Origin: Candidatus Brocadiia bacterium
Lineage (GTDB): Bacteria; Planctomycetota; Brocadiia; CAIUPP01
Length of the DNA: 64,000 nucleotides
Reading direction: 5' to 3'
Assembly: GCA_050015075.1 (NCBI GenBank)
Contig: JBEKCB010000021.1
Coordinates: 1 to 64,000 of the forward strand
Shown: positions 1 to 64,000 of the stretch, one piece after another
Layout: every line of letters starts with the position of its first letter
Position numbering within the stretch: position 1 is the stretch's first letter
Notes under the pieces: generated by a model
The model's input: only the letters and a program-made list of their open reading frames with translations
The model's database searches: none
Told to the model about the DNA's origin: nothing
Made by a program: the position numbers and the translations under genes

Positions 1-2607
1 CTTCTCCTCGGAAAGCGGCGCCATCGAGACGTAATAATCCTGCCCTTCGACGTTCACCGGCACGATCGAGCGCACCATGTCCATCCCGGGCCGGGCGTCC
101 AGCATGTCCTGCAGCGCCGTCTGGGGCTGCGGATCGTGGAGGGTGATGTGGAGTTCGCCGGTGGCCGGCTCAGTGAAGGACATCACCCGCAGGTGAGTCT
201 CCTTGGACCTGGCGATCGTATCGAGGTCGCTGTCCTTGCCATAGACGGCCATGTCCCGGCCGATCTCGGAACCGGCGTCTTTGCCGAACCCGATGACGCG
301 CAGGTCCTCCGGCAGGACGTCGCCGGGTTTCATTTTCAGGATGTCGCGGTAAATCGCCTGGCGCACCGCCTCGGTGGAGCGCGTTCCCGCGAGGTGGATC
401 GGCACGTACCTGCGGCCCGCGGCGGCGCCTTCGGCGTGGGTCACATCCTCGGTGGTCACCGGGTCAATCGTCACGACCACGGTCTCCTGCCCGATCAGCG
501 ATTCGAGCGCGTCGAGCACGGCGGCGATCCGGGTCTCCGGGTTGAACTCGATGGCGGAGGCCTTCAGCTTCACGGAGAATTCCGAAGGCAGCCGCTCCTT
601 CTCCTTATCCATCAGCGTGATCCGGCGGATGTCGGATTCCGCATAGCGCCGCCTGGAGAGCAGGTCGCGAAGCGCCAGCGGGCTGATCGGGCGCGCCAGG
701 TGCAGGGTGAAATCCCACGACTTGGGGTCGGGGTTCTTCTCCACCGTGCCGTAAAGCTGCTGCGCCCTCAGGAGATCCACGAAGTCCTCGCGCATCTTCA
801 CCTGCCGCTGCTCATCGGTGAGCTGGCGGATGCGAATCGAGAACAGCTTCCCCTTCTCGGCCTGCAGCCCGGCCTCGGCGGTGGACCAGACGCTCTGCAC
901 GTCCGCGCCCATCGGGAAGAGCTTGGCGACGCGCTCGCGGAAATCGCTGATCGGCTCGCTGCGCTTCAGCTCCATTTCCGCGCGGAAGCCGCCGGCCAGC
1001 TCCGTATCGCGTTCGTAATTCCACCGCGCCACGAACACGCTCAGCCCGGCGATGCCGAAGAACACCGTGCCGGCGATGCAGATGTACCGGTACTTCGAAA
1101 ACGGGATGTTCGGCCGGCCGAAGAGGTGCATCATGTGCAGCTTGGTGAGCCAGCCTTTCTCCACGACGACATCCAGGAGCCAGCGCGTGACCCAGAACGA
1201 GGTGAACAAGCTGAGGACCAGGCCCAGGATGAGCGTGATGGCGAACCCGCGCACCGGCCCGGTGCCGACGCCGAACAGGATCAGCGCGGTGATGATTGTG
1301 GTCAGGTGCGTATCCAGGATGACCATGAAGGCGCGTTCGTAGCCGGTGCGGATCGCCAGGCGCAGCGTTTTGCCGCGCTGGCCTTCCTCGCGGATGCGCT
1401 CGTTGATCAGCACGTTCGCGTCCACCGCCATGCCGAGCGTCAGCACCAGGCCGGCGATGCCCGGCAGCGTGAGCACCGACTGCATGCCCGCCATTCCGCC
1501 GAGGACCAGCAGCAGGTTCACCAGCACCGCGAAGTCCGCGATGGCGCCGCCGACGAGGTAGTAGACCGCCATGAAGGCCACGACCACCACGAGCCCGACG
1601 AGGCTCGCCCGGATTCCCGCGCGGATGCTGTCCTCGCCGAGCTGCGCGCCGACGGTGTTGTTCCATTCCAGCTCGATGTCCGCCGGAAGCTGGCCGGCGC
1701 GGAGCGTGGTGACCAGGTCGTCCACTTCCTGCTTGGTGAAACTGCCGGTGATGACGCCGGACCCGGAGATGCGCGAGTGGATTTCGGGCGCGGAATAGAG
1801 GTCCTCGTCGAGGATGATCGCCAGCAGCCGGCCCGGATGCTGTTCGGTGCGCTGGTACTGGTCCGTCAGGCGCTCGAAGTCCTGCCGGCCCTTGCCGTGG
1901 AACGAGAAGGCGACCGTCGGCATGCCCGTCTGCGGGTCCGTGGTCCCCTTCGCCTCGCTGAGGTACTCGCCGGTGACGTAGGCCTTGTTCTCGACGAGGT
2001 ACCACTCGTGGGTCGAGACGTCGGGCGGCAGGTCCTTCACGTCGCGGAAGGTGGCCTTGTGCCAGCGCCTGATCTTGCCCTGCGGGTCGCGGTCAATCTG
2101 GTGGGTCACCGGGTCGCGCGCGGGCAGGAACGGCGTGGTGTTGGCCACGCGGTCGCCGCGCCGCGCCGCTTCCATGTCCTCGGCGCGCTCGTCCACCAGG
2201 CAGAAGCGCAGTTGCCCGGCCTTGCGGATGAGCGCCTCGATCCGCGCCGACTCCTCCGCGCCCATGCCCGGAAGCTGGATGTAGAACCGGTCCTCGCCGC
2301 GCGGGCGGATGTCCAGCTCCATGCGGCCGTCCGGGTCCACGCGCCGGCGGATGACCTCGATCGTGCGCGCCACGATGTCCTTGCGGTCCGCCGCGCTCAT
2401 CTCGGACGTGCGGATCTTGTAAAGCAGCTCGCTGCCGCCCTTCAGGTCCAGCCCGAGCGGAATGCGCGTCACCCAGTGGGTCAACGGCTTGCCGTCCGGC
2501 CCGGTCTCCGTGATGCGCTCCGGGTGGATCGCGATCGCGCCGATCACCGCCAGGATGACCACGAGCGCGAGCTTGAAATACAGCTTCGGAAGTATCTTGC
2601 CCATCAT
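1..2607 (-). CDS. secDF: Protein translocase SecD/SecF fusion (3' end runs off the window)
   Basis: Manual minus-strand translation from ATG 2607 gives MMGKILPK...IPLGLDLKGGSELLYKI (SecD motif), later LPGIAGLVLTLGMAVDANVLINERIREE and a second GLDFREG (SecF) motif; follows yajC. Absent from the ORF track because it has no stop in the window. Confidence 0.92.
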   Translation of the reverse strand, partial: MMGKILPKLYFKLALVVILAVIGAIAIHPERITETGPDGKPLTHWVTRIPLGLDLKGGSELLYKIRTSEMSAADRKDIVARTIEVIRRRVDPDGRMELDIRPRGEDRFYIQLPGMGAEESARIEALIRKAGQLRFCLVDERAEDMEAARRGDRVANTTPFLPARDPVTHQIDRDPQGKIRRWHKATFRDVKDLPPDVSTHEWYLVENKAYVTGEYLSEAKGTTDPQTGMPTVAFSFHGKGRQDFERLTDQYQRTEQHPGRLLAIILDEDLYSAPEIHSRISGSGVITGSFTKQEVDDLVTTLRAGQLPADIELEWNNTVGAQLGEDSIRAGIRASLVGLVVVVAFMAVYYLVGGAIADFAVLVNLLLVLGGMAGMQSVLTLPGIAGLVLTLGMAVDANVLINERIREEGQRGKTLRLAIRTGYERAFMVILDTHLTTIITALILFGVGTGPVRGFAITLILGLVLSLFTSFWVTRWLLDVVVEKGWLTKLHMMHLFGRPNIPFSKYRYICIAGTVFFGIAGLSVFVARWNYERDTELAGGFRAEMELKRSEPISDFRERVAKLFPMGADVQSVWSTAEAGLQAEKGKLFSIRIRQLTDEQRQVKMREDFVDLLRAQQLYGTVEKNPDPKSWDFTLHLARPISPLALRDLLSRRRYAESDIRRITLMDKEKERLPSEFSVKLKASAIEFNPETRIAAVLDALESLIGQETVVVTIDPVTTEDVTHAEGAAAGRRYVPIHLAGTRSTEAVRQAIYRDILKMKPGDVLPEDLRVIGFGKDAGSEIGRDMAVYGKDSDLDTIARSKETHLRVMSFTEPATGELHITLHDPQPQTALQDMLDARPGMDMVRSIVPVNVEGQDYYVSMAPLSEEK

Positions 2608-2623
2608 GATGGAAGCGGGACTC

Positions 2624-3013
2624 CTACTGCTTCTTGTCTTCGGCCGAACCGGAACCCTGCGTCAGGATCTCATGGATCGCGCCGCGCCGGAATTTGAGCG
2701 TGGTGCCGCGCTCGCGGTCCACGAGCAGGATGACGTACTCCTCCTTGGAGTTGACGCTTTCGACTTCGCCGAAGAGGCCGCCGATGGTGACGACCTCCGC
2801 GCCGCGTTCGAGCTTGCTGAGCATCTCCTTGCGCTGCTGGTCTTTCTTCTTCTGCGGGCGGATCATCATGAAGTAAATGATGGCGAAGATGGCGATGATC
2901 CAGATGAAGAACATCGGCGAGAAGGGCGATCCGCCCGCTCCGCCGGCGGCGCCGCTCGGTGCGCTGGCGGTGCCGGCGGCTTGGGCCAGGATCGGCATGG
3001 TCAGACTCAGCAT
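2624..3013 (-). CDS. yajC: Preprotein translocase subunit YajC
   Basis: IIYFMMIRPQKKKDQQRKEMLSKLERGAEVVTIGGLFG motif; lies between tgt and secD; start re-assigned to ATG 3013. Confidence 0.93.
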   Translation of the reverse strand: MLSLTMPILAQAAGTASAPSGAAGGAGGSPFSPMFFIWIIAIFAIIYFMMIRPQKKKDQQRKEMLSKLERGAEVVTIGGLFGEVESVNSKEEYVILLVDRERGTTLKFRRGAIHEILTQGSGSAEDKKQ

Positions 3014-3035
3014 GGGGCTTCCTTTCACAGAGGTC

Positions 3036-3096
3036 GGAAGTGCGAGTGATGAATGATGAAGCACTTCATCACTCATCGCTCATCGTTCGCACTTCC
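3036..3096. repeat. Inverted heptamer-repeat element (GAGTGAT/GAATGAT ... ATCACTC/ATCGCTC)
   Basis: GGAAGTGCGAGTGATGAATGATGAA-GCAC-TTCATCACTCATCGCTCATCGTTCGCACTTCC; overlaps the tgt stop codon. Confidence 0.75.
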
Positions 3097-4184
3097 TGAA
3101 AATCCTTCCGGAACTCCCGGAAACGGCGCTCGATGATCGCTCGGCGCATCTCGGCCATGAGGCGCATGTAATATCTGAGGTTGTGCAGGCTCAAGAGCGT
3201 CAGGCCCAGCATCTCTCCGGCCTGGAAGAGATGCCTCAGATACGCGCGCGAAAACCTTCGGCACGCCAGACAATCGCACGACGGATCCAGCGGCCGCTCG
3301 TCCGCCCGGTGCGCCGTATTGCGCACTTTTACCCGACCACGGGTGGTAAATGCAAGTCCGTTTCGCCCACAACGCGTCGGAAGCACGCAATCGAACAGGT
3401 CCACGCCCTGCGCCACGCAGGCCACGATGTCCTCCGGCCGGCCCACGCCCATCAGGTAGCGCGGCTTCGCCGGAGGCAGCCGTTCGACCGTCACGCCGGT
3501 CATTTCCACCATCAGGTCGAGCCCTTCGCCGACGCTCAGCCCGCCGATGGAATGGCCCGGGAAATCGAGCGCGGCCAGCCGGTCGGCGCACTCGCGGCGC
3601 AGGTCCGGGTACGTCGCGCCCTGCACGATGCCGAAGAGCGCCTGGTCCTCGCGCCGGTGCGCGGCCTTGCACCGCGCCGCCCAGCCGATCGTCCGTTCCA
3701 TCGCCGCCCGCGCGGGCGCCTTCTCGCTCGGGAACGGCGCGCATTCGTCCAGCGGCATGATGACGTCCGCGCCGATCTGGTTCTCCATCTCGATGCACCG
3801 CTCCGGCGTCAGGAAAATCTCCCGCCCGTCCAGGTGGCTCTTGAACAGCACGCCGCCCTCGGAGATCGTCCGCAGGTCGGCCATCGAGAAAATCTGGTAA
3901 CCGCCGCTGTCGGTCAGGATCGGCTTCGGCCAGCTCATGAACCGGTGCAGCCCGCCCATCTGCGCGATCCGGTCCGCGCCGGGCCGCAGGCCCAGGTGAT
4001 AGGCGTTCGCCAGAATCATCTGCGCGCCGACCTCCTCGAGCTGCACCGGCGTCAGCGTCTTCACCGTCCCCTGCGTCGCGCAGGGCATGAAGAGCGGCGT
4101 CGGCACCGTCCCGTGCGGCGTGACGAACTCGCCCGCCCGCGCGCCGGTGTCGGTGTCCTGGGCCAAAATGCTGAACTCGAACAT
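3069..4184 (-). CDS. tgt: tRNA-guanine transglycosylase
   Basis: TDSGGYQ, GIVQG, GGLSVGE, DLFDCVLPTR and CDCxxC...H zinc site. Confidence 0.97.
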   Translation of the reverse strand: MFEFSILAQDTDTGARAGEFVTPHGTVPTPLFMPCATQGTVKTLTPVQLEEVGAQMILANAYHLGLRPGADRIAQMGGLHRFMSWPKPILTDSGGYQIFSMADLRTISEGGVLFKSHLDGREIFLTPERCIEMENQIGADVIMPLDECAPFPSEKAPARAAMERTIGWAARCKAAHRREDQALFGIVQGATYPDLRRECADRLAALDFPGHSIGGLSVGEGLDLMVEMTGVTVERLPPAKPRYLMGVGRPEDIVACVAQGVDLFDCVLPTRCGRNGLAFTTRGRVKVRNTAHRADERPLDPSCDCLACRRFSRAYLRHLFQAGEMLGLTLLSLHNLRYYMRLMAEMRRAIIERRFREFRKDFQEVRTMSDE

Positions 4185-4185
4185 G

Positions 4186-4297
4186 CTCGTCCTCGTCGTC
4201 GGTCGTTCTCTTCGTCCTCGTCCTCGTCCTCGTCGTCGTCCTCGAACCGCCGTTTTGAACGACCGAGGACGAGGACGACGACGAGGACGAGGACGAT
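4186..4297. repeat. Inverted hexamer-repeat element (CTCGTC)n ... (GACGAG)n
   Basis: Degenerate CTCGTC tandem arm, short spacer, then GACGAG tandem arm; between spoIID and tgt. Confidence 0.85.
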
Positions 4298-4316
4298 TCC
4301 CTGCTACCGCGGGTCT

Positions 4317-5705
4317 CTAGTACAGCTTCCCGATCGCGCAATTGCGGTAGTAATGCATCAGGATTTCCCGGTACAGCCGTCCGACCCTGGCCATGCCGCG
4401 GCAGCCGTACTGGCACATCCCCGCGCCATGGCCGAAGCCTCGGCCGGTGAACCGGAAGTCGCCGCCGTCGGCGCGGCACTGGAACTTTCCGCTTTCGATC
4501 TCCATCCGGCCGACCGCGCGGCGGAAGTCCACGATCGGGACCAGCGCCGACCCGCCCGGCCAGTCCAGCTTCACCATCCGCCCGGTGCGCGGGTCGCCTT
4601 CCTCGGCGGTGACGGCCGTGATCGCGCCGACGGCGATGCCGGCCGCCTTCAACTTCGATTCCAAGTCCACGGCCGAAAGAGTCGCCTTCCATTCATAGTG
4701 GCTCGAATCAGTGCAGAACCCGCACGGCACGCCCACCAGGAAATCGTATTCCGGCTTGCCGAGCGCCTTGCCGGGGCTTTCCGTCTCGCCGCCGCAGGTC
4801 GAGTGGTAGAACGCCGGGAACAGTGCGCCGTCGTGCAGGAGCACCTCGCCGCGCGTGGCGCCCACCGCCTCCACGATGGACGGCTTGGGCTTCCCGGCGC
4901 CGAACACCTGGTCCTCGACCGTGCTGGTCAGGTCGTACTCCAGGGCGGCGCGCTGCAGGTGATAGAAGATTGCCAGCGTCCGTGCCGCGACGGCCTGCGC
5001 CTTGAGCGCCTCGGCCGGCCAGTCCGCCGGCATCTCGCCGCCGACGACGCTGAGCAGGTAGCGCTCGGCGTCCACCACGACGATGACCGTCACCCGATCC
5101 GCCGAGCGCAGCAGCCGGATCGTGCCGGGATATTCGCGGCCGCCGATTCGAACCTGCGCGCCGGGTTCGGCCTCGATCTCCAGCGACGAGCACTTGTACA
5201 GGACATCGCCAAGCCGGATGCCGCCCGGGACGACGGCGGCTTTCGCCGGCGCAATCCGGAAGTGGCGCTTCGCCTGCTCGTCGGGAAACACCACCACGCG
5301 GCACGGCCCTGCGCACGAAATCTCGGGCGTGGCCGAGGCGTCGGAAAGCCAGAGCCGCACCATCGGCGCCCGCTCGAACTTCGGCGGCACGATGATCGCC
5401 GGCAGCGCCGGCTGAGCCGGCGGCGGCGCGGGCTGGATCGGCGGCGGGCTCGGCGGCGCCGTCGGGATCGGCGGCTGCACCGGCGGCGGCGCCTCTTCCA
5501 CGGCCGGCGGCGCAGCCGGCGGCGGCGCGGCGCTCCTCCGCGGATGCACGCAGCCGGATAACGCGAGAATGCAGAATGCAGAGTACAGAATGCAGAGCGC
5601 AGAATGGAAAGCGAAGCCGGCCTTGCGCGAATTCAGCGCGTTTCGTTGCCGTTCACTCCCTGCTCTGCATTCCGCACTCTGCATTCTGCACTCTGCGCTC
5701 ATCAT
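4317..5705 (-). CDS. SpoIID/LytB-domain peptidoglycan hydrolase, probable lipoprotein
   Basis: YLLSVVGGEMPADWPAEALKAQAVAART, YHSTCGG, GFGHGAGMCQYG; lipobox LSGC; ATG 5705 overlaps the queH stop (ATGA). Confidence 0.9.
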   Translation of the reverse strand: MMSAECRMQSAECRAGSERQRNALNSRKAGFAFHSALCILYSAFCILALSGCVHPRRSAAPPPAAPPAVEEAPPPVQPPIPTAPPSPPPIQPAPPPAQPALPAIIVPPKFERAPMVRLWLSDASATPEISCAGPCRVVVFPDEQAKRHFRIAPAKAAVVPGGIRLGDVLYKCSSLEIEAEPGAQVRIGGREYPGTIRLLRSADRVTVIVVVDAERYLLSVVGGEMPADWPAEALKAQAVAARTLAIFYHLQRAALEYDLTSTVEDQVFGAGKPKPSIVEAVGATRGEVLLHDGALFPAFYHSTCGGETESPGKALGKPEYDFLVGVPCGFCTDSSHYEWKATLSAVDLESKLKAAGIAVGAITAVTAEEGDPRTGRMVKLDWPGGSALVPIVDFRRAVGRMEIESGKFQCRADGGDFRFTGRGFGHGAGMCQYGCRGMARVGRLYREILMHYYRNCAIGKLY

Positions 5706-5710
5706 TCTGC
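5566..5710. repeat. Inverted heptamer-repeat element (GCAGAAT/GCAGAGT ... ACTCTGC/ATTCTGC) within the spoIID 5' end
   Basis: Arms at 5566-5606 and 5663-5710; translated as SAECRMQSAECR...HSALCILYSAFCIL. Confidence 0.85.
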
Positions 5711-6277
5711 CTTCTTCGGTCCGCTGCCTCGATACAACTCTCGGGCCGTATCGCGGAATCGCTCGTACTCGCTGAAGCAGCAGCCGCAGTACGGCTGCAG
5801 GTAGAGCTGCCTGCGCCGCGCGGCCTCGTGCGAACGCTCGTGAAGCGGCCGGAAATCGCGGTAGAGGAAGCTCACACCCGTCTCCGCCGCCGCGCGCTCG
5901 CCCGACTCGCGCAGCAGTTCGTGGTCCTGGTGCGGGCTTCCCAGCAACGTCGTCGTGAAGGCGTCGAACCCCATCTCCTTCGCGCGCCCGGCCGTCCGGC
6001 GCAGGCGCAGGAAATGGCAATTGCGGCAGCGATCTTTCCGGTCGGGCCGATAGATTTCGCGCATGAACAGCTCCAGCCCGTACTCCTCGACGATCTCGAC
6101 GGGCAGGCTATCCTTCTCGAGGAACACGCGCACCGCCTTCACGCGCTTGCGGAATTCGAGGAAGGGATGGATGTTCGGGTTATAGAAGAATCCGGCCGGC
6201 TGCACACCCTCCTGCCGCAGCGCCTCAAGCGGCCCGATCAGGCACGGCGCGCAGCAGACGTGGATGAGGATTTTCAT
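5702..6277 (-). CDS. queH: Epoxyqueuosine reductase QueH (DUF208)
   Basis: IHVCCAPC, FFYNPNIHP, RCxxC, YCGCCFS motifs; tgt nearby. Confidence 0.93.
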   Translation of the reverse strand: MKILIHVCCAPCLIGPLEALRQEGVQPAGFFYNPNIHPFLEFRKRVKAVRVFLEKDSLPVEIVEEYGLELFMREIYRPDRKDRCRNCHFLRLRRTAGRAKEMGFDAFTTTLLGSPHQDHELLRESGERAAAETGVSFLYRDFRPLHERSHEAARRRQLYLQPYCGCCFSEYERFRDTARELYRGSGPKKAE

Positions 6278-6330
6278 TTCAGGCCTTGAACCATCCGCCG
6301 CGACCTGCAAGGCTGGGCATAGGACCGCCG

Positions 6331-6657
6331 CTACAATACGGCATTAGACGTGGCCCTGATGATGTCGCCGATCATGGCCTCGCCTTCATATTCCTCGGGC
6401 GTGAGAGTCACAATATCGAACGGAAGCCGGAACCTTCTCATGGCGCGAATTTCGACATCCTTTGTAAGGCGCGCACGTTTGAAGGCGTCCTTGCCTCGAA
6501 ATGAAGGCGAGATGATGGCGACGTCAACGTCGCTTTCCTCGGTGGCCACACCTCGAGCGCGAGAACCGAACAGGACCACCTTGGGCTCTGCCAATCCTGA
6601 TTCGGCAACGCGCCGCTCCAGGTACCTCACGATTTCGGCAATTCTTTTTTCAGCCAT
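6331..6657 (-). CDS. Minimal nucleotidyltransferase (MNT)
   Basis: LFGSRARG...SDVDV motif, 108 aa, overlaps the HEPN gene. Confidence 0.88.
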   Translation of the reverse strand: MAEKRIAEIVRYLERRVAESGLAEPKVVLFGSRARGVATEESDVDVAIISPSFRGKDAFKRARLTKDVEIRAMRRFRLPFDIVTLTPEEYEGEAMIGDIIRATSNAVL

Positions 6658-7016
6658 CGAACGGTCTCCCGAGCTTGTCTAAGAAACTGGCGCGTCCGGG
6701 TCTTCGGAAATTCACGGATTAGCTTGTCCATGTCTTCCGGGTATCGCGTCATCACGCTCATCCTGTTGAGCATGAACAAGAAATCCGACCGTTCCTTTGT
6801 CACGGAGAGCTGCAAGTTCTGCGTCAGAAATGCCAAGTTATGAGTCTTGGGCGGGACTTGCTTGCGCCTTGCCATATACACTGCTTTGAGGGCTTTTTCC
6901 ACAGAGAGGTGGCACATGAACGCGGTGTAGAAGTATCGTCGCGCGTCGAACATCGCTTGGGCGGTGGCAATATCATACTCGGCCTGACGCATCCACTCTT
7001 CTGATGTATTCGCCAT
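6627..7016 (-). CDS. HEPN-domain protein (HEPN-MNT pair)
   Basis: W..QAEYD, CHLSVEKALKA, PKTHNL, TRYP motifs. Confidence 0.88.
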   Translation of the reverse strand: MANTSEEWMRQAEYDIATAQAMFDARRYFYTAFMCHLSVEKALKAVYMARRKQVPPKTHNLAFLTQNLQLSVTKERSDFLFMLNRMSVMTRYPEDMDKLIREFPKTRTRQFLRQARETVRWLKKELPKS

Positions 7017-7027
7017 GGTCAGCCTCG

Positions 7028-8056
7028 TCAACTCTCGAACAGCCCGCCGCGCCCGGCGCCCGGAAGACCCTTGCCGTAGTCGCGCTGCGCCGACTCGGTC
7101 GCTATCCGGCCGCGCGGGGTCTTTTCGATGTAGCCCAACTGGATCAGGTACGGCTCGTAGACCTCTTCGATGGTGGACTCTTCCTCGCCGATGGTCACGC
7201 CGATGGTCTTGAGCCCGACCGGCTGGCCGCGCTGGCGCAGGATCGTCTGCAGGATGCGCCGGTCCATGTCGCCCAGGCCGCGCTCGTCCACGCCGAGGCG
7301 GTCGAGTCCCTCGTGCGCGACCTTCTCCGTGACCACGCCGTCGGCCTGGACCTCGGCGATGTCGCGCAGCCGCCGCAGGAAGCGGTTGACCAGCCGGGGC
7401 GTGCCGCGTGAGCGCCGGGCGACGACCTCCGCGCCGGCATCCTCAATCCTCATCTTCAGCGCCTTCGCCGAGTTCAGCGCGATGTGGAACAGATCCTGCC
7501 ACGGATAAAAATCCAGCCGCTCGACCACGCCGAACCGGCTGCGGAACGGCGCGGACAGCAGCCCCTCGCGCGTCGTCGCGCCGACCAGGGTGAACCGCGG
7601 CAGCGAAACCCGCACCGACCGCGCCGACGGGCCCTGGTCGAGCATGATGTCAATGTGGTAGTCCTCCATCGCGGAGTAGAGGTACTCCTCGACGGTCGCG
7701 CTGATGCGGTGGATTTCGTCAATGAACAGCAGGTTGCCGTCGTCGAGCTTCGACAGCAAGCCGGCCAGGTCGCCGGCCTTCTCGATCACGGGGCCGGAAG
7801 TCTCCTTGATATCGGAGCCCATCTCGTGCGCGAGGATCTTGGCCAGCGTGGTCTTGCCGAGCCCGGGCGGGCCGCTGAACAGGAGGTGGTCGAGCGGCTC
7901 CTTGCGCCGGCGCGCGGCCTCGATGTAGATGCGCAGGTTCTCCTTGAGGCGCTCCTGCCCGATGAAGTCCTCGAACCGCCTGGGCCGCAGCGTCTGGTCC
8001 AGCGCCAGGTCCTCGGCTCCGCCGGCGGCGGTCAGGATGTTCTCAGCCACGCGCAT
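7028..8056 (-). CDS. ruvB: Holliday junction helicase RuvB
   Basis: LRPRRFEDFIGQ, GPPGLGKTT, FIDEIHR, GATTREG, EPYLIQLGYIEKTPRGR. Confidence 0.97.
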   Translation of the reverse strand: MRVAENILTAAGGAEDLALDQTLRPRRFEDFIGQERLKENLRIYIEAARRRKEPLDHLLFSGPPGLGKTTLAKILAHEMGSDIKETSGPVIEKAGDLAGLLSKLDDGNLLFIDEIHRISATVEEYLYSAMEDYHIDIMLDQGPSARSVRVSLPRFTLVGATTREGLLSAPFRSRFGVVERLDFYPWQDLFHIALNSAKALKMRIEDAGAEVVARRSRGTPRLVNRFLRRLRDIAEVQADGVVTEKVAHEGLDRLGVDERGLGDMDRRILQTILRQRGQPVGLKTIGVTIGEEESTIEEVYEPYLIQLGYIEKTPRGRIATESAQRDYGKGLPGAGRGGLFES

Positions 8057-8086
8057 CTCCAATTACGACTCGAGACAACGGATTGC

Positions 8087-8168
8087 AACCACAGATGTAC
8101 ACAGATGAACACAGATGAAGGCGGAACGGGAATTCCGTATCTGTGAACATCTGTGTCCATCTGTGGTT
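8087..8168. repeat. Inverted decamer-repeat element (ACAGATGAAC ... ATCTGTGAAC)
   Basis: AACCACAGATGTACACAGATGAACACAGATG ... ATCTGTGAACATCTGTGTCCATCTGTGGTT between ruvA and ruvB. Confidence 0.85.
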
Positions 8169-8179
8169 CCAAGCTGTTG

Positions 8180-8764
8180 TCAGACCTGCCGCAGCGCCTG
8201 CCGAACGAGCTGTTCGAGGTTCGCGTCGCGGCCGAGTTTTTCCATGGCTTTCAGCACGGCCGCCTCGGAGACGGAACGCGTGTAGCCCAGCGCGAGCATC
8301 GCCGCGAGGGCGTCGGCGTTGAGGTTCCCCGCCGCCCCGCGCGTCGCGGGCTCCTCGAGCAGCTCGCGCTCCATCTCGCGGCGCAGCTCGACGATCACGC
8401 GCTCGGCGGTCTTTCGGCCGATCCCCTTCACGCCGCAGAGCGTGCTGACCTCCTCAGCGGCCACGGCGCGGCGGAACTCATCCACGGAAAGCCCGTTCAG
8501 GATCGCCATCGCGGTGCCCGGCCCGATGCCGCTGACGCCGATCAGGCGCACGAAGAGCTTGCGCTCTTTCTCCGAGGCGAAGCCGAAGAGCTTGAGCACG
8601 TCCTCGCGCACGTGCAGATAGGTCAGCAGTTTTGCGCGGCCGCGCTCCGGCAGGGCGGCGAACGTGGAGATGGGAATGGAGAAGCGATACCCGACGCCGC
8701 CCGCCGCAATGACCGCCTGCGTGGGCGACTTGAAAATCAGTTCGCCCTCAATGTGATCATACAT
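8180..8764 (-). CDS. ruvA: Holliday junction DNA-binding protein RuvA
   Basis: HVRED, VSGIGP and VKGIGRKTAERV HhH motifs, ALGY domain III. Confidence 0.96.
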   Translation of the reverse strand: MYDHIEGELIFKSPTQAVIAAGGVGYRFSIPISTFAALPERGRAKLLTYLHVREDVLKLFGFASEKERKLFVRLIGVSGIGPGTAMAILNGLSVDEFRRAVAAEEVSTLCGVKGIGRKTAERVIVELRREMERELLEEPATRGAAGNLNADALAAMLALGYTRSVSEAAVLKAMEKLGRDANLEQLVRQALRQV

Positions 8765-8808
8765 CAGCCTGAGGCCGTTCTATAACCGACAAGACGCCGG
8801 CAGGCATC

Positions 8809-8888
8809 GGAAATTGGGAGATTGGGTGATTAGGAGATTTGGACCAGGCGGTGCTCAATTTCCCAATCACCCAATCTCCGAATTTCCT
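8809..8888. repeat. Inverted octamer-repeat element (GGAAATTG/GGAGATTG ... CAATTTCC/CAATCTCC)
   Basis: Directly visible upstream of ruvA; same unit family at 48501-48552. Confidence 0.85.
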
Positions 8889-8902
8889 GCCGTTCTTCGC
8901 GT

Positions 8903-10231
8903 CTACTCGCGCGACTTCAACGACAGACCGTAGCTCGCCAGTTTCTGCTTGACCTCGTTGAGCGAAGTCTGCCCGAAATTCGGGCACGAGAGGAGGTCCT
9001 TCTCGGTCTTCTGGATCAGATCGCCGACGGTCTCGATGCCGAGCGTGCGGGCGCACTTGAGGCTGCGGACGGAGAGCTCCATCTCGTCAATCGGGCGCGT
9101 GAGCGCGTCGGCCATCTCGGGCGAGGCGATCGCCGCGGGCGCCGGCCCCGCATCGGTCCGGCCCATGCCGAAATGCAGCCCCTTCGACTCCAGCAGCCCG
9201 CGCAGTTCGGCCAGCGACGTCTCGCCGAAGTTCTTGGAATTGCCGATCTCCGTCTCGGTCAGCCGCGCGAGGTCGCCCAGGGTGCGGATGTTCATCTTCT
9301 CGAGGCAGGCGCGGCAGCGGGCGGAGAGTTCGAACTCGCTCAACGGCACGCGGAGCAACACGGCGGTGCGGTGCTGGCGGCGCTCCACGGCCTCGTCGTA
9401 GAACATATTCAGGCTCGCCTCGGCGTCGGCGGCGTACAGCCGCGCGCGCGGGTCGCCCGGGTTGCCGGCCGCCACGCGGGCGAAGGTGCGCAGGGCGCGC
9501 TCGTAGTCGCCCCGGTCCTCGTAGAGAATCCCCAGGTTCATCAGCGCGTTCGTGTGGAGCGGGCGGATCTCCGCGGCCTTCTCGTAATAATCCAGCGCCC
9601 GGTCGTCGTTGCCGCGCAGGTCGTTCCAGAAACCCAATCGGAACAGCGCGCCGACGTGCTGCGGATCGAGTTCCACGGCGCGCTCATACGCCTCCATCGC
9701 CGCCTCGTAATCGGCGGCCTCTTCGAAGCAGCGGCCCTTCTGGTAATGGAGTTCCGCCTGGGCGTCGTGGGTCTTCTGGAAAGCGCGGATTTTCGCCAGC
9801 GCCTCTTCGCGGTTGCCCGCGCCGCGCAGCGCCTCCGCCTCCGCCATGCCGCAGACGAACGCGTCCTGCCCGGCCTGGGCGGCCCGGTGAAAACTCTTGA
9901 CCGCGCCGGCGTAGTCCTTCGTCTCCAGCCGGCACAGGCCCAGGAAATAGGCGCCGTCCGCGTCATCGCTCACCGGCTCCAGCGCCGCCGCGGCCTCGGC
10001 GTATTTCCGCTGGATCCACAGCCCGACGCCGGCGACCAGAGCCGACCGCACGCGCACATCCGGCGCATGCGAAGTCTTGTAGCGCTGCTGCGCCTCGCCG
10101 GTGAGTTTCTCCAGGATCGCCATCTCTCCGGAAATGCTGTACGCCAGCTCGCGCGCGTGGAGAAAATCGAGCCGACCCGCCTTCGGGTCTTCCATGATTT
10201 CGCTGATCGCGGCCTTCTTCCCCTCCGCCAT
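8903..10231 (-). CDS. TPR protein with two C-terminal RNA polymerase alpha-CTD-like domains
   Basis: TPR-like helices, then ELSARCRACLEKMNIRTLGDL...NFGETSLAEL and ELSVRSLKC...TVGDL...NFGQTSLNEVK. Confidence 0.88.
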   Translation of the reverse strand: MAEGKKAAISEIMEDPKAGRLDFLHARELAYSISGEMAILEKLTGEAQQRYKTSHAPDVRVRSALVAGVGLWIQRKYAEAAAALEPVSDDADGAYFLGLCRLETKDYAGAVKSFHRAAQAGQDAFVCGMAEAEALRGAGNREEALAKIRAFQKTHDAQAELHYQKGRCFEEAADYEAAMEAYERAVELDPQHVGALFRLGFWNDLRGNDDRALDYYEKAAEIRPLHTNALMNLGILYEDRGDYERALRTFARVAAGNPGDPRARLYAADAEASLNMFYDEAVERRQHRTAVLLRVPLSEFELSARCRACLEKMNIRTLGDLARLTETEIGNSKNFGETSLAELRGLLESKGLHFGMGRTDAGPAPAAIASPEMADALTRPIDEMELSVRSLKCARTLGIETVGDLIQKTEKDLLSCPNFGQTSLNEVKQKLASYGLSLKSRE

Positions 10232-10345
10232 GCGGTATATTCCTTTCAGTCAGTCTGAACATCGCGGCGGCGGATTCCGCCGCCTGTGAATTCCGGCCGG
10301 AGCGCGTTCTTTCTGAAGGTTGCGGACGCCTGAACGCATCCAGAA

Positions 10346-10374
10346 TTTATAGCAGAATCAATTCCGCAACGCAA
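10346..10374 (-). promoter_or_regulatory. sigma70-type promoter for the TPR/alpha-CTD gene
   Basis: TTGCGT-N17-TATAAA with TGn extension on the minus strand. Confidence 0.55.
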
Positions 10375-10451
10375 GGCGCACGAACGAAGAGCTGCGATTC
10401 ACTTTGAAGGAATGATGGGCAAAGGACCGGCTTGAAGCTGCGCGGCTATGC

Positions 10452-11075
10452 TCAACGCCAATTAATCGGACGACACAGGACGAAACCGCCGGGTTTCGGC
10501 ACCATGTCGGGGAATAGACTTTTTGCGTACTTTGTGCGTCCGATGACGAAGGAGGCGTAGGCAAGCCGGGCAAGGCGATTAGAAATACGGCCCGCCGGAA
10601 AGGCGACGATCACCTTTTTCGCGGGGAACAATCGTTTAATGGCCTCAAGCGGGGCGGCCAGATCGCTATCGCCCGATACGAGAATCGCTGTATCAAACTG
10701 ATTCTGAAAGGCGTCCGTCATCATTTCGACGGCGATGTTAACGTCAGTCATTTTCTCTTCTGGTGCCATCCAGCTACGTTTACAGTGGGGGCACAAAACT
10801 GAAGATTGCAGGTAATGACCATAATAGATGCGGAATTCAGGCAGCGTTTCTAGCGCCTCCAAGTAGATAGCCTGCCGATGGCTCTTATCTAGGTCGTGGT
10901 GGGACCCCGAAACGCGGCTTGTGAAGTACTTCGTGCGCGCTAGCACTTGATCGGGTTTCAGCAGATTCATCATCAACTGGTGAATGTTGAGCCAGTAAAA
11001 CTGCCGCCAGCCCCTTTCTTTAAGGCCAAAATAGAGGTTGAAACCGTCAATGTAAGCTATCACGCGCGTCGGCAT
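10452..11075 (-). CDS. NYN-domain (PIN-like, LabA/DUF88) nuclease
   Basis: YIDGFNLY, EEKMTDVNIA, LVSGDSDL acidic motifs plus CxxC; lower GC than flanks. Confidence 0.9.
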   Translation of the reverse strand: MPTRVIAYIDGFNLYFGLKERGWRQFYWLNIHQLMMNLLKPDQVLARTKYFTSRVSGSHHDLDKSHRQAIYLEALETLPEFRIYYGHYLQSSVLCPHCKRSWMAPEEKMTDVNIAVEMMTDAFQNQFDTAILVSGDSDLAAPLEAIKRLFPAKKVIVAFPAGRISNRLARLAYASFVIGRTKYAKSLFPDMVPKPGGFVLCRPINWR

Positions 11076-11136
11076 ATAACCCCTTGCCCACTATTATGAT
11101 GTGGCAATGTCACGACTTTTAACGCTAAAGTTTTCC

Positions 11137-11165
11137 TTGACAGGGGCCGATAATCGGATTAGAAT
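11137..11165 (+). promoter_or_regulatory. Near-consensus sigma70 promoter facing away from the NYN coding sequence
   Basis: TTGACA (11137-11142)-N17-TAGAAT (11160-11165). Confidence 0.7.
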
Positions 11166-11171
11166 GCCAGT

Positions 11172-11241
11172 GGAGTTGCCCCCCCGGCGATAGTATCGCT
11201 GGGCCGACGCCCTCCCGCTTTGCGGGAGGGCGTTTCTTTTT
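11172..11241 (+). ncRNA. Candidate ~70 nt two-hairpin sRNA antisense to the NYN 5' leader
   Basis: Follows the promoter; hairpin CCCGGCGAT/ATCGCTGGG, then 12-bp hairpin ACGCCCTCCCGC-TTT-GCGGGAGGGCGT and a T-tract; no ORF. Confidence 0.6.
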
Positions 11242-11252
11242 ATACTGCGAGG

Positions 11253-11281
11253 ACTCTACCACGCTCCATCTGATTGTGCAA
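11253..11281 (-). promoter_or_regulatory. sigma70-type promoter for NYN
   Basis: TTGCAC-N17-TAGAGT with TGn extension on the minus strand. Confidence 0.55.
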
Positions 11282-11289
11282 GCAAATTG

Positions 11290-11480
11290 CTATCCGGGTA
11301 GTCTTGTACGATCCGCCCGATTGATGCTACCGCCCTTCCTATGGGGCACCTCCTGTTTTTCAAGCATCACGCCTAGATCGGCCACCGTCCAAACCTTGTC
11401 GGTAATCCCATAGCCATAGGCCGCGTAACCCGAGGCAACTTGTGAGTCCGGCAAAAGCTGTAAAAGAAGCCAGCATTCAC
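11290..11480 (-). pseudogene. Frameshifted C-terminal remnant of an IS1-family transposase
   Basis: Manual translation FFYSFCRTHKLPRVTRPMA / GITDKVWTVADL resembles the YNFCRxHxxLxxTPAMAAGxTDxxW terminus of IS1-type transposases. Confidence 0.6.
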
Positions 11481-11487
11481 TCGACCG

Positions 11488-12748
11488 TCACTTGCCCGCG
11501 GGGTTCCCTTGTGCCCTGCCCTCGCGCGTTTCCGCCGCCGGCGTATCGCCGTTCCTGATTTCTTCCTCCTCGTCCACGTTCACTTCCAGCAGGTGCCTGG
11601 GCAGGAAGATGAGGCCCGCGATCAAGGTCGGCACGACCGCGCTGGCCATCACCACCGCCACGAGGAAGGAATACTGCTCGCGCGTCACAATGCTGTGGCT
11701 GAGGCCGTAAAGCGCCGAGATGGTCCCGAAGGTCAGCCCGGTGGACATCATCAGCGTGTAATACCAGCGCTCCTTGTGATTTTCGCGGAACCGGCCGATC
11801 ACCGGGTACAGGCCGAAAATCTTCGAGACGACCTTGCCGCCGAGAAGGAGAAAGAAGACCGCCGGAGCGGCCAGGATCGCGCCGACGCCGACCAGCGACC
11901 CGGCGCGGATGAAGTAAAACGGCGTCAGCAGCCCCACCGTCAGCGTCCTCAGCCGCCGCACCCAGTGCTGGTCCTGCGCGGCCGCGCCGGCGAGCGCCAT
12001 GCCCGCGATGTAGGCCGGCAGCACCGCTTCGCTCCCCGACCAGAGCGCCAGCGCCCCGAGGCCGAAGAGCACCAGCAGCACCCACTTGGTCCGGATCGCC
12101 GCCGTGCGGAAAGCGTACCGGCGCGTGAGCCGGCCGGTCAGGAACGGCAGCGCGCCCAGGAGCACGGCGCTGGTCCCGACGAAGATCGCCGTCTTGTACG
12201 TGAACGGCGCGAAGATCAGCCCCAATGCAATCACCGTCCCGAGGTCGTTGATGAAGCACGCCCCGAGGATTCCCTTGCCGAAGTCGGTCTTGTTGAAGCC
12301 CGTCTCGAGCATGACCGCGTACACGACGGCCATGGAGGTGGTCGAGAGCGCCACGCCCGCCAGCCAGCTCGCCCGCGCGTCCCAGTGGAGCAGATAGTAC
12401 GCGGCCGCCGTGCAGCCGAGAAACGGCGCGGCGAACCCGATCGCGCCGACGACCGACACTTCCTTCCATTTCGCCCGGAGCACCGCCGGTTCCAGCTCGG
12501 CCCCCGCGAGGAACGTGAGCACCACCGCGCCCGTGCCCGCGAGGAACCGCAGCCAGTCCAGGTTCGACCCGAGCGAATCGGCGCCGAAGTAACGCGTCGC
12601 GGCCGTCCCGGCCGCGATCCCCACGCAGATTTCCACCAGCGCCGTCGAGATTCGGATGTGATTGGCCAGGACCGTGGCCACCACGGCGAGCCCAAGCCAG
12701 ATCGCGGCGATGGTGTAGGCATTGGTCATCGAGAAGGCGGCAGGCATG
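11488..12748 (-). CDS. Cation:proton antiporter (Na+/H+ exchanger family)
   Basis: Many hydrophobic segments, FLAGAELE, LSTTSMAVV, CFINDLG; start at ATG 12748 after GGAGA. Confidence 0.88.
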
Positions 12749-12823
12749 GAGTCTCCCTGGAGCCGGTTTAACATCACGGCAAAAAAGCTAGCGAATTACA
12801 CGGAGCGTCCGAGCGGTAAACAA

Positions 12824-12915
12824 TCGTCCTCGTCCTCGTCCTCGTCCTCGTCGTCGTCCTCGGCCGTTCGGCTGCGCAGTTCGAGGACGAGGACGACGAC
12901 GAGAACCAGTACGAT
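12824..12915. repeat. Second inverted hexamer-repeat element (CTCGTC)n ... (GACGAG)n
   Basis: Same unit as 4186-4297; lies in the antiporter leader. Confidence 0.85.
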
Positions 12916-12982
12916 GCGATCACCGCGTTCCCCGTGTCATTCGTGTATCAAACCTTTCGGGGTTATGAAACAGGCCTTAAAC

Positions 12983-13012
12983 GAAAAAACCCCGCCTCAC
13001 GGCAGGGTCTTC
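12983..13012 (-). terminator. Intrinsic terminator of the riboswitch expression platform
   Basis: ACCCTGCC-GTGA-GGCGGGGT followed by TTTTT on the minus strand. Confidence 0.7.
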
Positions 13013-13048
13013 ACCACGCGGCTTCAACTCCCACCGTGCCGGCGCACA

Positions 13049-13102
13049 CGATAGGAGTCATCAGCCGGACGTTGGCGTTTATACGGGGGACTCCATCCCC
13101 AG
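13049..13102 (-). promoter_or_regulatory. Fluoride (crcB) riboswitch
   Basis: GGGGATGGAGTCCCCCGTATAAACGCC...GGCTGATGACTCCTATC matches the crcB aptamer pattern; upstream TTGCAT...TATAAT promoter at 13110-13139. Confidence 0.88.
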
Positions 13103-13291
13103 GAAAACGATTATACCGAACAGGGAACGGAAAATGCAAAGTGCAACATGTGAGCCCGGATTTGCCCGACACGCCGGAAAGCCGCCGGGAATGAACTTGA
13201 CAGAGGCCGCTTCGAGGGTACAATACCTCCGTCTGGAACTGGTCCTCCTCAAAGGGACAGTCCCCTTCGAAACTCCCAATGGAGATGGAAG

Positions 13292-14404
13292 ATGAAGAGT
13301 TGTCATGTGGGATTAGCGGCCGCCGGTGGGATGGTTCTGATGCTGGCGCCCTGGGTCGTCGCACAGACCTCGTCCGGCCGGTCCGCACTGACAGAAAAGG
13401 AGTCAAGCGCCGCCATGGCCACCACCGCGCAACAGGATTCTCCGCCGCGGAAAATCGTCGTCGGCTCGCTGATGTACGCCATGTACCGCGACTACCCCGG
13501 CCTTGAGAAACGCCTTCAGACGCTCTCTGCGTTCATTGACGACATGGCGGCGCAGTCGCAGCAGAAGTACGGCGCCGGGCTGGACGTGGTTGCGCTGCCG
13601 GAGTGCGCCGTCAACGGCGGCCGGCCAGGCTCCGCCGCCGAGACCGCCGAGCCGATGCAGGGACCGGTGCTGGAGATCCTCGGCGCCGCGGCCAGAAAGC
13701 ACAAGACCTACGTTATCGTGCCGCTGGTCCTGGCCGAGGACGCTGCCAGGAAGAAGGTCTACAACGCGTGTGTGCTGCTGGACCGGCAAGGCAAGGTGGC
13801 GGGCGTCTACCGCAAGGTGTACGTGGTCGCCGACGATGCGAATGTCCTGGAAGGCGGCGCGCTGCCCGGGAAAGACTTCCCGGTGTTCCAGTGCGACTTC
13901 GGGAAGCTGGGCATTCAGATATGCTTTGACATGTCCTACGACGCCGGATGGGAGACGCTCGCCCGCAAGGGCGCCGAGATCGTCGTGTGGTCCTCTCAGT
14001 CTCCGCAGATCCTCGGCGCGCAGTGCCGTTCCCACGAGCACCACTACTACCTCCTCACGAGCACCTGGCGGAACAACGCCACGCTGGTGGATCCGACCGG
14101 CGCCGTCATCGCGCAGACCACCACGCCCTCCAGCGTGCTCGTCGAGCAGATTGATCTGTCGTACGTCCTCCTGGATTGGCAGGTCAAACTCGAGAACGGC
14201 AAAGCCCTCGCGGACAAGTACGGCAAGGCGGTCGGCTTCCGCTACAGCGAGGCCGAGGACGGCGGCATTTTCTGGTCCAACGACCCGAAGATCCCCGTGA
14301 TGAAGATGGTCCGGGAACTGGGCCTGGAGCTGTCATCCGACTGCGTCAGCCGGAATCGCAGGCTGCAGGACGAGGCCCGCGGCGGCCCGCCGAGCGCGGA
14401 GTGA
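13292..14404 (+). CDS. Exported carbon-nitrogen hydrolase (nitrilase superfamily)
   Basis: ALPE / YRK / ICFD catalytic triad motifs; N-terminal signal peptide. Confidence 0.85.
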   Translation: MKSCHVGLAAAGGMVLMLAPWVVAQTSSGRSALTEKESSAAMATTAQQDSPPRKIVVGSLMYAMYRDYPGLEKRLQTLSAFIDDMAAQSQQKYGAGLDVVALPECAVNGGRPGSAAETAEPMQGPVLEILGAAARKHKTYVIVPLVLAEDAARKKVYNACVLLDRQGKVAGVYRKVYVVADDANVLEGGALPGKDFPVFQCDFGKLGIQICFDMSYDAGWETLARKGAEIVVWSSQSPQILGAQCRSHEHHYYLLTSTWRNNATLVDPTGAVIAQTTTPSSVLVEQIDLSYVLLDWQVKLENGKALADKYGKAVGFRYSEAEDGGIFWSNDPKIPVMKMVRELGLELSSDCVSRNRRLQDEARGGPPSAE

Positions 14405-14406
14405 CC

Positions 14407-16269
14407 ATGCCCGCAAGGAAAGGCCTCCTGATCGCCGCGATGCTGCTCAGCAGCCCGTTGTGCGCCGCCACGTATTACGTGGACTTCGACAAGGGCGATG
14501 ACGCCCAGCCGGGGACGACCCAGGCCACCGCCTGGAAGCACGCGCCGGGGGACCGGAACGCCGCAGACAAGCCGCGGTCGGCGGCGCTGGCGCCCGGCGA
14601 CACAGTGCTGTTCAAGAGCGGAGTTATCTACCGCGGCAGCATCGTGGTCGGCGCCTCCGGAGAGGAGGGTCGGTCCATCACCTTCGACGGCAACAGCGGC
14701 CGGTTCGGTCAAGGCCGCGCGGTCATTGACGGCTCCGAGGTCGTTACCGGCTGGCAGCCGTGCAAGTCGGCCGAGGAGGCCGGCGGCAACCCCAACTGGA
14801 AGAACATCTGCTGGGCATGGCTTTCCGCGCCTGTGGCGCCCTTCTCGTCGAACATGTACCAGGGCGAGAAGATGTGCTGGCTGGCGCAGGACCCGAAACC
14901 GAAGGACCCCTTCTACCAGGACCGCCCCGAAGGCCACCACAGGATCGTCCAGGCGACCGCCGACACCATCACCGACCCGCAGGTCTTCACGCAGCCGGAG
15001 CCCGGCGCGTGGGACGGCGCGTGGCTGATCGTCTACGCCGACCCCAACTATGCCTACTTCGTCAAGGTCACCGCCTACGACCCCGCCGCTCACCGGGTCA
15101 CGCACTCCGGGAACTTGACGAAGCCGACGAGCTACGCGGTGCTGAACAGCCTCCGGTGCCTGGATACCGCCGGCGAGTACGTCCTCCGCGATGAGCAGGG
15201 CCGTCAGCGGGTTTTCCTGTGGCCGCACGCGGCGGAGGAGCTTCTCAAGACCGGCGCGAGCGTCTCGCGGCTGGGGACCGGGTTCGTCGTCGCCGGCCGG
15301 AAGCACGTCGTGATCCAGGGATTCACAATCCAGAAGTTCGCGGCCGGTGAGCAGACGGCGATGGGCGTCCAGGTGAGCAAGAGCGAGTTCATCACCGTGC
15401 GGGACAACGACGTGCGGTTCGGCAACCACGGGCGGACCGGCGGCGTGGCGCACGGCGCGGGCATCGCGGTGGACGACGGACAGGACGTGCTCGTGGAGAA
15501 TAACCGCGTGTGCGATAACCGGCGCTGCTGCGGCATACTGGTCCATCCCGCCAGGCGGTGCGTCGTCCGCGGCAACCTCGTCCGCAAGAGCGGCTACGTG
15601 GGCATCTGGCTGATGCGGGTGGCGCAGAGCCAGGTCGTCGGGAACACTGTCACGGACAACCACGGCGTCCACTCCAACGCGATATCCGTCTACGTGAACT
15701 GCGCCGACATCCTCATCGCCGGCAACCGCGTCTCCCACGCCGACCGGCCGCTCACGTTGGAGGACTCCGACAACCTGTTCGTCATCAATAACTCGCTGGT
15801 CAGCGACACGACGCTGGCCGTCGGGCTCTGGAGCGGGCGGCCTCACAAGCACCTTCTCTTCCTCAACAACCTCATCCTAGGACCGGAGAACCAGGGCATC
15901 TACGCGGTGAACAAGGTGGTTACGGACTGCACCTTCGAGAACAACATCATCGCCTCGTTCTCCGGCGAAGCCGCCATAGACGCAAAGGCGAACAAGTTCA
16001 GGAACAATATCTACCTGAACCCGCGGCAGGGACTCTTCGACGCCAGCGAGAAGCAGGCGGATGGCAACGACCTCTTCGTCGCTCCCGCGAAAGAGGACTA
16101 TCACCTCAAGGCGGGCAGCCCGGCCGTGGATGCCGGAGCGGACGTCAGCGCGCTCTATCCCAGGGCCGCCTTCCCCGATTACGACTTCGACAAGGACCTG
16201 GACGGCCGGCCGCGCAGGCAGGGCCCGGTTGTGGATATCGGGCCGTATGAACACGCATCCCCGAAATAG
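14407..16269 (+). CDS. Secreted right-handed beta-helix protein (pectate-lyase-like fold)
   Basis: Signal peptide, ATYYVD...PGDTVLFKSG, Asn-rich beta-helix repeats, DYHLKAGSPAVDAG...DIGPYE tail. Confidence 0.8.
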   Translation: MPARKGLLIAAMLLSSPLCAATYYVDFDKGDDAQPGTTQATAWKHAPGDRNAADKPRSAALAPGDTVLFKSGVIYRGSIVVGASGEEGRSITFDGNSGRFGQGRAVIDGSEVVTGWQPCKSAEEAGGNPNWKNICWAWLSAPVAPFSSNMYQGEKMCWLAQDPKPKDPFYQDRPEGHHRIVQATADTITDPQVFTQPEPGAWDGAWLIVYADPNYAYFVKVTAYDPAAHRVTHSGNLTKPTSYAVLNSLRCLDTAGEYVLRDEQGRQRVFLWPHAAEELLKTGASVSRLGTGFVVAGRKHVVIQGFTIQKFAAGEQTAMGVQVSKSEFITVRDNDVRFGNHGRTGGVAHGAGIAVDDGQDVLVENNRVCDNRRCCGILVHPARRCVVRGNLVRKSGYVGIWLMRVAQSQVVGNTVTDNHGVHSNAISVYVNCADILIAGNRVSHADRPLTLEDSDNLFVINNSLVSDTTLAVGLWSGRPHKHLLFLNNLILGPENQGIYAVNKVVTDCTFENNIIASFSGEAAIDAKANKFRNNIYLNPRQGLFDASEKQADGNDLFVAPAKEDYHLKAGSPAVDAGADVSALYPRAAFPDYDFDKDLDGRPRRQGPVVDIGPYEHASPK

Positions 16270-16284
16270 AATGGCAGGTCAGCC

Positions 16285-18141
16285 ATGAGAAAAAGCCTCC
16301 TGATCGCCGCGATCCTGCTCAGCAGCCCGGTGTGGGCTGCCACTTATTATGTGGACTTCGACAAGGGCGACGACGCCCAGCCGGGGACGACCCAGGCCAC
16401 CGCATGGAAGCACGCGCCGGGCGACCGGAACGCCACGGACCTGCCGCGGTCGGCGGCGCTGGCGCCCGGCGATGCGGTGCTGTTCAAGGGCGGCGTGATC
16501 TATCGGGGCTCTGTGGAGATTCCGGCCTCGGGGAAAGAAGGCGGCCTCATCACCTACAAGGGCGATGGCTGGGGCGCCGGCAAGGCGGTGCTCGATACTT
16601 CCATTGTGTTCGGCACGAAGTGGACCCGATGCGCTTCCGCCGACGAGCTGCGCGGAAACGGGAACTTCGATAAGATCTATTACACCGACGCCCCGAAAGG
16701 ATATGACTTCCGCACGGGGACTTACGAGAACGGCGATTTTCTCTATCCGTGCCAGGACCCGACGCCCGCCGACCAGTTCCATTATGACCGCATTGACCAG
16801 TTGCGGGTGCTGCCGTACAAGGACCCGGCGGTGTTGCAGACGGAAAGCTCCGTCATGGATGCTCGAAATTTCACGCAGACCGATCCGGCATACTACGACG
16901 GCGCCTATGTGATCGTCTGGCAAGTGCCCAACGAGACGGTGATCCACAAGATCACCGCCTTCGATCCGGCGACGCATACCCTCCGGCACGAAGAGGTCGG
17001 CCCCGCGGGGATTTATAAAGACAGGGAGTCTTATTACGCGATCATGAACCACCCCGCCGCCCTGTCCGGGCCGGGGCAGTATTACTATGACGAGAAGACC
17101 GGCCGGCTGTATGTCTGGCCGCGCAAGGGCGCCAACCCCGCGGAGAACGAGTACAGCATCACGACCGGCGGCGCCGGCATCACGGCCACAGATAAGCACG
17201 ACGTGGCGATCGAGGGCTTCGTGGTCCAGAAGTTCGTTTTCGGCATACGGGCCATCGCCAACGAGCACGGAACCTATAACGTGGTGATCAGGGACAACGA
17301 GGTGCGCAATCTCAAGTCGAACGACTGGTACGCCATCCAGGCGAGCGGCACGAACATGAAGGTGATCAATAACCGGATCACGGATTGTCAGCGGGCCGTG
17401 GGCATTCTGGCCGGGGGCAAGGACATCGTCGTCCGGGGCAATTTCCTGCAACGGACTTCCCGCCAGGGCATCTGGTTCATGGGGGTCGAGCACTCCGAGA
17501 TCGTCGGCAATACCGTCGTGGACATCAGCGGCACGCACTCCAACGGCATCTCGATCTACCTGTTCTCCAAGGACACCCTCGTGGCCGGCAACAAGGTGCT
17601 CAAGACCGGCTCCGCCTTCACCTACCACGGCAACCAGGGCAAGACGCCGAAGGCCGAGGGTCTTTACGTGTACAGCAATCTGTTCGACGGCGCGTCGAAC
17701 TGTTGGGACGACACGATGAGCGATGTCGCCATCGTGAACAACACTTTTCTTGGCGTGGCGAACGTGGGCCGCTACCAGGGGAAACAGGTCTTCGTCAACA
17801 ACATCGTCAATGGCGGCGGGGCCGGGACGATCTGCAGCCACAACATCTACACGGCGCTGATGTGGAACCAGGATAGCCAGTACAAATGGGCGCTGGCCGA
17901 GGGCGAGATGGACTGGTCCAAGAAGGACCGCGGCGAGATATTCGCCGATTTAGCCAAGGGCGACTGCCACCTGAAGGCGGGTTCTCCGGCCATGGATGCC
18001 GGGCTGGATGCCACCGCTTATCTGCCCGCCGCGCTGTTCCCGGATTACGATTTCTCCAAGGACATCGAGGGCCGTCCCCGTGCGCGCGACGGGAAGTGGC
18101 CGATCGGGGCCTATGGGCCCGCGGACAACCAGGCGAAGTAA
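16285..18141 (+). CDS. Secreted right-handed beta-helix protein, tandem paralog
   Basis: Same architecture as the upstream gene with a near-identical N-terminus. Confidence 0.8.
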   Translation: MRKSLLIAAILLSSPVWAATYYVDFDKGDDAQPGTTQATAWKHAPGDRNATDLPRSAALAPGDAVLFKGGVIYRGSVEIPASGKEGGLITYKGDGWGAGKAVLDTSIVFGTKWTRCASADELRGNGNFDKIYYTDAPKGYDFRTGTYENGDFLYPCQDPTPADQFHYDRIDQLRVLPYKDPAVLQTESSVMDARNFTQTDPAYYDGAYVIVWQVPNETVIHKITAFDPATHTLRHEEVGPAGIYKDRESYYAIMNHPAALSGPGQYYYDEKTGRLYVWPRKGANPAENEYSITTGGAGITATDKHDVAIEGFVVQKFVFGIRAIANEHGTYNVVIRDNEVRNLKSNDWYAIQASGTNMKVINNRITDCQRAVGILAGGKDIVVRGNFLQRTSRQGIWFMGVEHSEIVGNTVVDISGTHSNGISIYLFSKDTLVAGNKVLKTGSAFTYHGNQGKTPKAEGLYVYSNLFDGASNCWDDTMSDVAIVNNTFLGVANVGRYQGKQVFVNNIVNGGGAGTICSHNIYTALMWNQDSQYKWALAEGEMDWSKKDRGEIFADLAKGDCHLKAGSPAMDAGLDATAYLPAALFPDYDFSKDIEGRPRARDGKWPIGAYGPADNQAK

Positions 18142-18190
18142 GCGGATTCAAGAGCCAAGTCAGGTTCCAACAAACGAAAGCGAGGCGAAA

Positions 18191-19408
18191 ATGGCTAAAG
18201 CTAAACCTAAGGCTGATTCCTCCCTCCGGATCGGCGTCGCGACGATTGACATCACTCCGCCTTTAGGCGTGAAGCTGGCCGGTTACGGGTCGCGGAAAGA
18301 AGGCGCCACCGGCGTCGGCCACCGCCTGCGGGCCGAAGCCCTCGCCTGCAAGGGCGGCGGCGGAGCGTGGATCATGCTCACCAGCGACACGGTCGGCTAC
18401 CCGCGCGACCTGATCCTCCGCGTCCGCAAGGCAGCCGCCGCGAAGACCGGCCTGCCGCCGGAGGCGATACTCATCTCCGCGACGCACACGCACTCCGGCC
18501 CCGCCTCCATGCGGCCCTACGGCGAGGGCGTCACGCCCATTGACCTCAAGTACAAGGAGGACCTGGAGAAGCGGCTGGCGCAAGTGCTCTCGGACGCCTG
18601 GAACGCGATGAAGCCCGGCTCCTTCGAGGCCGCCTGGACCGAGGCGCCGGAACTCGGCTCCAACCGCCGCGTGCTTCGCCCCAACGGCGTCTGGGAGAAC
18701 GAGTGGAAGGACTACGAGGGCAAGCATACCGGCTACTTCGACCCGACCGTGCTCCTGGTGGCGGTCCGCAGGCCGGACGGGCGGCGCGATGCGCTCCTGG
18801 TGAATTACGGCTGCCACCCGGTGGTGCTCGGCCCCAGCAGCATGCGCATCTCGGCCGACTACGTCGGGTACATGAAGGACTATCTGGAAGCCCGCGGCGC
18901 GGCCGGCACGGCGATGTTCGCCCTGGCCGGAGGCGGGAACATCAATCCGCGCGTCTGCATCATGGTCGGCGCCGAGCACCCGCGGCGGATGGGCGAGCGG
19001 CTCGGGCAGATCGTCCTCGACGCGGCGGCCAAGCTCTATCCCGTCGCCGCCGGCCCGGTCCGCGTCGCGCGGAGCGAGTGGAAGCTCCGTTCCAAAAGGA
19101 ATTGGTCCAAAGGCTCCGGCCGCGAGACGGGCAAGGAGATCGTCACCGAGGTCCAGGCCCTGCGCGCAGGCGATTTGTGCTTCCTCGCCGTGCCCGGCGA
19201 ACTCTTCAGCGAGTTCGCGGCATGGTTCCGAGAGGCGAGTCCCTTGCCCCTGACCGCCGTCGTATCCATCGCCAACGACTCGGTGGGCTACCTGCCGACG
19301 GACGAGGCCGTCCCCCAAGGCGGCCACGAGGTCATGCACGCCGCCGCCGAAAAGGTCCAGGAGGCCCTCCTGTCCTGCGCGAAAGAAGCGCTGGGGAAGA
19401 TCGCGTAG
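18191..19408 (+). CDS. Neutral/alkaline ceramidase-like metallohydrolase
   Basis: IDITPP...LAGY, ISATHTHSGP, NYGCHP, SADY, PGELF, GYLPT. Confidence 0.8.
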   Translation: MAKAKPKADSSLRIGVATIDITPPLGVKLAGYGSRKEGATGVGHRLRAEALACKGGGGAWIMLTSDTVGYPRDLILRVRKAAAAKTGLPPEAILISATHTHSGPASMRPYGEGVTPIDLKYKEDLEKRLAQVLSDAWNAMKPGSFEAAWTEAPELGSNRRVLRPNGVWENEWKDYEGKHTGYFDPTVLLVAVRRPDGRRDALLVNYGCHPVVLGPSSMRISADYVGYMKDYLEARGAAGTAMFALAGGGNINPRVCIMVGAEHPRRMGERLGQIVLDAAAKLYPVAAGPVRVARSEWKLRSKRNWSKGSGRETGKEIVTEVQALRAGDLCFLAVPGELFSEFAAWFREASPLPLTAVVSIANDSVGYLPTDEAVPQGGHEVMHAAAEKVQEALLSCAKEALGKIA

Positions 19409-19709
19409 GCTTCCCCATCGGCATTCGGACGGGCGCAATTAGTGACATTCGCAAGAAGAGAGGAATTTTCTTGCCAACATGATAAAAATACTTCTTGACA
19501 CGAAGGCCGCCGATGTGATATGATTAGTGTGTTGTAAGACGCATCAATGACATTCGTTATAACCAAAAACACGATTTGAAAAAACGAACCCAATTTCGTG
19601 CAAGTCGCTGCTACACATAGCTTTACAACACTTCATTCATAACATACTGCGCCGCAGCATGTTAGAGCTAGGTTTGGAAGGCTGGGCAGAAGCTTTCTTC
19701 GAAGTGCCG

Positions 19710-20792
19710 TCAGCAGATTCGGGGCAGTTGCTCGCCGTAGGGCGCGGCGACGATGCGGGTGCCGCCGACGCGGGTGCGCAGGACTACGCGGCCCCTTCGA
19801 CTGTGCTCAGGGCAAGCGCGCGCGCCTTTCTTCACCGAGCCGATCCGCACGGCGCCTGCGGCTAGCGGATGGCTGCGGAGACGCTCGACGAGCGAGGCGG
19901 CGGCGTCTTCGGCGCAGAAGATGATCAAGCGGCCTTCGTTCGGCACGTAGAGCGGATCAAAGCCGAGCATGTCGCACGCGCCGGCGACTTCGGGGCGGAC
20001 GGGCAGAAGGCTCTCCTCGATCTCGATCTCCACCTTCGCGGCGGCGGCGATTTCGTTGAGCACCGCGGCGGTGCCGCCGCGCGTCGGGTCGCGCATGCAA
20101 TGAACGGCAGTGCGGAGTGCGGAGTGCGGAGTGCGGACTGGGGAGCGCGGAGCGAACAGATGTTCGACCAGGCCGCCGAGCGGCGCTACGTCGCTCTGGA
20201 CGGGCGATTCGAACTCGAGGCCGCTGCGCTGGCTGATGATGGCGATGCCGTGGTCGCCGAGCGTCCCGGTGGCGATGACGGCGTCGCCGGGCCGGACTTC
20301 CGCCGGCGAGAGATGGACTCCGTCGCAGACGGCGCCCAGGCCCGCGGTGATGAGAAAAAGGCCGTCCGCCGCGCCGCGCTCGACGACTTTGGTGTCGCCG
20401 GTCACCACCTGGACGCGCGCCTCGGCCGCCGTCGCGGCCACGGACTGGAGGACGCGGTCGAGCACGGAAATCGGCAGGCCCTCCTCGATCACCAGCGACA
20501 GGCTGAGCGCCAGCGGTTCGGCGCCGACGGCCGCGAGGTCGTTGACGGCGCCGCAGACGGCCAGCCGGCCGATGTCGCCTCCGCGGAAGAAGATCGGTTT
20601 GACGACGAACGCGTCGGTGGTGAAGGCCAGCCGCGAGCTGCACGGCGCGAGGACCGCGGCGTCTTCAAGCCGGTTGAGCGTGGGATTGCCCAGATGGCGC
20701 AGGATCAGCCCGCCGATCAGTTCCTGCATCATCACGCCGCCGCCGCCGTGGGCGAGCATGATGCGCGGTTCGTCGGCATGGTCCGCGGACAT
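19710..20792 (-). CDS. hypE: Hydrogenase maturation carbamoyl dehydratase HypE
   Basis: AHGGGG, VTGDTKVV, MRDPTRGG, C-terminal EQLPRIC. Confidence 0.96.
   Translation of the reverse strand: MSADHADEPRIMLAHGGGGVMMQELIGGLILRHLGNPTLNRLEDAAVLAPCSSRLAFTTDAFVVKPIFFRGGDIGRLAVCGAVNDLAAVGAEPLALSLSLVIEEGLPISVLDRVLQSVAATAAEARVQVVTGDTKVVERGAADGLFLITAGLGAVCDGVHLSPAEVRPGDAVIATGTLGDHGIAIISQRSGLEFESPVQSDVAPLGGLVEHLFAPRSPVRTPHSALRTAVHCMRDPTRGGTAAVLNEIAAAAKVEIEIEESLLPVRPEVAGACDMLGFDPLYVPNEGRLIIFCAEDAAASLVERLRSHPLAAGAVRIGSVKKGARACPEHSRRGRVVLRTRVGGTRIVAAPYGEQLPRIC
19793..19817. repeat. REP-like palindrome inserted in frame in hypE
   Basis: CCCTTCGACTGTGCTCAGGGCAAGC, translated as ACPEHSRR in a region not expected in HypE. 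Confidence 0.6.
20109..20153. repeat. Heptamer tandem repeat (GTGCGGA)n inside hypE
   Basis: Translated as APRSPVRTPHSALRTA just before the MRDPTRGG motif. Confidence 0.8.
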
Positions 20793-20822
20793 GGCGGTAT
20801 CCTTAGAGGGCGGGAGGAGAAT

Positions 20823-20910
20823 TGACGATGGACGATAGACGATGGACGAGCGACAATGGACGATAGTCCCGCGCGCTAGTCCATCGTCCCTCGTCCATCG
20901 TCTATCGTCC
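20823..20910. repeat. Inverted heptamer-repeat element (GACGATG/GACGATA ... CATCGTC/TATCGTC)
   Basis: Between hypD and hypE, overlapping the hypD stop; same unit at 63981-64000. Confidence 0.85.
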
Positions 20911-22062
20911 TCTTTCCGAAGCCCGGAAATTGAAATGCGCCGCGCAGGTGCCTTCGCTGGAGACCATGCAGGCGCCGACGGGCGCGGCGGTGGTGCAGCG
21001 CGTGCCGAAGAGCGGGCATGCTTGCGGCTCGATGAGTCCGCGCAGCACCTCGCCGCAGCGGCAGCCGGCGGGCTCGCGTCCTTCGGGCACCTTCAGGTCG
21101 AGCGCGCGGACGGCGTCGTGCTCGCCGAATTCCTCGCAGACTCTGAGGCCGCTGCCGGGCAGAACGCCCAGTCCGCGCCACTCGGTATCGCACGGCGCAA
21201 AGCAGCCGGCCATGGCGCGGCGCGCGGCGAGGTTGCCCTCGGGCCGGACGACGCGCGAGTACTGGATCTCAACCCGGGGCTTGCCCTCGGCAATCTGCCG
21301 GAGGAGCATCAGGACCGCCTGGAGGATGTCGAGCGGCTCAAAGCCGGTGATGACGGCGGCGCGGCGATATTCTTTGGGGATGAATTCGTACGGCGCCGCG
21401 CCCAGGACCACGCTGACGTGGCCCGGCAGGATGAAGCCGTCGAGCGCGACGGCCTCGCTCGCCAGCAGCGCGCGCAGCGCCGGCGGCACGACTTTGTGGG
21501 CCGAGAACAGCAGGAAATTCCTGGCGCCGCGGCGGCGGGCTTCGAGCAGCGTGGCCGCGGTGGCCGGAGCGGTGGTCTCGAAGCCGACGCCCAGGAACAC
21601 CACTTTCCGGTCCGGCCGTTCCTGCGCGACGCGCAACGCGTCGAGCGGGGAGTAGACGATGCGCACGTCGGCGCCGCGCCCGCGCTCGCGTTCGAGGCTC
21701 GATTCGGTCCCGGGAACCCGGACCATATCGCCGAAGGTCGTCACGGTCACGTCAGGCCTCCGCGACAGCTCGACGGCGGCGTCCACGTAGCCCATCGGCG
21801 TCACGCAGACCGGGCAGCCCGGCCCGCTCAGGAGGCGGATGCTCTCCGGGATCAGCGAGCACAGGCCGGCTCGAAAGATGGCCATCGTGTGCGTGCCGCA
21901 GACTTCCATCAGCCGGACGGGGCGGCCGATGGCGGCGGCCGCGTGGCGAATCTCGGCCGTCAGGCGGCGGACGAGATCGGGTTCGGCCTGCGAGAGCCGG
22001 TTGAGCCGCTCCGGCTTGTTCGGCCGCGGGGATGAGGGCGCCGGCGCGTCAGGCGGCGCCAT
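20902..22062 (-). CDS. hypD: Hydrogenase maturation protein HypD
   Basis: MEVCGTH, GPGCPVC, GFETT, PGHVS, CMVSSEGTCAA. Confidence 0.97.
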   Translation of the reverse strand: MAPPDAPAPSSPRPNKPERLNRLSQAEPDLVRRLTAEIRHAAAAIGRPVRLMEVCGTHTMAIFRAGLCSLIPESIRLLSGPGCPVCVTPMGYVDAAVELSRRPDVTVTTFGDMVRVPGTESSLERERGRGADVRIVYSPLDALRVAQERPDRKVVFLGVGFETTAPATAATLLEARRRGARNFLLFSAHKVVPPALRALLASEAVALDGFILPGHVSVVLGAAPYEFIPKEYRRAAVITGFEPLDILQAVLMLLRQIAEGKPRVEIQYSRVVRPEGNLAARRAMAGCFAPCDTEWRGLGVLPGSGLRVCEEFGEHDAVRALDLKVPEGREPAGCRCGEVLRGLIEPQACPLFGTRCTTAAPVGACMVSSEGTCAAHFNFRASERGR

Positions 22063-22270
22063 CGGCGATTTCCTTCAGCAATTCCAGCGTGCGCAGGGCT
22101 TCCTCCGGCTCGTATTTCGCGATGGCGAAACCGGCGTGGAGCATGACGTAGTCGCCGGCTTTCGCATCCTCGACCAGCGACAGGTTCGCTTCGCGGATGT
22201 TTCCGCCGATTTCCACACGCGCTGTGGCGCCATTGACTTCAAGGACCTTTGCGGGCACGGCCAGGCACAT
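22049..22270 (-). CDS. hypC: Hydrogenase maturation chaperone HypC
   Basis: MCLAVP...GDYVMLHAGFAI. Confidence 0.96.
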   Translation of the reverse strand: MCLAVPAKVLEVNGATARVEIGGNIREANLSLVEDAKAGDYVMLHAGFAIAKYEPEEALRTLELLKEIADGAA

Positions 22271-22678
22271 AGAAGACCTCCTCAGCACCAAACTGACGCG
22301 ATTGTACCATTAAGTGACCGGGCTTGGTCTAATTCTACGCGGTTTTGCCGTCAGGCCATTAAACAATTGCGCAGCCGTCCGATAATACAGGATAACCGGT
22401 CGTGGCAGGAATAAGCACCGGCGTGCTGGAGGCGTCATGCGTGGGGCAGTGCAGCGAGAACTTGCGGCTGGATGGCTTTTTTCGAGGGTCGCGCCCCCGC
22501 GAAAGCGCTGGATTCAGGCTTTTTTCGAGGATCGGAATGCTTCGGTGCTTGCGAATTTTGGACATCTGTGCTACAATGGCACGCCTCGTGGCAAGATAGA
22601 ACGCAGCTCCTTCCGTTCGCTGCTGGCTAAAACCTTACGCCGACGCAAGATAGCAGCGAATGTGCGAGAACATCAACA

Positions 22679-22694
22679 CGGCACGGCCTTTGCA
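22679..22694 (+). promoter_or_regulatory. sigma54 (-24/-12) promoter upstream of the pilin
   Basis: CGGCACG-GCCT-TTGCA with GG and GC at the canonical spacing. Confidence 0.7.
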
Positions 22695-22948
22695 GCAGAT
22701 GATGCTTGGACGCTTGAGTTGTTCAGGAATCAGGCATCTTTACCTGCGAAAGGAGGCCAGACCGTTCCAGTCCGTCGGCGGCGCGGACGCCACGTCGCTG
22801 AGGCACCAATAAGAGCGGGGATGAAAGAACGCCCACGCTCTCTAAAGACGTGGTGCCCTTCCCGTTCAGGCGTCAGGTGCGGCACCGATTGCGGTGTCCG
22901 CGGGTTTTAGGCTGTTGGCTTGATCTTTTTCACAGGAGGAAAGTGCGA

Positions 22949-23368
22949 ATGAGAAAGCTCATTCAAAACTTGCGACGCAGACAGGCGTTTACGTTAGTTG
23001 AGTTGATGATCGTGGTCACGATCGTCGCCATTCTGGCCTTGATCGCCATTCCGCTGTATTCGGCGAACACGACCGCGGCGATCATGTCCGAGGGCGTGGC
23101 GGGTGCAGGCACCATGCGCACCGCGCTGCGGACCTATTACTCGCAGAACGGCAGTTACACCGGTGCGACGTATCCGGGCAGCCTGACGATCGGCGGAAGC
23201 GACCTGCAAGGCAAGTATTTTGCCTCGACGGATTACTCGCTGCTGAACGTCACCGCCTCGACCTACACGATCAAGGCGGGGCCGCCTTCGCAGACGACCA
23301 AGACGACCCAGTACTACGAGATCAATCAGCTCGGTTCGGAACTGGGCACGTATTACACCAATCAGTAA
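22949..23368 (+). CDS. Type IV major pilin-like protein
   Basis: RRRQA|FTLVELMIVVTIVAILALIAIPLY class III signal with E5; strong RBS AGGAGG. Confidence 0.92.
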   Translation: MRKLIQNLRRRQAFTLVELMIVVTIVAILALIAIPLYSANTTAAIMSEGVAGAGTMRTALRTYYSQNGSYTGATYPGSLTIGGSDLQGKYFASTDYSLLNVTASTYTIKAGPPSQTTKTTQYYEINQLGSELGTYYTNQ

Positions 23369-23431
23369 GTAAGTGAGCGGGTATTAGAGATATCCGGAGT
23401 CCGTAGCGCAAAGGCGAAAGCGAGGCCGCAA

Positions 23432-23875
23432 ATGTTGCGCATCGGCAGTTTTCCGTCTTCGACCGGCGGCGCGTCGCGCGTGCGCCTTGTGAGAAAAAAG
23501 GCGCATTGCGCGGCGCAGGCGTCGCTGACCGAAGTCATAGTGGCCGTGACGATCCTGACCGTCGTGGTCTGGGGAATGGTGGGATTCCTGATGAACGGGC
23601 GCGTGCTGGTGGAGCGCACGGGCCAGGGTGTCATCGCCGCCCAGATCGCAGAGCAGCAGATTGACAAGACGCGCTCCCTGGCCTACGCCTCGATCGCCAC
23701 CACCAACGGAACGCAAACGGTCAACGGCCTCCTGTACACGTGGGTGCTGACGGTGACCACCGCACAGGCGGACCCTGCGGATGGCAACAGCACGTTCAGG
23801 CAGACCGGAGTGAAAGTCACCTGGCCGACGGCGCCTAATGCCGATGCCGTGCTCTACACGGCCATCGCCAAGTGA
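23432..23875 (+). CDS. Minor pilin (PilV-like); start uncertain
   Basis: QA|SLTEVIVAVTIL degenerate prepilin motif; position in the cluster. Confidence 0.72.
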   Translation: MLRIGSFPSSTGGASRVRLVRKKAHCAAQASLTEVIVAVTILTVVVWGMVGFLMNGRVLVERTGQGVIAAQIAEQQIDKTRSLAYASIATTNGTQTVNGLLYTWVLTVTTAQADPADGNSTFRQTGVKVTWPTAPNADAVLYTAIAK

Positions 23876-23887
23876 TGGAGAGGATCG

Positions 23888-24445
23888 ATGCGACGCTTTC
23901 ATACGACAAGGCGAGGAGTGAGCCTGCTGGAGCTGATCGTCTCGATGGCGGCCGCCAGCATCGCCATGCTCATCGGGCTGACGGCCTGGGGCGTCGGGTG
24001 GACACAATATAAGAACGTGGAGTACGCCAGCCGGGCCTACCTGGACGCTTTCGGGGTGGTGAACTCCATCCAGGAACAGGTCCAGCGCAGCAATACGATC
24101 GAGATGCTTACCGGGGGTAATGGATCCAGTTACGGAACTATAGTCTCCAGTCCGGGCAGCACCACCTACTCGGGGATTTTGCTGCTCGTCCCTAATCCGA
24201 ACAGCGAGACGAACCCGTCCGTTGCCACGAACCCCTTGCAGCGCGCGTATTGGCTGTCGGGGAACAACCTCATGATGCAATGGATAAGCGAGAACATCGG
24301 CCCGATAGTGCTCTTCAGCGACGTCACCTCGTTTTCGGCGACCATCCAGAACACGCCGACGAATTCGGTCGTCCAGCTCACCTGTACGTGCGTCGACGGG
24401 ACTGAGACGGTTACCATGTCCACGCAGGCCTTGATGAGGAATTGA
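23888..24445 (+). CDS. Minor pilin (PilW-like)
   Basis: RRG|VSLLELIVSMA prepilin motif. Confidence 0.75.
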   Translation: MRRFHTTRRGVSLLELIVSMAAASIAMLIGLTAWGVGWTQYKNVEYASRAYLDAFGVVNSIQEQVQRSNTIEMLTGGNGSSYGTIVSSPGSTTYSGILLLVPNPNSETNPSVATNPLQRAYWLSGNNLMMQWISENIGPIVLFSDVTSFSATIQNTPTNSVVQLTCTCVDGTETVTMSTQALMRN

Positions 24446-24447
24446 TC

Positions 24448-25866
24448 ATGCGCCCGAAAATCCGCAGAGTCCGCGGGCGACCCATTCCACAGCGAGCGAC
24501 GCAGTGCGGCATGGTATTGCCCTACGCTCTGTTCGTCACCGTCCTGATCCTGATCCTGGGGCTGGCGTTCCTGCAGACGAGCGCCACCGAAAGCCTCGTG
24601 GCCACCCGCAACGTGCAGCGCCTCCAGGCCAACGCCGCGGCCGAGTACGGCATCGCCCGCGCTCGCGCCATGGCCGACAGCCAGTTCGGCGTCTGGTTTG
24701 CGATGACGTACAACGGCAGTCCCCTCAACTGGGCCACGAGCCCCTATTACAGCGGACACAGCATCTGCAACCTGTTCACCAACCAGACCGTTCCCTCTTT
24801 CTCCACGGCGACTTACTCGGTGGTGATCGAGGACCTGACCGGCGACGTGGTCACCAGCGGCACCTACCGCATTCACGGTTACGGCACGGTCGGCACTTAC
24901 ACCCGGCAAGTGTCGCTCGATTCCCAGGCGCTCACCTTTGCCTCGTTCGGATGGCTCACCAACTCCGAGAACGGCGTCTGGTTCAGAACCGGCGACTGGC
25001 TCAGCGGTCTGATCTGGACCAACGGCCAGTTCAACATTGACGGTAACCCCTCGTTCAACGGCCCCGTTTACAGCGGGAGCGGCACCATCAACTACATGAA
25101 CGGAGGCCCGCCGAATGATAATCCGACGTTCGCCGACGGCATTACCTACAACGCGGGCAACATCAACATCTCCTCGCTGATCAGCGGCGGCCAGATCACC
25201 GCGATCCAGAACGCCGCCAACAGCGGCGGAATTTCCGAGCCCTCCAACAGCGGCCGCGGCTACACCTTGACCTTCAATCCCGCCGGCACGTTCACCCTCG
25301 TGAAGAACGGCGTCGGCGGCATGCACCCCGTCGCGCCGGTTACCCTCTACAATAACGCTGCGATCTCGACGATCAACGGCGCCTTCTACTTCCAGGACCC
25401 CGTCCAGGTCAGCGGCACCATTGACGGACAGGTCACCGTCGCCACCTCGTCGGGCAACGATATTGATATCACCGGCAACCTGGTCTATTCCTATCCCGCA
25501 ACCCCCGCGTCTATGTTCGTCGCCGGCTTCAACCAGAGCGACCCGCTCCTGACGAGCAAATGCGCCCTCATCTCCGGCGGCAACCTCGTCATAGACCAGA
25601 CCTGGTCGGGCGGTTGGACGGACATGTACGTCACAGCAGTCTGCGCCTCGGTGACCGGCTCCTTCGAGAACCAATACTACACGAACTCGCCGCAGAAAAC
25701 GCTCCACTTGTACGGCGGCATCACCCAGATGACGCGCGGCGCCGTTGGAACCGTATCGGGCACCGGCTTTCTGAAGGATTACCTTTACGACACGCGTTTC
25801 ATGACGTCGCCGCCGCCGTTCCTGCCGCCCGTCGGCGCCCAGTTCAGCAACTGGCAGCTCCATTGA
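24448..25866 (+). CDS. Large PilX-like minor pilin / putative tip adhesin
   Basis: CG|MVLPYAL without E5, QANAAAEYGIARA PilX-type motif, Asn/Gly/Thr-rich C-terminal domain ending in YDTRF..PPPFLP. Confidence 0.72.
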   Translation: MRPKIRRVRGRPIPQRATQCGMVLPYALFVTVLILILGLAFLQTSATESLVATRNVQRLQANAAAEYGIARARAMADSQFGVWFAMTYNGSPLNWATSPYYSGHSICNLFTNQTVPSFSTATYSVVIEDLTGDVVTSGTYRIHGYGTVGTYTRQVSLDSQALTFASFGWLTNSENGVWFRTGDWLSGLIWTNGQFNIDGNPSFNGPVYSGSGTINYMNGGPPNDNPTFADGITYNAGNINISSLISGGQITAIQNAANSGGISEPSNSGRGYTLTFNPAGTFTLVKNGVGGMHPVAPVTLYNNAAISTINGAFYFQDPVQVSGTIDGQVTVATSSGNDIDITGNLVYSYPATPASMFVAGFNQSDPLLTSKCALISGGNLVIDQTWSGGWTDMYVTAVCASVTGSFENQYYTNSPQKTLHLYGGITQMTRGAVGTVSGTGFLKDYLYDTRFMTSPPPFLPPVGAQFSNWQLH

Positions 25867-26089
25867 TTGAGCAGGGCACACATGCAACACCGCGAAGGAC
25901 ATGAAGGGCCGAGGCGCAATACAATGAAACTCGCGGATTTTCTTTTTCGCGGGGGTCAATTTTGCGCCGATTACGCCGATGTCAATAACAGCGGGGTTGT
26001 GCCGCGCGAAGGAAATGAAGCATTCGGCTGCCCGCGGTCAGCCAAGGGCTGAAAGCGACTAGCCCCCGAATGGGAGGAAAAAAAGGCGC

Positions 26090-27190
26090 ATGATCCTAGG
26101 AAATGCCACGACTCTGGGCCTGGACCTCGGCGCTACGGGCGTGCGCGCCGCCGAAGTCGCCTGGCAGGGAGGCCGCCCGACCCTCGTGCGCTGGGCGGCC
26201 GCCGATTTCCCGGTCGAGGTGACCGACTGGCGCGCCATTGACCGGCCCGCCATGGTGGCCTCGATTCGCGGGATGCTCTCGCAGGCGCGCATGGACAAAA
26301 TCAAATGGGCGGCCCATTCCATCAGCGGCGAATCGGTCGCCCTTCAGTACTTCAATTTCCCCAAACTCATGGCCGAGGACGTCGCCGAGGCGGTCCGCAT
26401 CGAAGCCGAGACCGCGCTGCCGTTCCGCGCCGACGGCGCGCTCATCTCCTACGTACTCTACCCCGAGCAGCGCTCCGCCGCGGGGAAAGCGCGCAGCCAC
26501 GGACTGGCGATCGCCGCCGACGGCCAGTTCGCCAAAACGCGCATGGACATCCTCCGAGAAGCGCGCCTGGAACCGTTCTGCATCGAGACCGACGCCACCG
26601 CCACCTGCAACGCCTTCCTCGCCACGCACGGCTTGAAAGGCGCCGGCGCCGGCACCACCGCGCTCGTCAACATCGGCTACCAGCGCAGCAACCTGGCCGT
26701 CCTCAACAGCAAAGGCACGCTGCTCATCCGCGACGTTCCCTGGGGCGGCGTCCATTTTACCAAGGCCCTCGGCGAACTCATGGGCGGCCCGGTCGAAGAG
26801 GCCGAAGGGACGAAGCGCGCGGACTGGAATGAGGGGGAGGCCGCGGCCAATCCTCAATCGCAAAGCCGCATCCAGGAAGCCATCCGCACCGGCGCCAAGG
26901 AGTTCGTCGGCCGCTTGCACGACACCATCGAATACTGGGTGAGCGAACAGCTCGCCGACAGCCTGGAACACGTCTTCATCACCGGCGGCGGTTCCCAGGT
27001 CCACGGCCTGCCGGAATTCCTCGCCGATTCGCTCGCCGTCCCCGTCGAGCGATGGTCGCCGCTGCTGGATGCCGAAAGCCGAACCTCGAATGCGGAATCC
27101 GACGCCCGCAATCCGAAGTCCGAAATCCATAAGTGGACCTACCGCATGAGCGTGGCCTTCGGGCTTGCCCTGCGGCGGTTCGGAGAATAA
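26090..27190 (+). CDS. pilM: Type IV pilus assembly protein PilM
   Basis: LGLDLGATGVR, VNIG, FITGGGS actin-like motifs; AFGLALR end. Confidence 0.85.
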   Translation: MILGNATTLGLDLGATGVRAAEVAWQGGRPTLVRWAAADFPVEVTDWRAIDRPAMVASIRGMLSQARMDKIKWAAHSISGESVALQYFNFPKLMAEDVAEAVRIEAETALPFRADGALISYVLYPEQRSAAGKARSHGLAIAADGQFAKTRMDILREARLEPFCIETDATATCNAFLATHGLKGAGAGTTALVNIGYQRSNLAVLNSKGTLLIRDVPWGGVHFTKALGELMGGPVEEAEGTKRADWNEGEAAANPQSQSRIQEAIRTGAKEFVGRLHDTIEYWVSEQLADSLEHVFITGGGSQVHGLPEFLADSLAVPVERWSPLLDAESRTSNAESDARNPKSEIHKWTYRMSVAFGLALRRFGE

Positions 27191-27251
27191 TAGAGCGAAG
27201 CTGAACGCTCGTCACGGATAGCTGAGAGTTTTTCGAGGAGTCGTTCCGGCA

Positions 27252-27932
27252 ATGGCCAACGCACCAAACGAAGTCCGCCTCTTCGAGGTCAACCTGATCA
27301 GCGATCAGGTCAGTATGCTGCTGCGCCGGAGGGCCTTCCAGCAACTTTCCGGGATCGCGGCCGTGCTGATGCTGGTCGCGGGAACGGTCCTGGCGTTCTT
27401 GATGGCCATGCACCTGATCACGGCCCTCCACATGCGAAGCGGGACCCAGATCAAGATCCAGGAACTCGCGGACCTGCAGAAGATCTGCACAGAACTCGAT
27501 AACCAACGCGAGAATGCGAAGAAGCGCGCGGACGCCGTGGCGCCGCTGCTGCCGATCGCGCGCCAGCGCGTGGCGTGGGCGCCCAAGCTCGCCGCCGCGG
27601 CCGCCGCCCTGCCGCCCGGCACCGGCATCGTCAGCCTCCAAGCCACCCAGCGCGATGTCTTCGTCGTCCGCACCCCCGCCGGCCCGAAGTCCGGACCCTC
27701 CGCGTTTGCCGCGCAGGACGAGGCTGGCCTGCCGCAGATCGCCCTCGCCATCCTCTACAGGTCTGCGCCAGGCGTCGAGGACAACCTCGGCTTGTATGCG
27801 GAGCGCCTCAAGAAAGATGCGACGTTCATGAACAAGTTTGACTCCGTCCACCTGGTGGCCATGGAGCAGGATTCCTGGGGGGGCAAGCCGGTGGAGGTTC
27901 TACATATCCACGCACAGGGGACGCCGAAATGA
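27252..27932 (+). CDS. PilN-like membrane protein
   Basis: EVNLI motif plus one TM and a coiled coil, directly after pilM. Confidence 0.65.
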   Translation: MANAPNEVRLFEVNLISDQVSMLLRRRAFQQLSGIAAVLMLVAGTVLAFLMAMHLITALHMRSGTQIKIQELADLQKICTELDNQRENAKKRADAVAPLLPIARQRVAWAPKLAAAAAALPPGTGIVSLQATQRDVFVVRTPAGPKSGPSAFAAQDEAGLPQIALAILYRSAPGVEDNLGLYAERLKKDATFMNKFDSVHLVAMEQDSWGGKPVEVLHIHAQGTPK

Positions 27933-28501
27933 AACATAACTGGTCACTCGTGGTGGTGATCCTCTTCATGCTCGCAGCCGGAGCGGCCGAACGCTTCAGC
28001 GCTTACTACGTCCATAGCCTGGAGGCCAAAGACAAGGCCCTGGTCCGGCAAGCCGACGAGATGAGAATCCGGACCGATGGCGCCGCCGCGGAGACGAAGA
28101 AGTATCAGGAGATCGAACGTCTCGCCGTCCGCGTCCAGGACCAGATCCGCTGGGAGCCGGACAGCACCCGCGTCATGCGGTCGTTCGGCGACATCGCTGC
28201 GGGATTGGGCGTGAAGCTCGTCGAGACCCGCACTGTCGCGGTCAGTTCGGAGAACAAGCTTGTGGCCGGAGGCGCCTACCAGAGGATGCGCATTGAGTCG
28301 CGCCTCGTGGGTTCGTTCTGGAGCCTGGTTCAATTTGTGGACAGCATCGAGCGCAGTGCGCAGCCGATGGTGGTCGAGAACCTCGGCATGACGGCCGACC
28401 GCGACAAGGTCGGCACCGGCGAACTGCGCATGACCGTTTCCGCGCTTTATCCTGCCGAGCCTTCGCCGGGATCGGGCGCAACCACAGGGGATGTCAAATG
28501 A
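27929..28501 (+). CDS. PilO-like protein
   Basis: TM plus coiled coil and GSFWSLVQFVDSIE motif; gene order. Confidence 0.65.
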   Translation: MKHNWSLVVVILFMLAAGAAERFSAYYVHSLEAKDKALVRQADEMRIRTDGAAAETKKYQEIERLAVRVQDQIRWEPDSTRVMRSFGDIAAGLGVKLVETRTVAVSSENKLVAGGAYQRMRIESRLVGSFWSLVQFVDSIERSAQPMVVENLGMTADRDKVGTGELRMTVSALYPAEPSPGSGATTGDVK

Positions 28502-29052
28502 GCCAGCGGAACAAACTCATTCTCCTGGGCGCGCTCGTGCTCCTCCTGGGGCTCATGGCTTACGTCCAGTTGGGGCGGTCGAAAGAGCCGGCGCCGCGCA
28601 ACGAGAGTGCTCCGCCCTCGCCGGCGACGGCGTCCGCGCCCGCGACCGCGACCGCCGGCGCCGCAGCCACAACGGCCGACTCGCCCCAGGATGCAGGGCC
28701 GTCCGCGGCCGACCTCCGGGATCTGGCCGGCTGGTTCGACGTCCTTGGCCCTACCGGCGCCAACGTCGCAAGAGGCAGCTCGCCGGCCTTCGGCATAGCC
28801 ATGGCGGCGCCGCAGCCCGCGGCCGAGGCGACCCCGCAAAATCCCGCGCAGATACCCTGGGCGACGGAGCCGGGCAAGCTCGATGGGATTGTCAAGGTCG
28901 GCGCCGGCCCCGGCAAGGCGGTTTTCCAGGGCGAATTCTACCAGGTCGGCGATAGAGTCCGTGGAACGAGTTTCATCATCGTCGCCGTGGACGATGATTT
29001 CGTGACTCTCAAGAGTGGCGACCATGTGATCTGGCGCTTTTGGCATGACTGA
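28498..29052 (+). CDS. PilP/GspC-like protein
   Basis: TM, Ala/Pro linker, LDGIV...YQVGDRV beta domain; precedes the secretin. Confidence 0.55.
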   Translation: MSQRNKLILLGALVLLLGLMAYVQLGRSKEPAPRNESAPPSPATASAPATATAGAAATTADSPQDAGPSAADLRDLAGWFDVLGPTGANVARGSSPAFGIAMAAPQPAAEATPQNPAQIPWATEPGKLDGIVKVGAGPGKAVFQGEFYQVGDRVRGTSFIIVAVDDDFVTLKSGDHVIWRFWHD

Positions 29053-30784
29053 AAGGAACCCCATGCGGTATGCACACGACTCAATGAAACACAGTCATCG
29101 CAGTGGCGGCAACCTGCCGTCCGGCCTCTGCACGGCGACCTGCCTGTTCCTGCTGGCGTTCTGCGCCGGAGTCTGCGGCGCCCAGCAGGAACCTCCCAAG
29201 CCGACGGACACCAGTTCCGCCCAGGCCGCCCCGATACCGGAAGCGCCTAAGCCGGCGGACAACAGTCTCGCCCAGGCCAGCCCGAAACCGGAAGCGCCCA
29301 AGCCGGCGGATACCGGGTTCGCCCAGACCAGCCCGGGCCAGGGCAAGGGCCTGGATACCGTCGTCAGCGTGCGCGTCAGCGAAATGGAACTGCCACAGGC
29401 GCTGCGTCTGCTGCACGACGCCTCCGGCATCAACTTCGCCATGGGCAGCGATGTGAAGGGCAAGGTGACGTGCAGCATCAAAGACAAGACCGCGCGCACC
29501 GTTTTGAACGCCTTCCTGGAGCCGAACGGTTATGATTACGTGGAGAAGGACGGCGTGCTGATCATCCAGGCAGCCAGCAAGAGTCCCAAGCCCGAAGGTC
29601 CCCCCTCCGGCATGCAGCAGGGCAAGATCGTCCGCCGCTCGTTCACCATTCCATACCTGGGCAGCGAGATCCTCACTGATGTCGTGGGCGGCGTCGAGAG
29701 TGGCGGCGGCGGCGGCAACACGGTGGCGCAGCCCGTCGCATCCAAGGCCATGGACCAGGTCATCCGCGAGATGCTCTCGCCGGCCGGGAAGATGGTGTTC
29801 TACGACCGCGAGCATCTCATCATCATTGAAGACTACGAGCAGATCATCCAGAACGTCGCCGACCTGGTCGAGCAACTCTGGGCCGTGCCGGCGCAGGTCT
29901 ACATTGACTCCAAGCTGCTCGAAGTGGACCTCAACGACGACAGCGCCATGGGCCTGCAGTGGCAGGTGGCGCAGGCGCCCGCCAACCGCACGAACTTCCC
30001 GCCCACCACGAGCGCGACCATCGTCCCGAATCCCCTCCTGGCCGGGAATCCGGGCACGGCGCTGGCCGGATACACGCCGACCGTGCCGACGTTCTCGGGG
30101 CAGAATGGGAACGGGTTCATTTTCGGCATCTCGAACCAGCACGTGGATGTTTTCCTGACCGCGCTCGCCGCGCGCAGTCGCGTGGATACGCGCAGCAACC
30201 CGCGCCTGCTGGTGGTGAACCATCGCAAGGCCACCATCGTCGCCGGCGAGGAAGTGCCGTACCTGACCAGCATTCAGAGCACCGGCGCGGAGCCGATCCA
30301 GACCTACTCGTTCAAGGAGGTCGCGGTGCATCTCGAGGTCACGCCGCACGCGTCGGAAGACGGCATGATCTTCATGGACGTCCACCCGACCGTGAAAAAC
30401 GTGATCGGCTTCACCGGATCGCCGGCCCAGCCGGTCCTGAGCGTCCGCGAGGCCTCGACCAGCGTCGTCATGCCGGACGCGACCACGCTGATCATCGGCG
30501 GCCTGCTGAAACGGGACATCAACAAGTCGTGGCAGGAAGTGCCGTTCCTCGCGCGGATTCCGCTCATCGGCTGGCTCTTCCAGCAGAAGGCCGCCTCCGA
30601 CGAGAAAGACGATCTGATTTTCCTGGTCAACCCGCGCATCGTAACGCCGAAGTTGATGAAGGAACTGGCCAAGCAGAACAATGCGGCGAGGCTGCACGAC
30701 GACATGGATTTCAGGAAGAGCCCCCGTAACGCCGAACCGCCTGAACACTCAGGCGAATCTCCGGCGGACAAGTCGAAGTGGTAA
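29045..30784 (+). CDS. Secretin (PilQ/GspD family)
   Basis: QVYIDSKLLEV, NPRLLVVNH..ATIVAGEEVPY, LEVTPH, VPFLARIPLIGWLF. Confidence 0.92.
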   Translation: MTERNPMRYAHDSMKHSHRSGGNLPSGLCTATCLFLLAFCAGVCGAQQEPPKPTDTSSAQAAPIPEAPKPADNSLAQASPKPEAPKPADTGFAQTSPGQGKGLDTVVSVRVSEMELPQALRLLHDASGINFAMGSDVKGKVTCSIKDKTARTVLNAFLEPNGYDYVEKDGVLIIQAASKSPKPEGPPSGMQQGKIVRRSFTIPYLGSEILTDVVGGVESGGGGGNTVAQPVASKAMDQVIREMLSPAGKMVFYDREHLIIIEDYEQIIQNVADLVEQLWAVPAQVYIDSKLLEVDLNDDSAMGLQWQVAQAPANRTNFPPTTSATIVPNPLLAGNPGTALAGYTPTVPTFSGQNGNGFIFGISNQHVDVFLTALAARSRVDTRSNPRLLVVNHRKATIVAGEEVPYLTSIQSTGAEPIQTYSFKEVAVHLEVTPHASEDGMIFMDVHPTVKNVIGFTGSPAQPVLSVREASTSVVMPDATTLIIGGLLKRDINKSWQEVPFLARIPLIGWLFQQKAASDEKDDLIFLVNPRIVTPKLMKELAKQNNAARLHDDMDFRKSPRNAEPPEHSGESPADKSKW

Positions 30785-30863
30785 GAGAGAGGGATGAAGC
30801 GCGGGCGATGATGACGGCTGAAGCCTTTCATCAGCCGTCCGCCGGCTTCTGACTTAGACAACT

Positions 30864-32111
30864 ATGCCCACTTTTACGTTTGCAGCCGTGGACGAGGCCG
30901 GGAAGTCGATCTCCGGCGTGCGCGCGGCCGCCACGCGGCAAGAGGTCATCAGCCGCCTGCGCGCGGAGAACTTCGTCGTGACCTCCGTCGCCGAAGAGAG
31001 CGCCGCCGGCGCCTCCGACGCGAAGAGCCCCGGCCGAGTCGCCGCCGCTTTCGAGTCGGTCTTCGGCAACAAGGTCAAGCAGGCCGACCTGATGATCTTC
31101 TCGCGGCAGTTCGCGGCCATGCTCAAGGCGGGCATCTCGCTGACCGATGCGCTGCACACCATCTCGCACAGCGTCAACAATCCGTTGCTGCGCCAGACGC
31201 TGCAGACGGTGCGCACGGACGTGCAGCGCGGGCAGTCGCTCACCGAGGCGATGCGCCGGCATCGGCGCGCGTTCGACCCGCTCTTCCTGAGCATCGTGCA
31301 CGCCGGCGAGACGAGCGGTTCGCTCGCCCAGAACGTGACGCGCCTCTCGCTGTACCTTCAGCGCCGCGAAGGGTTCCGCCTGAAGCTGCGCGCGGCCACC
31401 GCTTACCCGAAGTTCGTCGTGGTCTTCTTCTCGCTGCTGACCGGCGGCATCTTCCTCTTCCTCATTCCGAAGTTCAACGACCTCTTCAAGTCGTTCGGCG
31501 CGAAACTGCCGAAGCTGACCGCCACGGTCATGAACATGAGCCTCTTCATGAAGCATTACTTCCTGATCATCCTGCCGGTCCTCATCGTGCTGATCGTCAC
31601 GCTGCTGGTGCTGCGGCGCACGCCCAAGGGCGGCGCGCTGGTGGACCGCTACGTCCTGAAGATCCCCTTCTTCGGTCCGCTGTTCCTTCATGCGGCGGTG
31701 GCGCGCCTGGCGATGACGCTGAGCACCCTGCTCTCGAACGGCCTGCCGCTGACCGACGCGCTGGAGATCGCCACCGGGACGATGGGCAATGCGGTGCTCG
31801 AAGAGGGCTGCCAGCGCGCGCGTAAAGATGTGATGAGCGGTTCGAGCCTGGCGGAAAGCCTCAGCCGCGTCGAGGAACTCCCGCGCCTGCTGCCGCGCAT
31901 GGTGCGCGTGGGCGAGGAGGCCGGCACGCTGAGCAGCATGCTCGAGGACGTGGCAAGCTACTACGACCAGGAAGTGGATTACGCGCTCGGGCGCATCGCC
32001 GTGGTGATCGAGCCGGTGCTGATCTGCGGCATGGGCGCGGTGGTGCTCGTGGTGGTCATAGCGGTTTACCTGCCGATCTTCAGCATCGGACAGATGATGG
32101 GCGGCCATTGA
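30864..32111 (+). CDS. pilC: Inner-membrane platform protein PilC (GspF family)
   Basis: FSRQFAAMLKAGI, AGETSG, YP, VGEEAG, IEP motifs. Confidence 0.92.
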   Translation: MPTFTFAAVDEAGKSISGVRAAATRQEVISRLRAENFVVTSVAEESAAGASDAKSPGRVAAAFESVFGNKVKQADLMIFSRQFAAMLKAGISLTDALHTISHSVNNPLLRQTLQTVRTDVQRGQSLTEAMRRHRRAFDPLFLSIVHAGETSGSLAQNVTRLSLYLQRREGFRLKLRAATAYPKFVVVFFSLLTGGIFLFLIPKFNDLFKSFGAKLPKLTATVMNMSLFMKHYFLIILPVLIVLIVTLLVLRRTPKGGALVDRYVLKIPFFGPLFLHAAVARLAMTLSTLLSNGLPLTDALEIATGTMGNAVLEEGCQRARKDVMSGSSLAESLSRVEELPRLLPRMVRVGEEAGTLSSMLEDVASYYDQEVDYALGRIAVVIEPVLICGMGAVVLVVVIAVYLPIFSIGQMMGGH

Positions 32112-32145
32112 CGAATGGCCACGACGGCCGTATTCGGTCATCGGC

Positions 32146-34038
32146 ATGACAGGGAGGTCGTTCGCCGTGGCTGCTTCTTCCGCACCGAATAAGACGGCGT
32201 TCAACAAGCCCCGTCCGGCGAGCACGCCGGCCGAGGACGTCCCGCCCGATACAGTCCCCGAAAAAGACGCGGGCGTCGCCGCGCCCGCTGAGGCGGCCGG
32301 CGATTCCGAGTCGGGGACGAACGGCACCACGCCCGGCCGGCGCATCGGCGACATCCTCGTGGACCTGGGCTACGCCACGACGACGCAGATTGACCAGGCG
32401 ATCGAAAGCAAGGAAGACGCCTACGCCCGGCTGGGCCAGCGGCTGCTTCGCAAAGGGGTGATCAACGAAGCGCAGCTCGCCTACGCGATGAGCGTGCGGC
32501 TGGGAATCACCTTCACCGAACTGACCGAGCCTTCCGAGACGCAGGCGGCGGCGATTGCGGCGGTGCCGGACCGCATTGCGCGCCGGTACTCGCTGATTCC
32601 CCTGCGCATCGAGGGCAACGTCCTCGTCGTCGCCATGAGCAGCCCGGGCAACGTCTACGCGCTCGACGTGGTCCGCGCGGTGACCGGCTACGAAGTGAAG
32701 CCGGTGGCCGCGCCCGAACACGCCATCCGCCAGGCGCTCGGGCGCTGCTACGGGATCCGTTCCGACCTGCAGAGCAGCGCTTCCGAGCTGGCCACCACCC
32801 GGACCGAACAGGAGATCGCCCTCAGCGCCGATGAGTCCGTCACGGACACCGAGCAACTGGTCAACGCGGCCGAGGACGCGCCGGTGGTCAAATACGTGGA
32901 CTCGCTGATCAACGACTCCATCGCCGGGCGCGCCAGCGATATCCATATCGAGCCCGGCCGCAACGCGGTCTCCGTCCGCGTGCGCGTGGACGGCCGCCTG
33001 CGCCAGACGATCCCGCCGCCCAAGCAGATGCAGAACGCCGTGATCTCGCGCATCAAGATCCTCTCGCGGCTGGACATCGCGGAGAAACGGCTGCCGCTCG
33101 ACGGCCGCATGCGCGCAAAGTTCCAGGGGCGCGAGGTGGACCTGCGCGTTTCCACGCTGCCCTCGATCTACGGCGAGAAGGTCGTGCTGCGAATCCTCGA
33201 CCGGGCTTCGGTGCAGCTCGACCTGAACAAGATCATCACCGACGCGAACTTCCTGGCGCACCTGCAGAAGATCCTCGCCCGGCAGAACGGCATGATCCTC
33301 GTCACCGGCCCGACCGGCAGCGGCAAGACCACCACGCTCTACGCGAGCCTTCAATACGTCAAGAACGTCACCAAGAACGTCATCTCCGTCGAAGACCCGA
33401 TCGAGTACGAAGTCGAGGGCGTCACGCAGGTGCACGCGCGGCCGGAGATCGGGCTGACCTTCGCGCGCGCGCTGCGGTCCATCCTGCGGCAGGACCCGGA
33501 CATCATCATGGTCGGCGAGATGCGCGACCTCGACACGCTCGAGATCGGCATCCGCTCCGCGCTCACCGGGCACCTGGTCCTGAGCACGATCCATACCAAC
33601 GACTCCGTCTCCACCGTCACGCGTATGGTCAACATGGGCACCGAGCCGTACCTGATCGCCTCGACGCTGATCACGGCCGTCGCGCAACGGCTCGTGCGCT
33701 CGATTTGCCCGCATTGCAAGGAAGAGTACGACCTGTCCGACCCGGTGCGGGCGCGCATGCACGAGATCCTCAAGCAGGACATTCCGAAGCGGCTCTGGCG
33801 CGGCGCCGGCTGCGCCACCTGCTCCGGGACCGGCTATCGCGGGCGCGCCGCCGTCTTCGAGTATTTCCACCTCGATGATGAGGCGAAAGAACTCGTGACG
33901 CGCCGCGCGTCGGAAACCGAACTGCGCGCCTGCCAGAGAAAGCACTCCTCCGGCAGCCTGCTCGAGAACGCCTTGCGCAAGGCCATCGCGGGAATTACCA
34001 CTTTGGAAGACGCCTTCGAATTGGAGATGTCCATCTGA
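32146..34038 (+). CDS. pilB: Assembly ATPase PilB (GspE family)
   Basis: RRIGDILVDLG (MshEN-like), ASDIHIEP, GPTGSGKTT, LRQDPD, CxxC...CxxC. Confidence 0.93.
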   Translation: MTGRSFAVAASSAPNKTAFNKPRPASTPAEDVPPDTVPEKDAGVAAPAEAAGDSESGTNGTTPGRRIGDILVDLGYATTTQIDQAIESKEDAYARLGQRLLRKGVINEAQLAYAMSVRLGITFTELTEPSETQAAAIAAVPDRIARRYSLIPLRIEGNVLVVAMSSPGNVYALDVVRAVTGYEVKPVAAPEHAIRQALGRCYGIRSDLQSSASELATTRTEQEIALSADESVTDTEQLVNAAEDAPVVKYVDSLINDSIAGRASDIHIEPGRNAVSVRVRVDGRLRQTIPPPKQMQNAVISRIKILSRLDIAEKRLPLDGRMRAKFQGREVDLRVSTLPSIYGEKVVLRILDRASVQLDLNKIITDANFLAHLQKILARQNGMILVTGPTGSGKTTTLYASLQYVKNVTKNVISVEDPIEYEVEGVTQVHARPEIGLTFARALRSILRQDPDIIMVGEMRDLDTLEIGIRSALTGHLVLSTIHTNDSVSTVTRMVNMGTEPYLIASTLITAVAQRLVRSICPHCKEEYDLSDPVRARMHEILKQDIPKRLWRGAGCATCSGTGYRGRAAVFEYFHLDDEAKELVTRRASETELRACQRKHSSGSLLENALRKAIAGITTLEDAFELEMSI

Positions 34039-34084
34039 GAAAGCGGCCACGACCAATTTCCGAATCCAGACAACGGGCTAAGCC

Positions 34085-35182
34085 ATGGTGAAAGACGACT
34101 CAACGAACGCGGCGATTAACATTGCCGCGGTGATGAAGAAGGCGCTGGACACGACGGCGTCGGACATCCACCTCATGCCCGGCCGGCCGCCGATGCTGCG
34201 GATCAACGGCCAGCTCGCCCCGATGGCGGAGGCCCCGACCTTGACGGCGGAGGATACGCAGATGCTCGCCCGGGAGCTGGTCAACGACGAGCAGTGGGCC
34301 AAGTTCGAGAAGACGCGCGAACTCGACCTCTCCTCCAGCCACGCCGGGCTGGGCCGATTCCGGGTGAACCTCTACTGGCAGCGCGGCTCCGTGGCGATCG
34401 CCCTGCGCCTGATCCCGCACGAGATCCCGCGGTTCGAGCAACTCGGCGTGCCCCTCATCCTCCAGAAATTCGCCATGTACGATCACGGCCTCGTCCTCGT
34501 CACCGGGCCGACCGGCAGCGGAAAGTCCACCACCCTCGCGGCCATGCTCGACCACATCAACGAGAACAGGACCTGCCACATCGTCACCATCGAGGACCCC
34601 ATCGAGCACCTGCACCGGCACAAGCAGTCCATCGTCAACCAGCGCGAAATGCACGACGATACGCTCTCCTTCCACGAGGCGCTGCGCCACGTCCTGCGCC
34701 AGGATCCCAACGTGATCCTCATCGGCGAAATGCGCGACCTCGAGACCATCCAGACCGCCCTGACCCTCGCGGAGACCGGCCACCTGGTCCTCGCCACGCT
34801 GCACACCGGCGACGCTCCGCAGGCGTTGAGCCGCATCATTGACGCCTATCCGCCGCACCAGCAGACCCAGGCCCGCACGCAGCTCTCGCTCGTCCTGATC
34901 TGCATCATGGTCCAGCACCTGCTCCGCAAGAAAGACGGCAGCGGCCGAGTGCTGGCCTTCGAGCTGATGGTCGCTACGCAGGCGGTGGCGCACCTCATCC
35001 GCTCCGGCGAGGTCCAGCAGATCTACTCGAGCATGCAGAGCGGCATTGCCGAAGGCATGAGCACGCTCAATGCCTCGCTCATGAGACTCTACCGCGAGAA
35101 CCAGATCACGCGCGAAGACATGATCCACATGTCCACGCGCCCGAAAGAGATCCTCGAGTTGCTCGGAAAAGGCCAGCTATAA
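34085..35182 (+). CDS. pilT: Retraction ATPase PilT
   Basis: RFRVNLY, GPTGSGKSTT, TIEDPIE, LRQDP, AETGHLV, LIR motif. Confidence 0.93.
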   Translation: MVKDDSTNAAINIAAVMKKALDTTASDIHLMPGRPPMLRINGQLAPMAEAPTLTAEDTQMLARELVNDEQWAKFEKTRELDLSSSHAGLGRFRVNLYWQRGSVAIALRLIPHEIPRFEQLGVPLILQKFAMYDHGLVLVTGPTGSGKSTTLAAMLDHINENRTCHIVTIEDPIEHLHRHKQSIVNQREMHDDTLSFHEALRHVLRQDPNVILIGEMRDLETIQTALTLAETGHLVLATLHTGDAPQALSRIIDAYPPHQQTQARTQLSLVLICIMVQHLLRKKDGSGRVLAFELMVATQAVAHLIRSGEVQQIYSSMQSGIAEGMSTLNASLMRLYRENQITREDMIHMSTRPKEILELLGKGQL

Positions 35183-35238
35183 GCCGGCCGGCGTCGGGGG
35201 AAACGCAATGCGGCGGAGAGGCGCTGGGGCGAGGCGAA

Positions 35239-36108
35239 TCACGGCGTTTCGGCCCGGATATCCAGGCCGCCCACCAGCACGATGCAGTCTTCGTTCTGTT
35301 CGGAGTTGAGCAGCAGGACCAGCTTGGCGTACTTCGTGCCCTGCCACCAGTGCGCATTGCCGGCGCCCGCCGTGGACAGGCCCGCGACGGTGCCGCTGTA
35401 TTGCGTCCACTCCGCCGGCACTGATTGCGCGGCGGCCGCGCAGTACAGGTAAGCCGGGCCGGCGGAATGCTCCCGGACCTTCGTCCCGGCCGGATAGGCG
35501 CGCCCGCAGGGCTCGTTCAGCCGGACTTCCCAATATCCTTCCTTCTCCTCGATCTTGAGGATCCCGAAGCCGCTCAGGTTCCGGTTCGGCAGGTCGGCGT
35601 ACTTGCCGGAGTCGTCCACGTCGAACGCAATGCAGGCGTGGGGGTCCTCTTTCCACTTGAACGCGTGCGCGACCTTGATGAGCGTATCTTCCTTCTTGCA
35701 GTCTTCGTGGAGGACCGTCTCGGTGGCGCCGAGGACGCCGACCTGCTCGGGCGCGATCAGCCGCTTGTCCGCGTCGAAGCACATGTAGCCGAAGTAGAGG
35801 CTGCTCGGGTCCTTCCCGACCGATCTGAACCAGCCCGTGAGCGTGTATCGCTTGACCGGATCAATGGTGATCCATTCGCTGCCCTTGATGGTCGTCGGAC
35901 CCTTGCAGGGAAAACACAACTTGTCCAGCAACGGGTTCGCGGAAGCCGCCTGCGGCGAGGCGCTCGACGCCCCGCTCGGATCGCTCTTGCTCGTCGCCGC
36001 GAACGCGCGGTCCGCGTCCAGACCGAAGCGCGCCGCCGCCATGAAAATCAGCAGCATGGCCGCCGTCGCAATCCAACGCAGTTTGACTGCTTTCCGATGA
36101 TCGCTCAT
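35239..36108 (-). CDS. Exported hypothetical protein (possible carbohydrate-binding fold)
   Basis: Signal-like N-terminus, Trp/Tyr-rich beta character, host-like codon use. Confidence 0.6.
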   Translation of the reverse strand: MSDHRKAVKLRWIATAAMLLIFMAAARFGLDADRAFAATSKSDPSGASSASPQAASANPLLDKLCFPCKGPTTIKGSEWITIDPVKRYTLTGWFRSVGKDPSSLYFGYMCFDADKRLIAPEQVGVLGATETVLHEDCKKEDTLIKVAHAFKWKEDPHACIAFDVDDSGKYADLPNRNLSGFGILKIEEKEGYWEVRLNEPCGRAYPAGTKVREHSAGPAYLYCAAAAQSVPAEWTQYSGTVAGLSTAGAGNAHWWQGTKYAKLVLLLNSEQNEDCIVLVGGLDIRAETP

Positions 36109-36209
36109 GTGGTTCCTCTCTGCCGGCCCAGCGGCCCCCTTGCGGCGCATTATACTCCCACGGCGCCGATTTCGCCAGAGGCGCGCCGGGGACCCGGCCC
36201 CGTGTAATC

Positions 36210-37217
36210 CTATACGAGCGGCCGGCTGGTGATCAGGCCAATGCCTCTGCCCTTGTTCCCCACCGCATTGTAGAACATGTAGTACGTGCCGTTCTCAGGA
36301 TTCCAGACCAGAGAGACCTTGTGCGCATATTGATCGTCCAGGCCGGATGGGTTGCCGCCGCTCTTGTAGATCGGGTCGGGATCAACGGTCCAGTCGCACA
36401 GGTCGCGCGAGAAGGCGGTCATGATGTGCGCGCCGCCGCGGCCCACGCCGAAAAAGAACATGACCCAGTGGTCCTTGTCCCGGAAAACCTTCCCATCGGA
36501 ACAGAAGGTCTGGTTGTAACTGCCCGCCGGGCCGCTGCGTATCACCGGATTGCGCGCGAAACGTTTCCAATGGATCAGATCTTCCGAAAGAGCCAGTCCC
36601 ATTTGTTCGATTTCCCCGGCGGCGGCGTTGTAGAAATTGTGGTACTTCCCGCCATGCTCCAAAAGCCATGGCTGGTAAATGCAGTCTTTTTCCCACGCGC
36701 CGCAGTCCGGCTGATGCACGGAAAGGATGGGCTCGTCCTTCGCCCGCTGCCAGGTCAAGCCGTCTTCGCTGGATGCGACTCCTTCATAACCCGGCCGCAA
36801 CTCGTATCCGCCCTGGCGAGGATAGGCTCCGTAAAGCGACCAGTATTTGCCTTCATGTTTTTTCAGAATCCTCCGGGCCTTGATGTCGTAGTCGTCATAA
36901 AGGAAGGCCCCCAGAACAACGCCGCCGTGATCGAAGGAGCCTTCCGGTCCGTAACCCATGGCCAGGCGCATGTTGGACCAGTTCACAAGATCGTCGCTTT
37001 CGGCTGCAAATGACTGATAGCCGTTGCCGTCGAAACCGATGAAGGTCATGCGCCATTTTTTGCTGTCCGGCAGTTGGAAGACGGTGGGCACGTCGGTCGC
37101 GAGAACATTCTCGAAACCCTTGATGTCCGGTTTCGCGGGGATGACGTGCTCAGGATAGTAATGCCAGTTACGGTATGGCGCCGACCACTGCTTCACGCTG
37201 TCCGCGTCAATCGCCAT
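36210..37217 (-). CDS. Five-bladed beta-propeller glycoside hydrolase-like protein
   Basis: Repeated SDDLVNW / SEDGLTW / SEDLIHW / SRDLCDW blades. Confidence 0.75.
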   Translation of the reverse strand: MAIDADSVKQWSAPYRNWHYYPEHVIPAKPDIKGFENVLATDVPTVFQLPDSKKWRMTFIGFDGNGYQSFAAESDDLVNWSNMRLAMGYGPEGSFDHGGVVLGAFLYDDYDIKARRILKKHEGKYWSLYGAYPRQGGYELRPGYEGVASSEDGLTWQRAKDEPILSVHQPDCGAWEKDCIYQPWLLEHGGKYHNFYNAAAGEIEQMGLALSEDLIHWKRFARNPVIRSGPAGSYNQTFCSDGKVFRDKDHWVMFFFGVGRGGAHIMTAFSRDLCDWTVDPDPIYKSGGNPSGLDDQYAHKVSLVWNPENGTYYMFYNAVGNKGRGIGLITSRPLV

Positions 37218-38496
37218 GGCGGCAGACATCCAGAAACTGCTGGTTGAGCCGAAGCGCGAAGTCGTCCATTCGGAAGTCCCGCAAGGCGCGTTCGCGCGCC
37301 GCGTCGCTCATCGCGCGCCACCGCTCGGGCGGATTGATGATGCTCTTCACCGCCTGCGCGATCGCCCGCGGGTCCAGGAGCCTGGGCTGCTGAAGGGCGT
37401 CCTTGACCGGATCGTATACCCACGCAGGACACTGCTCCGGCGAGCCGCCGAACTGCGGATAGTCTGAAATGGGCAGAGTGGGCTGGATGCACAACCCGGT
37501 CCTCTCGTGTTGCACCACTTCGGGCAGACCATCCACCGCCGCCGCCACGACCGGGCAGCCGGCGTAGGCGGCCTCGATCGCCACGTTTCCAAACGGCTCG
37601 CGGATGGACGGGCAAAGGAACACGTCAATCTCGCGATAGAACGCGGCGGGATTAGCGAACGAGCCCAGGAAACGGATATGGTCTTCCAGCGAAAGCTTCC
37701 TGGCCAACTCTTTCAAAGCCGCCTCATCGCGACCTTGTCCCGCCACGTGCAAGTCGCAAGCGATACCGTCGCGCAGGAGATGGGCCAACGCGTGGAACGC
37801 CAGCGGAAATCCCTTGAACGCAACCATGCGCCCGATGATGCCGAGCCGCAGCGGCGTGCGCGTACCTCTGCGGTGCTCCTCGAAGCCGCCCTCCGCCAGG
37901 TCGCTGCGGACCGGGTTGAGAAGGACGACGTTCTTCTTGCTCTCCGCTTTCCAGCGCAGTTCCAGCATGCGCCGGCTGGCGTAGGAGTTGCCGATCACCC
38001 TCGTCATCTTCCCAAGGAACCGCCCCACGTCCGCTTCGGGAGGGTTCCCCCAGGCGGCGCCCAGCTCGATGTAAACCGCCGGCGCGCGGGCCGCCGCATC
38101 GGCCAGATCCATCTCGCCCAGAGCGTTCCAGATGACCACCACGTCCGGCCTGACGGCGGATATCTCCCTGAAGATGTGCCGCCGCCGCAAGTCGCCCAGC
38201 GAGGGGACCTTGATGCCGCGCCAATAGTTGGCGTAACGGATGGATTTCGATTGCGACTCAAGCTTCGCGCGCCAGAACCGGTGGCAGCGCCCGTGCGTCA
38301 CCAGGACGTGCTGCTCCGCGCCGGCAGGGTCCGACCGGGTGAGGTAGTCCACGAAAATGCTCTCCACCCCGCCGACGCCGTTGATCGCCAGCACATGAAG
38401 CACTCGGGGTTTTTGCATGAATGCGGTCAACTCCAGTTCGCGCGCCTGGGCCGGGTCCGCACGCCACAGAATCGTCCGGGCCTGGCGCTCCATCAA
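37207..38496 (-). CDS. Glycosyltransferase family 4
   Basis: GGVE, GRMVAFKG, PSIREPFGNVAIEAAYAGCPVV. Confidence 0.9.
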   Translation of the reverse strand: MMERQARTILWRADPAQARELELTAFMQKPRVLHVLAINGVGGVESIFVDYLTRSDPAGAEQHVLVTHGRCHRFWRAKLESQSKSIRYANYWRGIKVPSLGDLRRRHIFREISAVRPDVVVIWNALGEMDLADAAARAPAVYIELGAAWGNPPEADVGRFLGKMTRVIGNSYASRRMLELRWKAESKKNVVLLNPVRSDLAEGGFEEHRRGTRTPLRLGIIGRMVAFKGFPLAFHALAHLLRDGIACDLHVAGQGRDEAALKELARKLSLEDHIRFLGSFANPAAFYREIDVFLCPSIREPFGNVAIEAAYAGCPVVAAAVDGLPEVVQHERTGLCIQPTLPISDYPQFGGSPEQCPAWVYDPVKDALQQPRLLDPRAIAQAVKSIINPPERWRAMSDAARERALRDFRMDDFALRLNQQFLDVCRHGD

Positions 38497-38507
38497 CGGA
38501 TCCCCGG

Positions 38508-39416
38508 TTACGGGGAATTCGTCAGCCCGAGTGCGGCGGCGACCGTGTCATCGCGCACCAGTTCGCCCATGCCGCTCTCCGACACGTACACCTCGCGCTG
38601 GTACATGTCGCGGACGCCCGCCTCGCCTTGGGCCTTCCACACGTTGTACACGCGCTTCAAATGCTGTCCATAAATTTCACGCAGGCCGCTGATCTCATAT
38701 GCTTTGGAAATGTCCACGCATTTCCGCAGGTAATGCGCGAAGCCGCGCCACTGGTAGTGACAGATTCGCATCTCATCGGGCAGAAGCTGGACTTTGCGGC
38801 CTCCCCGAATATGTACGTTGTGGTTTCCCTGGTCAATCTTCAAGTAGCGGGCTGTCTCATGGAAGACTTTCCGGAATCCTCTGTCGGGCGCGCGTTCGCG
38901 CCACCGCATGCGCGCAGTCGGGTCCGCCTCGGCGGTGTTCTCAGCGCAGCACGGGCGCATGCGGAAGGACGGCACCCATAGTCCGGAATACCACCGGCGC
39001 CGGTACCTGTGGGCGACGGCATGGAAGTCTCCCGTCCAGAACTCGTCCGCATCGCTGTTGATGACCCAATCCGCTCCCCGATCGCGGGCCATGCGGATCA
39101 TTTGGTCAACCTCCTTGAATTGCATGTGAAACGGCGCCGGATCGTCAACGATGATCACCCGTTCGGACTCGAAGCCGGCCAGCATTTCGCGAGTGCCGTC
39201 GCTGCTGCCATTGTCCGTGACGATGAGGAAGTCAACCTTGGGCAGATGGTAGGTGAGGTGCTGCCGGATAATGTCGGCCTCATTCTTGCACAGGAGGGTC
39301 ATGGCGACCCGCGGCGGTTGCCGGCTCGTCCAGCCCGGAGCAGGCAGCCATTTCCTCAGCTCATATACGGCCGGTCGCAGCAGATCCTTGAGGGCGGTCT
39401 TGAAATTACCCGCCAT
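38508..39416 (-). CDS. Glycosyltransferase family 2-like
   Basis: KNEAD, DNGSSDGT, WVINSDADEFW. Confidence 0.85.
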   Translation of the reverse strand: MAGNFKTALKDLLRPAVYELRKWLPAPGWTSRQPPRVAMTLLCKNEADIIRQHLTYHLPKVDFLIVTDNGSSDGTREMLAGFESERVIIVDDPAPFHMQFKEVDQMIRMARDRGADWVINSDADEFWTGDFHAVAHRYRRRWYSGLWVPSFRMRPCCAENTAEADPTARMRWRERAPDRGFRKVFHETARYLKIDQGNHNVHIRGGRKVQLLPDEMRICHYQWRGFAHYLRKCVDISKAYEISGLREIYGQHLKRVYNVWKAQGEAGVRDMYQREVYVSESGMGELVRDDTVAAALGLTNSP

Positions 39417-39503
39417 GTCGTTGACTCCATGATTTTCGGCCGGCTGCGCGGCGGCCGCCGAGAGGTCCGCGGCAGTTGCTTTTCCGCCCGCCTCCGGACG
39501 CGC

Positions 39504-40652
39504 TCACTGGAGCACGTCGCGAAGAGCGTCCACCACGTCGCGCGCGTCCGCTTCGGTCACGCGCGGCGAGAGCGGCACGCTGAACGTGCGCTCGGACAGG
39601 TACTCCGCGTTCGGGAACTGCCCCGCGCGGTAGCCGTACTGCCGCTGGTAGAACGGGTGCAGGTGCAGCGCGATGTAGTGGACTCCCGTGCCGATGCACC
39701 GCTTCTTGAGCTCCTCGCGCAGCGCGTCGCGCGTCAGCGAGGTGCGCTCCGTGTCCACCAGGAGCGAATACAGATGCCGCGCGTGACGGCAGCCGGAGGC
39801 GACCGGCGAGGGGCGGATCAGCGGCAGGCCGGCCAGCGCCTCGTCGTAGAACCGCCAGAGGCGCTCGCGGGATTCCAGATATCGTTCCACCTTCTCGAGC
39901 TGCTTCAGGCCGAGCGCAGCCTGGATGTCCGTCATGTTGTACTTGTAGCCGGCCTCGACCACTTGCACGAGCGCCGGCCCGTCCGCCTGGAACCGCTTCC
40001 ACGCGTCGGCCGAGGTCCCGTTGAGCGAGAGCGTGCGCAGCCGCTCGGCCCGCGCGGCGTCGGCGGTGACTGCCATGCCGCCCTCGGCGGTGGTGACGTT
40101 CTTCGTGGCGTAGAAGCTGAACGCGCCGCAGTCGCCGATCGAGCCGGCGCGCCGCCCTTTCCAGGTGGCCTCCAGCGCGTGGGCCGCGTCCTCGATCACC
40201 TTCAGCCCGCGCCGCTGGGCGATCTCCATAATCGCGTCCATGTCGCAGGCGCGCCCGCCCAGATGCACCGGCAGAATCGCCCGCGTGCGCTTCGTGACGG
40301 CCTGTTCGATCAACGCCGGGTCCAGGTTGCCCGTCGTCCGGCCCACGTCCACGAACACCGGCCGCGCGCCGCGATGCACGATGACGTTCGCGGTGGCGCA
40401 CCAGGTGTACGGCGTGGTGATCACCTCGTCGCCCGGGCCGACGTCGAGCACGTGCAGCGCCAGGTGCAGCGCCGAGGTGCACGAGTTCACCGCCACGGCG
40501 TGGCGGACGCCGACGTACTCCTCGAAGCGCCGCTCGAACTGCTTCACGCGCGGCCCGGACCCGATCCAGCCGCTGCGAAGGGTCGCAACGACCTCCGCAA
40601 TCTCGTCTTCCGAGATCAGCGGCGCGCCGAAAACCAGGAAGTCCTTTCGCAT
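39504..40652 (-). CDS. DegT/DnrJ/EryC1/StrS sugar aminotransferase
   Basis: NSCTSALH, EDAAHA, FSFYATKNVTTAEGG, GYKYNM. Confidence 0.93.
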   Translation of the reverse strand: MRKDFLVFGAPLISEDEIAEVVATLRSGWIGSGPRVKQFERRFEEYVGVRHAVAVNSCTSALHLALHVLDVGPGDEVITTPYTWCATANVIVHRGARPVFVDVGRTTGNLDPALIEQAVTKRTRAILPVHLGGRACDMDAIMEIAQRRGLKVIEDAAHALEATWKGRRAGSIGDCGAFSFYATKNVTTAEGGMAVTADAARAERLRTLSLNGTSADAWKRFQADGPALVQVVEAGYKYNMTDIQAALGLKQLEKVERYLESRERLWRFYDEALAGLPLIRPSPVASGCRHARHLYSLLVDTERTSLTRDALREELKKRCIGTGVHYIALHLHPFYQRQYGYRAGQFPNAEYLSERTFSVPLSPRVTEADARDVVDALRDVLQ

Positions 40653-40792
40653 GATGCCGCCGTCTCTCGAGAACGCGCGACCGAAAAACTCCGGCGCTCG
40701 ATCAGCCGGATTCTAGCAGACTCTTCGCTGCGCGGCAATTGCAGCGGCCGCGGCGCGTTGATCGGCCCCGACCGGCCCACGCCGCGCGGATT

Positions 40793-41620
40793 CTAAGGCT
40801 TCGCGCGGTCGCGCTCCCGCTCTCGGGCGATCTGGGCGCGGGCGGACTCGAACGCGCTTTGGACGAAGTCGCTGGTGCTGTCCCAGGTGCGGTCGGCGAA
40901 GCTGCGTTTGCGCACCGAGTTGAGGAAGCCCTCGAACTCGCGGAAGTACGAGCCGTAGATATGGAAGCTGTCCGCGATGTGCGCGTAGGCGCCGGGCCTC
41001 AGCGTGCGGTGCGCGCGGCGGCTCACGGCCTCGGCCACGAACTGCTGCAGCGCCGTGAACGCCCACATGTTCATGAACGCGGCCTTGTACGCGTCGTTCG
41101 ACCGCATGTGCACGTTCATCCGCAGCTCGTCGCCGTGGATGCGGAACCACATCCGCTGCAGGCAGGCCGGATCGTCCACGGCCGGATCCACGTCCGGCTT
41201 CCAGGTGATCGCTTGCGCCCGGCGGGAGTGCGGCGCGGAGGCGAGCTTCTCGATCAGGTAGTCGAACTGGTTGATGGCGCGTTTCTGGCCGTCCGGGCCG
41301 AACAGGTCGTACGCGAACAGCCGCTGATGATACGTGTACGACCACTTCCCTTCTTCCGGATTCACCCAGTGGTCGTGGATGCCCTCCACCACTTCCTGCC
41401 GGTAAATCTCCAGGTCCTCGAGCGAACCGGGAAACGCCTTGTGAATGCGCGGCTCCTGGAAGGGCTTGCGCACCACGATCATGGCGGTGCAATCGCGGCT
41501 CTCCGGGTCGGCGGGCTTGTCGTACTCCGTCCGGATGCGATCTCCTTCCTCCCAGCACCGAAGCACGGCCTGCTCCCAAGCCTCGGGAAGCGTGTCGCAG
41601 ATGACGGTGAGATAACTCAT
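40793..41620 (-). CDS. thyA: Thymidylate synthase (archaeal-like ThyA)
   Basis: YTYHQR, SRRAQ, PACLQ, MRSND, AFMN, DSFHIY; start re-assigned to ATG 41620. Confidence 0.82.
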   Translation of the reverse strand: MSYLTVICDTLPEAWEQAVLRCWEEGDRIRTEYDKPADPESRDCTAMIVVRKPFQEPRIHKAFPGSLEDLEIYRQEVVEGIHDHWVNPEEGKWSYTYHQRLFAYDLFGPDGQKRAINQFDYLIEKLASAPHSRRAQAITWKPDVDPAVDDPACLQRMWFRIHGDELRMNVHMRSNDAYKAAFMNMWAFTALQQFVAEAVSRRAHRTLRPGAYAHIADSFHIYGSYFREFEGFLNSVRKRSFADRTWDSTSDFVQSAFESARAQIARERERDRAKP

Positions 41621-41638
41621 ATCCAGCTCCCTTTTTCC

Positions 41639-41732
41639 TCGTAATCGTAATCTTACTCGCAATCGTAATCGCCGTTTCCACGACAGCCGGACGAGCGGCG
41701 ATTACGATTAGGATTACGAGCACGATTACGAG
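41639..41732. repeat. Inverted hexamer-repeat element (CGTAAT ... ATTACG)
   Basis: CGTAATCGTAATCTTACTCGCAATCGTAATCG ... CGATTACGATTAGGATTACGAGCACGATTACGAG between dacB and thyA. Confidence 0.85.
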
Positions 41733-41753
41733 TTCACATAAGGCCCTGTTTCG

Positions 41754-43265
41754 CTACTTGGACTTCTCGTGTTTTTCCGGAATTCCGACCAGCGCATAGC
41801 AAACCGCGTCCTCCAGCCCCGTCGCCGCGCCGACGGCGCCGGACCGGAATCCGTTGACGAGGACGGAAAAGGCGTAGATTTCACCGTCGGCCGCCTCGGC
41901 GTACCCGCTGAGCGCACTGGCGCCGTTGGCCTTGATGGTGCCGGTCTTGGCGTGGATGCGCCCGCGCATCGCCGGGTCGGTCATGCGGTTCCGCAGCGTG
42001 GTCTCCGGCTGGCCGTTCGTCGCCAGCGAGCCGTAAAACGCCTCCTGGATCTTGCTGCGGTAGATCACCTCCAGCCACGCTGCGACCGCCTGCGGCGTGG
42101 CACGGTCCTCGGGCGACAGGCCGCAGCCGTCCACCAGCGTCACCGCCACGTCGGGCAGTTGCGCCGCGCGCGTGAACTCGCGCACGGCCGCCGAGCCGGA
42201 CTCGAAGCTGCCCTTCCCGAAGCGCGCCGCCCCCAGCGTCTTCAGAATCTGCTCGGCGCAGAAGTTGTGGCTCCGTTGGTTCGCGGCGGTGATCGAGTCG
42301 AGCAGCCTGGATTTCCACGCGAAGATCTCTTGCGCGCCCGGCTGCGGCTTTTCAAAGTCGCCCGCCAGGCGGGGTCGGCCATCGAGGCGAATGCCGGCCT
42401 TCGCCATCTCCGACTGGAGCGCCACGGCCAGAAAGAGCGCCGGGTCCTCGACGGCGATGGTCTCCGACCGGCTGACACCGATCGGCAGGCGGCCCGAGAC
42501 CACGATCGCGCCGTCGTCGCCCCGCTCGAACGTCACGTCGGCGGGCCGGTCCTTCGCGCCGGTGGAGCAATGGTTCACGAAGCGCATCGCGGGAAATGGC
42601 GGGACCGTGCTGATCGTCGCCGCCGCGTCCGGTGCGGAGCCGCCGGTGACCTTGACCTCGACGCAATTGTCGTTGAACGAGAGCGCGCTGATCGGCGCGG
42701 CGTACCACCAGAGCCACTCCGCCTTCGGCCAGCCGGGCGCGCGATAGACGCGGTCGAACAACCGGTCGTCCATGACCAGGTCGCCGGTGATCTGCCGGAT
42801 GCCCGCCGCCTGGATGCCCTTGACGAACTCGCGCGGGACGGTCATCGCGCTGGGATGGACGCGGCTGGAAAAACTCGGGTCGCCGCTGCCGACGACGACC
42901 AGGTCGCCCTGGAGCACGCCGTCCTGGACCGTGCCGTTGGCGATCAGCGTCGTGCGGAACTCGTAATCCGCGCCCAGTTTCAGGAGCGCGACCGAGGTGG
43001 TGAAGATCTTCGTGTTCGAGGCCAGCTCGAACAGCTCGTTGCCGTGGAAGGAGAAGACTTCTCTGCCGTCGGAGATCCGCCGCGCCACGATGCCGACTTT
43101 CGCGCCGCGCAGGGGATGGCGGTCCACCACCGTCTGCAGCGCGGCGGTGACGGCTAACGGCTGGTCCTGCGCAAAAATGCGCGCCGCCCCGAACGCGAGG
43201 CACGCGCAGAGGAGCCATCTGGGGAACACGGGCGATCTCATGGAATAATTGGGTGGTCGGGCCAT
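41754..43265 (-). CDS. dacB: D-Ala-D-Ala carboxypeptidase/endopeptidase (PBP4, peptidase S13)
   Basis: ASNTK (SxxK), GSGDP, SHN (SxN), DGCGLS, KTGT. Confidence 0.92.
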   Translation of the reverse strand: MARPPNYSMRSPVFPRWLLCACLAFGAARIFAQDQPLAVTAALQTVVDRHPLRGAKVGIVARRISDGREVFSFHGNELFELASNTKIFTTSVALLKLGADYEFRTTLIANGTVQDGVLQGDLVVVGSGDPSFSSRVHPSAMTVPREFVKGIQAAGIRQITGDLVMDDRLFDRVYRAPGWPKAEWLWWYAAPISALSFNDNCVEVKVTGGSAPDAAATISTVPPFPAMRFVNHCSTGAKDRPADVTFERGDDGAIVVSGRLPIGVSRSETIAVEDPALFLAVALQSEMAKAGIRLDGRPRLAGDFEKPQPGAQEIFAWKSRLLDSITAANQRSHNFCAEQILKTLGAARFGKGSFESGSAAVREFTRAAQLPDVAVTLVDGCGLSPEDRATPQAVAAWLEVIYRSKIQEAFYGSLATNGQPETTLRNRMTDPAMRGRIHAKTGTIKANGASALSGYAEAADGEIYAFSVLVNGFRSGAVGAATGLEDAVCYALVGIPEKHEKSK

Positions 43266-43598
43266 TCAGGGAGAGACGACGCCGATAACAAGTCCCTCGC
43301 GCCGGGCGATATCGAGAATGGGCCGACCGCCTTCGGTCTCCCATTCGCGTTCTCCGCAGGGAATCGGTTCGATGCGCGTGTCGGCCAGCGCTCGCGCGAT
43401 CCAGAGCCTTTCGATCAGCCGGCGATTTCGCGGGCCGTCGAACTCGCGGGCAATCACGACCACGTCAATATCGCTGGTCTCCTTCGCCTCGCCGCGCGCG
43501 AAGGAGCCGAAGAGGACGGCCCGGCTCGCATGAATTCCTTCCTCGGGAAGGACACGCAAGTAGTGCCGTATGGCCTCTACAACAGGGACATCAACCAT
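43266..43598 (-). CDS. Minimal nucleotidyltransferase (MNT)
   Basis: LFGSFARG...SDIDV. Confidence 0.88.
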   Translation of the reverse strand: MVDVPVVEAIRHYLRVLPEEGIHASRAVLFGSFARGEAKETSDIDVVVIAREFDGPRNRRLIERLWIARALADTRIEPIPCGEREWETEGGRPILDIARREGLVIGVVSP

Positions 43599-43954
43599 TG
43601 AAGGCCCCTTTCAGCCTTGGCGAGTTCCGCTTGAGCCTCAGTCCTGTCCATGAGCGCCGATACCATGTCGGGGTACCGGCCTTCAAGCTGGTGCGCGTCG
43701 AAGGCCAGCAGGAAGTCGCGTTGCCAGAGTTCAAGCGGCAATGCGGCTTTCTCGGCCAATCGGGTCAAGTTGTGAATTTTCGGAGGGACCTCGCACGTCT
43801 TCCTCGTCACATGGGCCTTCAGGGCCTTCTCAATGGCCAAATGCGCAAAGAAAAGCGCGTGCCGGAAATGACCCTTTTCAAGCAAGGTCTTCGCAGCCTC
43901 CAGGTCTTCCTGGCTGCTTTTCTTCCAATAGTCAATCTGCTTCTGGACGTCCAC
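43577..43954 (-). CDS. HEPN-domain protein
   Basis: HLAIEKALKA, PKIHNL, GRYP. Confidence 0.88.
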   Translation of the reverse strand: MDVQKQIDYWKKSSQEDLEAAKTLLEKGHFRHALFFAHLAIEKALKAHVTRKTCEVPPKIHNLTRLAEKAALPLELWQRDFLLAFDAHQLEGRYPDMVSALMDRTEAQAELAKAERGLQWLMSLL

Positions 43955-44111
43955 GGGTCATCTCGTCCCAAGCGACGATGGTCGTTGCACTCCAGTTTGT
44001 TTATCACGCCCGCCGGCCGCTGTCAAGACTCAGGCAATCCCGCTCGTTGCAACTCCGGCGGCGATGTGATAGGTTTGATTCGCACTGCGCATTTTCGTCG
44101 GAGCGCCAGCT

Positions 44112-45164
44112 TTGCCGCTGCGATACCCGGCCGAACGAATCCTCATCCGCTGCCCGAACTGGATCGGCGACATGATCGCCGCGACGGCGGCGCTGCGCTG
44201 CATGCGCGCGAATTACCCCAGGGCGCATATCGCACTGCTGCTGAAGGCGTATGTCCGGCCGGTGATCGCCCACGCGCCGTGGGCGGACGAGGTCGTCGAG
44301 GTGGACCCGCGCGGCGGACCGTCCGGGCTCTTCGCGACGGTCAGCCGGCTTCGCCGTGCGCCTCCTTATGACCTGGCGCTGCTCCTGACGCAGTCGTTCA
44401 ACTCGGCGCTGATGGTCCGACTCGCGGGAGCGAAGCGCCGGGTCGGTCATGCGCGCGATGGGCGGAGCCTGCTGCTCACCGATGCAGTGCCCTGGCCCGG
44501 GCGCGGAGAGAATCCGCGGCTGGTCCCCAAAGTGCAGGTCTACTCGAGCCTGCTCGAGCACCTCGGCTGCGAAGGCGCGGGCGACCAGCGGCCAGAGGTG
44601 TTCACCGCGCCGGAGGACGAGGCGCAGGCGGAAAAACTCCTGGCGGAGCGCGGGCGCGACGCGGGCCGGCCGCTGCTGGCGATCGTGCCGGGCGCGGCGT
44701 ACGGCGCCTCGAAGCTCTGGCCCCCGGCGCGTTTCGCGACCGTGGCCGACGCGCTCGCCGCGAGCCGCGGACTCCAGGCCGTCCTGCTCACCGGGCCCGG
44801 CGAGGAGCGGATCGGGGCCGAGATCGCCCAGGCGATGAAGGGCCGGCCGATCACGTTCCGCGAGGGCGAAGTCTCCTTCGGCGCGCTCAAAGCCATCGTG
44901 CGCCGCAGCGCCCTGATGATCTGCAACGACACCGGGCCGCGGCACCTGGCCATCGCGTACAATATCCCGGTCGTCGTCCTCATGGGCCCGACGAGCCCGG
45001 TCGTGACGCACAGCGATTATCCGCGGACCGTGATCCTGCGCCAGGACGTGCCGTGCGCGCCGTGCTACCTTCGGCGCTGCCCGACCGACCACCGCTGCAT
45101 GACGCTCATCACGCCGGAGATGGTGATCAGCGCGGCAGAAACGCTGCTTGACCATCGAACCTGA
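44112..45164 (+). CDS. waaF: LPS heptosyltransferase II (GT9)
   Basis: PNWIGD, PGAAYGASKLWP, NDTGPRHLA, CAPC...CP...CM. Confidence 0.88.
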   Translation: MPLRYPAERILIRCPNWIGDMIAATAALRCMRANYPRAHIALLLKAYVRPVIAHAPWADEVVEVDPRGGPSGLFATVSRLRRAPPYDLALLLTQSFNSALMVRLAGAKRRVGHARDGRSLLLTDAVPWPGRGENPRLVPKVQVYSSLLEHLGCEGAGDQRPEVFTAPEDEAQAEKLLAERGRDAGRPLLAIVPGAAYGASKLWPPARFATVADALAASRGLQAVLLTGPGEERIGAEIAQAMKGRPITFREGEVSFGALKAIVRRSALMICNDTGPRHLAIAYNIPVVVLMGPTSPVVTHSDYPRTVILRQDVPCAPCYLRRCPTDHRCMTLITPEMVISAAETLLDHRT

Positions 45165-45168
45165 TAAT

Positions 45169-45253
45169 ATGTGTTAATATCTGATAAATTAACACTTGCT
45201 CTTGACTTTCAGTCCGAATGTGCTAAAATGTGTTAATATCTGAAATATTAACA
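45169..45253 (+). promoter_or_regulatory. fic promoter flanked by two palindromic operators
   Basis: ATGTGTTAATATCTGA occurs twice, each as TGTTAAT-N-ATTAACA, around TTGACT...TGCTAAAAT. Confidence 0.7.
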
Positions 45254-45270
45254 GTTGAACGGAGGGCAAC

Positions 45271-46608
45271 GTGAAACCCATAGACACTGGACCAACCGCG
45301 GAAATTCCCCAACGGATGCCATTTCTTCTATCGAATCAGGAGCTACAACCCCTTGTAGACAAAAGCAATGCGGAATATCTTGCTTGGGATAAGTTTAGAC
45401 GACACCCGATGCCACAAGGGGTCACTGCTGAGGAAGCGTGGTACTTTGTCAAGTTCGCCAGAAGTATGAACAGAAAGTATTTGCCGATAAAGGATACGCT
45501 AGGACGAACATTTCACTATTGGTTACCCGGCTCTTTCCAAGCCCAGTTACATCGAATTGACATGCACGCGGGCATGAGCATGGCCGCAACGCCGGAATCG
45601 GAAATGCTGCGCGCGAACCGCGAAAGGTACTTGGTTAGCTCGCTTATGGAGGAGGCCATCGCCTCGAGCCAACTGGAGGGCGCCTCCACGACTCGCCGCG
45701 TCGCGAAGGAGATGCTGCGAACTCAGCGGGCGCCTCGAAATCTGAACGAACGGATGATCCTGAATAATTACCGAACCGTTTTGCGGATTAGAGATTTGGT
45801 TAACGAGAGGATGTCCATCGAGCTTCTTTGCGAGCTTCAGAAAGAGATAACGGACCAAACACTCAAGGATGCATCCGCCAGCGGACGGCTCCGCATCCCG
45901 GCGGAGGACGACATCGCCGTGGTTACTTCCGAAGGCGAAGTAGTCCATCAGCCGCCTCCAGCGGCGATGTTGCCTGGGCGTTTGAAAGTCTTCTGCGATT
46001 TCGCAAACGAAGAGCCGGATGATACGGGTCTAACATTTCGTCATCCGATTGTCACCGCGATCGTTCTGCATTTTTGGCTCGGTTATGAGCATGCGTTCGT
46101 GGACGGCAACGGGCGAACCGCGCGGGCGGTGTTCCTATGGTACGTGTTGAAGCACGGATACTGGCTTATGGAATTCTTGCCGATTTCCACGATTATCAGG
46201 AAATCGCCTTCGCAATATGGGCGCGCCTTCATCCTTGCCGAGCAGGACGAGAACGACATTTCCTATTTCCTCCAATACAATCTTCGAGCAATCAACCTGG
46301 CGCTGGACAACTTTCTTGCTTACGTGCGCGAGAAACAGCAGGAACTGAATGTAGTGCAGGCGGTGGCCGCGTTTTCGAGTGACATGAATATACGCCAACG
46401 GTCGCTGATCGCCCACGCGCTCAAGAATCCGGGCTTCTCATACACGGTCCGGTCGCATATGACGTCGCAGGGCATTTCGATAGTGACGGCCAGGAACGAT
46501 CTTGTCGGATTGGCGCGACGGGGCCTGCTCGAAGAACGCCGCGAAGGGAAGAAGACGGTCTGGATTTCTCCGCCGGACCTGGCGACTCGACTGAAGCGGC
46601 CGACCTGA
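45271..46608 (+). CDS. Fic-family protein with C-terminal winged HTH
   Basis: HAFVDGNGRTAR Fic motif, SSQLEG inhibitory-type motif, TARNDLVGL..GLL wHTH; lower GC. Confidence 0.9.
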   Translation: MKPIDTGPTAEIPQRMPFLLSNQELQPLVDKSNAEYLAWDKFRRHPMPQGVTAEEAWYFVKFARSMNRKYLPIKDTLGRTFHYWLPGSFQAQLHRIDMHAGMSMAATPESEMLRANRERYLVSSLMEEAIASSQLEGASTTRRVAKEMLRTQRAPRNLNERMILNNYRTVLRIRDLVNERMSIELLCELQKEITDQTLKDASASGRLRIPAEDDIAVVTSEGEVVHQPPPAAMLPGRLKVFCDFANEEPDDTGLTFRHPIVTAIVLHFWLGYEHAFVDGNGRTARAVFLWYVLKHGYWLMEFLPISTIIRKSPSQYGRAFILAEQDENDISYFLQYNLRAINLALDNFLAYVREKQQELNVVQAVAAFSSDMNIRQRSLIAHALKNPGFSYTVRSHMTSQGISIVTARNDLVGLARRGLLEERREGKKTVWISPPDLATRLKRPT

Positions 46609-46723
46609 ACGGCCGACTGCCGCGCTATTGCGGTTGCCCTGCGTCAAGAGCCTTGATAGAATCGCCGCTCGTCGGTTGTCCTCAACCGGACTTCCCGACC
46701 CCTCAACGGGAGAACAGCGCCGA

Positions 46724-47572
46724 ATGCATGCCTTCTGGATCGTGACGCTCTTCATCTTCGGCAGCATCGTGGGAAGCTTTCTCAACGTCTGCATCTACCG
46801 GCTGCCTCGGGACCGCTCGCCGGTGTGGCCGACGCGGTCGTATTGCCCGCACTGCCACGAGGTCATCGCCTGGTACGATAACATCCCGCTGGTAAGCTGG
46901 TTCGTGCTCTCGGCGCAATGCCGGCACTGCGGCTCGTACATCTCGGCGCGCTACATCATCGTCGAGTTCCTCACCGCGTGCCTGTTCGCGCTCACGTACG
47001 CCGTGCTGAGTTCGCGCGGCGAGTCGGCGGGCGTCATCATCGTCTATCTCGCCCTGATGGGGATGTTCGTCCTGAGCTCTTTCGTGGACGCGGAGCTGCG
47101 GATCATCCCGGATTCCGTCACGATCGGCGCGATGATGCTGGCGCCGATCTGCAGCGTGCTGGTTCCGGACCTGCACCGCAATCCGCTGATGGCGCAGATG
47201 GGGCGGACGTTCCTGTTCAGCCAGGACAGCGTGCTCGGCTCGCTGTGCGCCTGCCTGGTCGGGATGGCGGTCGGCGCGGCGGCCACGTGGCTGGCCGGCG
47301 CTTTCGGCAAGCTCCTGTTTCGCCGCGAGGCGATGGGCATCGGCGACGTGAAGTTCATGGCCGCCCTCGGCGGCTTCCTGGGATGGCAGCCGCTCCTGCT
47401 GACGTTCTTCATGGCGCCGCTGTTCGGCTCGGTGGTGGGCCTGATCTACATGGCGCGGACGAAGGACCACCATATTCCGTACGGCCCGTTCCTCTCGACC
47501 GCCGCCGTGGTGACGATGCTCTGGGGCGACCGGATCTTCGCGCTCCTCGGCTTCTCGCGGTGGATGGTGTGA
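46724..47572 (+). CDS. pilD: Prepilin peptidase
   Basis: GSFLNVCIYRLP, CPHC...CRHC, DNIP, MGIGDVK, IPYGPFL. Confidence 0.94.
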   Translation: MHAFWIVTLFIFGSIVGSFLNVCIYRLPRDRSPVWPTRSYCPHCHEVIAWYDNIPLVSWFVLSAQCRHCGSYISARYIIVEFLTACLFALTYAVLSSRGESAGVIIVYLALMGMFVLSSFVDAELRIIPDSVTIGAMMLAPICSVLVPDLHRNPLMAQMGRTFLFSQDSVLGSLCACLVGMAVGAAATWLAGAFGKLLFRREAMGIGDVKFMAALGGFLGWQPLLLTFFMAPLFGSVVGLIYMARTKDHHIPYGPFLSTAAVVTMLWGDRIFALLGFSRWMV

Positions 47573-47580
47573 AGCGCGGC

Positions 47581-48501
47581 ATGAAGCCTGCACGCATCGC
47601 CGTCATCGGCAGCGCGAATATGGACCTGGTCATCCGGGCGCACCATGTGCCGGCGCCGGGCGAGAACGTTTTCGGCGACGACCTCCGCATGATCCCCGGC
47701 GGCAAGGGCGCGAACCAGGCGGTGGCCGTGGCGCGGCTCGGCGGGCGAGCGCGGTTCATCGGCCGGGTCGGGCGCGATTCCTTCGGCGAGATGCTGCTCG
47801 CGAGCCTCCGCGCCGGCGGCGTGGAGACCGGCGGCCTGGCGGCCCTTGCCGATGCGCCGACGGGCGTCGCGCTGATCGTGATTGACCGCTTGGGGCAGAA
47901 CAGCATCGTCGTCGCGCCCGGCGCAAACCGCCGCCTGATGCCGGCGGACATCCAGGCGCTCCGGCCGGCGCTCGAGAAGCTCGACGCGATCCTGATGCAA
48001 CTCGAGATCCCCATCGAGACTGTCGTCCACACCATCCGTCTGGCGCGGGAGATCAATGTGCCGGTCATCCTCGACGCCGGCCCGGCGCGCGGTCAGCCGC
48101 CGGATGAGCTCTTCCGCGTCGCCATCCTCTCGCCGAACGAGGCCGAAGCCGGCGCGCTGCTCGGGTGCGCCATCCGCGATTTGAAGGACGCCGAGGAGGC
48201 CGGCCGCGAGATGCTGCGCCGAGGCGCGGGCGCAGTGGTGCTCAAGCTCGGCTCGCAGGGCGCGCTGCTCGTGACCGAGGACGAGTGCCTGCACGTCCCC
48301 GCCCACCCGGTCAAAGTTGTGGATACCACCGCCGCCGGCGATGCGTTCACCGCCGCCCTCGCCGTCTATCGGGCCGAAGGGCTGGCGCTGCCGGAGGCCG
48401 TCCGCATGGCGAATAAGGCCGGCGCGCTGGCGACAACGAAACTCGGCGCGCAGCCTTCGATGCCGACGAGGGCCGAGCTGGATGCGATGGGCGAGTCCTG
48501 A
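47581..48501 (+). CDS. rbsK: Ribokinase
   Basis: GSANMD, GGKGANQA, PNEAE, DTTAAGDAF. Confidence 0.92.
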   Translation: MKPARIAVIGSANMDLVIRAHHVPAPGENVFGDDLRMIPGGKGANQAVAVARLGGRARFIGRVGRDSFGEMLLASLRAGGVETGGLAALADAPTGVALIVIDRLGQNSIVVAPGANRRLMPADIQALRPALEKLDAILMQLEIPIETVVHTIRLAREINVPVILDAGPARGQPPDELFRVAILSPNEAEAGALLGCAIRDLKDAEEAGREMLRRGAGAVVLKLGSQGALLVTEDECLHVPAHPVKVVDTTAAGDAFTAALAVYRAEGLALPEAVRMANKAGALATTKLGAQPSMPTRAELDAMGES

Positions 48502-48552
48502 TTTCCCAATCTCCCAATTTCCTAATCTCTCGGAAATTAGGAGATTAGGAAA
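48501..48552. repeat. Inverted octamer-repeat element (CCCAATCT/CCTAATCT ... GGAAATTA/GGAGATTA)
   Basis: Immediately after the rbsK stop; same family as 8809-8888 with arms in the opposite order. Confidence 0.8.
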
Positions 48553-48676
48553 CTGCGCGCTGCACTCAACACACTGTGACACAGCACGTTAGAACATCTT
48601 CTGCGCCACCGGCAACCTGCCCTCATCTCCTGTCAGACCTTCGAGCTATACTTTCATCGAAGGGAGGTGATGGAGC

Positions 48677-49138
48677 ATGGCACAAGTTCGACGTGATGAT
48701 CTTCCGGAGGCGCAGCCGACGGCGGGCGTCACTCACGCGCAGGTCGCGAAAATCTGGGCATGCGCGCACGACCTGGGTTTGGACCGCGAGATGCTCTACC
48801 TGCTGGTGCCGCGCGGCTCGATCAGCGCGCTCTCGCACCGCGAAGCGTCGGAGCTGATCGAGCACCTGGTGGAACTCGGGGCCAGGCGCACCGCCGAGCA
48901 GCCGATAGCGGCGGGCGATTTCGATCCGAACGCGGCGACGCAGGAGCAGCGGAACTTCATCCACTTCCTTTTCGGCCGCGTGGGCTGGATCGGTTCTCCG
49001 GCCCGCATTCGCGGCTTTCTGAGGAAATTCGCCGGCGTGGATACGGTGGAGGCGATCCGCGACCGTAAGCGCGCCAGCGCGATCATTGAGGCGCTGAAGG
49101 CGATCCACCGGCGGCAGAGGAGCGCGAAAAGCGCCTAA
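48677..49138 (+). CDS. Mu GemA/gp16-like (DUF1018) protein
   Basis: QVAKIWACAHDLGLD...SISALSHREASELIEHL, ATQEQ...I, GW...GF, ASAIIEALK; RBS GGAGGTG. Confidence 0.65.
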   Translation: MAQVRRDDLPEAQPTAGVTHAQVAKIWACAHDLGLDREMLYLLVPRGSISALSHREASELIEHLVELGARRTAEQPIAAGDFDPNAATQEQRNFIHFLFGRVGWIGSPARIRGFLRKFAGVDTVEAIRDRKRASAIIEALKAIHRRQRSAKSA

Positions 49139-49139
49139 G

Positions 49140-49388
49140 AGATGTTAAGGGGCGGCCGATTAACTTCGGGAGCGGATCTCGGATTTCTGCGTGGCGCGGG
49201 ATCGCGGCCTAGACGCCGGCGTGCTCGGGACCCGATTCCGCAGCCAGCATCATTCGGCAGGCGTCGGCAATGTTCTCCTTGAGTTCCTCCAGCGTCCCGC
49301 CCTGGCTGAACATGCCCGGAACTTCATTGAGTCTGCCGATTAGTCAACCCTCGTCCGCCCAGTACTCCAGCGTGAAGAACCGCTTCAT
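49140..49388 (-). pseudogene. Decayed hicB with adjacent hicA C-terminal fragment
   Basis: MKRFFTLEYWADEG*LIGRLNEVPGMFSQGGTLEELKENIADA (internal TGA), followed by AIPRHAEIRDPLPKLI. Confidence 0.75.
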
Positions 49389-49837
49389 GCTTCGGCCTCC
49401 GGCAATGCGAGAGAAATGCTCACCCAATTGATTTTACCGCCTTGTCGCGGGGGATGGTTTTTCCGCTGTTAAAGAGGCGCGAGAGGTCGTCGCGGCATAT
49501 TGAGAGCGATAGAGCTGCTCGCGGAGCAGGAGGAGCGGAAGGAGCAACCGGAGGCGAAGGAGCCTGAGCCGAGCGAGTGACCGTCTTTCTTTGGCGTAGG
49601 CATCAGTCATCGCTGTCGGGCGCTCGCCTTCGTCAGGCCGCATAGGATTACCTAGGCGGTCACGCGCAACTCCAGAGGCATGCGACGGTCCTTTGCCGAT
49701 GACAAAAAGCGTATGGGCTGCCGGATACCCACAGGGCCGTATATTCCACAGGCCTCGTGCCGACCTGTTTTAATTACCTTGCGCCAGAGCTGAACCTTTT
49801 GCGGTTGAACTGGGATATAATCCCTGGCTGAACAAAC

Positions 49838-50467
49838 ATGCAGAAACCCAATGCCGAACTCAATGCGGATTCCCTGATTCCTCGCGCCCTGGCGGGTGAG
49901 CGTGAGGCTTTCTGCGAGCTTGCGCGACAGCACGAAGCGAGGCTCTATCGTCAGGCGTTTGGACTCTGCCGTAATCAGCACTTGGCGGAGGACCTGGCGC
50001 AAGAGACGCTGATCGAGGCGTGGAAGGGGCTGGCCAGGTACAATGGGGCGTGCAGGTTCTCCACGTGGCTCTACGCAATCCTCCTGCACCGGCATCAGAA
50101 GTCACAGCGAAGGAACCGGTCGGTGCTTCGGCTGTTCCTGGGTATAGAGCGACGAAGAGGCTCATCGCGCGAATGGGAGCTATCCGCAGGCGCCGATGCC
50201 GACCCGGCCGAGGCGGCCTGGCGCGCGGAAGCAGCGGAGAAGCTCCGGGCGGATATCGAGGCGCTGCCGGAGGACGCGCGGGAAGTCATCCGGTTGCGCT
50301 TCTTCGCCGGCGCTTCGCTGAGCGAAATCTCCATCGCGCTCGGCATTCCGCTGGGGACCGCGAAGTCTCGGCTGCATTATGCCCTGATCCGCCTCCGCGA
50401 AATGTGTGATCCGCAATTGAACCCATCCGCCCCGACCGGGGATTTACTATCGGAGGGAAGAACATGA
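49838..50467 (+). CDS. ECF sigma factor
   Basis: AEDLAQETLIEAW, FSTWLYAI, EISIALGIPLGTAKSRLHYA. Confidence 0.93.
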   Translation: MQKPNAELNADSLIPRALAGEREAFCELARQHEARLYRQAFGLCRNQHLAEDLAQETLIEAWKGLARYNGACRFSTWLYAILLHRHQKSQRRNRSVLRLFLGIERRRGSSREWELSAGADADPAEAAWRAEAAEKLRADIEALPEDAREVIRLRFFAGASLSEISIALGIPLGTAKSRLHYALIRLREMCDPQLNPSAPTGDLLSEGRT

Positions 50468-51081
50468 CGTGCGACCGATACAAAGAAGCGATTTCACTCC
50501 TCGCCTGCGGCGAGTTGCCGGCAGGCGACCGCGTCCCGGTGGAGCGGCATCTGGCCGAGTGCGCGAGTTGTCGAAGCGACTACGAGGCGCTGCAGCGCCT
50601 CTGCGGCCGGATCAGGAACCTTGCCGAACAGGACGACCTAGCCGAGGCACCTGGCGGGCTGTCCGGACGGCTCGAGGAATCGCTTCGGCCTGCAGCACAC
50701 ACCGTCCGCTGGGCGGCGCTCGCGGCGGCGGCGTGCGTCTTGATCGGGCTGGCGGTATGGTTGATATCGAGCGCGGAGACGAACGACAACCGGGCCCGCC
50801 AGAAACAGGGGCCAGCCATCGGCGTCATCTCCACGCCGCATCCTTTCGTCGCTACGACTGACCTGCCGCCGGCCAGTTGGGCCGCGTATTACCAGGCGTG
50901 GCTGCAATCACCGGAGACGCTCGACGGAATGCTGGCGCGTGACGCTGCAGCGCGGTTGAAGCCCGAAAGGAACCTGGCCGGCCTGAATGTGCGTAGCTTG
51001 CTCCAGACCATGAACCATATTGAGGAGAAGTCCAATGAGAACCACAGTGTGCGTGGCTGCGGCGTTAGCTCTGTTGTGTAG
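50464..51081 (+). CDS. Zinc-finger (zf-HC2) anti-sigma factor
   Basis: HLAECASC motif and one TM; coupled to the ECF gene. Confidence 0.88.
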   Translation: MTCDRYKEAISLLACGELPAGDRVPVERHLAECASCRSDYEALQRLCGRIRNLAEQDDLAEAPGGLSGRLEESLRPAAHTVRWAALAAAACVLIGLAVWLISSAETNDNRARQKQGPAIGVISTPHPFVATTDLPPASWAAYYQAWLQSPETLDGMLARDAAARLKPERNLAGLNVRSLLQTMNHIEEKSNENHSVRGCGVSSVV

Positions 51082-52171
51082 CGCAGGAGCAGTTTCGGCG
51101 CAGGAAAGCAAGGCGCCGCCATCCGACCTCGGTCGCAACGCGGCGCTGACCTATTGGCGCGCCTTCGCCGCGTTTCCGGAATTGACAAAGGAGGAGTCCA
51201 GTATCGTCGCCGCGTACCCCCCGGGTTTCGAACCGAAGTCAACGCCGGAGCAGAGGGCCGACCTGGCAAAACGATTGACCAGGGCGTTAGAGCTGATGCA
51301 CGAAGCGTCACAAATTCCGCAGTGCAACTGGGGCATTGACTACGAAAAAGAAGGACCCAATGCCGACCTCACGTATCTGGCCAAGAGTCGTGACCTCGGC
51401 AGGGCCGCGGCCTTTCGCGCGCGGTACTTCTGGCAGGAAGGAAAACGCAAGGAGGCGGCGGAAGACCTGCGTGCCGCAGTCATCTTGGCGCGTCAGGTTG
51501 GAAACGACGGACATGATACGCAGATCGCAGTACTCGTACAGATTGTCACTGAGTCAATTGTAGATAACAACCTGGCGGTGTTGATGACCGATCGGGAATC
51601 GGCGGACGTCCTCGCAAATGGCCTAGGGGACCTCGTCAACGGGTCCGCAGCCCCACTCATGAGAAACGCGATCCTCACGGAGAAGAAGGTGTGTCTTCCG
51701 TGGATGGTATCCCTTGTTACGCAAGAAATGAGCGATCCGGGAGCAGCGGCGAAGCGGCCCGATTTCACCCCTGAGGCGATACGGCAGTGGATGGACGAGC
51801 TTGGAAGACAATATGACGAGGTGGCGGCTATCTTCGATTTGCCGTTCCAGGAGTTCCTGGCCACGAGGCCGGCGCTGGAGGAAAAGATCAAGGCCAGCAA
51901 GAACCCTTTCGCAGAGTCTCCCCTTTCCTCACTGAAAGGCGCGCGCGATGAAGAGGAGAAATACCGCGTTCAGTGGGCGATGGTCCGGGCCGCCATCGAG
52001 ATCAGGCGCGAAGGGGAAGCAGCACTGCAGAAGGTCCTGAACCCGGCCGACGGAAAGCCGTTCGTCTACACCGCGTTGGAAGGCGGTGCGTTCGAACTGA
52101 AATCAGCGCTGCCGATCCGCGACAAACAGGTCGCCATGACCTTCGGGCGCGCGCCGGCAAAGAAAAAGTAG
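51035..52171 (+). CDS. Exported helical hypothetical protein
   Basis: Signal peptide, NAALTYWRAF, CNWG; RBS GAGGAG. Confidence 0.7.
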   Translation: MRTTVCVAAALALLCSAGAVSAQESKAPPSDLGRNAALTYWRAFAAFPELTKEESSIVAAYPPGFEPKSTPEQRADLAKRLTRALELMHEASQIPQCNWGIDYEKEGPNADLTYLAKSRDLGRAAAFRARYFWQEGKRKEAAEDLRAAVILARQVGNDGHDTQIAVLVQIVTESIVDNNLAVLMTDRESADVLANGLGDLVNGSAAPLMRNAILTEKKVCLPWMVSLVTQEMSDPGAAAKRPDFTPEAIRQWMDELGRQYDEVAAIFDLPFQEFLATRPALEEKIKASKNPFAESPLSSLKGARDEEEKYRVQWAMVRAAIEIRREGEAALQKVLNPADGKPFVYTALEGGAFELKSALPIRDKQVAMTFGRAPAKKK

Positions 52172-52290
52172 TGCCGTCCGGCGAGAACGAGTTTTGCCGA
52201 GAAGAGGCGCAGACCGGACGCGGATGCCTTGCTCTCCCGCGCGCAGACGAACGACGCAGAGGACGATGGACCTTCTTGAGGAAAATTACA

Positions 52291-52578
52291 ATGAGAACCA
52301 CCGCGTGCGTGGCTGCGGCGTTAGCTCTGTTGTGCAGCGCGGGCGCAGCTTGCAGAGCGCGGACATCCGACCTCGGTCGTAACGCGGCGCTGTTCTATCG
52401 GCGCGCCTTCGCAGCGTTTCCTGAAGTGACAGAGGAGGAGTCCAGTATCGTCGCGGCGTACCGCCCTGGTTTCGAACCGAAGTTAACGCCGGAACAGAGG
52501 CCCGATCTCGCCAGACGATGGGGCAGCTTTCACGACCTGGCGCGGTATGGGATTCTCAGAAGCGAATGGGCGGTTTAA
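52291..52578 (+). pseudogene. Truncated duplicate of the 51035 gene N-terminus
   Basis: MRTTACVAAALALLCSAGA...SDLGRNAALFYRRAFAAFPE is nearly identical to the upstream gene; similarity ends at about 52515. Confidence 0.75.
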
Positions 52579-52732
52579 AAGGAGGCACCCTCCACCTTAC
52601 GTGCGGGAGTTCCGCAGCTTGCCCGGGTCCCTGTTAGCTCAAGTTCAGCGCTACCGCTTCGAGCTGAATGTTTTTTGCTGGCCCGGCAGTCAGGGTTTCT
52701 CCGCAACGGCAGAGGGCGCGTGTCCTCCTTAT
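52577..52732 (-). ncRNA. Structured ncRNA, candidate 6S RNA
   Basis: Long terminal pairing (GGAGG..CCCTCTGCC..TGCGG with CCGCA..GGTGGAGGG..CCTCC), internal CCCTGA and CTTGAGCTAACAGGG motifs, 3' T-run, upstream GATAAT. Confidence 0.45.
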
Positions 52733-52890
52733 ACTTCCTGCATGGGGGTATTCCCCGTTACCTTGATTATCGGCCGCGATGCGGCGGGATTTAGGAAAAA
52801 TCGAGAGCCTTTCGGGCCGCCCGGGACGCCGGCGAGAACGCGCGTCCGCGCGATTTGACCGACGCCGCCGCCGGCCCCTATAATCCCGGC

Positions 52891-54162
52891 ATGACGACGA
52901 CCGACATACTCATTCAGCGGGCTCCCGAGCTTGCCGCCATCATCATCCTCCTGAGTTGTTCGGCCGTATTCAGCGCGGCGGAGACTGCGCTTTTCTCGCT
53001 GACCCATGAGGACTTGCGGAAGCTCAGTCTTTCTTCGTCCCGGTCGAGCCGCGCCATCCGGTCGCTGCTGCGGGACCCGCAGGCGCTGCTGGCGGCCGTG
53101 CTGCTCGGGAACATGGTCGTCAACCTGAGCATCTACGGCCTGAGCATCCTCATCGCCATCCAGCTCGCGGAGGTCTCGCACTTTGCCGCGGCGGTCTGCG
53201 GCGTCGTCTCGCTGCTGGCGGTCATCCTCCTGACCGAGGCGAGCCCCAAAGGGATTGCGGTCGGCCGGCCGGTGGAGGTCGCGCATTGGGTTGCGTGGCC
53301 TCTGCTCCAGTTTTTCCGCGTCGTCCGCCCGGTCAGCAACCTGATTCGATTCGTGGCGCGGGAGTGCACGGACGCGCTGACCCGGCGCTTCAGCCCGGCG
53401 CCGTACGTCACGCGCGGCGAACTCCAGACGCTCATCGCCATGGCCGAGCAGCAGGGAACCCTGAGCGGCCAGGCGCGCGGGATGATCGAGCAGGTGGTGG
53501 ACCTCACGAACCTGCGCGCCAGGGAGCTGATGACGCCGCGCGTGGATATGCCGCTGTTCAACGTGGCCGCCGGCGCCGAAGGGTTCTCCGAGCTGGTGCA
53601 GATTGACCGCCAGGAACGCGTGCTCGCCTATGAGGGATCGGCCGATAATGTGGTCGGCATGCTCTTCACGCGTGACGTGCTGCTCCATCCCGAGGCGGAG
53701 ATCCACAGCCTGCTCCGGCCGGTGAGGTTCGTGCCGGAGACGCAGCCGGCCGAGGCGCTGCTGCGTTACTTCACGCACGCGCGCGATTCCGTCGCCATCG
53801 TCGTGGACGAGTACGGCGGCACGGCCGGGCTGGTGACGATCGAGCATATCCTCGAGGAGGTCGTCGGCGAGATCCGCGAGAAGCCGCGCGCCGAGGAGCC
53901 GGCCGTCCGGAGGCTCGATGAGGACACCTACGTCCTGGCCGGGAACCTGAGCACGCGCGACTGGCGGCCGCTGCTGGGCGCCGGCTTCGACCCGGCCGGC
54001 GTCGAGACGCTCGGCGGATTCGTCATGTCGCTGCTCGGCCGCGTCCCGAAGGAAGGCGAAAGCGTCGAGAGGCGCGGGCTGCGTTTTGTCGTCGAGAAGA
54101 TGTCCGGCCGCCGCGTCGCACGCGTTCGAGTCCAGCGGCTTCGGCGAGAGGGCGAGGCATGA
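52891..54162 (+). CDS. CNNM (DUF21)-CBS-CorC hemolysin-family protein
   Basis: FSAAETALFSL, LLGN, MTPR, VVDEYGGTAGLVTIE, ETLGG. Confidence 0.9.
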   Translation: MTTTDILIQRAPELAAIIILLSCSAVFSAAETALFSLTHEDLRKLSLSSSRSSRAIRSLLRDPQALLAAVLLGNMVVNLSIYGLSILIAIQLAEVSHFAAAVCGVVSLLAVILLTEASPKGIAVGRPVEVAHWVAWPLLQFFRVVRPVSNLIRFVARECTDALTRRFSPAPYVTRGELQTLIAMAEQQGTLSGQARGMIEQVVDLTNLRARELMTPRVDMPLFNVAAGAEGFSELVQIDRQERVLAYEGSADNVVGMLFTRDVLLHPEAEIHSLLRPVRFVPETQPAEALLRYFTHARDSVAIVVDEYGGTAGLVTIEHILEEVVGEIREKPRAEEPAVRRLDEDTYVLAGNLSTRDWRPLLGAGFDPAGVETLGGFVMSLLGRVPKEGESVERRGLRFVVEKMSGRRVARVRVQRLRREGEA

Positions 54163-55136
54163 TGACCGCGCTGTGGATCGCCCTGTCCATCCTCGTGGCG
54201 GCATTTTACGCCGCGGCGGAGACGGGCGCCTATCGCCTCAACCGAATCCGGCTTCACGGCGAGGCGAAACACGGGCGGCGTACGGCGGCGCTGACCGAAA
54301 GCGTGGTCGCGGACATGGAACGATACGTCTGCATGACGCTGACGGCGCACAACACGGCGGTTTACTGCGGCACGGTGTTCTTCACGGCGCTGGTCGCCCA
54401 CTGCCTGCGGGGGCAGCGCGAGCTGGTGGTGGAGCTCATCAGCACGGTAACGCTGTCGCCGGTGATGCTGATCTTCGGCGAGGTGGTTCCCAAGAGCGTG
54501 GCCCAGGTGCTGGCGGACCCGCTGATGCGCTGGTCGAGCCCGCTGCTCTGGCTGACGAACAAAGCGCTCTGGCCGGTGGTCACGATGCTGCTCGGCCTGG
54601 TGGCGTTCTGGCGGCGGCTGCTCGGAGGCCGAGCCGAGCCGCGCAAGACCGTCGTCACGGCGCAGTACCTCGGCACGCTGCTTTCGGCGGGCACTCAGGA
54701 AGGCGTGATCACGCCGCAGCAGGACGTGATCGTCCGGAACATCCTGCAATTGCGGGGCCGGCCGGTGCGGGAGATCATGACGGCGATGTCGCACGTGCAG
54801 ATGGTCCCGGTGGATGCGGACCCGCAGCAGGCGCGGCAGGAGATCGCGCGCTTCACCCACGCGCGGCTGCCGGTCTACGAGGGCGACCGGTCGAATGTCG
54901 TCGGGAGTTTGCGGGTCCTCGATTACCTCTGCGGCGATGAAGGCGGCGACATTCGCAAGCTGCTTCGCCCGCCGCTGTTCCTCAACGCGGAGACCGGCGT
55001 GGACGAGGCCTTCCGCCGCCTGCAGGAAAGCGCCCAGAGCATGGCCGTCGTCGTAGGCGCGCATGACCGCGCCGTCGGCGTCATCACGATAGACGACCTG
55101 CTGCAAGGCGTTTTCAGCACCCTCGGCTCGTTTTAG
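54159..55136 (+). CDS. CNNM (DUF21)-CBS protein
   Basis: YAAAETG, FGEVVPK, HARLPVY, GVITIDDL. Confidence 0.88.
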   Translation: MMTALWIALSILVAAFYAAAETGAYRLNRIRLHGEAKHGRRTAALTESVVADMERYVCMTLTAHNTAVYCGTVFFTALVAHCLRGQRELVVELISTVTLSPVMLIFGEVVPKSVAQVLADPLMRWSSPLLWLTNKALWPVVTMLLGLVAFWRRLLGGRAEPRKTVVTAQYLGTLLSAGTQEGVITPQQDVIVRNILQLRGRPVREIMTAMSHVQMVPVDADPQQARQEIARFTHARLPVYEGDRSNVVGSLRVLDYLCGDEGGDIRKLLRPPLFLNAETGVDEAFRRLQESAQSMAVVVGAHDRAVGVITIDDLLQGVFSTLGSF

Positions 55137-55300
55137 GCCCGGATAAGCCAACCGGGTTGCTTGACAGCGGCAATTAGGCCGTATAATCTACGGCTGCGAA
55201 GGCCGGAAGCCCTCTGTCAATGCACCATTTCCCGGGGCATGGCCGATACGGCAGCGAGATTCCGAAGTGGTGCGCTTAGCCTTTTGCAGGAACCACACCG

Positions 55301-56116
55301 ATGCTGGACCCGGGTACAGTCGGCCTGGCGACCGCGGTGTTCGTCGCGTCCTCGGTCGAGTGCGTGGAGGCGTTCACCATTGTGCTCGCGGTGGGGATGA
55401 CGCGAAGCTGGAAGTCCACCATCGTCGGCTCGATTCTGGCCCTGCTGGCGCTGACCGTGATTGTAGCGGTCGCCGGGGTCGGCCTGCGCAACACCATTTC
55501 ACCATCGCTGCTTCAGTTGATCATCGGCGCGCTGCTGCTGGTCTTCGGCTTGCAATGGCTGCGCAAGGCCATCCTGCGCGAGAGCGGCCTGAAGGCAAAG
55601 CATGACGAGGCGAGCATCTACCGCCGCGAACAGGAAGAAGCGCGCCAGGCGAGTCACCTGATGCGCGGCGGCCTCGACTGGTTCGCGTTCGTCGTATCCT
55701 TCAAGGGAGTCTTCCTGGAAGGGCTCGAGGTCGTCTTCATCGTGATCACGTTCGGCCTGAGCGCGAGCGTGCAGAATCCGCACAGCATGTTCATCGCCTC
55801 CATGGCCGCGCTGGCCGCGTTCGTGGTGGTGTTGATCGCGGGCGTCATGGTCCACAAGCCGTTGTCCTCCGTGCCGGAGAACCTGCTCAAGTTCGGCGTG
55901 GCCATCCTGCTGTGCACCTTTGGAACGTTCTGGTCCACGGAGGGCCTGGGCTACTTCACGGCCGGCCACGGAAGCCTTGAGTGGCCGGGCGGCGAATGGG
56001 CCCTGCTGGGCGTGCTCCTGTCCTGGATCATCGTATCGTCTCTCTTCGTTCGCGCACTCCGTCGCCTTCATCCGGCCGTGGCCTCGGCCCCGGCCGTCAC
56101 GGGAGCGGACAAATGA
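55301..56116 (+). CDS. COG4280-type membrane protein (putative metal transporter)
   Basis: VECVEAFTIVLAVG, FGLQWLRKAILR, FKGVFLEGLEVVFIV, VPENLLKF. Confidence 0.8.
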   Translation: MLDPGTVGLATAVFVASSVECVEAFTIVLAVGMTRSWKSTIVGSILALLALTVIVAVAGVGLRNTISPSLLQLIIGALLLVFGLQWLRKAILRESGLKAKHDEASIYRREQEEARQASHLMRGGLDWFAFVVSFKGVFLEGLEVVFIVITFGLSASVQNPHSMFIASMAALAAFVVVLIAGVMVHKPLSSVPENLLKFGVAILLCTFGTFWSTEGLGYFTAGHGSLEWPGGEWALLGVLLSWIIVSSLFVRALRRLHPAVASAPAVTGADK

Positions 56117-56331
56117 AATATGTACTCGGCTTCCTGCGGTTCTGGTATGACTTCGTCATCGGCGACTGCTGGCAGATCGCCGCGGGCGTGGTCGTCGTGC
56201 TCGGGTGCGGGGCGTGGCTGGCGCACTCGCAGATCATCCGCCCCGGCCTGATCCCTCCGGTCGCCGGACTCGGCGTCGTCCTGGTCGTCGTCATCAGCCT
56301 GCTCGCGACCGCGCGAGAGCGCGCACGGTAG
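56113..56331 (+). CDS. Small membrane protein coupled to the COG4280 gene
   Basis: FWYDFVIGDCW plus two TM segments; ATGA overlap. Confidence 0.7.
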   Translation: MKYVLGFLRFWYDFVIGDCWQIAAGVVVVLGCGAWLAHSQIIRPGLIPPVAGLGVVLVVVISLLATARERAR

Positions 56332-56359
56332 GCGCCGCAATCCGGTTCGACGGGGGAAA

Positions 56360-57646
56360 ATGGGGCGAATCGAACCTATGTCCCAACCGCTATCCGCCTG
56401 GCGGCGAGCCATGGAGTTCCTCGGCCTGAAACGCAGCATGGCCGGCATGCTGGGCATGGTCATCCTCGTCGGAATGGGCGAGCAGATCGGCGAGCGTTTC
56501 CTCCCGCGGTACATCGAGGTGTTGTCGGGCGGCGCCGTCGGCAAAGTCCTCACGGTGACGAGTATCCTCGCCATCGGCTTGCTCGCCGGCATGGACGACC
56601 TGCTTTCGGCGCTCTACTCGTTCCCCGGTGGGTACCTCAGCGACCGGCTGGGCACGAAGCGCGCGCTCCTGGTTTTCAACTTCCTCTCCATGTTCGGGTA
56701 CGTCGTCATCCTCGTCATTCACACCTGGTGGGCGGTGCTGGTCGGGGCGGCGTTCTTCATCTCCTGGTCGGCCATTTCGCTGCCGGCGACGATGGAGATC
56801 GTGGCGAAGGTAGTGCCGAAGAACAAGCGCGCCATGGGCGTTTCGATGACCTCGCTGATCCGGCGCGTCCCCAAGACGCTCGGGCCGGTCATCGGCGGCA
56901 CGTTCATTGCGCTCTGGGGCATAGACCGCGGCGTGCGCGCGGCGTTTGTGGCGGCCATCGCGCTGGCGCTCGTCGGGATGATCGTGCAACAACGCTTCAT
57001 CGAGGACGACCGGCTCCGCCCCGGCGATCCGCCTCGCCCGAAGGCGGAGAAAAATCCGTTCAGGCTCTATCGTGAAATGAGCCCCCAACTGCGCAATCTG
57101 CTCATCTCCGACATCCTCATCCGCTTCTGCGAGCGCATTCCCGATTGCTTTGTCATCATCTGGTGCACCGTGCAGATCCTGCGGCCGGTCACGGATTTCA
57201 CTTTCGGCTGGCTCTCGGCCGTCGAGCAGGTGACCGCGGTGCTCTGCTACATCCCGGTGGCGCACATGGCCGACCGGTTCGGGAAGAAGCCGTTCGTGGC
57301 GGTCACCTTCGGCTTCTTCACGCTCTTCCCGCTGATGCTCATGTTCGCGCAGTCGCTCTGGGCGCTGGTGCCGGTGTTCGTCCTGCGCGGCCTGAAGGAG
57401 TTCGGCGAGCCGTCGCGCAAGGCGCTCATCATGGACCTGGCCCCGGAGGACCGGAAGGCGGCCATGTTCGGGCTGTACTACCTGATCCGCGACGTCTTCG
57501 TGTCGCTCGCGGCCTTCGGCGGGTCGCTGCTCTGGCTGATCGGCCCGAGAGTCAACCTGCTGGCCGCCTTCGCCTTCGGCGTCATCGGCACGACCTGGTT
57601 CGTGCTGAAAGGACGCGACCTGTCGCGCGCTCCAGGAGCCGCGTGA
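56360..57646 (+). CDS. MFS transporter
   Basis: GYLSDRLGTK and ADRFGKK motifs, about 12 TM segments. Confidence 0.9.
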   Translation: MGRIEPMSQPLSAWRRAMEFLGLKRSMAGMLGMVILVGMGEQIGERFLPRYIEVLSGGAVGKVLTVTSILAIGLLAGMDDLLSALYSFPGGYLSDRLGTKRALLVFNFLSMFGYVVILVIHTWWAVLVGAAFFISWSAISLPATMEIVAKVVPKNKRAMGVSMTSLIRRVPKTLGPVIGGTFIALWGIDRGVRAAFVAAIALALVGMIVQQRFIEDDRLRPGDPPRPKAEKNPFRLYREMSPQLRNLLISDILIRFCERIPDCFVIIWCTVQILRPVTDFTFGWLSAVEQVTAVLCYIPVAHMADRFGKKPFVAVTFGFFTLFPLMLMFAQSLWALVPVFVLRGLKEFGEPSRKALIMDLAPEDRKAAMFGLYYLIRDVFVSLAAFGGSLLWLIGPRVNLLAAFAFGVIGTTWFVLKGRDLSRAPGAA

Positions 57647-57784
57647 CCAGGTTCTGACCCGCAGCGCAGCCGATTGCCGAGGCGCGAAAATCCGGCCCTC
57701 CTTGCATCTTTCCGTTGCAAGCGATACATTCTCTTTCGACCGCGGCGGTGACCGCGGCATGATCTTCAAGACGAGAGCAGCCGG

Positions 57785-59176
57785 ATGACGCGCGAGAGTG
57801 CGATCCTCGAACGAAGAAATGGAACCCGGAACAAGCTTCTCGCCGGGGACCGTCAAGCACATGACTGGTACCGTTTTGTTCTTTCGTTCCCGCCGCACCT
57901 TGTCCGCGACTATCTCCAGCGCTTCCGGGTGAGCGCGGGACAATGTGCACTCGATCCGTTCTGCGGCACTGGAACCACACTCGTCGAATGCAAGAAACTG
58001 GGGATACGCAGCGTCGGCGTCGAGGCCAATCCCATGGCTTGGTTTGCCAGCCGCGTTAAAACGAATTGGAGCGGACGCCCGGAAGGACTGCGCCAGCACG
58101 CAGAATTCGTCGCCGACAGGACCTTGGAGCGTTTGCGGGCCGACGGGATTGAGGACGATCCATTCTTTCGCGCCCCCAGACGAGCCCGTACCGCCTTGCG
58201 CGGATTGGCGCCGGAGCAAGAAAGTTTACTCCTCAGCGGCTCCATCAGCCCGATGCCGTTACACAAGACTCTCGTCCTCCTGGAAACTCTGCAAGAGCAC
58301 CGCGATGAACGCTTTGACGATTACGAGCGGTTGGCCCTCGCCAAGGCCCTTGTTCAGACCATCGGCAACTTGCATTTCGGGCCGGAAGTCGGCGTAGGAC
58401 CGGCCAAGCCGGACGCGCGCGTGGTTTCCTCCTGGCTGGAAGGCGTCAACGCTATTGCGAATGATCTGCGCGAGTTGGCGCGCTTGGAGCGGACTCCGGC
58501 AACCGTTCACAACGCGGACTCGCGTCAGATTGCAGACCTGCTTCAGCCCGAAAGCGTTGACGCCGTAATTACGTCGCCCCCTTACCCGAACGAGAAAGAC
58601 TACACGCGCACGACCCGGTTGGAGTTGGTCATCCTCGGGTTGATTCACAGCAAGGAGGAATTGCGTAATCTCAAGAAAGGCCTTGTGCGTTCCAACACGC
58701 GCAGCGTGTACGTCGCCGACGACGACGATCAGTGGATTCGTGACCATCCGGAAATCAAGCGAATCGCCGACGCGATCGAGAGCCGACGTATCGAGTTGGG
58801 CAAGACCTCCGGTTTTGAACGGCTTTATCCGCGCGTGACCAAGCTCTACTTCGGCGGCATGGCGCGACATCTGGCCGGATTACGCCAAGTCCTTCGACCG
58901 GGCGCGCAACTGGCCTATGTCGTCGGGGACCAAGCATCGTACTTGCGCGTCATGATCCGCACGGGCAAGATACTCGCGGAAATCGCGCAATCACTCGGGT
59001 ATGAATTGACCGGCATTGACCTCTTCCGCACGCGACTCGCGACGGCAACGCGGGAGCAGTTGCGCGAGGAAGTCGTATTGCTTCGCTGGCCGGGGACCGT
59101 GGCAACAACATGCGTCCGGGAGCGTCCGGCAAAATACCGACGGAAGCTACGAAGAACAGGGAAGAAACGGAGATGA
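57785..59176 (+). CDS. Amino-type DNA methyltransferase (probably N4-cytosine)
   Basis: DPFCGTGTT (motif I) precedes ITSPPY (motif IV); lower GC. Confidence 0.88.
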   Translation: MTRESAILERRNGTRNKLLAGDRQAHDWYRFVLSFPPHLVRDYLQRFRVSAGQCALDPFCGTGTTLVECKKLGIRSVGVEANPMAWFASRVKTNWSGRPEGLRQHAEFVADRTLERLRADGIEDDPFFRAPRRARTALRGLAPEQESLLLSGSISPMPLHKTLVLLETLQEHRDERFDDYERLALAKALVQTIGNLHFGPEVGVGPAKPDARVVSSWLEGVNAIANDLRELARLERTPATVHNADSRQIADLLQPESVDAVITSPPYPNEKDYTRTTRLELVILGLIHSKEELRNLKKGLVRSNTRSVYVADDDDQWIRDHPEIKRIADAIESRRIELGKTSGFERLYPRVTKLYFGGMARHLAGLRQVLRPGAQLAYVVGDQASYLRVMIRTGKILAEIAQSLGYELTGIDLFRTRLATATREQLREEVVLLRWPGTVATTCVRERPAKYRRKLRRTGKKRR

Positions 59177-59988
59177 GCAAGCAGAACCGATACGAGGATA
59201 TCATTGAGGCCATCTTTCGTTCGCATTCCATAGTACCAAGCGGATATAAGGAGTTCGAGTTCGGCCGAGACGAAATAGAACGTCAAGCGAAAAAGCTTCG
59301 CATCCAGCTGCCCAAAAACCTGGGCGACCTCATCTATAGTTTCCGCTATCGGACAGAGCTGCCGCCCTGGATTCGTCATTATGCGCCTGAAGGAAAGCAG
59401 TGGGTTATTCGCCCTGCTGGGCGCAGCCGGTATCGCTTCGCGCTCGTCAGCGCGGCGCGTATCGAACCACATCCGCTCGCGCCCGAGATAAAGATACCCG
59501 ATGCGACTCCGGGAATCATCGCCAGGCATTCCCTGTCTGATGAACAGGCGCTTCTGGCTAGAGTACGATACAACCGCCTCCTGGACATCTTCTGCGGCGT
59601 TGCAGCCTATTCGCTTCAAAGCCACTTGCGCAGTTCAGTTCCGGAAATGGGACAAGTAGAGACAGACGAAGTTTACGTCGGCATTCATCGCCGCGGAGCG
59701 CAGTACGTCTTTCCGGTTCAGGCGAAGGGCAAAAAGGACAAGCTCAGTCTTATCCAGATCGAGCAAGACCTCGCCCTTTGCAAGCTGAGATTCCCAGGCT
59801 TGATTTGCCGGCCTATCGGCGCACAGTTCCTTCCAGACCAAGGCATCGTCCTGTTCGAGTTTCGGGAAATGGAGGGGGTGGTCAAGCTGATTGCCGAAGA
59901 ACACTATCGTCTTGTTCCCTCCGATCAAATCACACAGGAAGACCTCAAGGCTTACGCGGCGCTTGTCGGCAAAGACCAGCTACAATAG
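59173..59988 (+). CDS. Putative PD-(D/E)XK restriction endonuclease
   Basis: ETDEVYVG...PVQAK motif; ATGA coupling to the methyltransferase. Confidence 0.7.
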   Translation: MSKQNRYEDIIEAIFRSHSIVPSGYKEFEFGRDEIERQAKKLRIQLPKNLGDLIYSFRYRTELPPWIRHYAPEGKQWVIRPAGRSRYRFALVSAARIEPHPLAPEIKIPDATPGIIARHSLSDEQALLARVRYNRLLDIFCGVAAYSLQSHLRSSVPEMGQVETDEVYVGIHRRGAQYVFPVQAKGKKDKLSLIQIEQDLALCKLRFPGLICRPIGAQFLPDQGIVLFEFREMEGVVKLIAEEHYRLVPSDQITQEDLKAYAALVGKDQLQ

Positions 59989-60075
59989 ACTCCACCGCTG
60001 TTGAAAGATTCCGCCCAACCCGCTAGATTCTTGTATCCGGCCGCGCCTGCGCCGGCTTTATCTCAAGGGTGAGAA

Positions 60076-63000
60076 ATGTTTCGTCCTGTCGAAAAGAATT
60101 TCGATCTCGTCGCCGCCGAACATGAAATCCTCCAGTTCTGGAAGGACACGGACGCGTTCGAGAAACTGCGCGCGAAGAACGCGGGGAAGCCGAAGTGGTC
60201 CTTCCTCGACGGCCCGATCACGGCCAATAATCCGATGGGCGTCCACCACGCCTGGGGCCGCTCGCTCAAGGACTGCTACCAGCGCTTCCACGCGATGAAG
60301 GGCCGCGAACTCCGCTACCAGAACGGCTTCGATTGCCAGGGCCTCTGGGTCGAGGTCGAGGTCGAGAAGGAGCTGGGCTTCAAGACCAAGCGCGATATCG
60401 AGGCGCACGGTCTCGAGAGGTTCATCAACCAGTGCAAGGAGCGCGTGAATAAGTTCGCCCGCATTCAGACGGAGCAGTCCATCCGGCTCGGCTATTGGAT
60501 GGACTGGGACCGCGAGGAGGACTGGGCCAAGGCGCCGGGCGAGCGCCGCAGTTACTTCACGATGTCCGACGAGAACAATTACACGATCTGGGCGTTCCTG
60601 AAGAAGTGCCACGAGCGCAAGCTGATCTACAAGGGACTCGACGCGATGCCCTGGTGCCCGCGCTGCGGCACGGGCATTTCCGAGCAGGAGCGCCGCGAGG
60701 GCTATAAGCGGATTCTCGACCAGGCGGTGTACATTAAGCTGCGCCTGCGCGGGCGGCCGGGCGAGCACCTGCTGGTGTGGACGACCACGCCGTGGACGCT
60801 CGCCGCCAACGTGGCCTGCGCGGTGCACCCGGAGATGCCGTACGTGAAGGTCCGCCAGGGCGACGAGGTTTACTATCTCGCTCGCGAGTTGCTGCGCGTG
60901 ATGAAGGAGCACGGGCCGTTCGAGGTCCTCGAGGAACTGCCCGGCAGCCGGCTGCTCGGACTGGAGTACGAAGGGCCGTTCGACGACCTGCCCAAGCCGG
61001 CCGAGGTCCAGGCCGCGCATCGCGTGATCGCGTGGAAGGAGGTCACCGCCACCGAGGGAACCGGCATCGTGCACATCGCGCCAGGCTGCGGCAAGGAGGA
61101 TTTCGACCTCTCGAAGGAGCTGAACCTGCCCGTGCTGGCGCCGATTGACGAGGCGGGCATTTACGTGCAGGGCTACGGGTTCCTTTCCGGCCGGTTCGCC
61201 GGCGAGGTCGCCAACGACGTGCTCGAAGAGCTGCGCCGGCGCAACGTCTATTACAAGCGCGAGATGTACGAGCACGATTACCCGCACTGCTGGCGCTGCA
61301 AGACGCAATTGCTCTTCCGCGCCGTGGACGAGTGGTACATCAACATGTCCTGGCGCGAGGAGATCATGAAGATCGTCCACCAGATCCGCTGGATCCCCGA
61401 CTACGGCAAGGACCTGGAGCTGGACTGGCTGGCGAACATGCACGACTGGATGATCAGCAAAAAGCGGTACTGGGGGCTCGCGCTGCCGATCTTCTCGTGC
61501 GAGTGCGGCTGGTTCGACGTCATCGGCGGCAAGGAGGAACTCAAAGCGCGCGCGGTCGCCGGCTGGGAGCAGTTCGAAGGCAACTCGCCGCATCGGCCCT
61601 GGGTGGACGCCATCCGCATCCGGTGCGAGAAGTGCGGCGGCCAAGCCGCGCGCATCCCGGACGTCGGCAACCCGTGGCTCGACGCCGGCATCGTCCCCTA
61701 CTCGACCGTCCGCTACAACAGCGACCGCGAGTACTGGAAGAAATGGATCCCGGCCGACCTCGTGCTCGAGTGTTTCCCCGGCCAGTTCCGCAACTGGTTC
61801 TACGCCCTGCTCTCCATGAGCGCGATGATGGAGCAGACGCCGCCCTTCCGCACGCTCCTCGGCCACGCCTTCGTCCGCGACGAAAAGGGCGAGGAGATGA
61901 GCAAGTCCGGCCCCAACTCCATCGTCTTCGACGAGGGAGCGGAGAAGGCGGGCGTGGACGCCATGCGCTGGCTCTTCTGCCGCCAGAACCCGAGCAACAA
62001 CCTGAACTTCGGCTACACGCTCACCGAGCAGGTCCGGCGCAAGGTCTTCAACACCTGGTGGAATACCCTCAGCTTCTTTATCAGCTACGCGCGGACGGAC
62101 GATTTCGATCCGGCGCTGCCCAAGGTCCCGGTCGCCGAGCGGCAGGATCTCGACCGCTGGATCCTCTCGCGGCTACAGGAACTGCTGGCGACGGCCAACG
62201 AGCGGCTGGCGGAGTACGATGCGCCGTCGCTGGTGCGCGCGGCGGAGGAGTTCATTGACGCGCTGAGCACCTGGTACGTGCGGCGCTCGCGCCGGCGCTT
62301 CTGGCGGCCGAAGGACCCGAACGACCGCGACAAGCTCGCCGCGTACCAGACGCTGCACGAGGCGCTCGTGGCGCTCTGCAAGGCGCTCGCGCCGGTCGTC
62401 CCGTTCCTCACCGAGCGGTTCTACCAGCGGCTCGTCCGCGACGTGGACCCGGCCGCGCCGGAGAGCGTCCACCATTGCGATTATCCGCAGCCGGACCCGG
62501 CGCTCCACGACGAGGCGCTCAGCCGCGAGATGGATGCGGCGATGCAGATCGTCTCCGACACGCTGGCGCTCCGCGAGTCGCGCCAGTTGCGCGTCCGCCA
62601 GCCGCTGAGCGAGATGATCCGGCTCCCGGCCCCTGCCGATGAGACGCAGGCGAACGCACTGCGCCGCTTCAAAGCACATATCCTGGACGAGCTCAACATC
62701 AAGAAGCTGACGATAGCACATGATCTTACAGGGATCGTTTCGTACGAGATCAAGCCGAACATGAAACTCCTCGGCCCGAAATACGGCAACGAGGCTGGAC
62801 GGCTCCGGGAGCTGCTTGCTGTTCTGGTAGAAAAGCAAGGCGCAGCATGGGTGGCCGAGCAAGTGCTGAAGAAGAATCCGATCAAGCTTCGTAGCGGAGA
62901 GGAATTCCTTCCGGAGGAAATCATCGTCGACAGGAAAGAGGCCGCCGGCTGGGCGGTGTCAGCCCAGGGCCAAGGCTGGACAGGGATCAATTACATCATC

Positions 63001-63270
63001 ACGCCGGAACTTGAACGCGAAGGTTTCGCTCGCGACATCGTCCGGCACATCCAGCAGATTCGCAAGGAACTCGACCTCGACCTCATGGACCACGTCACCG
63101 TCGCGTACGAGACCGCCGACGAAGTTCTGCTCAAGGCGATCGAGGAGAACCGGCCGCACATCCGCGGCGAGACGCTGTGCGACGATCTGTTCCCAGGCCA
63201 CAGCGAATCGGCAAAGGACATCACTCTTTCCGGCCGCGACATCCGGCTCACGGTTCAGAAAGTCGGCTGA
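60076..63270 (+). CDS. ileS: Isoleucine--tRNA ligase, type 2
   Basis: DGPITAN, GVHH, GFDCQGL, WTTTPWT, GTGIVH, DWMISKKRYWG, EMSKS, WYVRRSRRRFW; no C-terminal zinc finger. Confidence 0.96.
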   Translation: MFRPVEKNFDLVAAEHEILQFWKDTDAFEKLRAKNAGKPKWSFLDGPITANNPMGVHHAWGRSLKDCYQRFHAMKGRELRYQNGFDCQGLWVEVEVEKELGFKTKRDIEAHGLERFINQCKERVNKFARIQTEQSIRLGYWMDWDREEDWAKAPGERRSYFTMSDENNYTIWAFLKKCHERKLIYKGLDAMPWCPRCGTGISEQERREGYKRILDQAVYIKLRLRGRPGEHLLVWTTTPWTLAANVACAVHPEMPYVKVRQGDEVYYLARELLRVMKEHGPFEVLEELPGSRLLGLEYEGPFDDLPKPAEVQAAHRVIAWKEVTATEGTGIVHIAPGCGKEDFDLSKELNLPVLAPIDEAGIYVQGYGFLSGRFAGEVANDVLEELRRRNVYYKREMYEHDYPHCWRCKTQLLFRAVDEWYINMSWREEIMKIVHQIRWIPDYGKDLELDWLANMHDWMISKKRYWGLALPIFSCECGWFDVIGGKEELKARAVAGWEQFEGNSPHRPWVDAIRIRCEKCGGQAARIPDVGNPWLDAGIVPYSTVRYNSDREYWKKWIPADLVLECFPGQFRNWFYALLSMSAMMEQTPPFRTLLGHAFVRDEKGEEMSKSGPNSIVFDEGAEKAGVDAMRWLFCRQNPSNNLNFGYTLTEQVRRKVFNTWWNTLSFFISYARTDDFDPALPKVPVAERQDLDRWILSRLQELLATANERLAEYDAPSLVRAAEEFIDALSTWYVRRSRRRFWRPKDPNDRDKLAAYQTLHEALVALCKALAPVVPFLTERFYQRLVRDVDPAAPESVHHCDYPQPDPALHDEALSREMDAAMQIVSDTLALRESRQLRVRQPLSEMIRLPAPADETQANALRRFKAHILDELNIKKLTIAHDLTGIVSYEIKPNMKLLGPKYGNEAGRLRELLAVLVEKQGAAWVAEQVLKKNPIKLRSGEEFLPEEIIVDRKEAAGWAVSAQGQGWTGINYIITPELEREGFARDIVRHIQQIRKELDLDLMDHVTVAYETADEVLLKAIEENRPHIRGETLCDDLFPGHSESAKDITLSGRDIRLTVQKVG

Positions 63271-63281
63271 AGGAGGCACTC

Positions 63282-63932
63282 ATGCGTGCGAGGAGAATGC
63301 TTGGCGCGTTGGGCGTTGCGCTGTTCCTGGGCGGCATGGCGCTGGCGGCGGACGAGGCGCTCAAGCCGATCCCGCTGCCGAAGCCGCAGATGGAGGGCGG
63401 CAAGCCGTTGATGCGGGCGCTGAAGGACCGGCAGACCTCGCGCAGCTTCAGCTCCGAGAAGCTGTCGAAGCAGATCCTCTCGAACCTGCTCTGGGCGGCG
63501 GACGGAGTGAATCGGCCGGACGGCAAGCGCACCGCTCCGTCAGCGGTAAACTGGCAGGAAATTGACGTCTACGTCGCCATGGCCGACGGACTTTTTCTTT
63601 ACGACGCGAAGGCGAACGCGCTGCAGCCCGTGCTGGAGAAGGACATCCGGGAAACGACCGGAAAGCAGCCGTTCGTGAAGGACGCGCCGCTGAGCCTGGT
63701 CTTCGTCGCGGATTACGCGAAGATGGGCGACATATCCGACGCCGACAAGGCAATGTATTCGGCGGCGGACACGGGGTTCATCAGCCAGAACGTCTACCTG
63801 TTCTGCGCGTCGGAGGGGCTGGCGACGGGCGTGCGCGGGATGATACCCAGGGAAGAACTCGCGCAGGCGATGAAGCTGCGCCCGGACCAGAAGATCGTCC
63901 TGGCCCAGGGCGTCGGCTATCCGAAGAAGTAA
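63282..63932 (+). CDS. Nitroreductase / SagB-like protein with signal peptide
   Basis: RQTSRSF, RTAPSA, DTGFISQNVYL, VGYP; RBS AGGAGG. Confidence 0.88.
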   Translation: MRARRMLGALGVALFLGGMALAADEALKPIPLPKPQMEGGKPLMRALKDRQTSRSFSSEKLSKQILSNLLWAADGVNRPDGKRTAPSAVNWQEIDVYVAMADGLFLYDAKANALQPVLEKDIRETTGKQPFVKDAPLSLVFVADYAKMGDISDADKAMYSAADTGFISQNVYLFCASEGLATGVRGMIPREELAQAMKLRPDQKIVLAQGVGYPKK

Positions 63933-63980
63933 GCCTTCGAGGGGAAGGCAACGAGTTTTTGCCGCAAAGAGACGCAAAAG

Positions 63981-64000
63981 CTCTATCGTCCATCGTCCAT
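63981..64000. repeat. Start of another TATCGTC/CATCGTC heptamer element (cut by the window edge)
   Basis: CTATCGTCCATCGTCCAT, same unit as 20823-20910. Confidence 0.6.

Follow-up and report, generated by a model that had tools for sequence, protein, structure and literature searches.

Depletion of RTCGAY in the window and in the genome

Why should a planctomycete genome in which TCGA is common nearly lack that word when a purine precedes it and a pyrimidine follows? The question is raised by the 64,000-base stretch of DNA analysed here (the window), which has a G+C content of 64.2% and contains 362 TCGA by exact count. A preliminary description had called TCGA very common and had found only four RTCGAY sites by eye; an exact count gives the same four, at the same positions. 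ATCGAT (23884..23889) and GTCGAC (24392..24397) share a stretch in which the usual GC3 pattern of the genome is missing (local G+C 0.607 and 0.620, respectively), the former adjoining type IV pilin-like genes. GTCGAT (30905..30910) lies within a gene for a T2SS protein F-like product (30864..32111, plus strand), and a second GTCGAC (62926..62931) within a class I tRNA synthetase gene (60076..63270, plus strand). ATCGAC is absent from all 64,000 bases. The remaining NTCGAN words are frequent in the window, among them CTCGAC (43), ATCGAG (42), GTCGAG (42), and CTCGAT (38). The four sites compare with 46.0 expected under an order-4 Markov model or 81.6 under order 3, and the Poisson probability of four or fewer given the order-3 expectation is 7e-30.

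The whole 4.64-Mb genome (an assembly 93.6% complete) contains 314 RTCGAY sites where approximately 3,580 are expected, with observed/expected ratios (O/E) of 0.07-0.11 across the four hexamers. Counted on both strands, GTCGAC occurs 174 times against 2,606 expected (0.067), ATCGAT 86 times against 1,127 (0.076), and the non-palindromic ATCGAC/GTCGAT 184 times against 1,714 (0.107). The Markov-corrected counts that the preliminary description proposed as a check therefore place RTCGAY far under expectation in both window and genome, with all four hexamers affected and not one alone. The depletion is real and far beyond chance. It is symmetric between the strands, and the RTCGAY hexamers hold four of the five lowest O/E values among all 4,096 hexamers. 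Single-substitution neighbors tested at the inner four positions have O/E of 0.78-1.47, and other NTCGAN words range from 0.49 to 1.70; the depletion is confined exactly to RTCGAY, and its neighbors are spared.

The sites that remain are over-dispersed: 25.8% of the 314 fall in 2-kb windows of less than 60% G+C, which make up 7.1% of the genome, and their density is highest on prophage contigs. Residual sites thus mark newer DNA.

Codon choice and reading frame

Within genes the shortage is visible as codon choice. Across the 38 open reading frames called in the window, ATC accounts for 604 of 747 Ile codons, yet the Ile-Asp pairs comprise 26 ATT-GAY, 5 ATA-GAC, and no ATC-GAY. For Val-Asp the tally is 51 GTG-GAY, 3 GTT-GAC, and 1 GTC-GAY, although 535 of 1,103 Val codons are GTC. 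These codon-pair counts bear out the earlier impression that ATT-GAC or ATA-GAC and GTG-GAC are used in spite of the dominance of ATC and GTC. Both codons are used normally preceding Glu (ATC-GAG 32, GTC-GAG 32).

With the amino acid sequence kept, the genomic O/E of RTCGAY is 0.038, 0.029, and 0.022 in the three reading frames, while the control words YTCGAR and RTCGAR give 1.05-2.4. Coding DNA is thus depleted about 30-fold in each frame with the proteins fixed, by way of the ATT/ATA-GAY and GTG-GAY pairs, and the constraint acts on DNA independently of reading frame. Codon-pair effects exist in general, but a translational codon-pair bias, like an assembly or sequencing artefact, is scarcely conceivable as the cause given equal depletion in three frames and on both strands, the same sequence in independent peat runs, and a roughly ten-fold difference in depletion among relatives of the same family.

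A rival reading is decay of the sites by mutation, without selection. RTCGAY is already a known specificity: in Bifidobacterium breve, RT(m5C)GAY methylation and the enzyme M.Bbr28III are described (PMC5829577; bioRxiv 10.1101/2024.07.15.603628), and RTCGAY is listed among the restriction sites of strain UCC2003 (PMC12592239), so that the specificity itself is not new. A methyltransferase of this kind could render the cytosine hypermutable by deamination, and the commonest Ile-Asp replacement, ATT-GAC, is indeed a C-to-T product. The products of deamination are not in excess, however (GTTGAC/GTCAAC 0.86, ATTGAT/ATCAAT 0.91), the value for ATTGAC (1.47) is equalled by that for ATAGAC (1.41), and Val-Asp is mostly rewritten as GTG-GAC (O/E 2.17), a C-to-G change, and less as GTT-GAC (1.45). 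The sole C5 methyltransferase gene of this genome (PF00145) is in a prophage and was not found in the other genomes among 41 relatives, nor does any C5-enzyme orthologue track RTCGAY depletion in them. According to PMC5829577, RTCGAY is the B. breve motif with the most methylated sites; the sites there are abundant and methylated, so that methylase does not purge its motif. We therefore regard decay by deamination as extremely unlikely. The two cases share the same six-base degenerate word, but B. breve, as far as these sources describe it, combines a C5-cytosine methyltransferase with an abundant motif, whereas the candidate here pairs a gamma-class N6-adenine methyltransferase with an endonuclease of the AccI family, and hardly any sites remain.

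Restriction-site avoidance

Avoidance of restriction sites imposed by Type II restriction-modification systems was reportedly described by Gelfand and Koonin in 1997. The RTCGAY depletion is classical Type II restriction-site avoidance. The preliminary description had proposed that selection has acted over a long period against a degenerate specificity, RTCGAY, and this is supported by the exactness of the motif, by frame independence, and by patchy phyletic recurrence with one restriction-modification gene pair (see below). If a lapse of methylation at any new RTCGAY site were lethal to the cell, each site would be a potential lethal lapse and site-destroying mutations would accumulate; within genes, sites could be lost through synonymous change before Asp, from ATC to ATT or ATA and from GTC to GTG. 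This self-restriction mechanism is what we infer from the pattern.

As in the cases covered by Rusinov et al. 2015 (PMC4687349), the avoided word is short and symmetric and occurs less often than a Markov model predicts; avoidance is described there as stronger with long-resident systems and as present also in genomes no longer encoding the system, where it is a trace of lost restriction-modification systems. Unlike known cases, the depletion here reaches an unusual depth (about 30-fold in coding sequence), the word is degenerate, the effect has been traced to codon pairs and all three frames, and the timing argument given below suggests that the constraint has outlasted recognizable genes.

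Familiar specificities are too narrow, as the preliminary description had held for ClaI and SalI. SalI and XamI recognize GTCGAC and ClaI recognizes ATCGAT; both words are subsets of RTCGAY and cannot account for the loss of ATCGAC/GTCGAT. Since depletion of these non-palindromic words matches that of the two palindromes, a SalI-like and a ClaI-like enzyme acting separately could not be the cause. This genome yielded no XamI-family gene; in one relative (G017), such a gene accompanies depletion of GTCGAC only (249 GTCGAC against 2,683 ATCGAC sites).

Phyletic distribution of an AccI-family pair

RTCGAY depletion is common to the sister species (G001) and a second genus of the family (G003), and is absent from a third genus (G002). 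Two other genera are divided internally, with depletion in G011 and G023 but not in the congeners G008 and G027. The candidate agent is an uncharacterized gene pair encoding, in this order, an AccI-family endonuclease (Pfam PF09545) of about 325 residues and a gamma-class N6-adenine methyltransferase of some 510 residues. The pair is present in three depleted genomes, G003, G225, and G423; the copy in G003, which represents a different genus of this family, is intact.

Among 400 Planctomycetota genomes, four have the AccI-family endonuclease. RTCGAY O/E had been measured before the endonuclease search in two of these (G225, 0.10; G315, 0.20); the other two, G157 and G196, were predicted to be depleted from the endonuclease and then gave 0.08 and 0.15. 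In 23 other sampled genomes of the phylum, which lack the pair, O/E is at least 0.29 (minima 0.29, 0.32, and 0.40). PF09545 matched in three of 41 relatives (G001, G003, and G011), all depleted. Every carrier found of the endonuclease or its methyltransferase is thus depleted (G001, G003, G011, G157, G196, G225, G315, and G423), these carriers being partly related: G423 and G196 belong to one genus, within a family that also includes G315, while G225 and G157 are members of a single family. All six candidate endonucleases scanned score 29-63 bits against PF09545 (Pfam gathering cut-off 22), and the motifs RPD and ECENS are conserved in their alignment. It is this co-occurrence that points to an RTCGAY specificity of the pair.

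AccI itself recognizes GTMKAC, which includes GTCGAC. The candidate resembles the AccI system in having an adenine methyltransferase as partner and in the presence of GTCGAC in both word sets, but in this genome avoidance does not extend to the other AccI words (GTAGAC/GTCTAC 0.78, GTATAC 0.91), and ATCGAT and ATCGAC are avoided instead. As the avoided set is RTCGAY and not GTMKAC, the enzyme would be an AccI-family member of changed specificity, with the degeneracy shifted from the center of the word to its ends.

The genome studied here yielded no AccI-family endonuclease in tblastn searches with the G003 and G001 proteins or with PF09545, within an assembly 93.6% complete, and none of its approximately 20 listed methyltransferase genes could be tied to RTCGAY. 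The searches made also did not find the pair in six other depleted relatives (G005, G023, G024, G030, G034, and G036). The AccI-family pair is therefore not the sole RTCGAY agent, and an unrecognized one could act here. We nevertheless consider it likely that this lineage was purged of RTCGAY by selection against self-cutting by an orthodox Type II system, most likely the AccI-family endonuclease and its gamma-class N6-adenine methyltransferase. Avoidance in this genome would then be maintained by a strain-variable or unassembled copy, or would be what a system lost very recently has left behind.

A variable restriction-modification slot in the window

The window contains a variable restriction-modification slot at 57799..60019 (plus strand), 2,221 bp of lower G+C (55-62%) specific to this genome. 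Its flanks align to the sister species at 93-96% nucleotide identity, the alignment stopping at 57798 and 60020; the corresponding interval of the sister species is 1,034 bp long and contains the AccI-family endonuclease gene only. Both junctions are bridged by contigs from other peat runs. The slot is anchored on the left by an MFS transporter gene (56360..57646, plus strand), whose orthologue in G003 is some 1.9 kb away from the complete AccI-family system of that genome, and on the right by the tRNA synthetase gene described above, which we labelled ileS. Restriction-modification cassettes have been exchanged between the sister species at this slot.

The first cassette gene (57785..59176, plus strand) encodes a 463-residue DNA methyltransferase (Pfam N6_N4_Mtase, UPF0020) in which motif I (FCGTG) precedes motif IV (SPPY), an order that suggests N4-cytosine methylation. 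It is overlapped by a 292-residue reading frame (59110..59988, plus strand), the presumed cassette endonuclease, which has no match in Pfam or NCBIfam.

This cassette occupies the exact place of the sister's AccI-family endonuclease gene, and an already purged genome could presumably acquire an isospecific system cheaply; it might thus be an RTCGAY-specific replacement. The presumed endonuclease has homologues (54-60% identity) in G005, which is strongly depleted, and also in G002, G008, and G029, which are not. In these last three, with cassette homologues at 54-59% identity, RTCGAY stands at 34 against 57.8 expected, 92 against 106.2, and 18 against 21.6, while G001 and G003 are depleted without the cassette, and neither has a homologue of the 292-residue protein. 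CAGCTG and GTCGAC aside, the most consistent shortage in the other four cassette hosts is that of GGATCC (1/12.9, 7/22.1, 2/15.9, and 1/3.8 observed/expected), which fits an N4-cytosine enzyme better, yet GGATCC is low also in G001, which has no cassette. On this distribution the 292-residue protein is probably not RTCGAY-specific, and an isospecific replacement seems very unlikely.

Relic or maintained avoidance

Of 7,234 third codon positions compared between this genome and that of the sister species, 11.2% differ. In a simulation of uniform mutation, 314 sites rose to 506 at 2% third-position change and to 781 at 5%, whereas the two genomes now have 314 and 271 RTCGAY sites, respectively. 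The methyltransferase of the AccI-family pair was found in neither, and in the sister's endonuclease a conserved Glu is replaced by Gly; judged from its sequence, this copy, without its methyltransferase, is probably inactive. Sites so few despite such divergence do not fit loss of the system in the common ancestor, and argue for recent independent losses or for another agent.

Such an agent might be a resident, unrecognized RTCGAY system that maintains avoidance today, as the timing argument for ongoing selection would favor. The leading candidate, on contig C37, combines a 484-residue gamma-class methyltransferase with an endonuclease-like reading frame of 295 residues that bears a PD..SxK motif. 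The latter is confined, among 41 genomes, to this genome and its sister, which are the genomes still depleted without a working AccI-family pair. The methyltransferase is this genome's nearest to that of the AccI-family pair (24% identity over 493 residues including the C-terminal half, E = 1e-21) and also the best match in the sister, and the endonuclease has a faint match to XhoI (CTCGAG, with a TCGA core; E = 0.17). RTCGAY is at expectation, however, in nearly all of 79 loci of other genomes with homologues 50-63% identical to the 295-residue protein; of the 66 such loci of at least 12 kb, 4 show strong depletion of GTCGAC and 5 of ATCGAT. For two systems with assignable words, homologues of similar identity accompany depletion in every genome, while the C37 family has no consistent avoided word of 4-8 bases. 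Profile comparison detects no relation of the C37 endonucleases to those of the AccI family, and we judge the C37 pair unlikely to be the agent.

A further proposal, doubtful at present, is that the AccI-family endonuclease and gamma-class adenine methyltransferase are a new RTCGAY-cutting prototype circulating in Planctomycetota, with the purge sustained at the population level. The enzyme would be carried by strains or recombining neighbors, and the species would keep its 30-fold purge without encoding the system: site-bearing DNA would be continually disadvantaged in gene flow, so that avoidance would outlive the gene in any single genome.

Implications for uncultured Planctomycetota

This genome avoids a second word, CAGCTG, which goes with the SacI-family system on its contig C40; the association between a SacI-family system and CAGCTG holds in 13 of 13 genomes. 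Combining avoidance with gene presence thus works on other systems, namely the SacI family with CAGCTG and XamI with depletion of GTCGAC only. Across uncultured genomes, avoidance profiles and gene presence can assign words to uncharacterized enzyme families, here matching the AccI-family pair with RTCGAY, and a SacI-family pair whose methyltransferase is Dam-like with CAGCTG. Both assignments are testable predictions of possibly useful enzymes, and for transformation of these peat Planctomycetota, RTCGAY and CAGCTG are the words to strip from vectors. With some 5,400 codon pairs for Ile-Asp and Val-Asp moved off the preferred codons, this lineage offers a very clean natural case of a restriction specificity rewriting a genome.

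Avoidance of RTCGAY in the window and the genome

The source assembly of the window (G000:C21:1-64000) comprises 4.64 Mb in 66 contigs. The window has a G+C content of 64.2% and contains 362 copies of TCGA. Exact counting returned the same four RTCGAY sites that the preliminary description had listed, namely ATCGAT at 23884, GTCGAC at 24392 and 62926, and GTCGAT at 30905, with zero copies of ATCGAC in the 64 kb. Other NTCGAN words are common (CTCGAC, 43 copies; ATCGAG, 42). Markov models of the window predicted 46 (order 4) or 82 (order 3) RTCGAY sites, versus the four observed. The compensating codon choice noted from the sequence was also borne out in the 38 ORFs of the window: Ile-Asp is encoded by ATT-GAY 26 times, by ATA-GAC five times and never by ATC-GAY, and Val-Asp by GTG-GAY 51 times versus GTC-GAY once. 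Before Glu, both ATC and GTC are used freely.

The depletion extends to all four RTCGAY hexamers genome-wide. With observed/expected (O/E) ratios of 0.067 for GTCGAC, 0.076 for ATCGAT and 0.107 for ATCGAC/GTCGAT, they make up four of the five lowest among 4,096 hexamers. The remaining one is CAGCTG (0.084), and GAGCTC is next at 0.36. Among 2,899 ORFs selected by GC3 pattern, the codon pairs ATC-GAC, ATC-GAT, GTC-GAC and GTC-GAT have O/E ratios of 0.06, 0.03, 0.02 and 0.04, respectively, with ATT-GAC at 5.95 and GTG-GAC at 2.17; the controls CTC-GAC, TTC-GAC and ATC-GAG are at 1.57, 1.08 and 1.34. The Ile-Asp dipeptide itself occurs at 0.72 of its expected frequency in these ORFs.

When synonymous codons were resampled with every protein held constant, RTCGAY had O/E ratios of 0.038, 0.029 and 0.022 in the three frames and CAGCTG had ratios of 0.031, 0.099 and 0.028, with the YTCGAR and RTCGAR controls at 1.05-2.4. 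All of the single-substitution neighbors of RTCGAY at the inner positions are at 0.78 or above, making the depletion motif-exact, and the remaining AccI-type words are near 0.8-0.9 in this genome. Decay of methylated cytosine could also remove such sites, yet the genome word ratios showed no excess of the C-to-T or G-to-A products of RTCGAY, and Val-Asp has been rewritten mostly via a C-to-G change. Together with the motif exactness, these observations point to selection acting on the word and speak against methylcytosine decay. The depletion is real, and long-term selection against RTCGAY, as originally proposed, is the right reading.

The 314 residual RTCGAY sites are clustered, with 18 10-kb bins containing 4-7 sites versus about 2 under a Poisson distribution. 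A quarter of them (25.8%) fall within 2-kb windows of less than 60% G+C, which make up 7.1% of the genome, and their density is highest in phage-like contigs and prophage stretches; newer DNA is still unpurged of the word. The prophage-like regions at C2:230-250 kb and on contigs C17, C14, C58 and C63, with densities far above the rest of the genome, encode terminase, portal, ParB-fused methyltransferases and a pair of C5 and D12 methyltransferases. In the window, three of the four residual sites are in a type IV pilus/T2SS-like cluster at 22850-32111 (pilin-like N_methyl proteins, PilM and T2SS protein F), two of them at 23.4-24.4 kb, where the GC3 pattern typical of the genome is missing. 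The window also contains a fluoride riboswitch at 13045-13109 on the minus strand (Rfam RF01734, 45.5 bits, E = 2e-9).

Distribution among relatives and the AccI-family pair

RTCGAY counts are patchy across 41 relatives. GTCGAC and ATCGAC (both strands) number 87 and 184 in the genome under study (G000), 100 and 171 in its sister species G001, and, in the same family, 85 and 188 in G003 versus 803 and 2,462 in G002. Elsewhere in the class the counts are 24 and 40 in G005, 83 and 630 in G011 versus 959 and 7,844 in its congener G008, and 119 and 213 in G023 versus 773 and 2,897 in its congener G027. In four small genomes of family f7 the counts are 4-79 and 17-193. Markov expectations on 40-60 kb samples agree with the whole counts (observed/expected: G001, 9/63; G003, 0/55; G005, 1/68.5; G002, 34/57.8; G008, 92/106). 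In the relative G017, GTCGAC alone is low and a XamI-family gene is present, making this genome a positive control for the reasoning. Neither the XamI family nor the PvuII endonuclease family was found in G000.

Five depleted genomes were searched for gamma-class methyltransferases, and local BLAST then identified a conserved gene pair in G003 and in the phylum genomes G225 and G423. Its first gene encodes an endonuclease of about 325 aa and the next a methyltransferase of about 510 aa; the scores of the endonucleases exceed the cut-off of Pfam RE_AccI (PF09545). Four of 400 phylum genomes have an AccI-family endonuclease. Two of these, G225 and G315, had RTCGAY O/E ratios of 0.10 and 0.20, measured before the endonuclease search; the ratios in the others, G157 (0.08) and G196 (0.15), were measured after the endonuclease was found. 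G423, in which the methyltransferase is at a contig end, has 0.10, and the other 23 sampled genomes have 0.29-1.27. Among the 41 relatives, PF09545 matches occur in G001, G003 and G011 only, all three depleted. From this co-occurrence, in perhaps four or five independent lineages since the carriers are partly kin, we infer that RTCGAY is the word of the AccI-family pair.

A PF09545 search of G000 gave no match, and no relative turned up when viral contigs were scanned with the AccI-family alignment. In G005, G023, G024, G030, G034 and G036, RTCGAY depletion equals or exceeds that of G000 (G030 has four GTCGAC sites in 2.2 Mb), and our searches did not find the pair in any of the six. At least one further RTCGAY agent must therefore exist in the class.

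Other methyltransferases of the genome and the CAGCTG system

Searches with five methyltransferase families yielded about 20 methyltransferase genes in G000. Four loci, all in islands of lower G+C content, resemble classical two-gene Type II systems. The pair at C37:3613-5908 (L028) consists of a gamma-class methyltransferase of 484 aa and an overlapping ORF of 295 aa with a PD..SxK..EE pattern, and that at C40:6868-8916 (L027) of a Dam-like (D12) methyltransferase of 309 aa and a SacI-family endonuclease of 371 aa. The window cassette at 57785-59988 contains an SPPY methyltransferase (57785-59176), probably of the N4-cytosine type judging from its sequence, and a 292-aa ORF without a family match. 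The fourth locus, on C24, has an SPPY methyltransferase.

The presence pattern among relatives rules out several enzymes of the genome for RTCGAY. The window cassette has homologues in the non-depleted G002, G008 and G029; an orphan methyltransferase on C37 occurs in 12 of 41 relatives, non-depleted ones included; a 390-aa methyltransferase on C1 has an orthologue in G001 alone; the C24 enzyme has no orthologue in five depleted genomes; and the prophage C5 methyltransferase is found only in G000. The C37 orphan (C37:8945-9841, L028) is a beta-class adenine methyltransferase of 298 aa with a DPPF motif, directly after a TopoVI-B-like gene. Its orthologues, 57-96% identical, occur whatever the RTCGAY status, and it may be a conserved non-restriction methyltransferase. 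At C1:129539-130809 (L036:8540-9809), a 121-aa SPPY methyltransferase fragment without motif I precedes an intact 306-aa ORF that has no family match. This stretch lacks the usual GC3 pattern and may be a broken restriction-modification system.

The C40 pair was first suspected for RTCGAY, being common to G000, G001 and G003, with its methyltransferase also in G005; a test across the phylum pointed instead to CAGCTG. Orthologues of the methyltransferase (62-72% identity) occur in 13 of 400 other phylum genomes. In 10-60 kb per genome, these carriers had 14 CAGCTG sites versus 246.8 expected, each genome having 0-4, and 13 control genomes, chosen beforehand by handle number, had 162 versus 311.4. 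RTCGAY was equal in the two sets (890/1,147 and 968/1,238). The C40 pair is therefore likely to be the CAGCTG system of G000 and the cause of its CAGCTG avoidance. Roughly one control genome in three also has low CAGCTG. The C37 pair was withdrawn as a CAGCTG candidate, since strong depletion in 22 of 66 host loci (at least 12 kb) was about the control rate. When metagenomes were scanned with the SacI-family enzyme, the RTCGAY results were mixed, which we attribute to shared ancestry. G005 retains an orthologue of the CAGCTG methyltransferase as an orphan between housekeeping genes.

A cassette slot in the window

The endonuclease gene of G001 (L364:1450-2439) is within a 1,034-bp segment; the sequences on either side of it are 93-96% identical to window positions 56,320-57,798 (MFS transporter) and 60,020-61,450 (tRNA synthetase). 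Between those flanks, G000 has 2,221 bp with the SPPY methyltransferase and the 292-aa ORF, a cassette absent from G001. In G003, some 1.9 kb separate the complete AccI-family pair from the orthologous MFS gene.

No methyltransferase adjoins the G001 endonuclease, and no orthologue was found elsewhere in that genome. The endonuclease is 53% identical to that of G003; homologues in other classes are closer (62-75%). At the position of the second Glu in the ECENS motif (DVENS in G011), which six other aligned members share, the G001 enzyme carries Gly. ExE is a type of catalytic motif, and by analogy the G001 enzyme is probably inactive. With its reading frame intact, the gene looks like a decaying relic.

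The metagenome runs containing the window's DNA are from peat. Contigs from other peat runs span both cassette junctions, so the G000 arrangement is not an assembly error. Over 56,300-61,500, neither a joint across the cassette nor another allele appeared among contigs from four peat runs, although contigs cannot show absence and so do not bear on strain variation. GGATCC is low in four other genomes with cassette homologues (observed/expected: 1/12.9, 7/22.1, 2/15.9 and 1/3.8). It is low in the cassette-free G001 as well, and in G000 its O/E ratio is 0.69.

Timing and persistence of the constraint

Of 7,234 aligned third codon positions, 11.2% are different between G000 and G001. In simulations, uniform random third-position change of 2%, 5% or 10% raised RTCGAY from 314 sites to 506, 781 or 1,183. 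The two species each have some 300 sites at most, and so the constraint has been active through most of the time since their split. One possibility is that the system was lost very recently and independently in each; another is a strain-variable or unassembled RTCGAY system, the assemblies being 93.6% and 91% complete. Some other resident system, for example the C37 pair, could also maintain the avoidance, but the evidence from the homologues of that pair counts against it. More than 2,500 of these, 50-94% identical and all unnamed, occur in Planctomycetota, Acidobacteriota and Proteobacteria, and no avoided word of 4-8 bases emerged for the endonuclease family. Profile comparison revealed no relation between the C37 and AccI endonuclease families, and PDB sequence searches were also empty.

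RTCGAY is a known word. RT(m5C)GAY is given as a methylation motif of B. breve (PMC5829577), M.Bbr28III of that species is described as recognizing RTCGAY (bioRxiv 10.1101/2024.07.15.603628), and RTCGAY is among the restriction sites listed for strain UCC2003 (PMC12592239). That genomes avoid Type II sites is an established phenomenon; where the system is lacking, the avoidance has been read as the trace of lost systems (PMC4687349). A literature search, supplements aside, found no publication on joint avoidance of GTCGAC and ATCGAT in connection with restriction-modification.

The RTCGAY avoidance represents a known phenomenon in very strong form. What is new is the persistence of the purge without a recognizable cognate system, cassette exchange at a slot within the window, the inferred assignments of RTCGAY to the AccI-family pair and of CAGCTG to the SacI-family pair, and the recurrence of both avoidances across the Planctomycetota.

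Follow-up and report, generated by a model that had tools for sequence, protein, structure and literature searches.

A HEC-09-Family NYN Ribonuclease Gene Paired with a Conserved Small RNA Gene: A Candidate RNA–Protein Module

The NYN locus described here is a compact two-gene module that consists of a ribonuclease gene of the HEC-09 family (NYN, PIN-like) and a dedicated RNA gene of ~60–70 nt. It was found in a 64,000-nucleotide stretch of DNA from a Candidatus Brocadiia bacterium (contig JBEKCB010000021.1), which was analyzed as a whole and is referred to as the window. The small RNA is predicted to be transcribed from its own near-consensus sigma-70 promoter and to be ended by its own intrinsic terminator. 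Given that the RNA gene accompanies the NYN gene across many phyla, the two probably work as one RNA–protein unit, which is perhaps a toxin–antitoxin or anti-phage module.

Results

The NYN Gene and Its Surroundings

The protein encoded at the locus was characterized using profile searches. Residues 5–169 matched the Pfam family NYN (PF01936) with an E-value of 6.1e-12 and 46.7 bits (cut-off 24.2), and residues 3–207 covered positions 2–203 of the 203 in the PADLOC profile HEC-09 (E = 2.7e-82, 273 bits). The initial annotation had described a solitary NYN gene with no protein antitoxin next to it, and both statements agree with our results: the open reading frame at 10452–11075 is a NYN gene, no adjacent protein antitoxin was found in the window, and relatives embedded in Hma systems leave no space for one. 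Six acidic residues (D10, D111, D121, D128, D136, and D138) were invariant among 21 NYN homologues and appear to be catalytic-type aspartates. The only relative by sequence with a solved structure was 2qip_A (E = 0.004), which has no assigned function, and a homologue search with the NYN protein returned more than 7000 cluster representatives. The window protein had no match to the ToxN/AbiQ, CptN, or TenpN families, as Pfam and PADLOC gave NYN and HEC-09 only, and, as a 207-aa NYN protein, it is not the small hydrophobic toxin peptide that is a trait of type I systems.

HEC-09 stands for Hma-embedded candidate 09, a NYN/MARF1-like putative RNase (Payne et al., bioRxiv 10.1101/2024.01.29.577857). 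The main text of that preprint describes it as a single protein gene and does not contain the terms non-coding, ncRNA, sRNA, or intergenic. Apparent toxicity is reported there only for HEC-03 and HEC-04.

The window copy of NYN sits outside any defence system and has housekeeping genes on both sides. The exchanger gene upstream of it lies on the NYN strand, and our scan found no minus-strand terminator between that gene and NYN. The lower GC content ascribed to this islet was recovered, with a G+C of 0.50–0.56 (10250–11450) compared to 0.63–0.73 on both sides. An IS remnant had also been proposed to abut the islet; however, it was not confirmed, as the segment 11250–11487 matched nothing in Pfam or NCBIfam, nothing among plasmids by blastn or tblastn, and no longer homologue. 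The features of the locus are given in Table 1.

Table 1. Coordinates of the features at the NYN locus, as positions in the window.
Feature	Position	Strand	Basis or remark
Lower-G+C islet carrying the module; flanking genes, TPR/RpoA-CTD and Na+/H+ exchanger family	10250–11480	.	G+C content and profiles
NYN ribonuclease gene, 207 aa, PADLOC candidate family HEC-09	10452–11075	-	ORF list and profile matches
Putative ribosome-binding site AAGGGG, 4 nt 5' of the NYN ATG	11080–11085	-	Sequence reading; putative function
Weak candidate NYN promoter, TTAAAA-18-CATAAT	11122–11093	-	9/12, scan; in the gap from the RNA promoter to the start of NYN
NYN promoter of the initial annotation, TTGCAC-N17-TAGAGT	11281–11253	-	Present in the sequence, 7/12; doubtful
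Small-RNA promoter: -35 TTGACA (11137–11142), 17-nt spacer, -10 TAGAAT (11160–11165)	11137–11165	+	11/12 consensus
Small RNA, ~70 nt, ORF-free	11172–11241	+	Start placed from the -10 box, 3' end from the U tract
5' tail, single-stranded, ending in a conserved C run	11172–11182	+	Consensus A-CCCC-C/G-CC in relatives (alignment A2)
Hairpin 1, 9 base pairs, conserved top GAUAG(U/C)AUC	11183–11203	+	Compensatory changes in alignments A2 and A3
Terminator hairpin (11206–11234) and U tract (11233–11241)	11206–11241	+	Base GACGCC...GGCGU conserved, top variable

The Small RNA and Its Expression Signals

The small RNA gene lies upstream of NYN at a distance of 97 nt. A promoter scan of positions 9500–12500 returned three promoter-like sites compared to 0.7 ± 0.9 in shuffled sequences. 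Where the initial annotation had seen two well-formed sigma-70 promoters facing each other, only the plus-strand one stood, agreeing with the consensus at 11 of 12 positions; the minus-strand site at 11253–11281 reached only 7 of 12, went unreported by the scan, and had no counterpart at that place in relatives (69 layouts). Folding of 11172–11245 (74 nt) gave −41.9 kcal/mol compared to −25.1 ± 3.3 kcal/mol for shuffles (z = −5.1), and none of the 200 shuffles equaled it. The terminator hairpin at 11206–11234 has 13 pairs, 10 of which are G-C, with a loop of 3, and is followed by TCTTTTT; it is directed away from NYN. The RNA is ORF-free, about 70 nt long, and provided with a terminator, as had been noted, though its shape is that of one hairpin followed by the terminator hairpin and not of two hairpins plus a separate terminator. 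A covariance model of the RNA, R1, found a single match in the 64 kb (11173–11249, 73.8 bits, E = 8.4e-20), and the 5' tail of the window RNA is ~5 nt longer than in relatives.

Known RNA families were searched for in the window and at the locus. Using Rfam 15 at the gathering score, the only match in the 64-kb window was a fluoride riboswitch elsewhere. At E ≤ 10, the best matches at the locus were PyrR (22.8 bits, where 54 are needed) and mmgR (16.4 bits, where 41 are needed), both of which were driven by the terminator. The window contained no tRNA or tmRNA. Neither Rfam nor our literature searches yielded a family or a paper describing the RNA, which is in line with the initial remark that the NYN–RNA pairing was not one recognized as described. 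The small RNA family seems to be undescribed.

Conservation of the RNA in Related Loci

Searching 704 kb with R1 gave 93 matches at E ≤ 3.8e-9, one in the window and the other 92 in 78 of the 80 related loci, so that the pairing of NYN and small RNA suggested at the outset is borne out as real and conserved. The loci with the RNA beside NYN span many phyla, and the module is also present on the Thermus oshimai plasmid pTHEOS01 (61.3 bits). R1 also matched in 30 of the 32 loci left out of model building, which are those that lacked a blastn match. All matches but two (L060 and the third copy in L075) lie within approximately 450 nt of NYN, and 14 of the 80 loci carry two to four RNA copies. No RNA was found in L013, even with filters off, or in L034, in which just 115 nt of upstream sequence is present; the distant relatives L088, L089, and L090 had no R1 match, and blastn returned no match to the RNA in E. 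coli genomes.

Both structure and sequence are conserved. In alignment A2, 94.9% of the cells were paired and compensatory changes were seen in 11 of the 17 pairs, values reached by none of 500 shuffles. The independent set in alignment A3, an alignment fitted to the model, had 96.5% of the cells paired and compensatory changes in 15 of 17 pairs. For hairpin 1, these changes affected six of nine pairs in A2 and all nine in A3. The eight nucleotides 3' of the terminator stem held a mean of 5.7 T (59 copies). A promoter match of at least 9/12 occurred within 50 nt 5' of the RNA in 71 of 95 copies, compared to 1.9% of 2000 random 50-mers, and the distance from the end of the -10 box to the A of ACCCC was most often 6–7 nt (34 of those 71 copies). 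Mean pairwise identity was 77.9% for the RNA core, 66.4% for NYN codon positions 1 and 2, and 36.0% for position 3 (49 loci, 1176 pairs). The only variable part of the RNA is the top of the terminator stem, and there is no spacer-like segment. The RNA gene is under strong purifying selection for both sequence and structure, and we are virtually certain that the conserved RNA gene linked to NYN is real.

Two other accounts were considered and rejected. A chance combination of promoter and terminator is ruled out by the conservation in 78 of the 80 loci. A small protein in place of the RNA does not agree with the length of the variable segment, which is not a multiple of 3 (remainders of 0, 1, and 2 in 26, 15, and 18 copies, respectively), or with the covariation of the helices. 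Stop-free frames are common in this G+C-rich stretch and therefore uninformative on coding.

In different phyla and different genomic contexts, the RNA gene stays together with NYN. Hma systems enclose 17 of the 80 loci, and genes of RM, CRISPR, prophage, or plasmid origin adjoin ~20 further ones; defence-rich surroundings were seen in about half of the loci. Family members occur on 3.5-kb plasmids and in a prophage, and L001 sits between cas3 and csd1. The RNA gene and NYN form a cassette that is inserted precisely between host genes, such as between HmaA and HmaB, after cas3, or between terminase and portal. Such precise insertion in many contexts, by a cassette without a recombinase of its own and with the element at its edge, would agree with an element that acts as DNA, either as a signal for recombination or mobility of the cassette or as a promoter–terminator block shielding the embedded gene, the RNA itself being functionless. 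We regard this as very improbable, as the helices contain 80 G-U against 7 A-C cells, and these strand-specific G-U pairs, the precisely placed conserved promoter, and the compensatory changes point to selection on the transcript. An insulator would also have no need for a conserved ACCCC tail, hairpin top, or linker, and direct repeats flanking the window islet offered nothing of note.

Position of the RNA Gene Relative to NYN

The placement of the RNA was compared in 78 loci, of which 70 carried it upstream of NYN on the opposite strand, four upstream on the same strand, and four downstream only. An RNA directly upstream on the NYN strand was observed in L015, L022, L038, L045, and L085, with weaker look-alikes in L082, L083, and L087. 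These same-strand loci read promoter, RNA, terminator, NYN, and a terminator between RNA and NYN is present in L015, L022, L038, L045, and L085. The RNA lies downstream of NYN in L037, L044, L051, and L060, with a weaker look-alike in L084. At least eight changes of RNA layout were counted on a FastTree phylogeny of 91 NYN proteins, a quick tree in which many branches are poorly supported; the same-strand L085 and the opposite-strand L086 form a sister pair (support 100). Because the pair survives switches of both the strand and the side of the RNA, we infer, and consider it likely, that the RNA exerts its effect on NYN in trans.

The initial annotation had instead read the RNA as a convergently transcribed cis-antisense RNA of the NYN leader. 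In that form, the reading found no support: the RNA promoter adjoins the start of NYN but is directed the other way, and the promoter proposed for an overlap is weak and not conserved. Antisense overlap needs a NYN start site beyond 11245; use of the 9/12 site at 11122–11093 would leave NYN and the RNA divergent and without overlap, and that site is a candidate only, since it is absent as a conserved element in relatives. A comparison of 69 layouts revealed no conserved NYN promoter next to the RNA gene or past it. In 56 of 69 layouts, at most 93 nt separate the RNA start from the codon for residue 4, and the gap between the -35 box and the NYN ATG has a median of ~33 nt (7 nt in L011). With the start codon so near the -35 box of the RNA, NYN transcripts in most loci probably have their start inside the RNA gene or farther out, which favors an antisense or interference component. 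A bidirectional promoter sharing the -10 box of the RNA found no support, as 28 of 58 loci had TAnnnT on the strand of NYN compared to 39% of shuffled blocks.

A type I-like control in cis, in essence the model of the initial annotation, would have the NYN mRNA start upstream of the RNA gene, by a weak promoter or read-through from the preceding gene, and the RNA pair perfectly with its leader, leading to cleavage of the mRNA (e.g., by RNase III) or to transcription collision and keeping NYN low. The prevalence of the upstream, opposite-strand layout (70 of 78 loci) agrees with this, as does a gap too short for a separate NYN promoter. In Hma-embedded loci, the upstream gene shares the strand of NYN, its end being a few nucleotides away from the RNA 3' end (3852 against 3859 in L017), so that transcripts of the operon would run across the RNA gene in the antisense direction; in the window, the position of the exchanger gene and the lack of a detected minus-strand terminator before NYN point the same way. 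The shape of tail, hairpin, and terminator is, moreover, typical of antisense RNAs such as Sok. Yet the same RNA is kept in the same-strand and downstream-only loci, in L085, and in the weaker look-alikes (L082, L083, L084, and L087), with at least eight layout changes on the NYN tree, and so overlap with the leader cannot be the conserved requirement. No promoter recurs beyond the RNA gene on the NYN strand, the window candidate being the 7/12 site, and a cis-antisense RNA, which is complementary by its very arrangement, needs no conserved primary sequence, whereas the RNA core is better conserved than protein-coding positions. In the common layout, the RNA and the NYN leader may overlap in antisense; as the explanation of the pairing, cis-antisense control is a serious rival, though it appears rather unlikely to us.

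Complementarity in trans was assessed using RNAduplex. The RNA paired in excess with neither the translation start nor the coding region of NYN (77 pairs, mean z = +0.10), which also speaks against antisense control, and the longest perfect complement there averaged 6.88 nt compared to 6.74 nt in controls. The weak and unconserved minus-strand promoter, the changes of layout, and this lack of complementarity together favor a trans-acting partner RNA. Mimicry of, or pairing with, the SGDSD codons was considered separately, given that the longest matches cluster there, and was dropped for want of covariation, with agreement at 7 of 20 third bases in an analysis that covered 34 of 81 genes.

Discussion

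As a trans-acting partner, the RNA may most likely be a protein-binding, type III-like antitoxin of the NYN RNase, a mechanism that we put forward tentatively by analogy with systems such as ToxIN. Abundant RNA would hold the RNase inactive by binding to the NYN protein; the predicted contacts are the conserved ACCCC at the 5' tail, the top of the hairpin, and the CCGAC linker. A halt in RNA synthesis, through phage-induced shut-off or loss of the element, would lead to decay of the RNA, and the freed RNase could then cut cellular or phage RNA, with abortive infection or post-segregational killing as the outcome. Where the RNA gene has its common placement, it may additionally disturb NYN transcripts extending through it. 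The near-consensus promoter of the RNA, against no recognizable promoter for NYN, fits the dosage expected of an antitoxin, and so do the two to four RNA copies in 14 of the 80 loci. The order of promoter, RNA, terminator, and NYN in same-strand loci would fit an antitoxin-like dosage arrangement as well. The Hma, plasmid, and prophage surroundings of family members and the invariant aspartates also speak for this reading. On the other side, the toxicity of NYN, RNA binding, and the expression of either component are predictions, which counts against the antitoxin reading.

Type III toxin–antitoxin systems (ToxIN, CptIN, and TenpIN) combine an endoribonuclease with an adjacent non-coding RNA gene and have no protein antitoxin. 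Their antitoxin is a series of direct RNA repeats in tandem, encoded 5' of the toxin and on its strand, and this repeat array is processed. ToxIN has the gene order promoter, RNA, terminator, toxin, and the terminator that separates RNA from toxin sets the ratio of the two. The RNA inhibits the toxin by binding to it and is itself processed by the toxin. The module described here is similar in pairing an endoribonuclease gene with an adjacent RNA gene, in lacking a protein antitoxin, and in a likely excess of RNA; a minority of its loci have promoter, RNA, terminator, and RNase on one strand, and tandem RNA copies occur in 14 of 80. It differs in the fold of the window protein, which is NYN/PIN-like and not ToxN/AbiQ, and in the window RNA, which is single, encoded on the opposite strand, and supplied with its own promoter and terminator, the terminator not lying between RNA and NYN. 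The single copy in place of a repeat array in the window, the RNA's own promoter, its gene facing NYN from the opposite strand in 70 of the 78 loci, and a fold other than that of ToxN weigh against a type III-like reading.

In type I toxin–antitoxin systems, a cis-encoded antisense RNA acts against the toxin mRNA (hok/sok and symE/symR). The module shares with these a short RNA made up of a 5' tail, a hairpin, and a terminator, with strong predicted expression, which in the common layout is encoded across from the sequence immediately 5' of the toxin gene. In contrast to the small membrane peptides of type I systems, the putative toxin here is a 207-aa soluble nuclease. The module RNA is also retained in overlap-free layouts with its primary sequence conserved across phyla, and its overlap with the mRNA is putative.

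Any binding of the RNA to NYN need not be inhibitory, and the RNA could be a positive partner, that is, a cofactor, scaffold, guide, or preferred substrate in a ribonucleoprotein, giving the otherwise unspecific RNase its target or an activation signal. Co-occurrence, conservation of loop and linker, and independence of layout fit such a partner as well as they fit an antitoxin. A CRISPR-associated NYN of Bacteroides fragilis is described as a sequence-nonspecific, Mn-dependent ssRNase and is a proposed crRNA trimmer (Chi and White, Biochem J 2024, PMC11346440), which suggests that NYN enzymes can work on dedicated small RNAs. That enzyme resembles the module in being a bacterial NYN RNase in an immune locus with a link to small-RNA metabolism (compare L001), but it is a separate NYN protein, likened through its NYN domain, and has no dedicated RNA gene. 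Against a positive role stands the lack of a variable, spacer-like segment, as only the top of the terminator stem varies; no target complementarity was found in the NYN mRNA, which was the only target tested. Multi-copy arrays and an RNA promoter much stronger than that of the protein fit a neutralizing excess better than a stoichiometric cofactor, and we therefore hold a positive role to be distinctly unlikely.

The window protein is a full-length match to HEC-09, and 17 of the 80 relatives lie between or beside Hma genes. The window copy differs from HEC-09 as described in having an RNA gene and in sitting among housekeeping genes without being embedded in a defence system. In the account given in the preprint's main text, a HEC-09 representative cloned with ~150 bp of upstream DNA and an inducible promoter provided no protection against any phage tested (bioRxiv 10.1101/2024.01.29.577857), a result, from the only published test that we found, that stands against the antitoxin reading. 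The failure to defend E. coli reported there would also follow from a positive role of the RNA if the RNA in the construct was incomplete. It is conceivable, though we are more doubtful of this broader claim, that the phylum-spanning RNAs of 60–70 nt are the obligatory second component of HEC-09 NYN and that the pair represents a new class of RNA–protein toxin–antitoxin or abortive-infection system, with a single, independently transcribed antitoxin that works in any orientation. If so, the obligatory RNA would explain the lack of a phenotype for HEC-09 handled as a one-gene system.

HEC-09 is a one-gene candidate in a widely used defence-system database and is without a demonstrated function. 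Should the HEC-09 unit be a protein plus an RNA, then protein-only tests and annotation pipelines overlook half of it. The RNA family is large, easy to model, and equipped with host-independent expression signals, which makes it directly testable in E. coli. To our knowledge, RNA antitoxins that target a protein are known for just a few toxin families. A PIN-like/NYN case with a non-repetitive RNA would, if true, broaden the class of RNA antitoxins that act on proteins, and the module would provide a compact RNA-controlled RNase to study. As this case illustrates, "embedded" defence genes can bring non-coding partners of their own.

A conserved RNA gene linked to HEC-09 NYN ribonucleases

The RNA of about 70 nt encoded on the plus strand at 11172–11241 belongs to a new, widespread, structured small-RNA gene tightly linked to the NYN ribonuclease of the HEC-09 family (Hma-embedded candidate 09, Hma being a defence system). 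A homologue search yielded 7140 relatives of the NYN protein at E ≤ 0.001 among 7195 candidates, with identities of 55–83% among the 119 matches listed besides the window's own protein. Scanning one genome per species gave at least 601 matching stretches, 572 of which encode a relative, and the best 80 (L001–L080), drawn from many phyla, were analyzed. A blastn search with the stretch upstream of NYN in the window matched the RNA's 63 nt in 48 of the 80 loci (58 hits, E ≤ 0.01). Aligned with the window's copy, these 58 copies shared one order: a sigma-70 promoter, A-CCCC-(C/G)-CC, a hairpin whose top GAUAGCAUC is conserved, (G/C)CCGAC, a G+C-rich terminator conserved at its base and variable at its top, and a U tract. 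In the two helices, 94.9% of alignment cells pair, and both sides have changed in 11 of the 17 pairs (116 cells). Not one of these measures was attained in 500 shuffles, and sliding the partners lowered pairing to 42–49%.

A covariance model built from this alignment was run over the window and the 80 loci (704 kb), giving 93 matches at E ≤ 3.8e-9, one in the window (11173–11249, 73.8 bits) and 92 in 78 loci, along with eight weak reverse-strand matches to terminators. The 48 loci that fed the model match by construction; of the 32 outside it, 30 were matched. The model-based check suggested in the initial annotation, upstream of NYN homologues, recovered a conserved motif. Of the two exceptions, L013 still lacked a match when filters were switched off, and the sequence available upstream in L034 is limited to 115 nt. 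Across 33 sequences not used for the model (the 30 loci plus the plasmid members L081, L085, and L086), pairing holds in 96.5% of cells and compensatory changes occur in 15 of 17 pairs, in an alignment fitted to the model. Mean identity over 49 loci was 77.9% for the RNA core, compared with 53.2% for the NYN protein, 66.4% for codon positions 1 and 2, and 36.0% for position 3. By eye, the terminator stems of all aligned copies have a pyrimidine-rich 5' strand and a purine-rich 3' strand, never reversed, a bias kept even though the upper stem is freely variable in sequence. A protein-coding element was ruled out, as the length of the variable segment is not a multiple of three.

As evidence on the transcribed strand, the helices contain 80 G-U against 7 A-C cells, and on average 5.7 of the 8 nt past the terminator stem are T. 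A DNA-level or insulator role for the element is considered very improbable. Promoters matching at least 9 of 12 positions were found within 50 nt upstream of 71 of 95 RNA copies (1.9% of random 50-mers), and at least 10 of 12 in 51 (0.4%). The commonest spacing between the end of the −10 box and the A of ACCCC is 6–7 nt (34 of the 71 copies), so the RNA probably starts there. About half of the 24 weak-promoter copies are second or third members of tandem arrays, and the remainder mostly score 8/12.

The module in the window

Both profile searches bore out the NYN assignment of the initial annotation, with matches to Pfam NYN (E = 6.1e-12, residues 5–169) and to PADLOC HEC-09 over its whole length (E = 2.7e-82, positions 2–203 of 203). 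The promoter scan returned three sites in 9500–12500, against 0.7 ± 0.9 in shuffles, among them the plus-strand promoter proposed earlier. The proposed minus-strand promoter TTGCAC-N17-TAGAGT (11281–11253) is present as a sequence but is not well-formed, scoring 7/12 (3 + 4) and going unreported by the scan. The predicted fold of 11172–11245 consists of a single 9-pair hairpin and the terminator hairpin, with an energy of −41.9 kcal/mol; shuffles averaged −25.1 ± 3.3 (z = −5.1), and 0 of 200 folded as well. Closest to NYN lies the RNA promoter, which directs transcription away from it, and unless the NYN transcript begins beyond 11245 the arrangement of the two genes is head-to-head.

Features of the module in the window and RNA matches of plasmid and prophage family members
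Feature or locus	Positions	Strand or layout	Evidence	Remarks
NYN ORF	10452–11075	−	ORF and profile matches	207 aa
Promoter-like site	11122–11093	−	scan, 9/12	TTAAAA-18-CATAAT; between RNA promoter and NYN start
RNA promoter	11137–11165	+	scan, 11/12	TTGACA-N17-TAGAAT
Terminator hairpin	11206–11234	+	scan	13 pairs, then TCTTTTT
Na+/H+ exchanger-family gene	11488–12777	−	Pfam Na_H_Exchanger	directly upstream of module, NYN strand
L081, Thermus oshimai pTHEOS01		opposite strand	covariance model, 61.3 bits	
L086, Microbacterium plasmid		opposite strand	covariance model, 39.5 bits	
L085, Streptomyces plasmid		same strand	covariance model, 32.3 bits	promoter TTGACG-17-TATGAT
L083, Phaeobacter plasmid		same strand	14.3 bits	look-alike
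L084, M. abscessus prophage		downstream	12.6 bits	look-alike
L087, Leptospira plasmid		same strand	6.7 bits	look-alike
L082, 3.5-kb E. coli plasmid		same strand	by eye only	

The islet holding the module is lower in G+C, as had been described (0.50–0.56 over 10250–11450, against 0.63–0.73 in both flanks). The insertion-sequence remnant placed at 11250–11487 drew no support from Pfam, NCBIfam, plasmids (blastn and tblastn), or longer proteins. Ordinary genes lie on either side: SecDF, Tgt, SpoIID, a HEPN gene, RuvB, RuvA, and a TPR/RpoA-CTD protein on one, and the exchanger-family gene with a fluoride riboswitch, a CN hydrolase, NosD-like proteins, a gene with AIR-synthase-related domains, and HypD on the other. 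The HEPN-domain ORF (6627–7031, minus strand; Pfam E = 5.9e-21) overlaps the end of ruvB (7028–8062) by 4 nt. The 442-aa protein adjoining the islet (8903–10231, minus strand) has an unusual architecture of TPR repeats and two RNA polymerase alpha C-terminal domains. The riboswitch (13045–13109, minus strand; Rfam RF01734, 45.5 bits) lies upstream of the exchanger gene, and since this gene lies directly upstream of the module on the NYN strand, a fluoride-controlled transcript reading through into the module is conceivable.

Layouts, copy number, and genomic context

The RNA lies upstream of NYN on the opposite strand in 70 of 78 loci, as in the window, directly upstream on the NYN strand in four (L015, L022, L038, L045), and only downstream, directed at NYN, in another four (L037, L044, L051, L060). 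The downstream copies number four in L037, each with its own promoter, two in L051, one in L044, and one in L060, 2.5 kb away; L039 has one copy on either side of NYN. Two to four copies occur in 14 loci, and at least in L054 and L055 the extra copies directly follow the preceding terminator without a promoter of their own. The array of four in L037 (4658–5044) sits between NYN and the Hma methylase gene, and L054 (3739–3926) carries three back-to-back copies with a promoter on the first only; the tandem copies of both have diverged in sequence and kept the fold. An extra copy in L075 (1679–1746, minus strand; 39.8 bits), 2.3 kb from NYN, sits just upstream of an AAA_15/AAA_21 ATPase gene (1803–3221), and AAA_21 genes also adjoin NYN in L034 and L042.

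Context was assessed by taking, on either side, the longest ORF next to the module (158 ORFs, 80 loci). Seventeen loci lie in Hma systems, beside a helicase with NOV_C, a DUF1156 methylase, or a DUF499 ATPase, and the flanks of L017 were confirmed as HmaA and HmaB. About 20 more adjoin restriction-modification, CRISPR (L001, L073), AAA_21 ATPase, TIR, prophage (L035), transposase, or plasmid genes, and the remaining loci have housekeeping or unknown genes as neighbours, as does the window. The RNA and NYN cassette lies between cas3 and csd1 in L001 (NYN at 3995–4612), between the terminase and portal genes in L035, and next to a Cas9-like gene in L073.

Using tblastn, the family was found on 392 plasmid records and three phage records. 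The plasmid and phage members examined have NYN proteins 33–50% identical, matching the HEC-09 profile where tested (L081–L084). No covariance-model match was obtained on three other plasmids (L088, L089, L090). The 3461-bp plasmids represented by L082, from E. coli and Serratia rubidaea, carry few genes (HTH, a VbhA-family antitoxin, and the HEC-09-like NYN), with TTGCAA-17-TAGAAT and an ACUACCC-hairpin leader ahead of NYN on its strand. On the Thiothrix unzii plasmid (L089; distant NYN at 339–701, plus strand), an annotated ORF overlaps the NYN start by 4 nt and may be a protein partner in place of the RNA.

On a FastTree of 91 NYN proteins, weakly supported on many branches, at least eight layout changes are needed. 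L085 (same strand) and L086 (opposite strand) are sisters with support 100, and the four same-strand loci form a single clade (support 99). The tree conflicts with taxonomy, as expected for a mobile gene.

Mode of action

In 56 of 69 opposite-strand layouts, the first position of the model lies within 93 nt of the residue-4 codon (median 73). Once about 31 nt of promoter and 9 nt of coding sequence are taken off, the −35 box and the ATG are separated by a median of about 33 nt (7 nt in L011, 61 nt in the window). Among opposite-strand relatives, no recurrent NYN-strand promoter was found beyond or beside the RNA gene, and a shared bidirectional −10 box gave no sign (28 of 58 loci, against 39% of shuffled blocks). 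In Hma-embedded loci, a gene on the NYN strand precedes NYN, and its end lies a few nt from the 3' end of the RNA, so transcripts reading through would run antisense across the RNA gene. Given this crowding and possible read-through, antisense control or interference is plausible for the common layout, and to that extent the convergent cis-antisense arrangement of the initial annotation is plausible too. It is not a conserved requirement, as the RNA is kept in other layouts, where an antisense effect cannot explain the conserved sequence and pairing; type I-like antisense control is regarded as possible but unlikely.

The NYN link outlasts repeated changes of strand and side while the RNA sequence stays fixed, which suggests that the RNA acts in trans. 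The first 36 nt showed no preference for the RNA's own NYN translation-start region (−40 to +100; mean z +0.10 against shuffled RNAs, n = 77), and perfect complementarity to the NYN mRNA extended over at most 6.88 nt on average, compared with 6.74 nt in reversed controls. The longest matches concentrate near the SGDSD codons, with no covariation between the RNA and these matches. Its target is most likely the NYN protein, the sole partner always present, as the conserved positions of the RNA lie in single-stranded parts and the hairpin top. That the RNA would serve as a positive cofactor or guide seems improbable.

The main text of Payne et al. (bioRxiv 10.1101/2024.01.29.577857) presents HEC-09 as a putative RNase, NYN/MARF1-like, that is found embedded in Hma; one HEC-09 representative, cloned together with an inducible promoter and ~150 bp of upstream DNA, protected against none of the phages tested, and toxicity is mentioned there for HEC-03 and HEC-04 only. 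The terms non-coding, ncRNA, sRNA, and intergenic are absent from that main text. NYN and LabA go unmentioned in the main texts of two structured-RNA discovery papers (PMC5737381 and bioRxiv 10.64898/2026.10.21.760802), as does DUF88 in the former. The initial annotation did not recognize the pairing as described, and full-text literature searches likewise gave no account of an NYN-linked RNA, an absence that is no proof with most subscription journals outside their coverage.

Type III toxin-antitoxin families are defined by a repeat array, a same-strand arrangement, and a ToxN-type toxin; the NYN module departs from all three, so that working like type III is a hypothesis here and not a claim of membership. 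With the RNA in excess of the protein, as the promoters and multi-copy arrays imply, it would neutralize a toxic NYN RNase in an antitoxin-like way. Such an excess, together with the occurrence on small plasmids and in prophages and defence islands, would fit an antitoxin acting against a toxic RNase in the type III manner.
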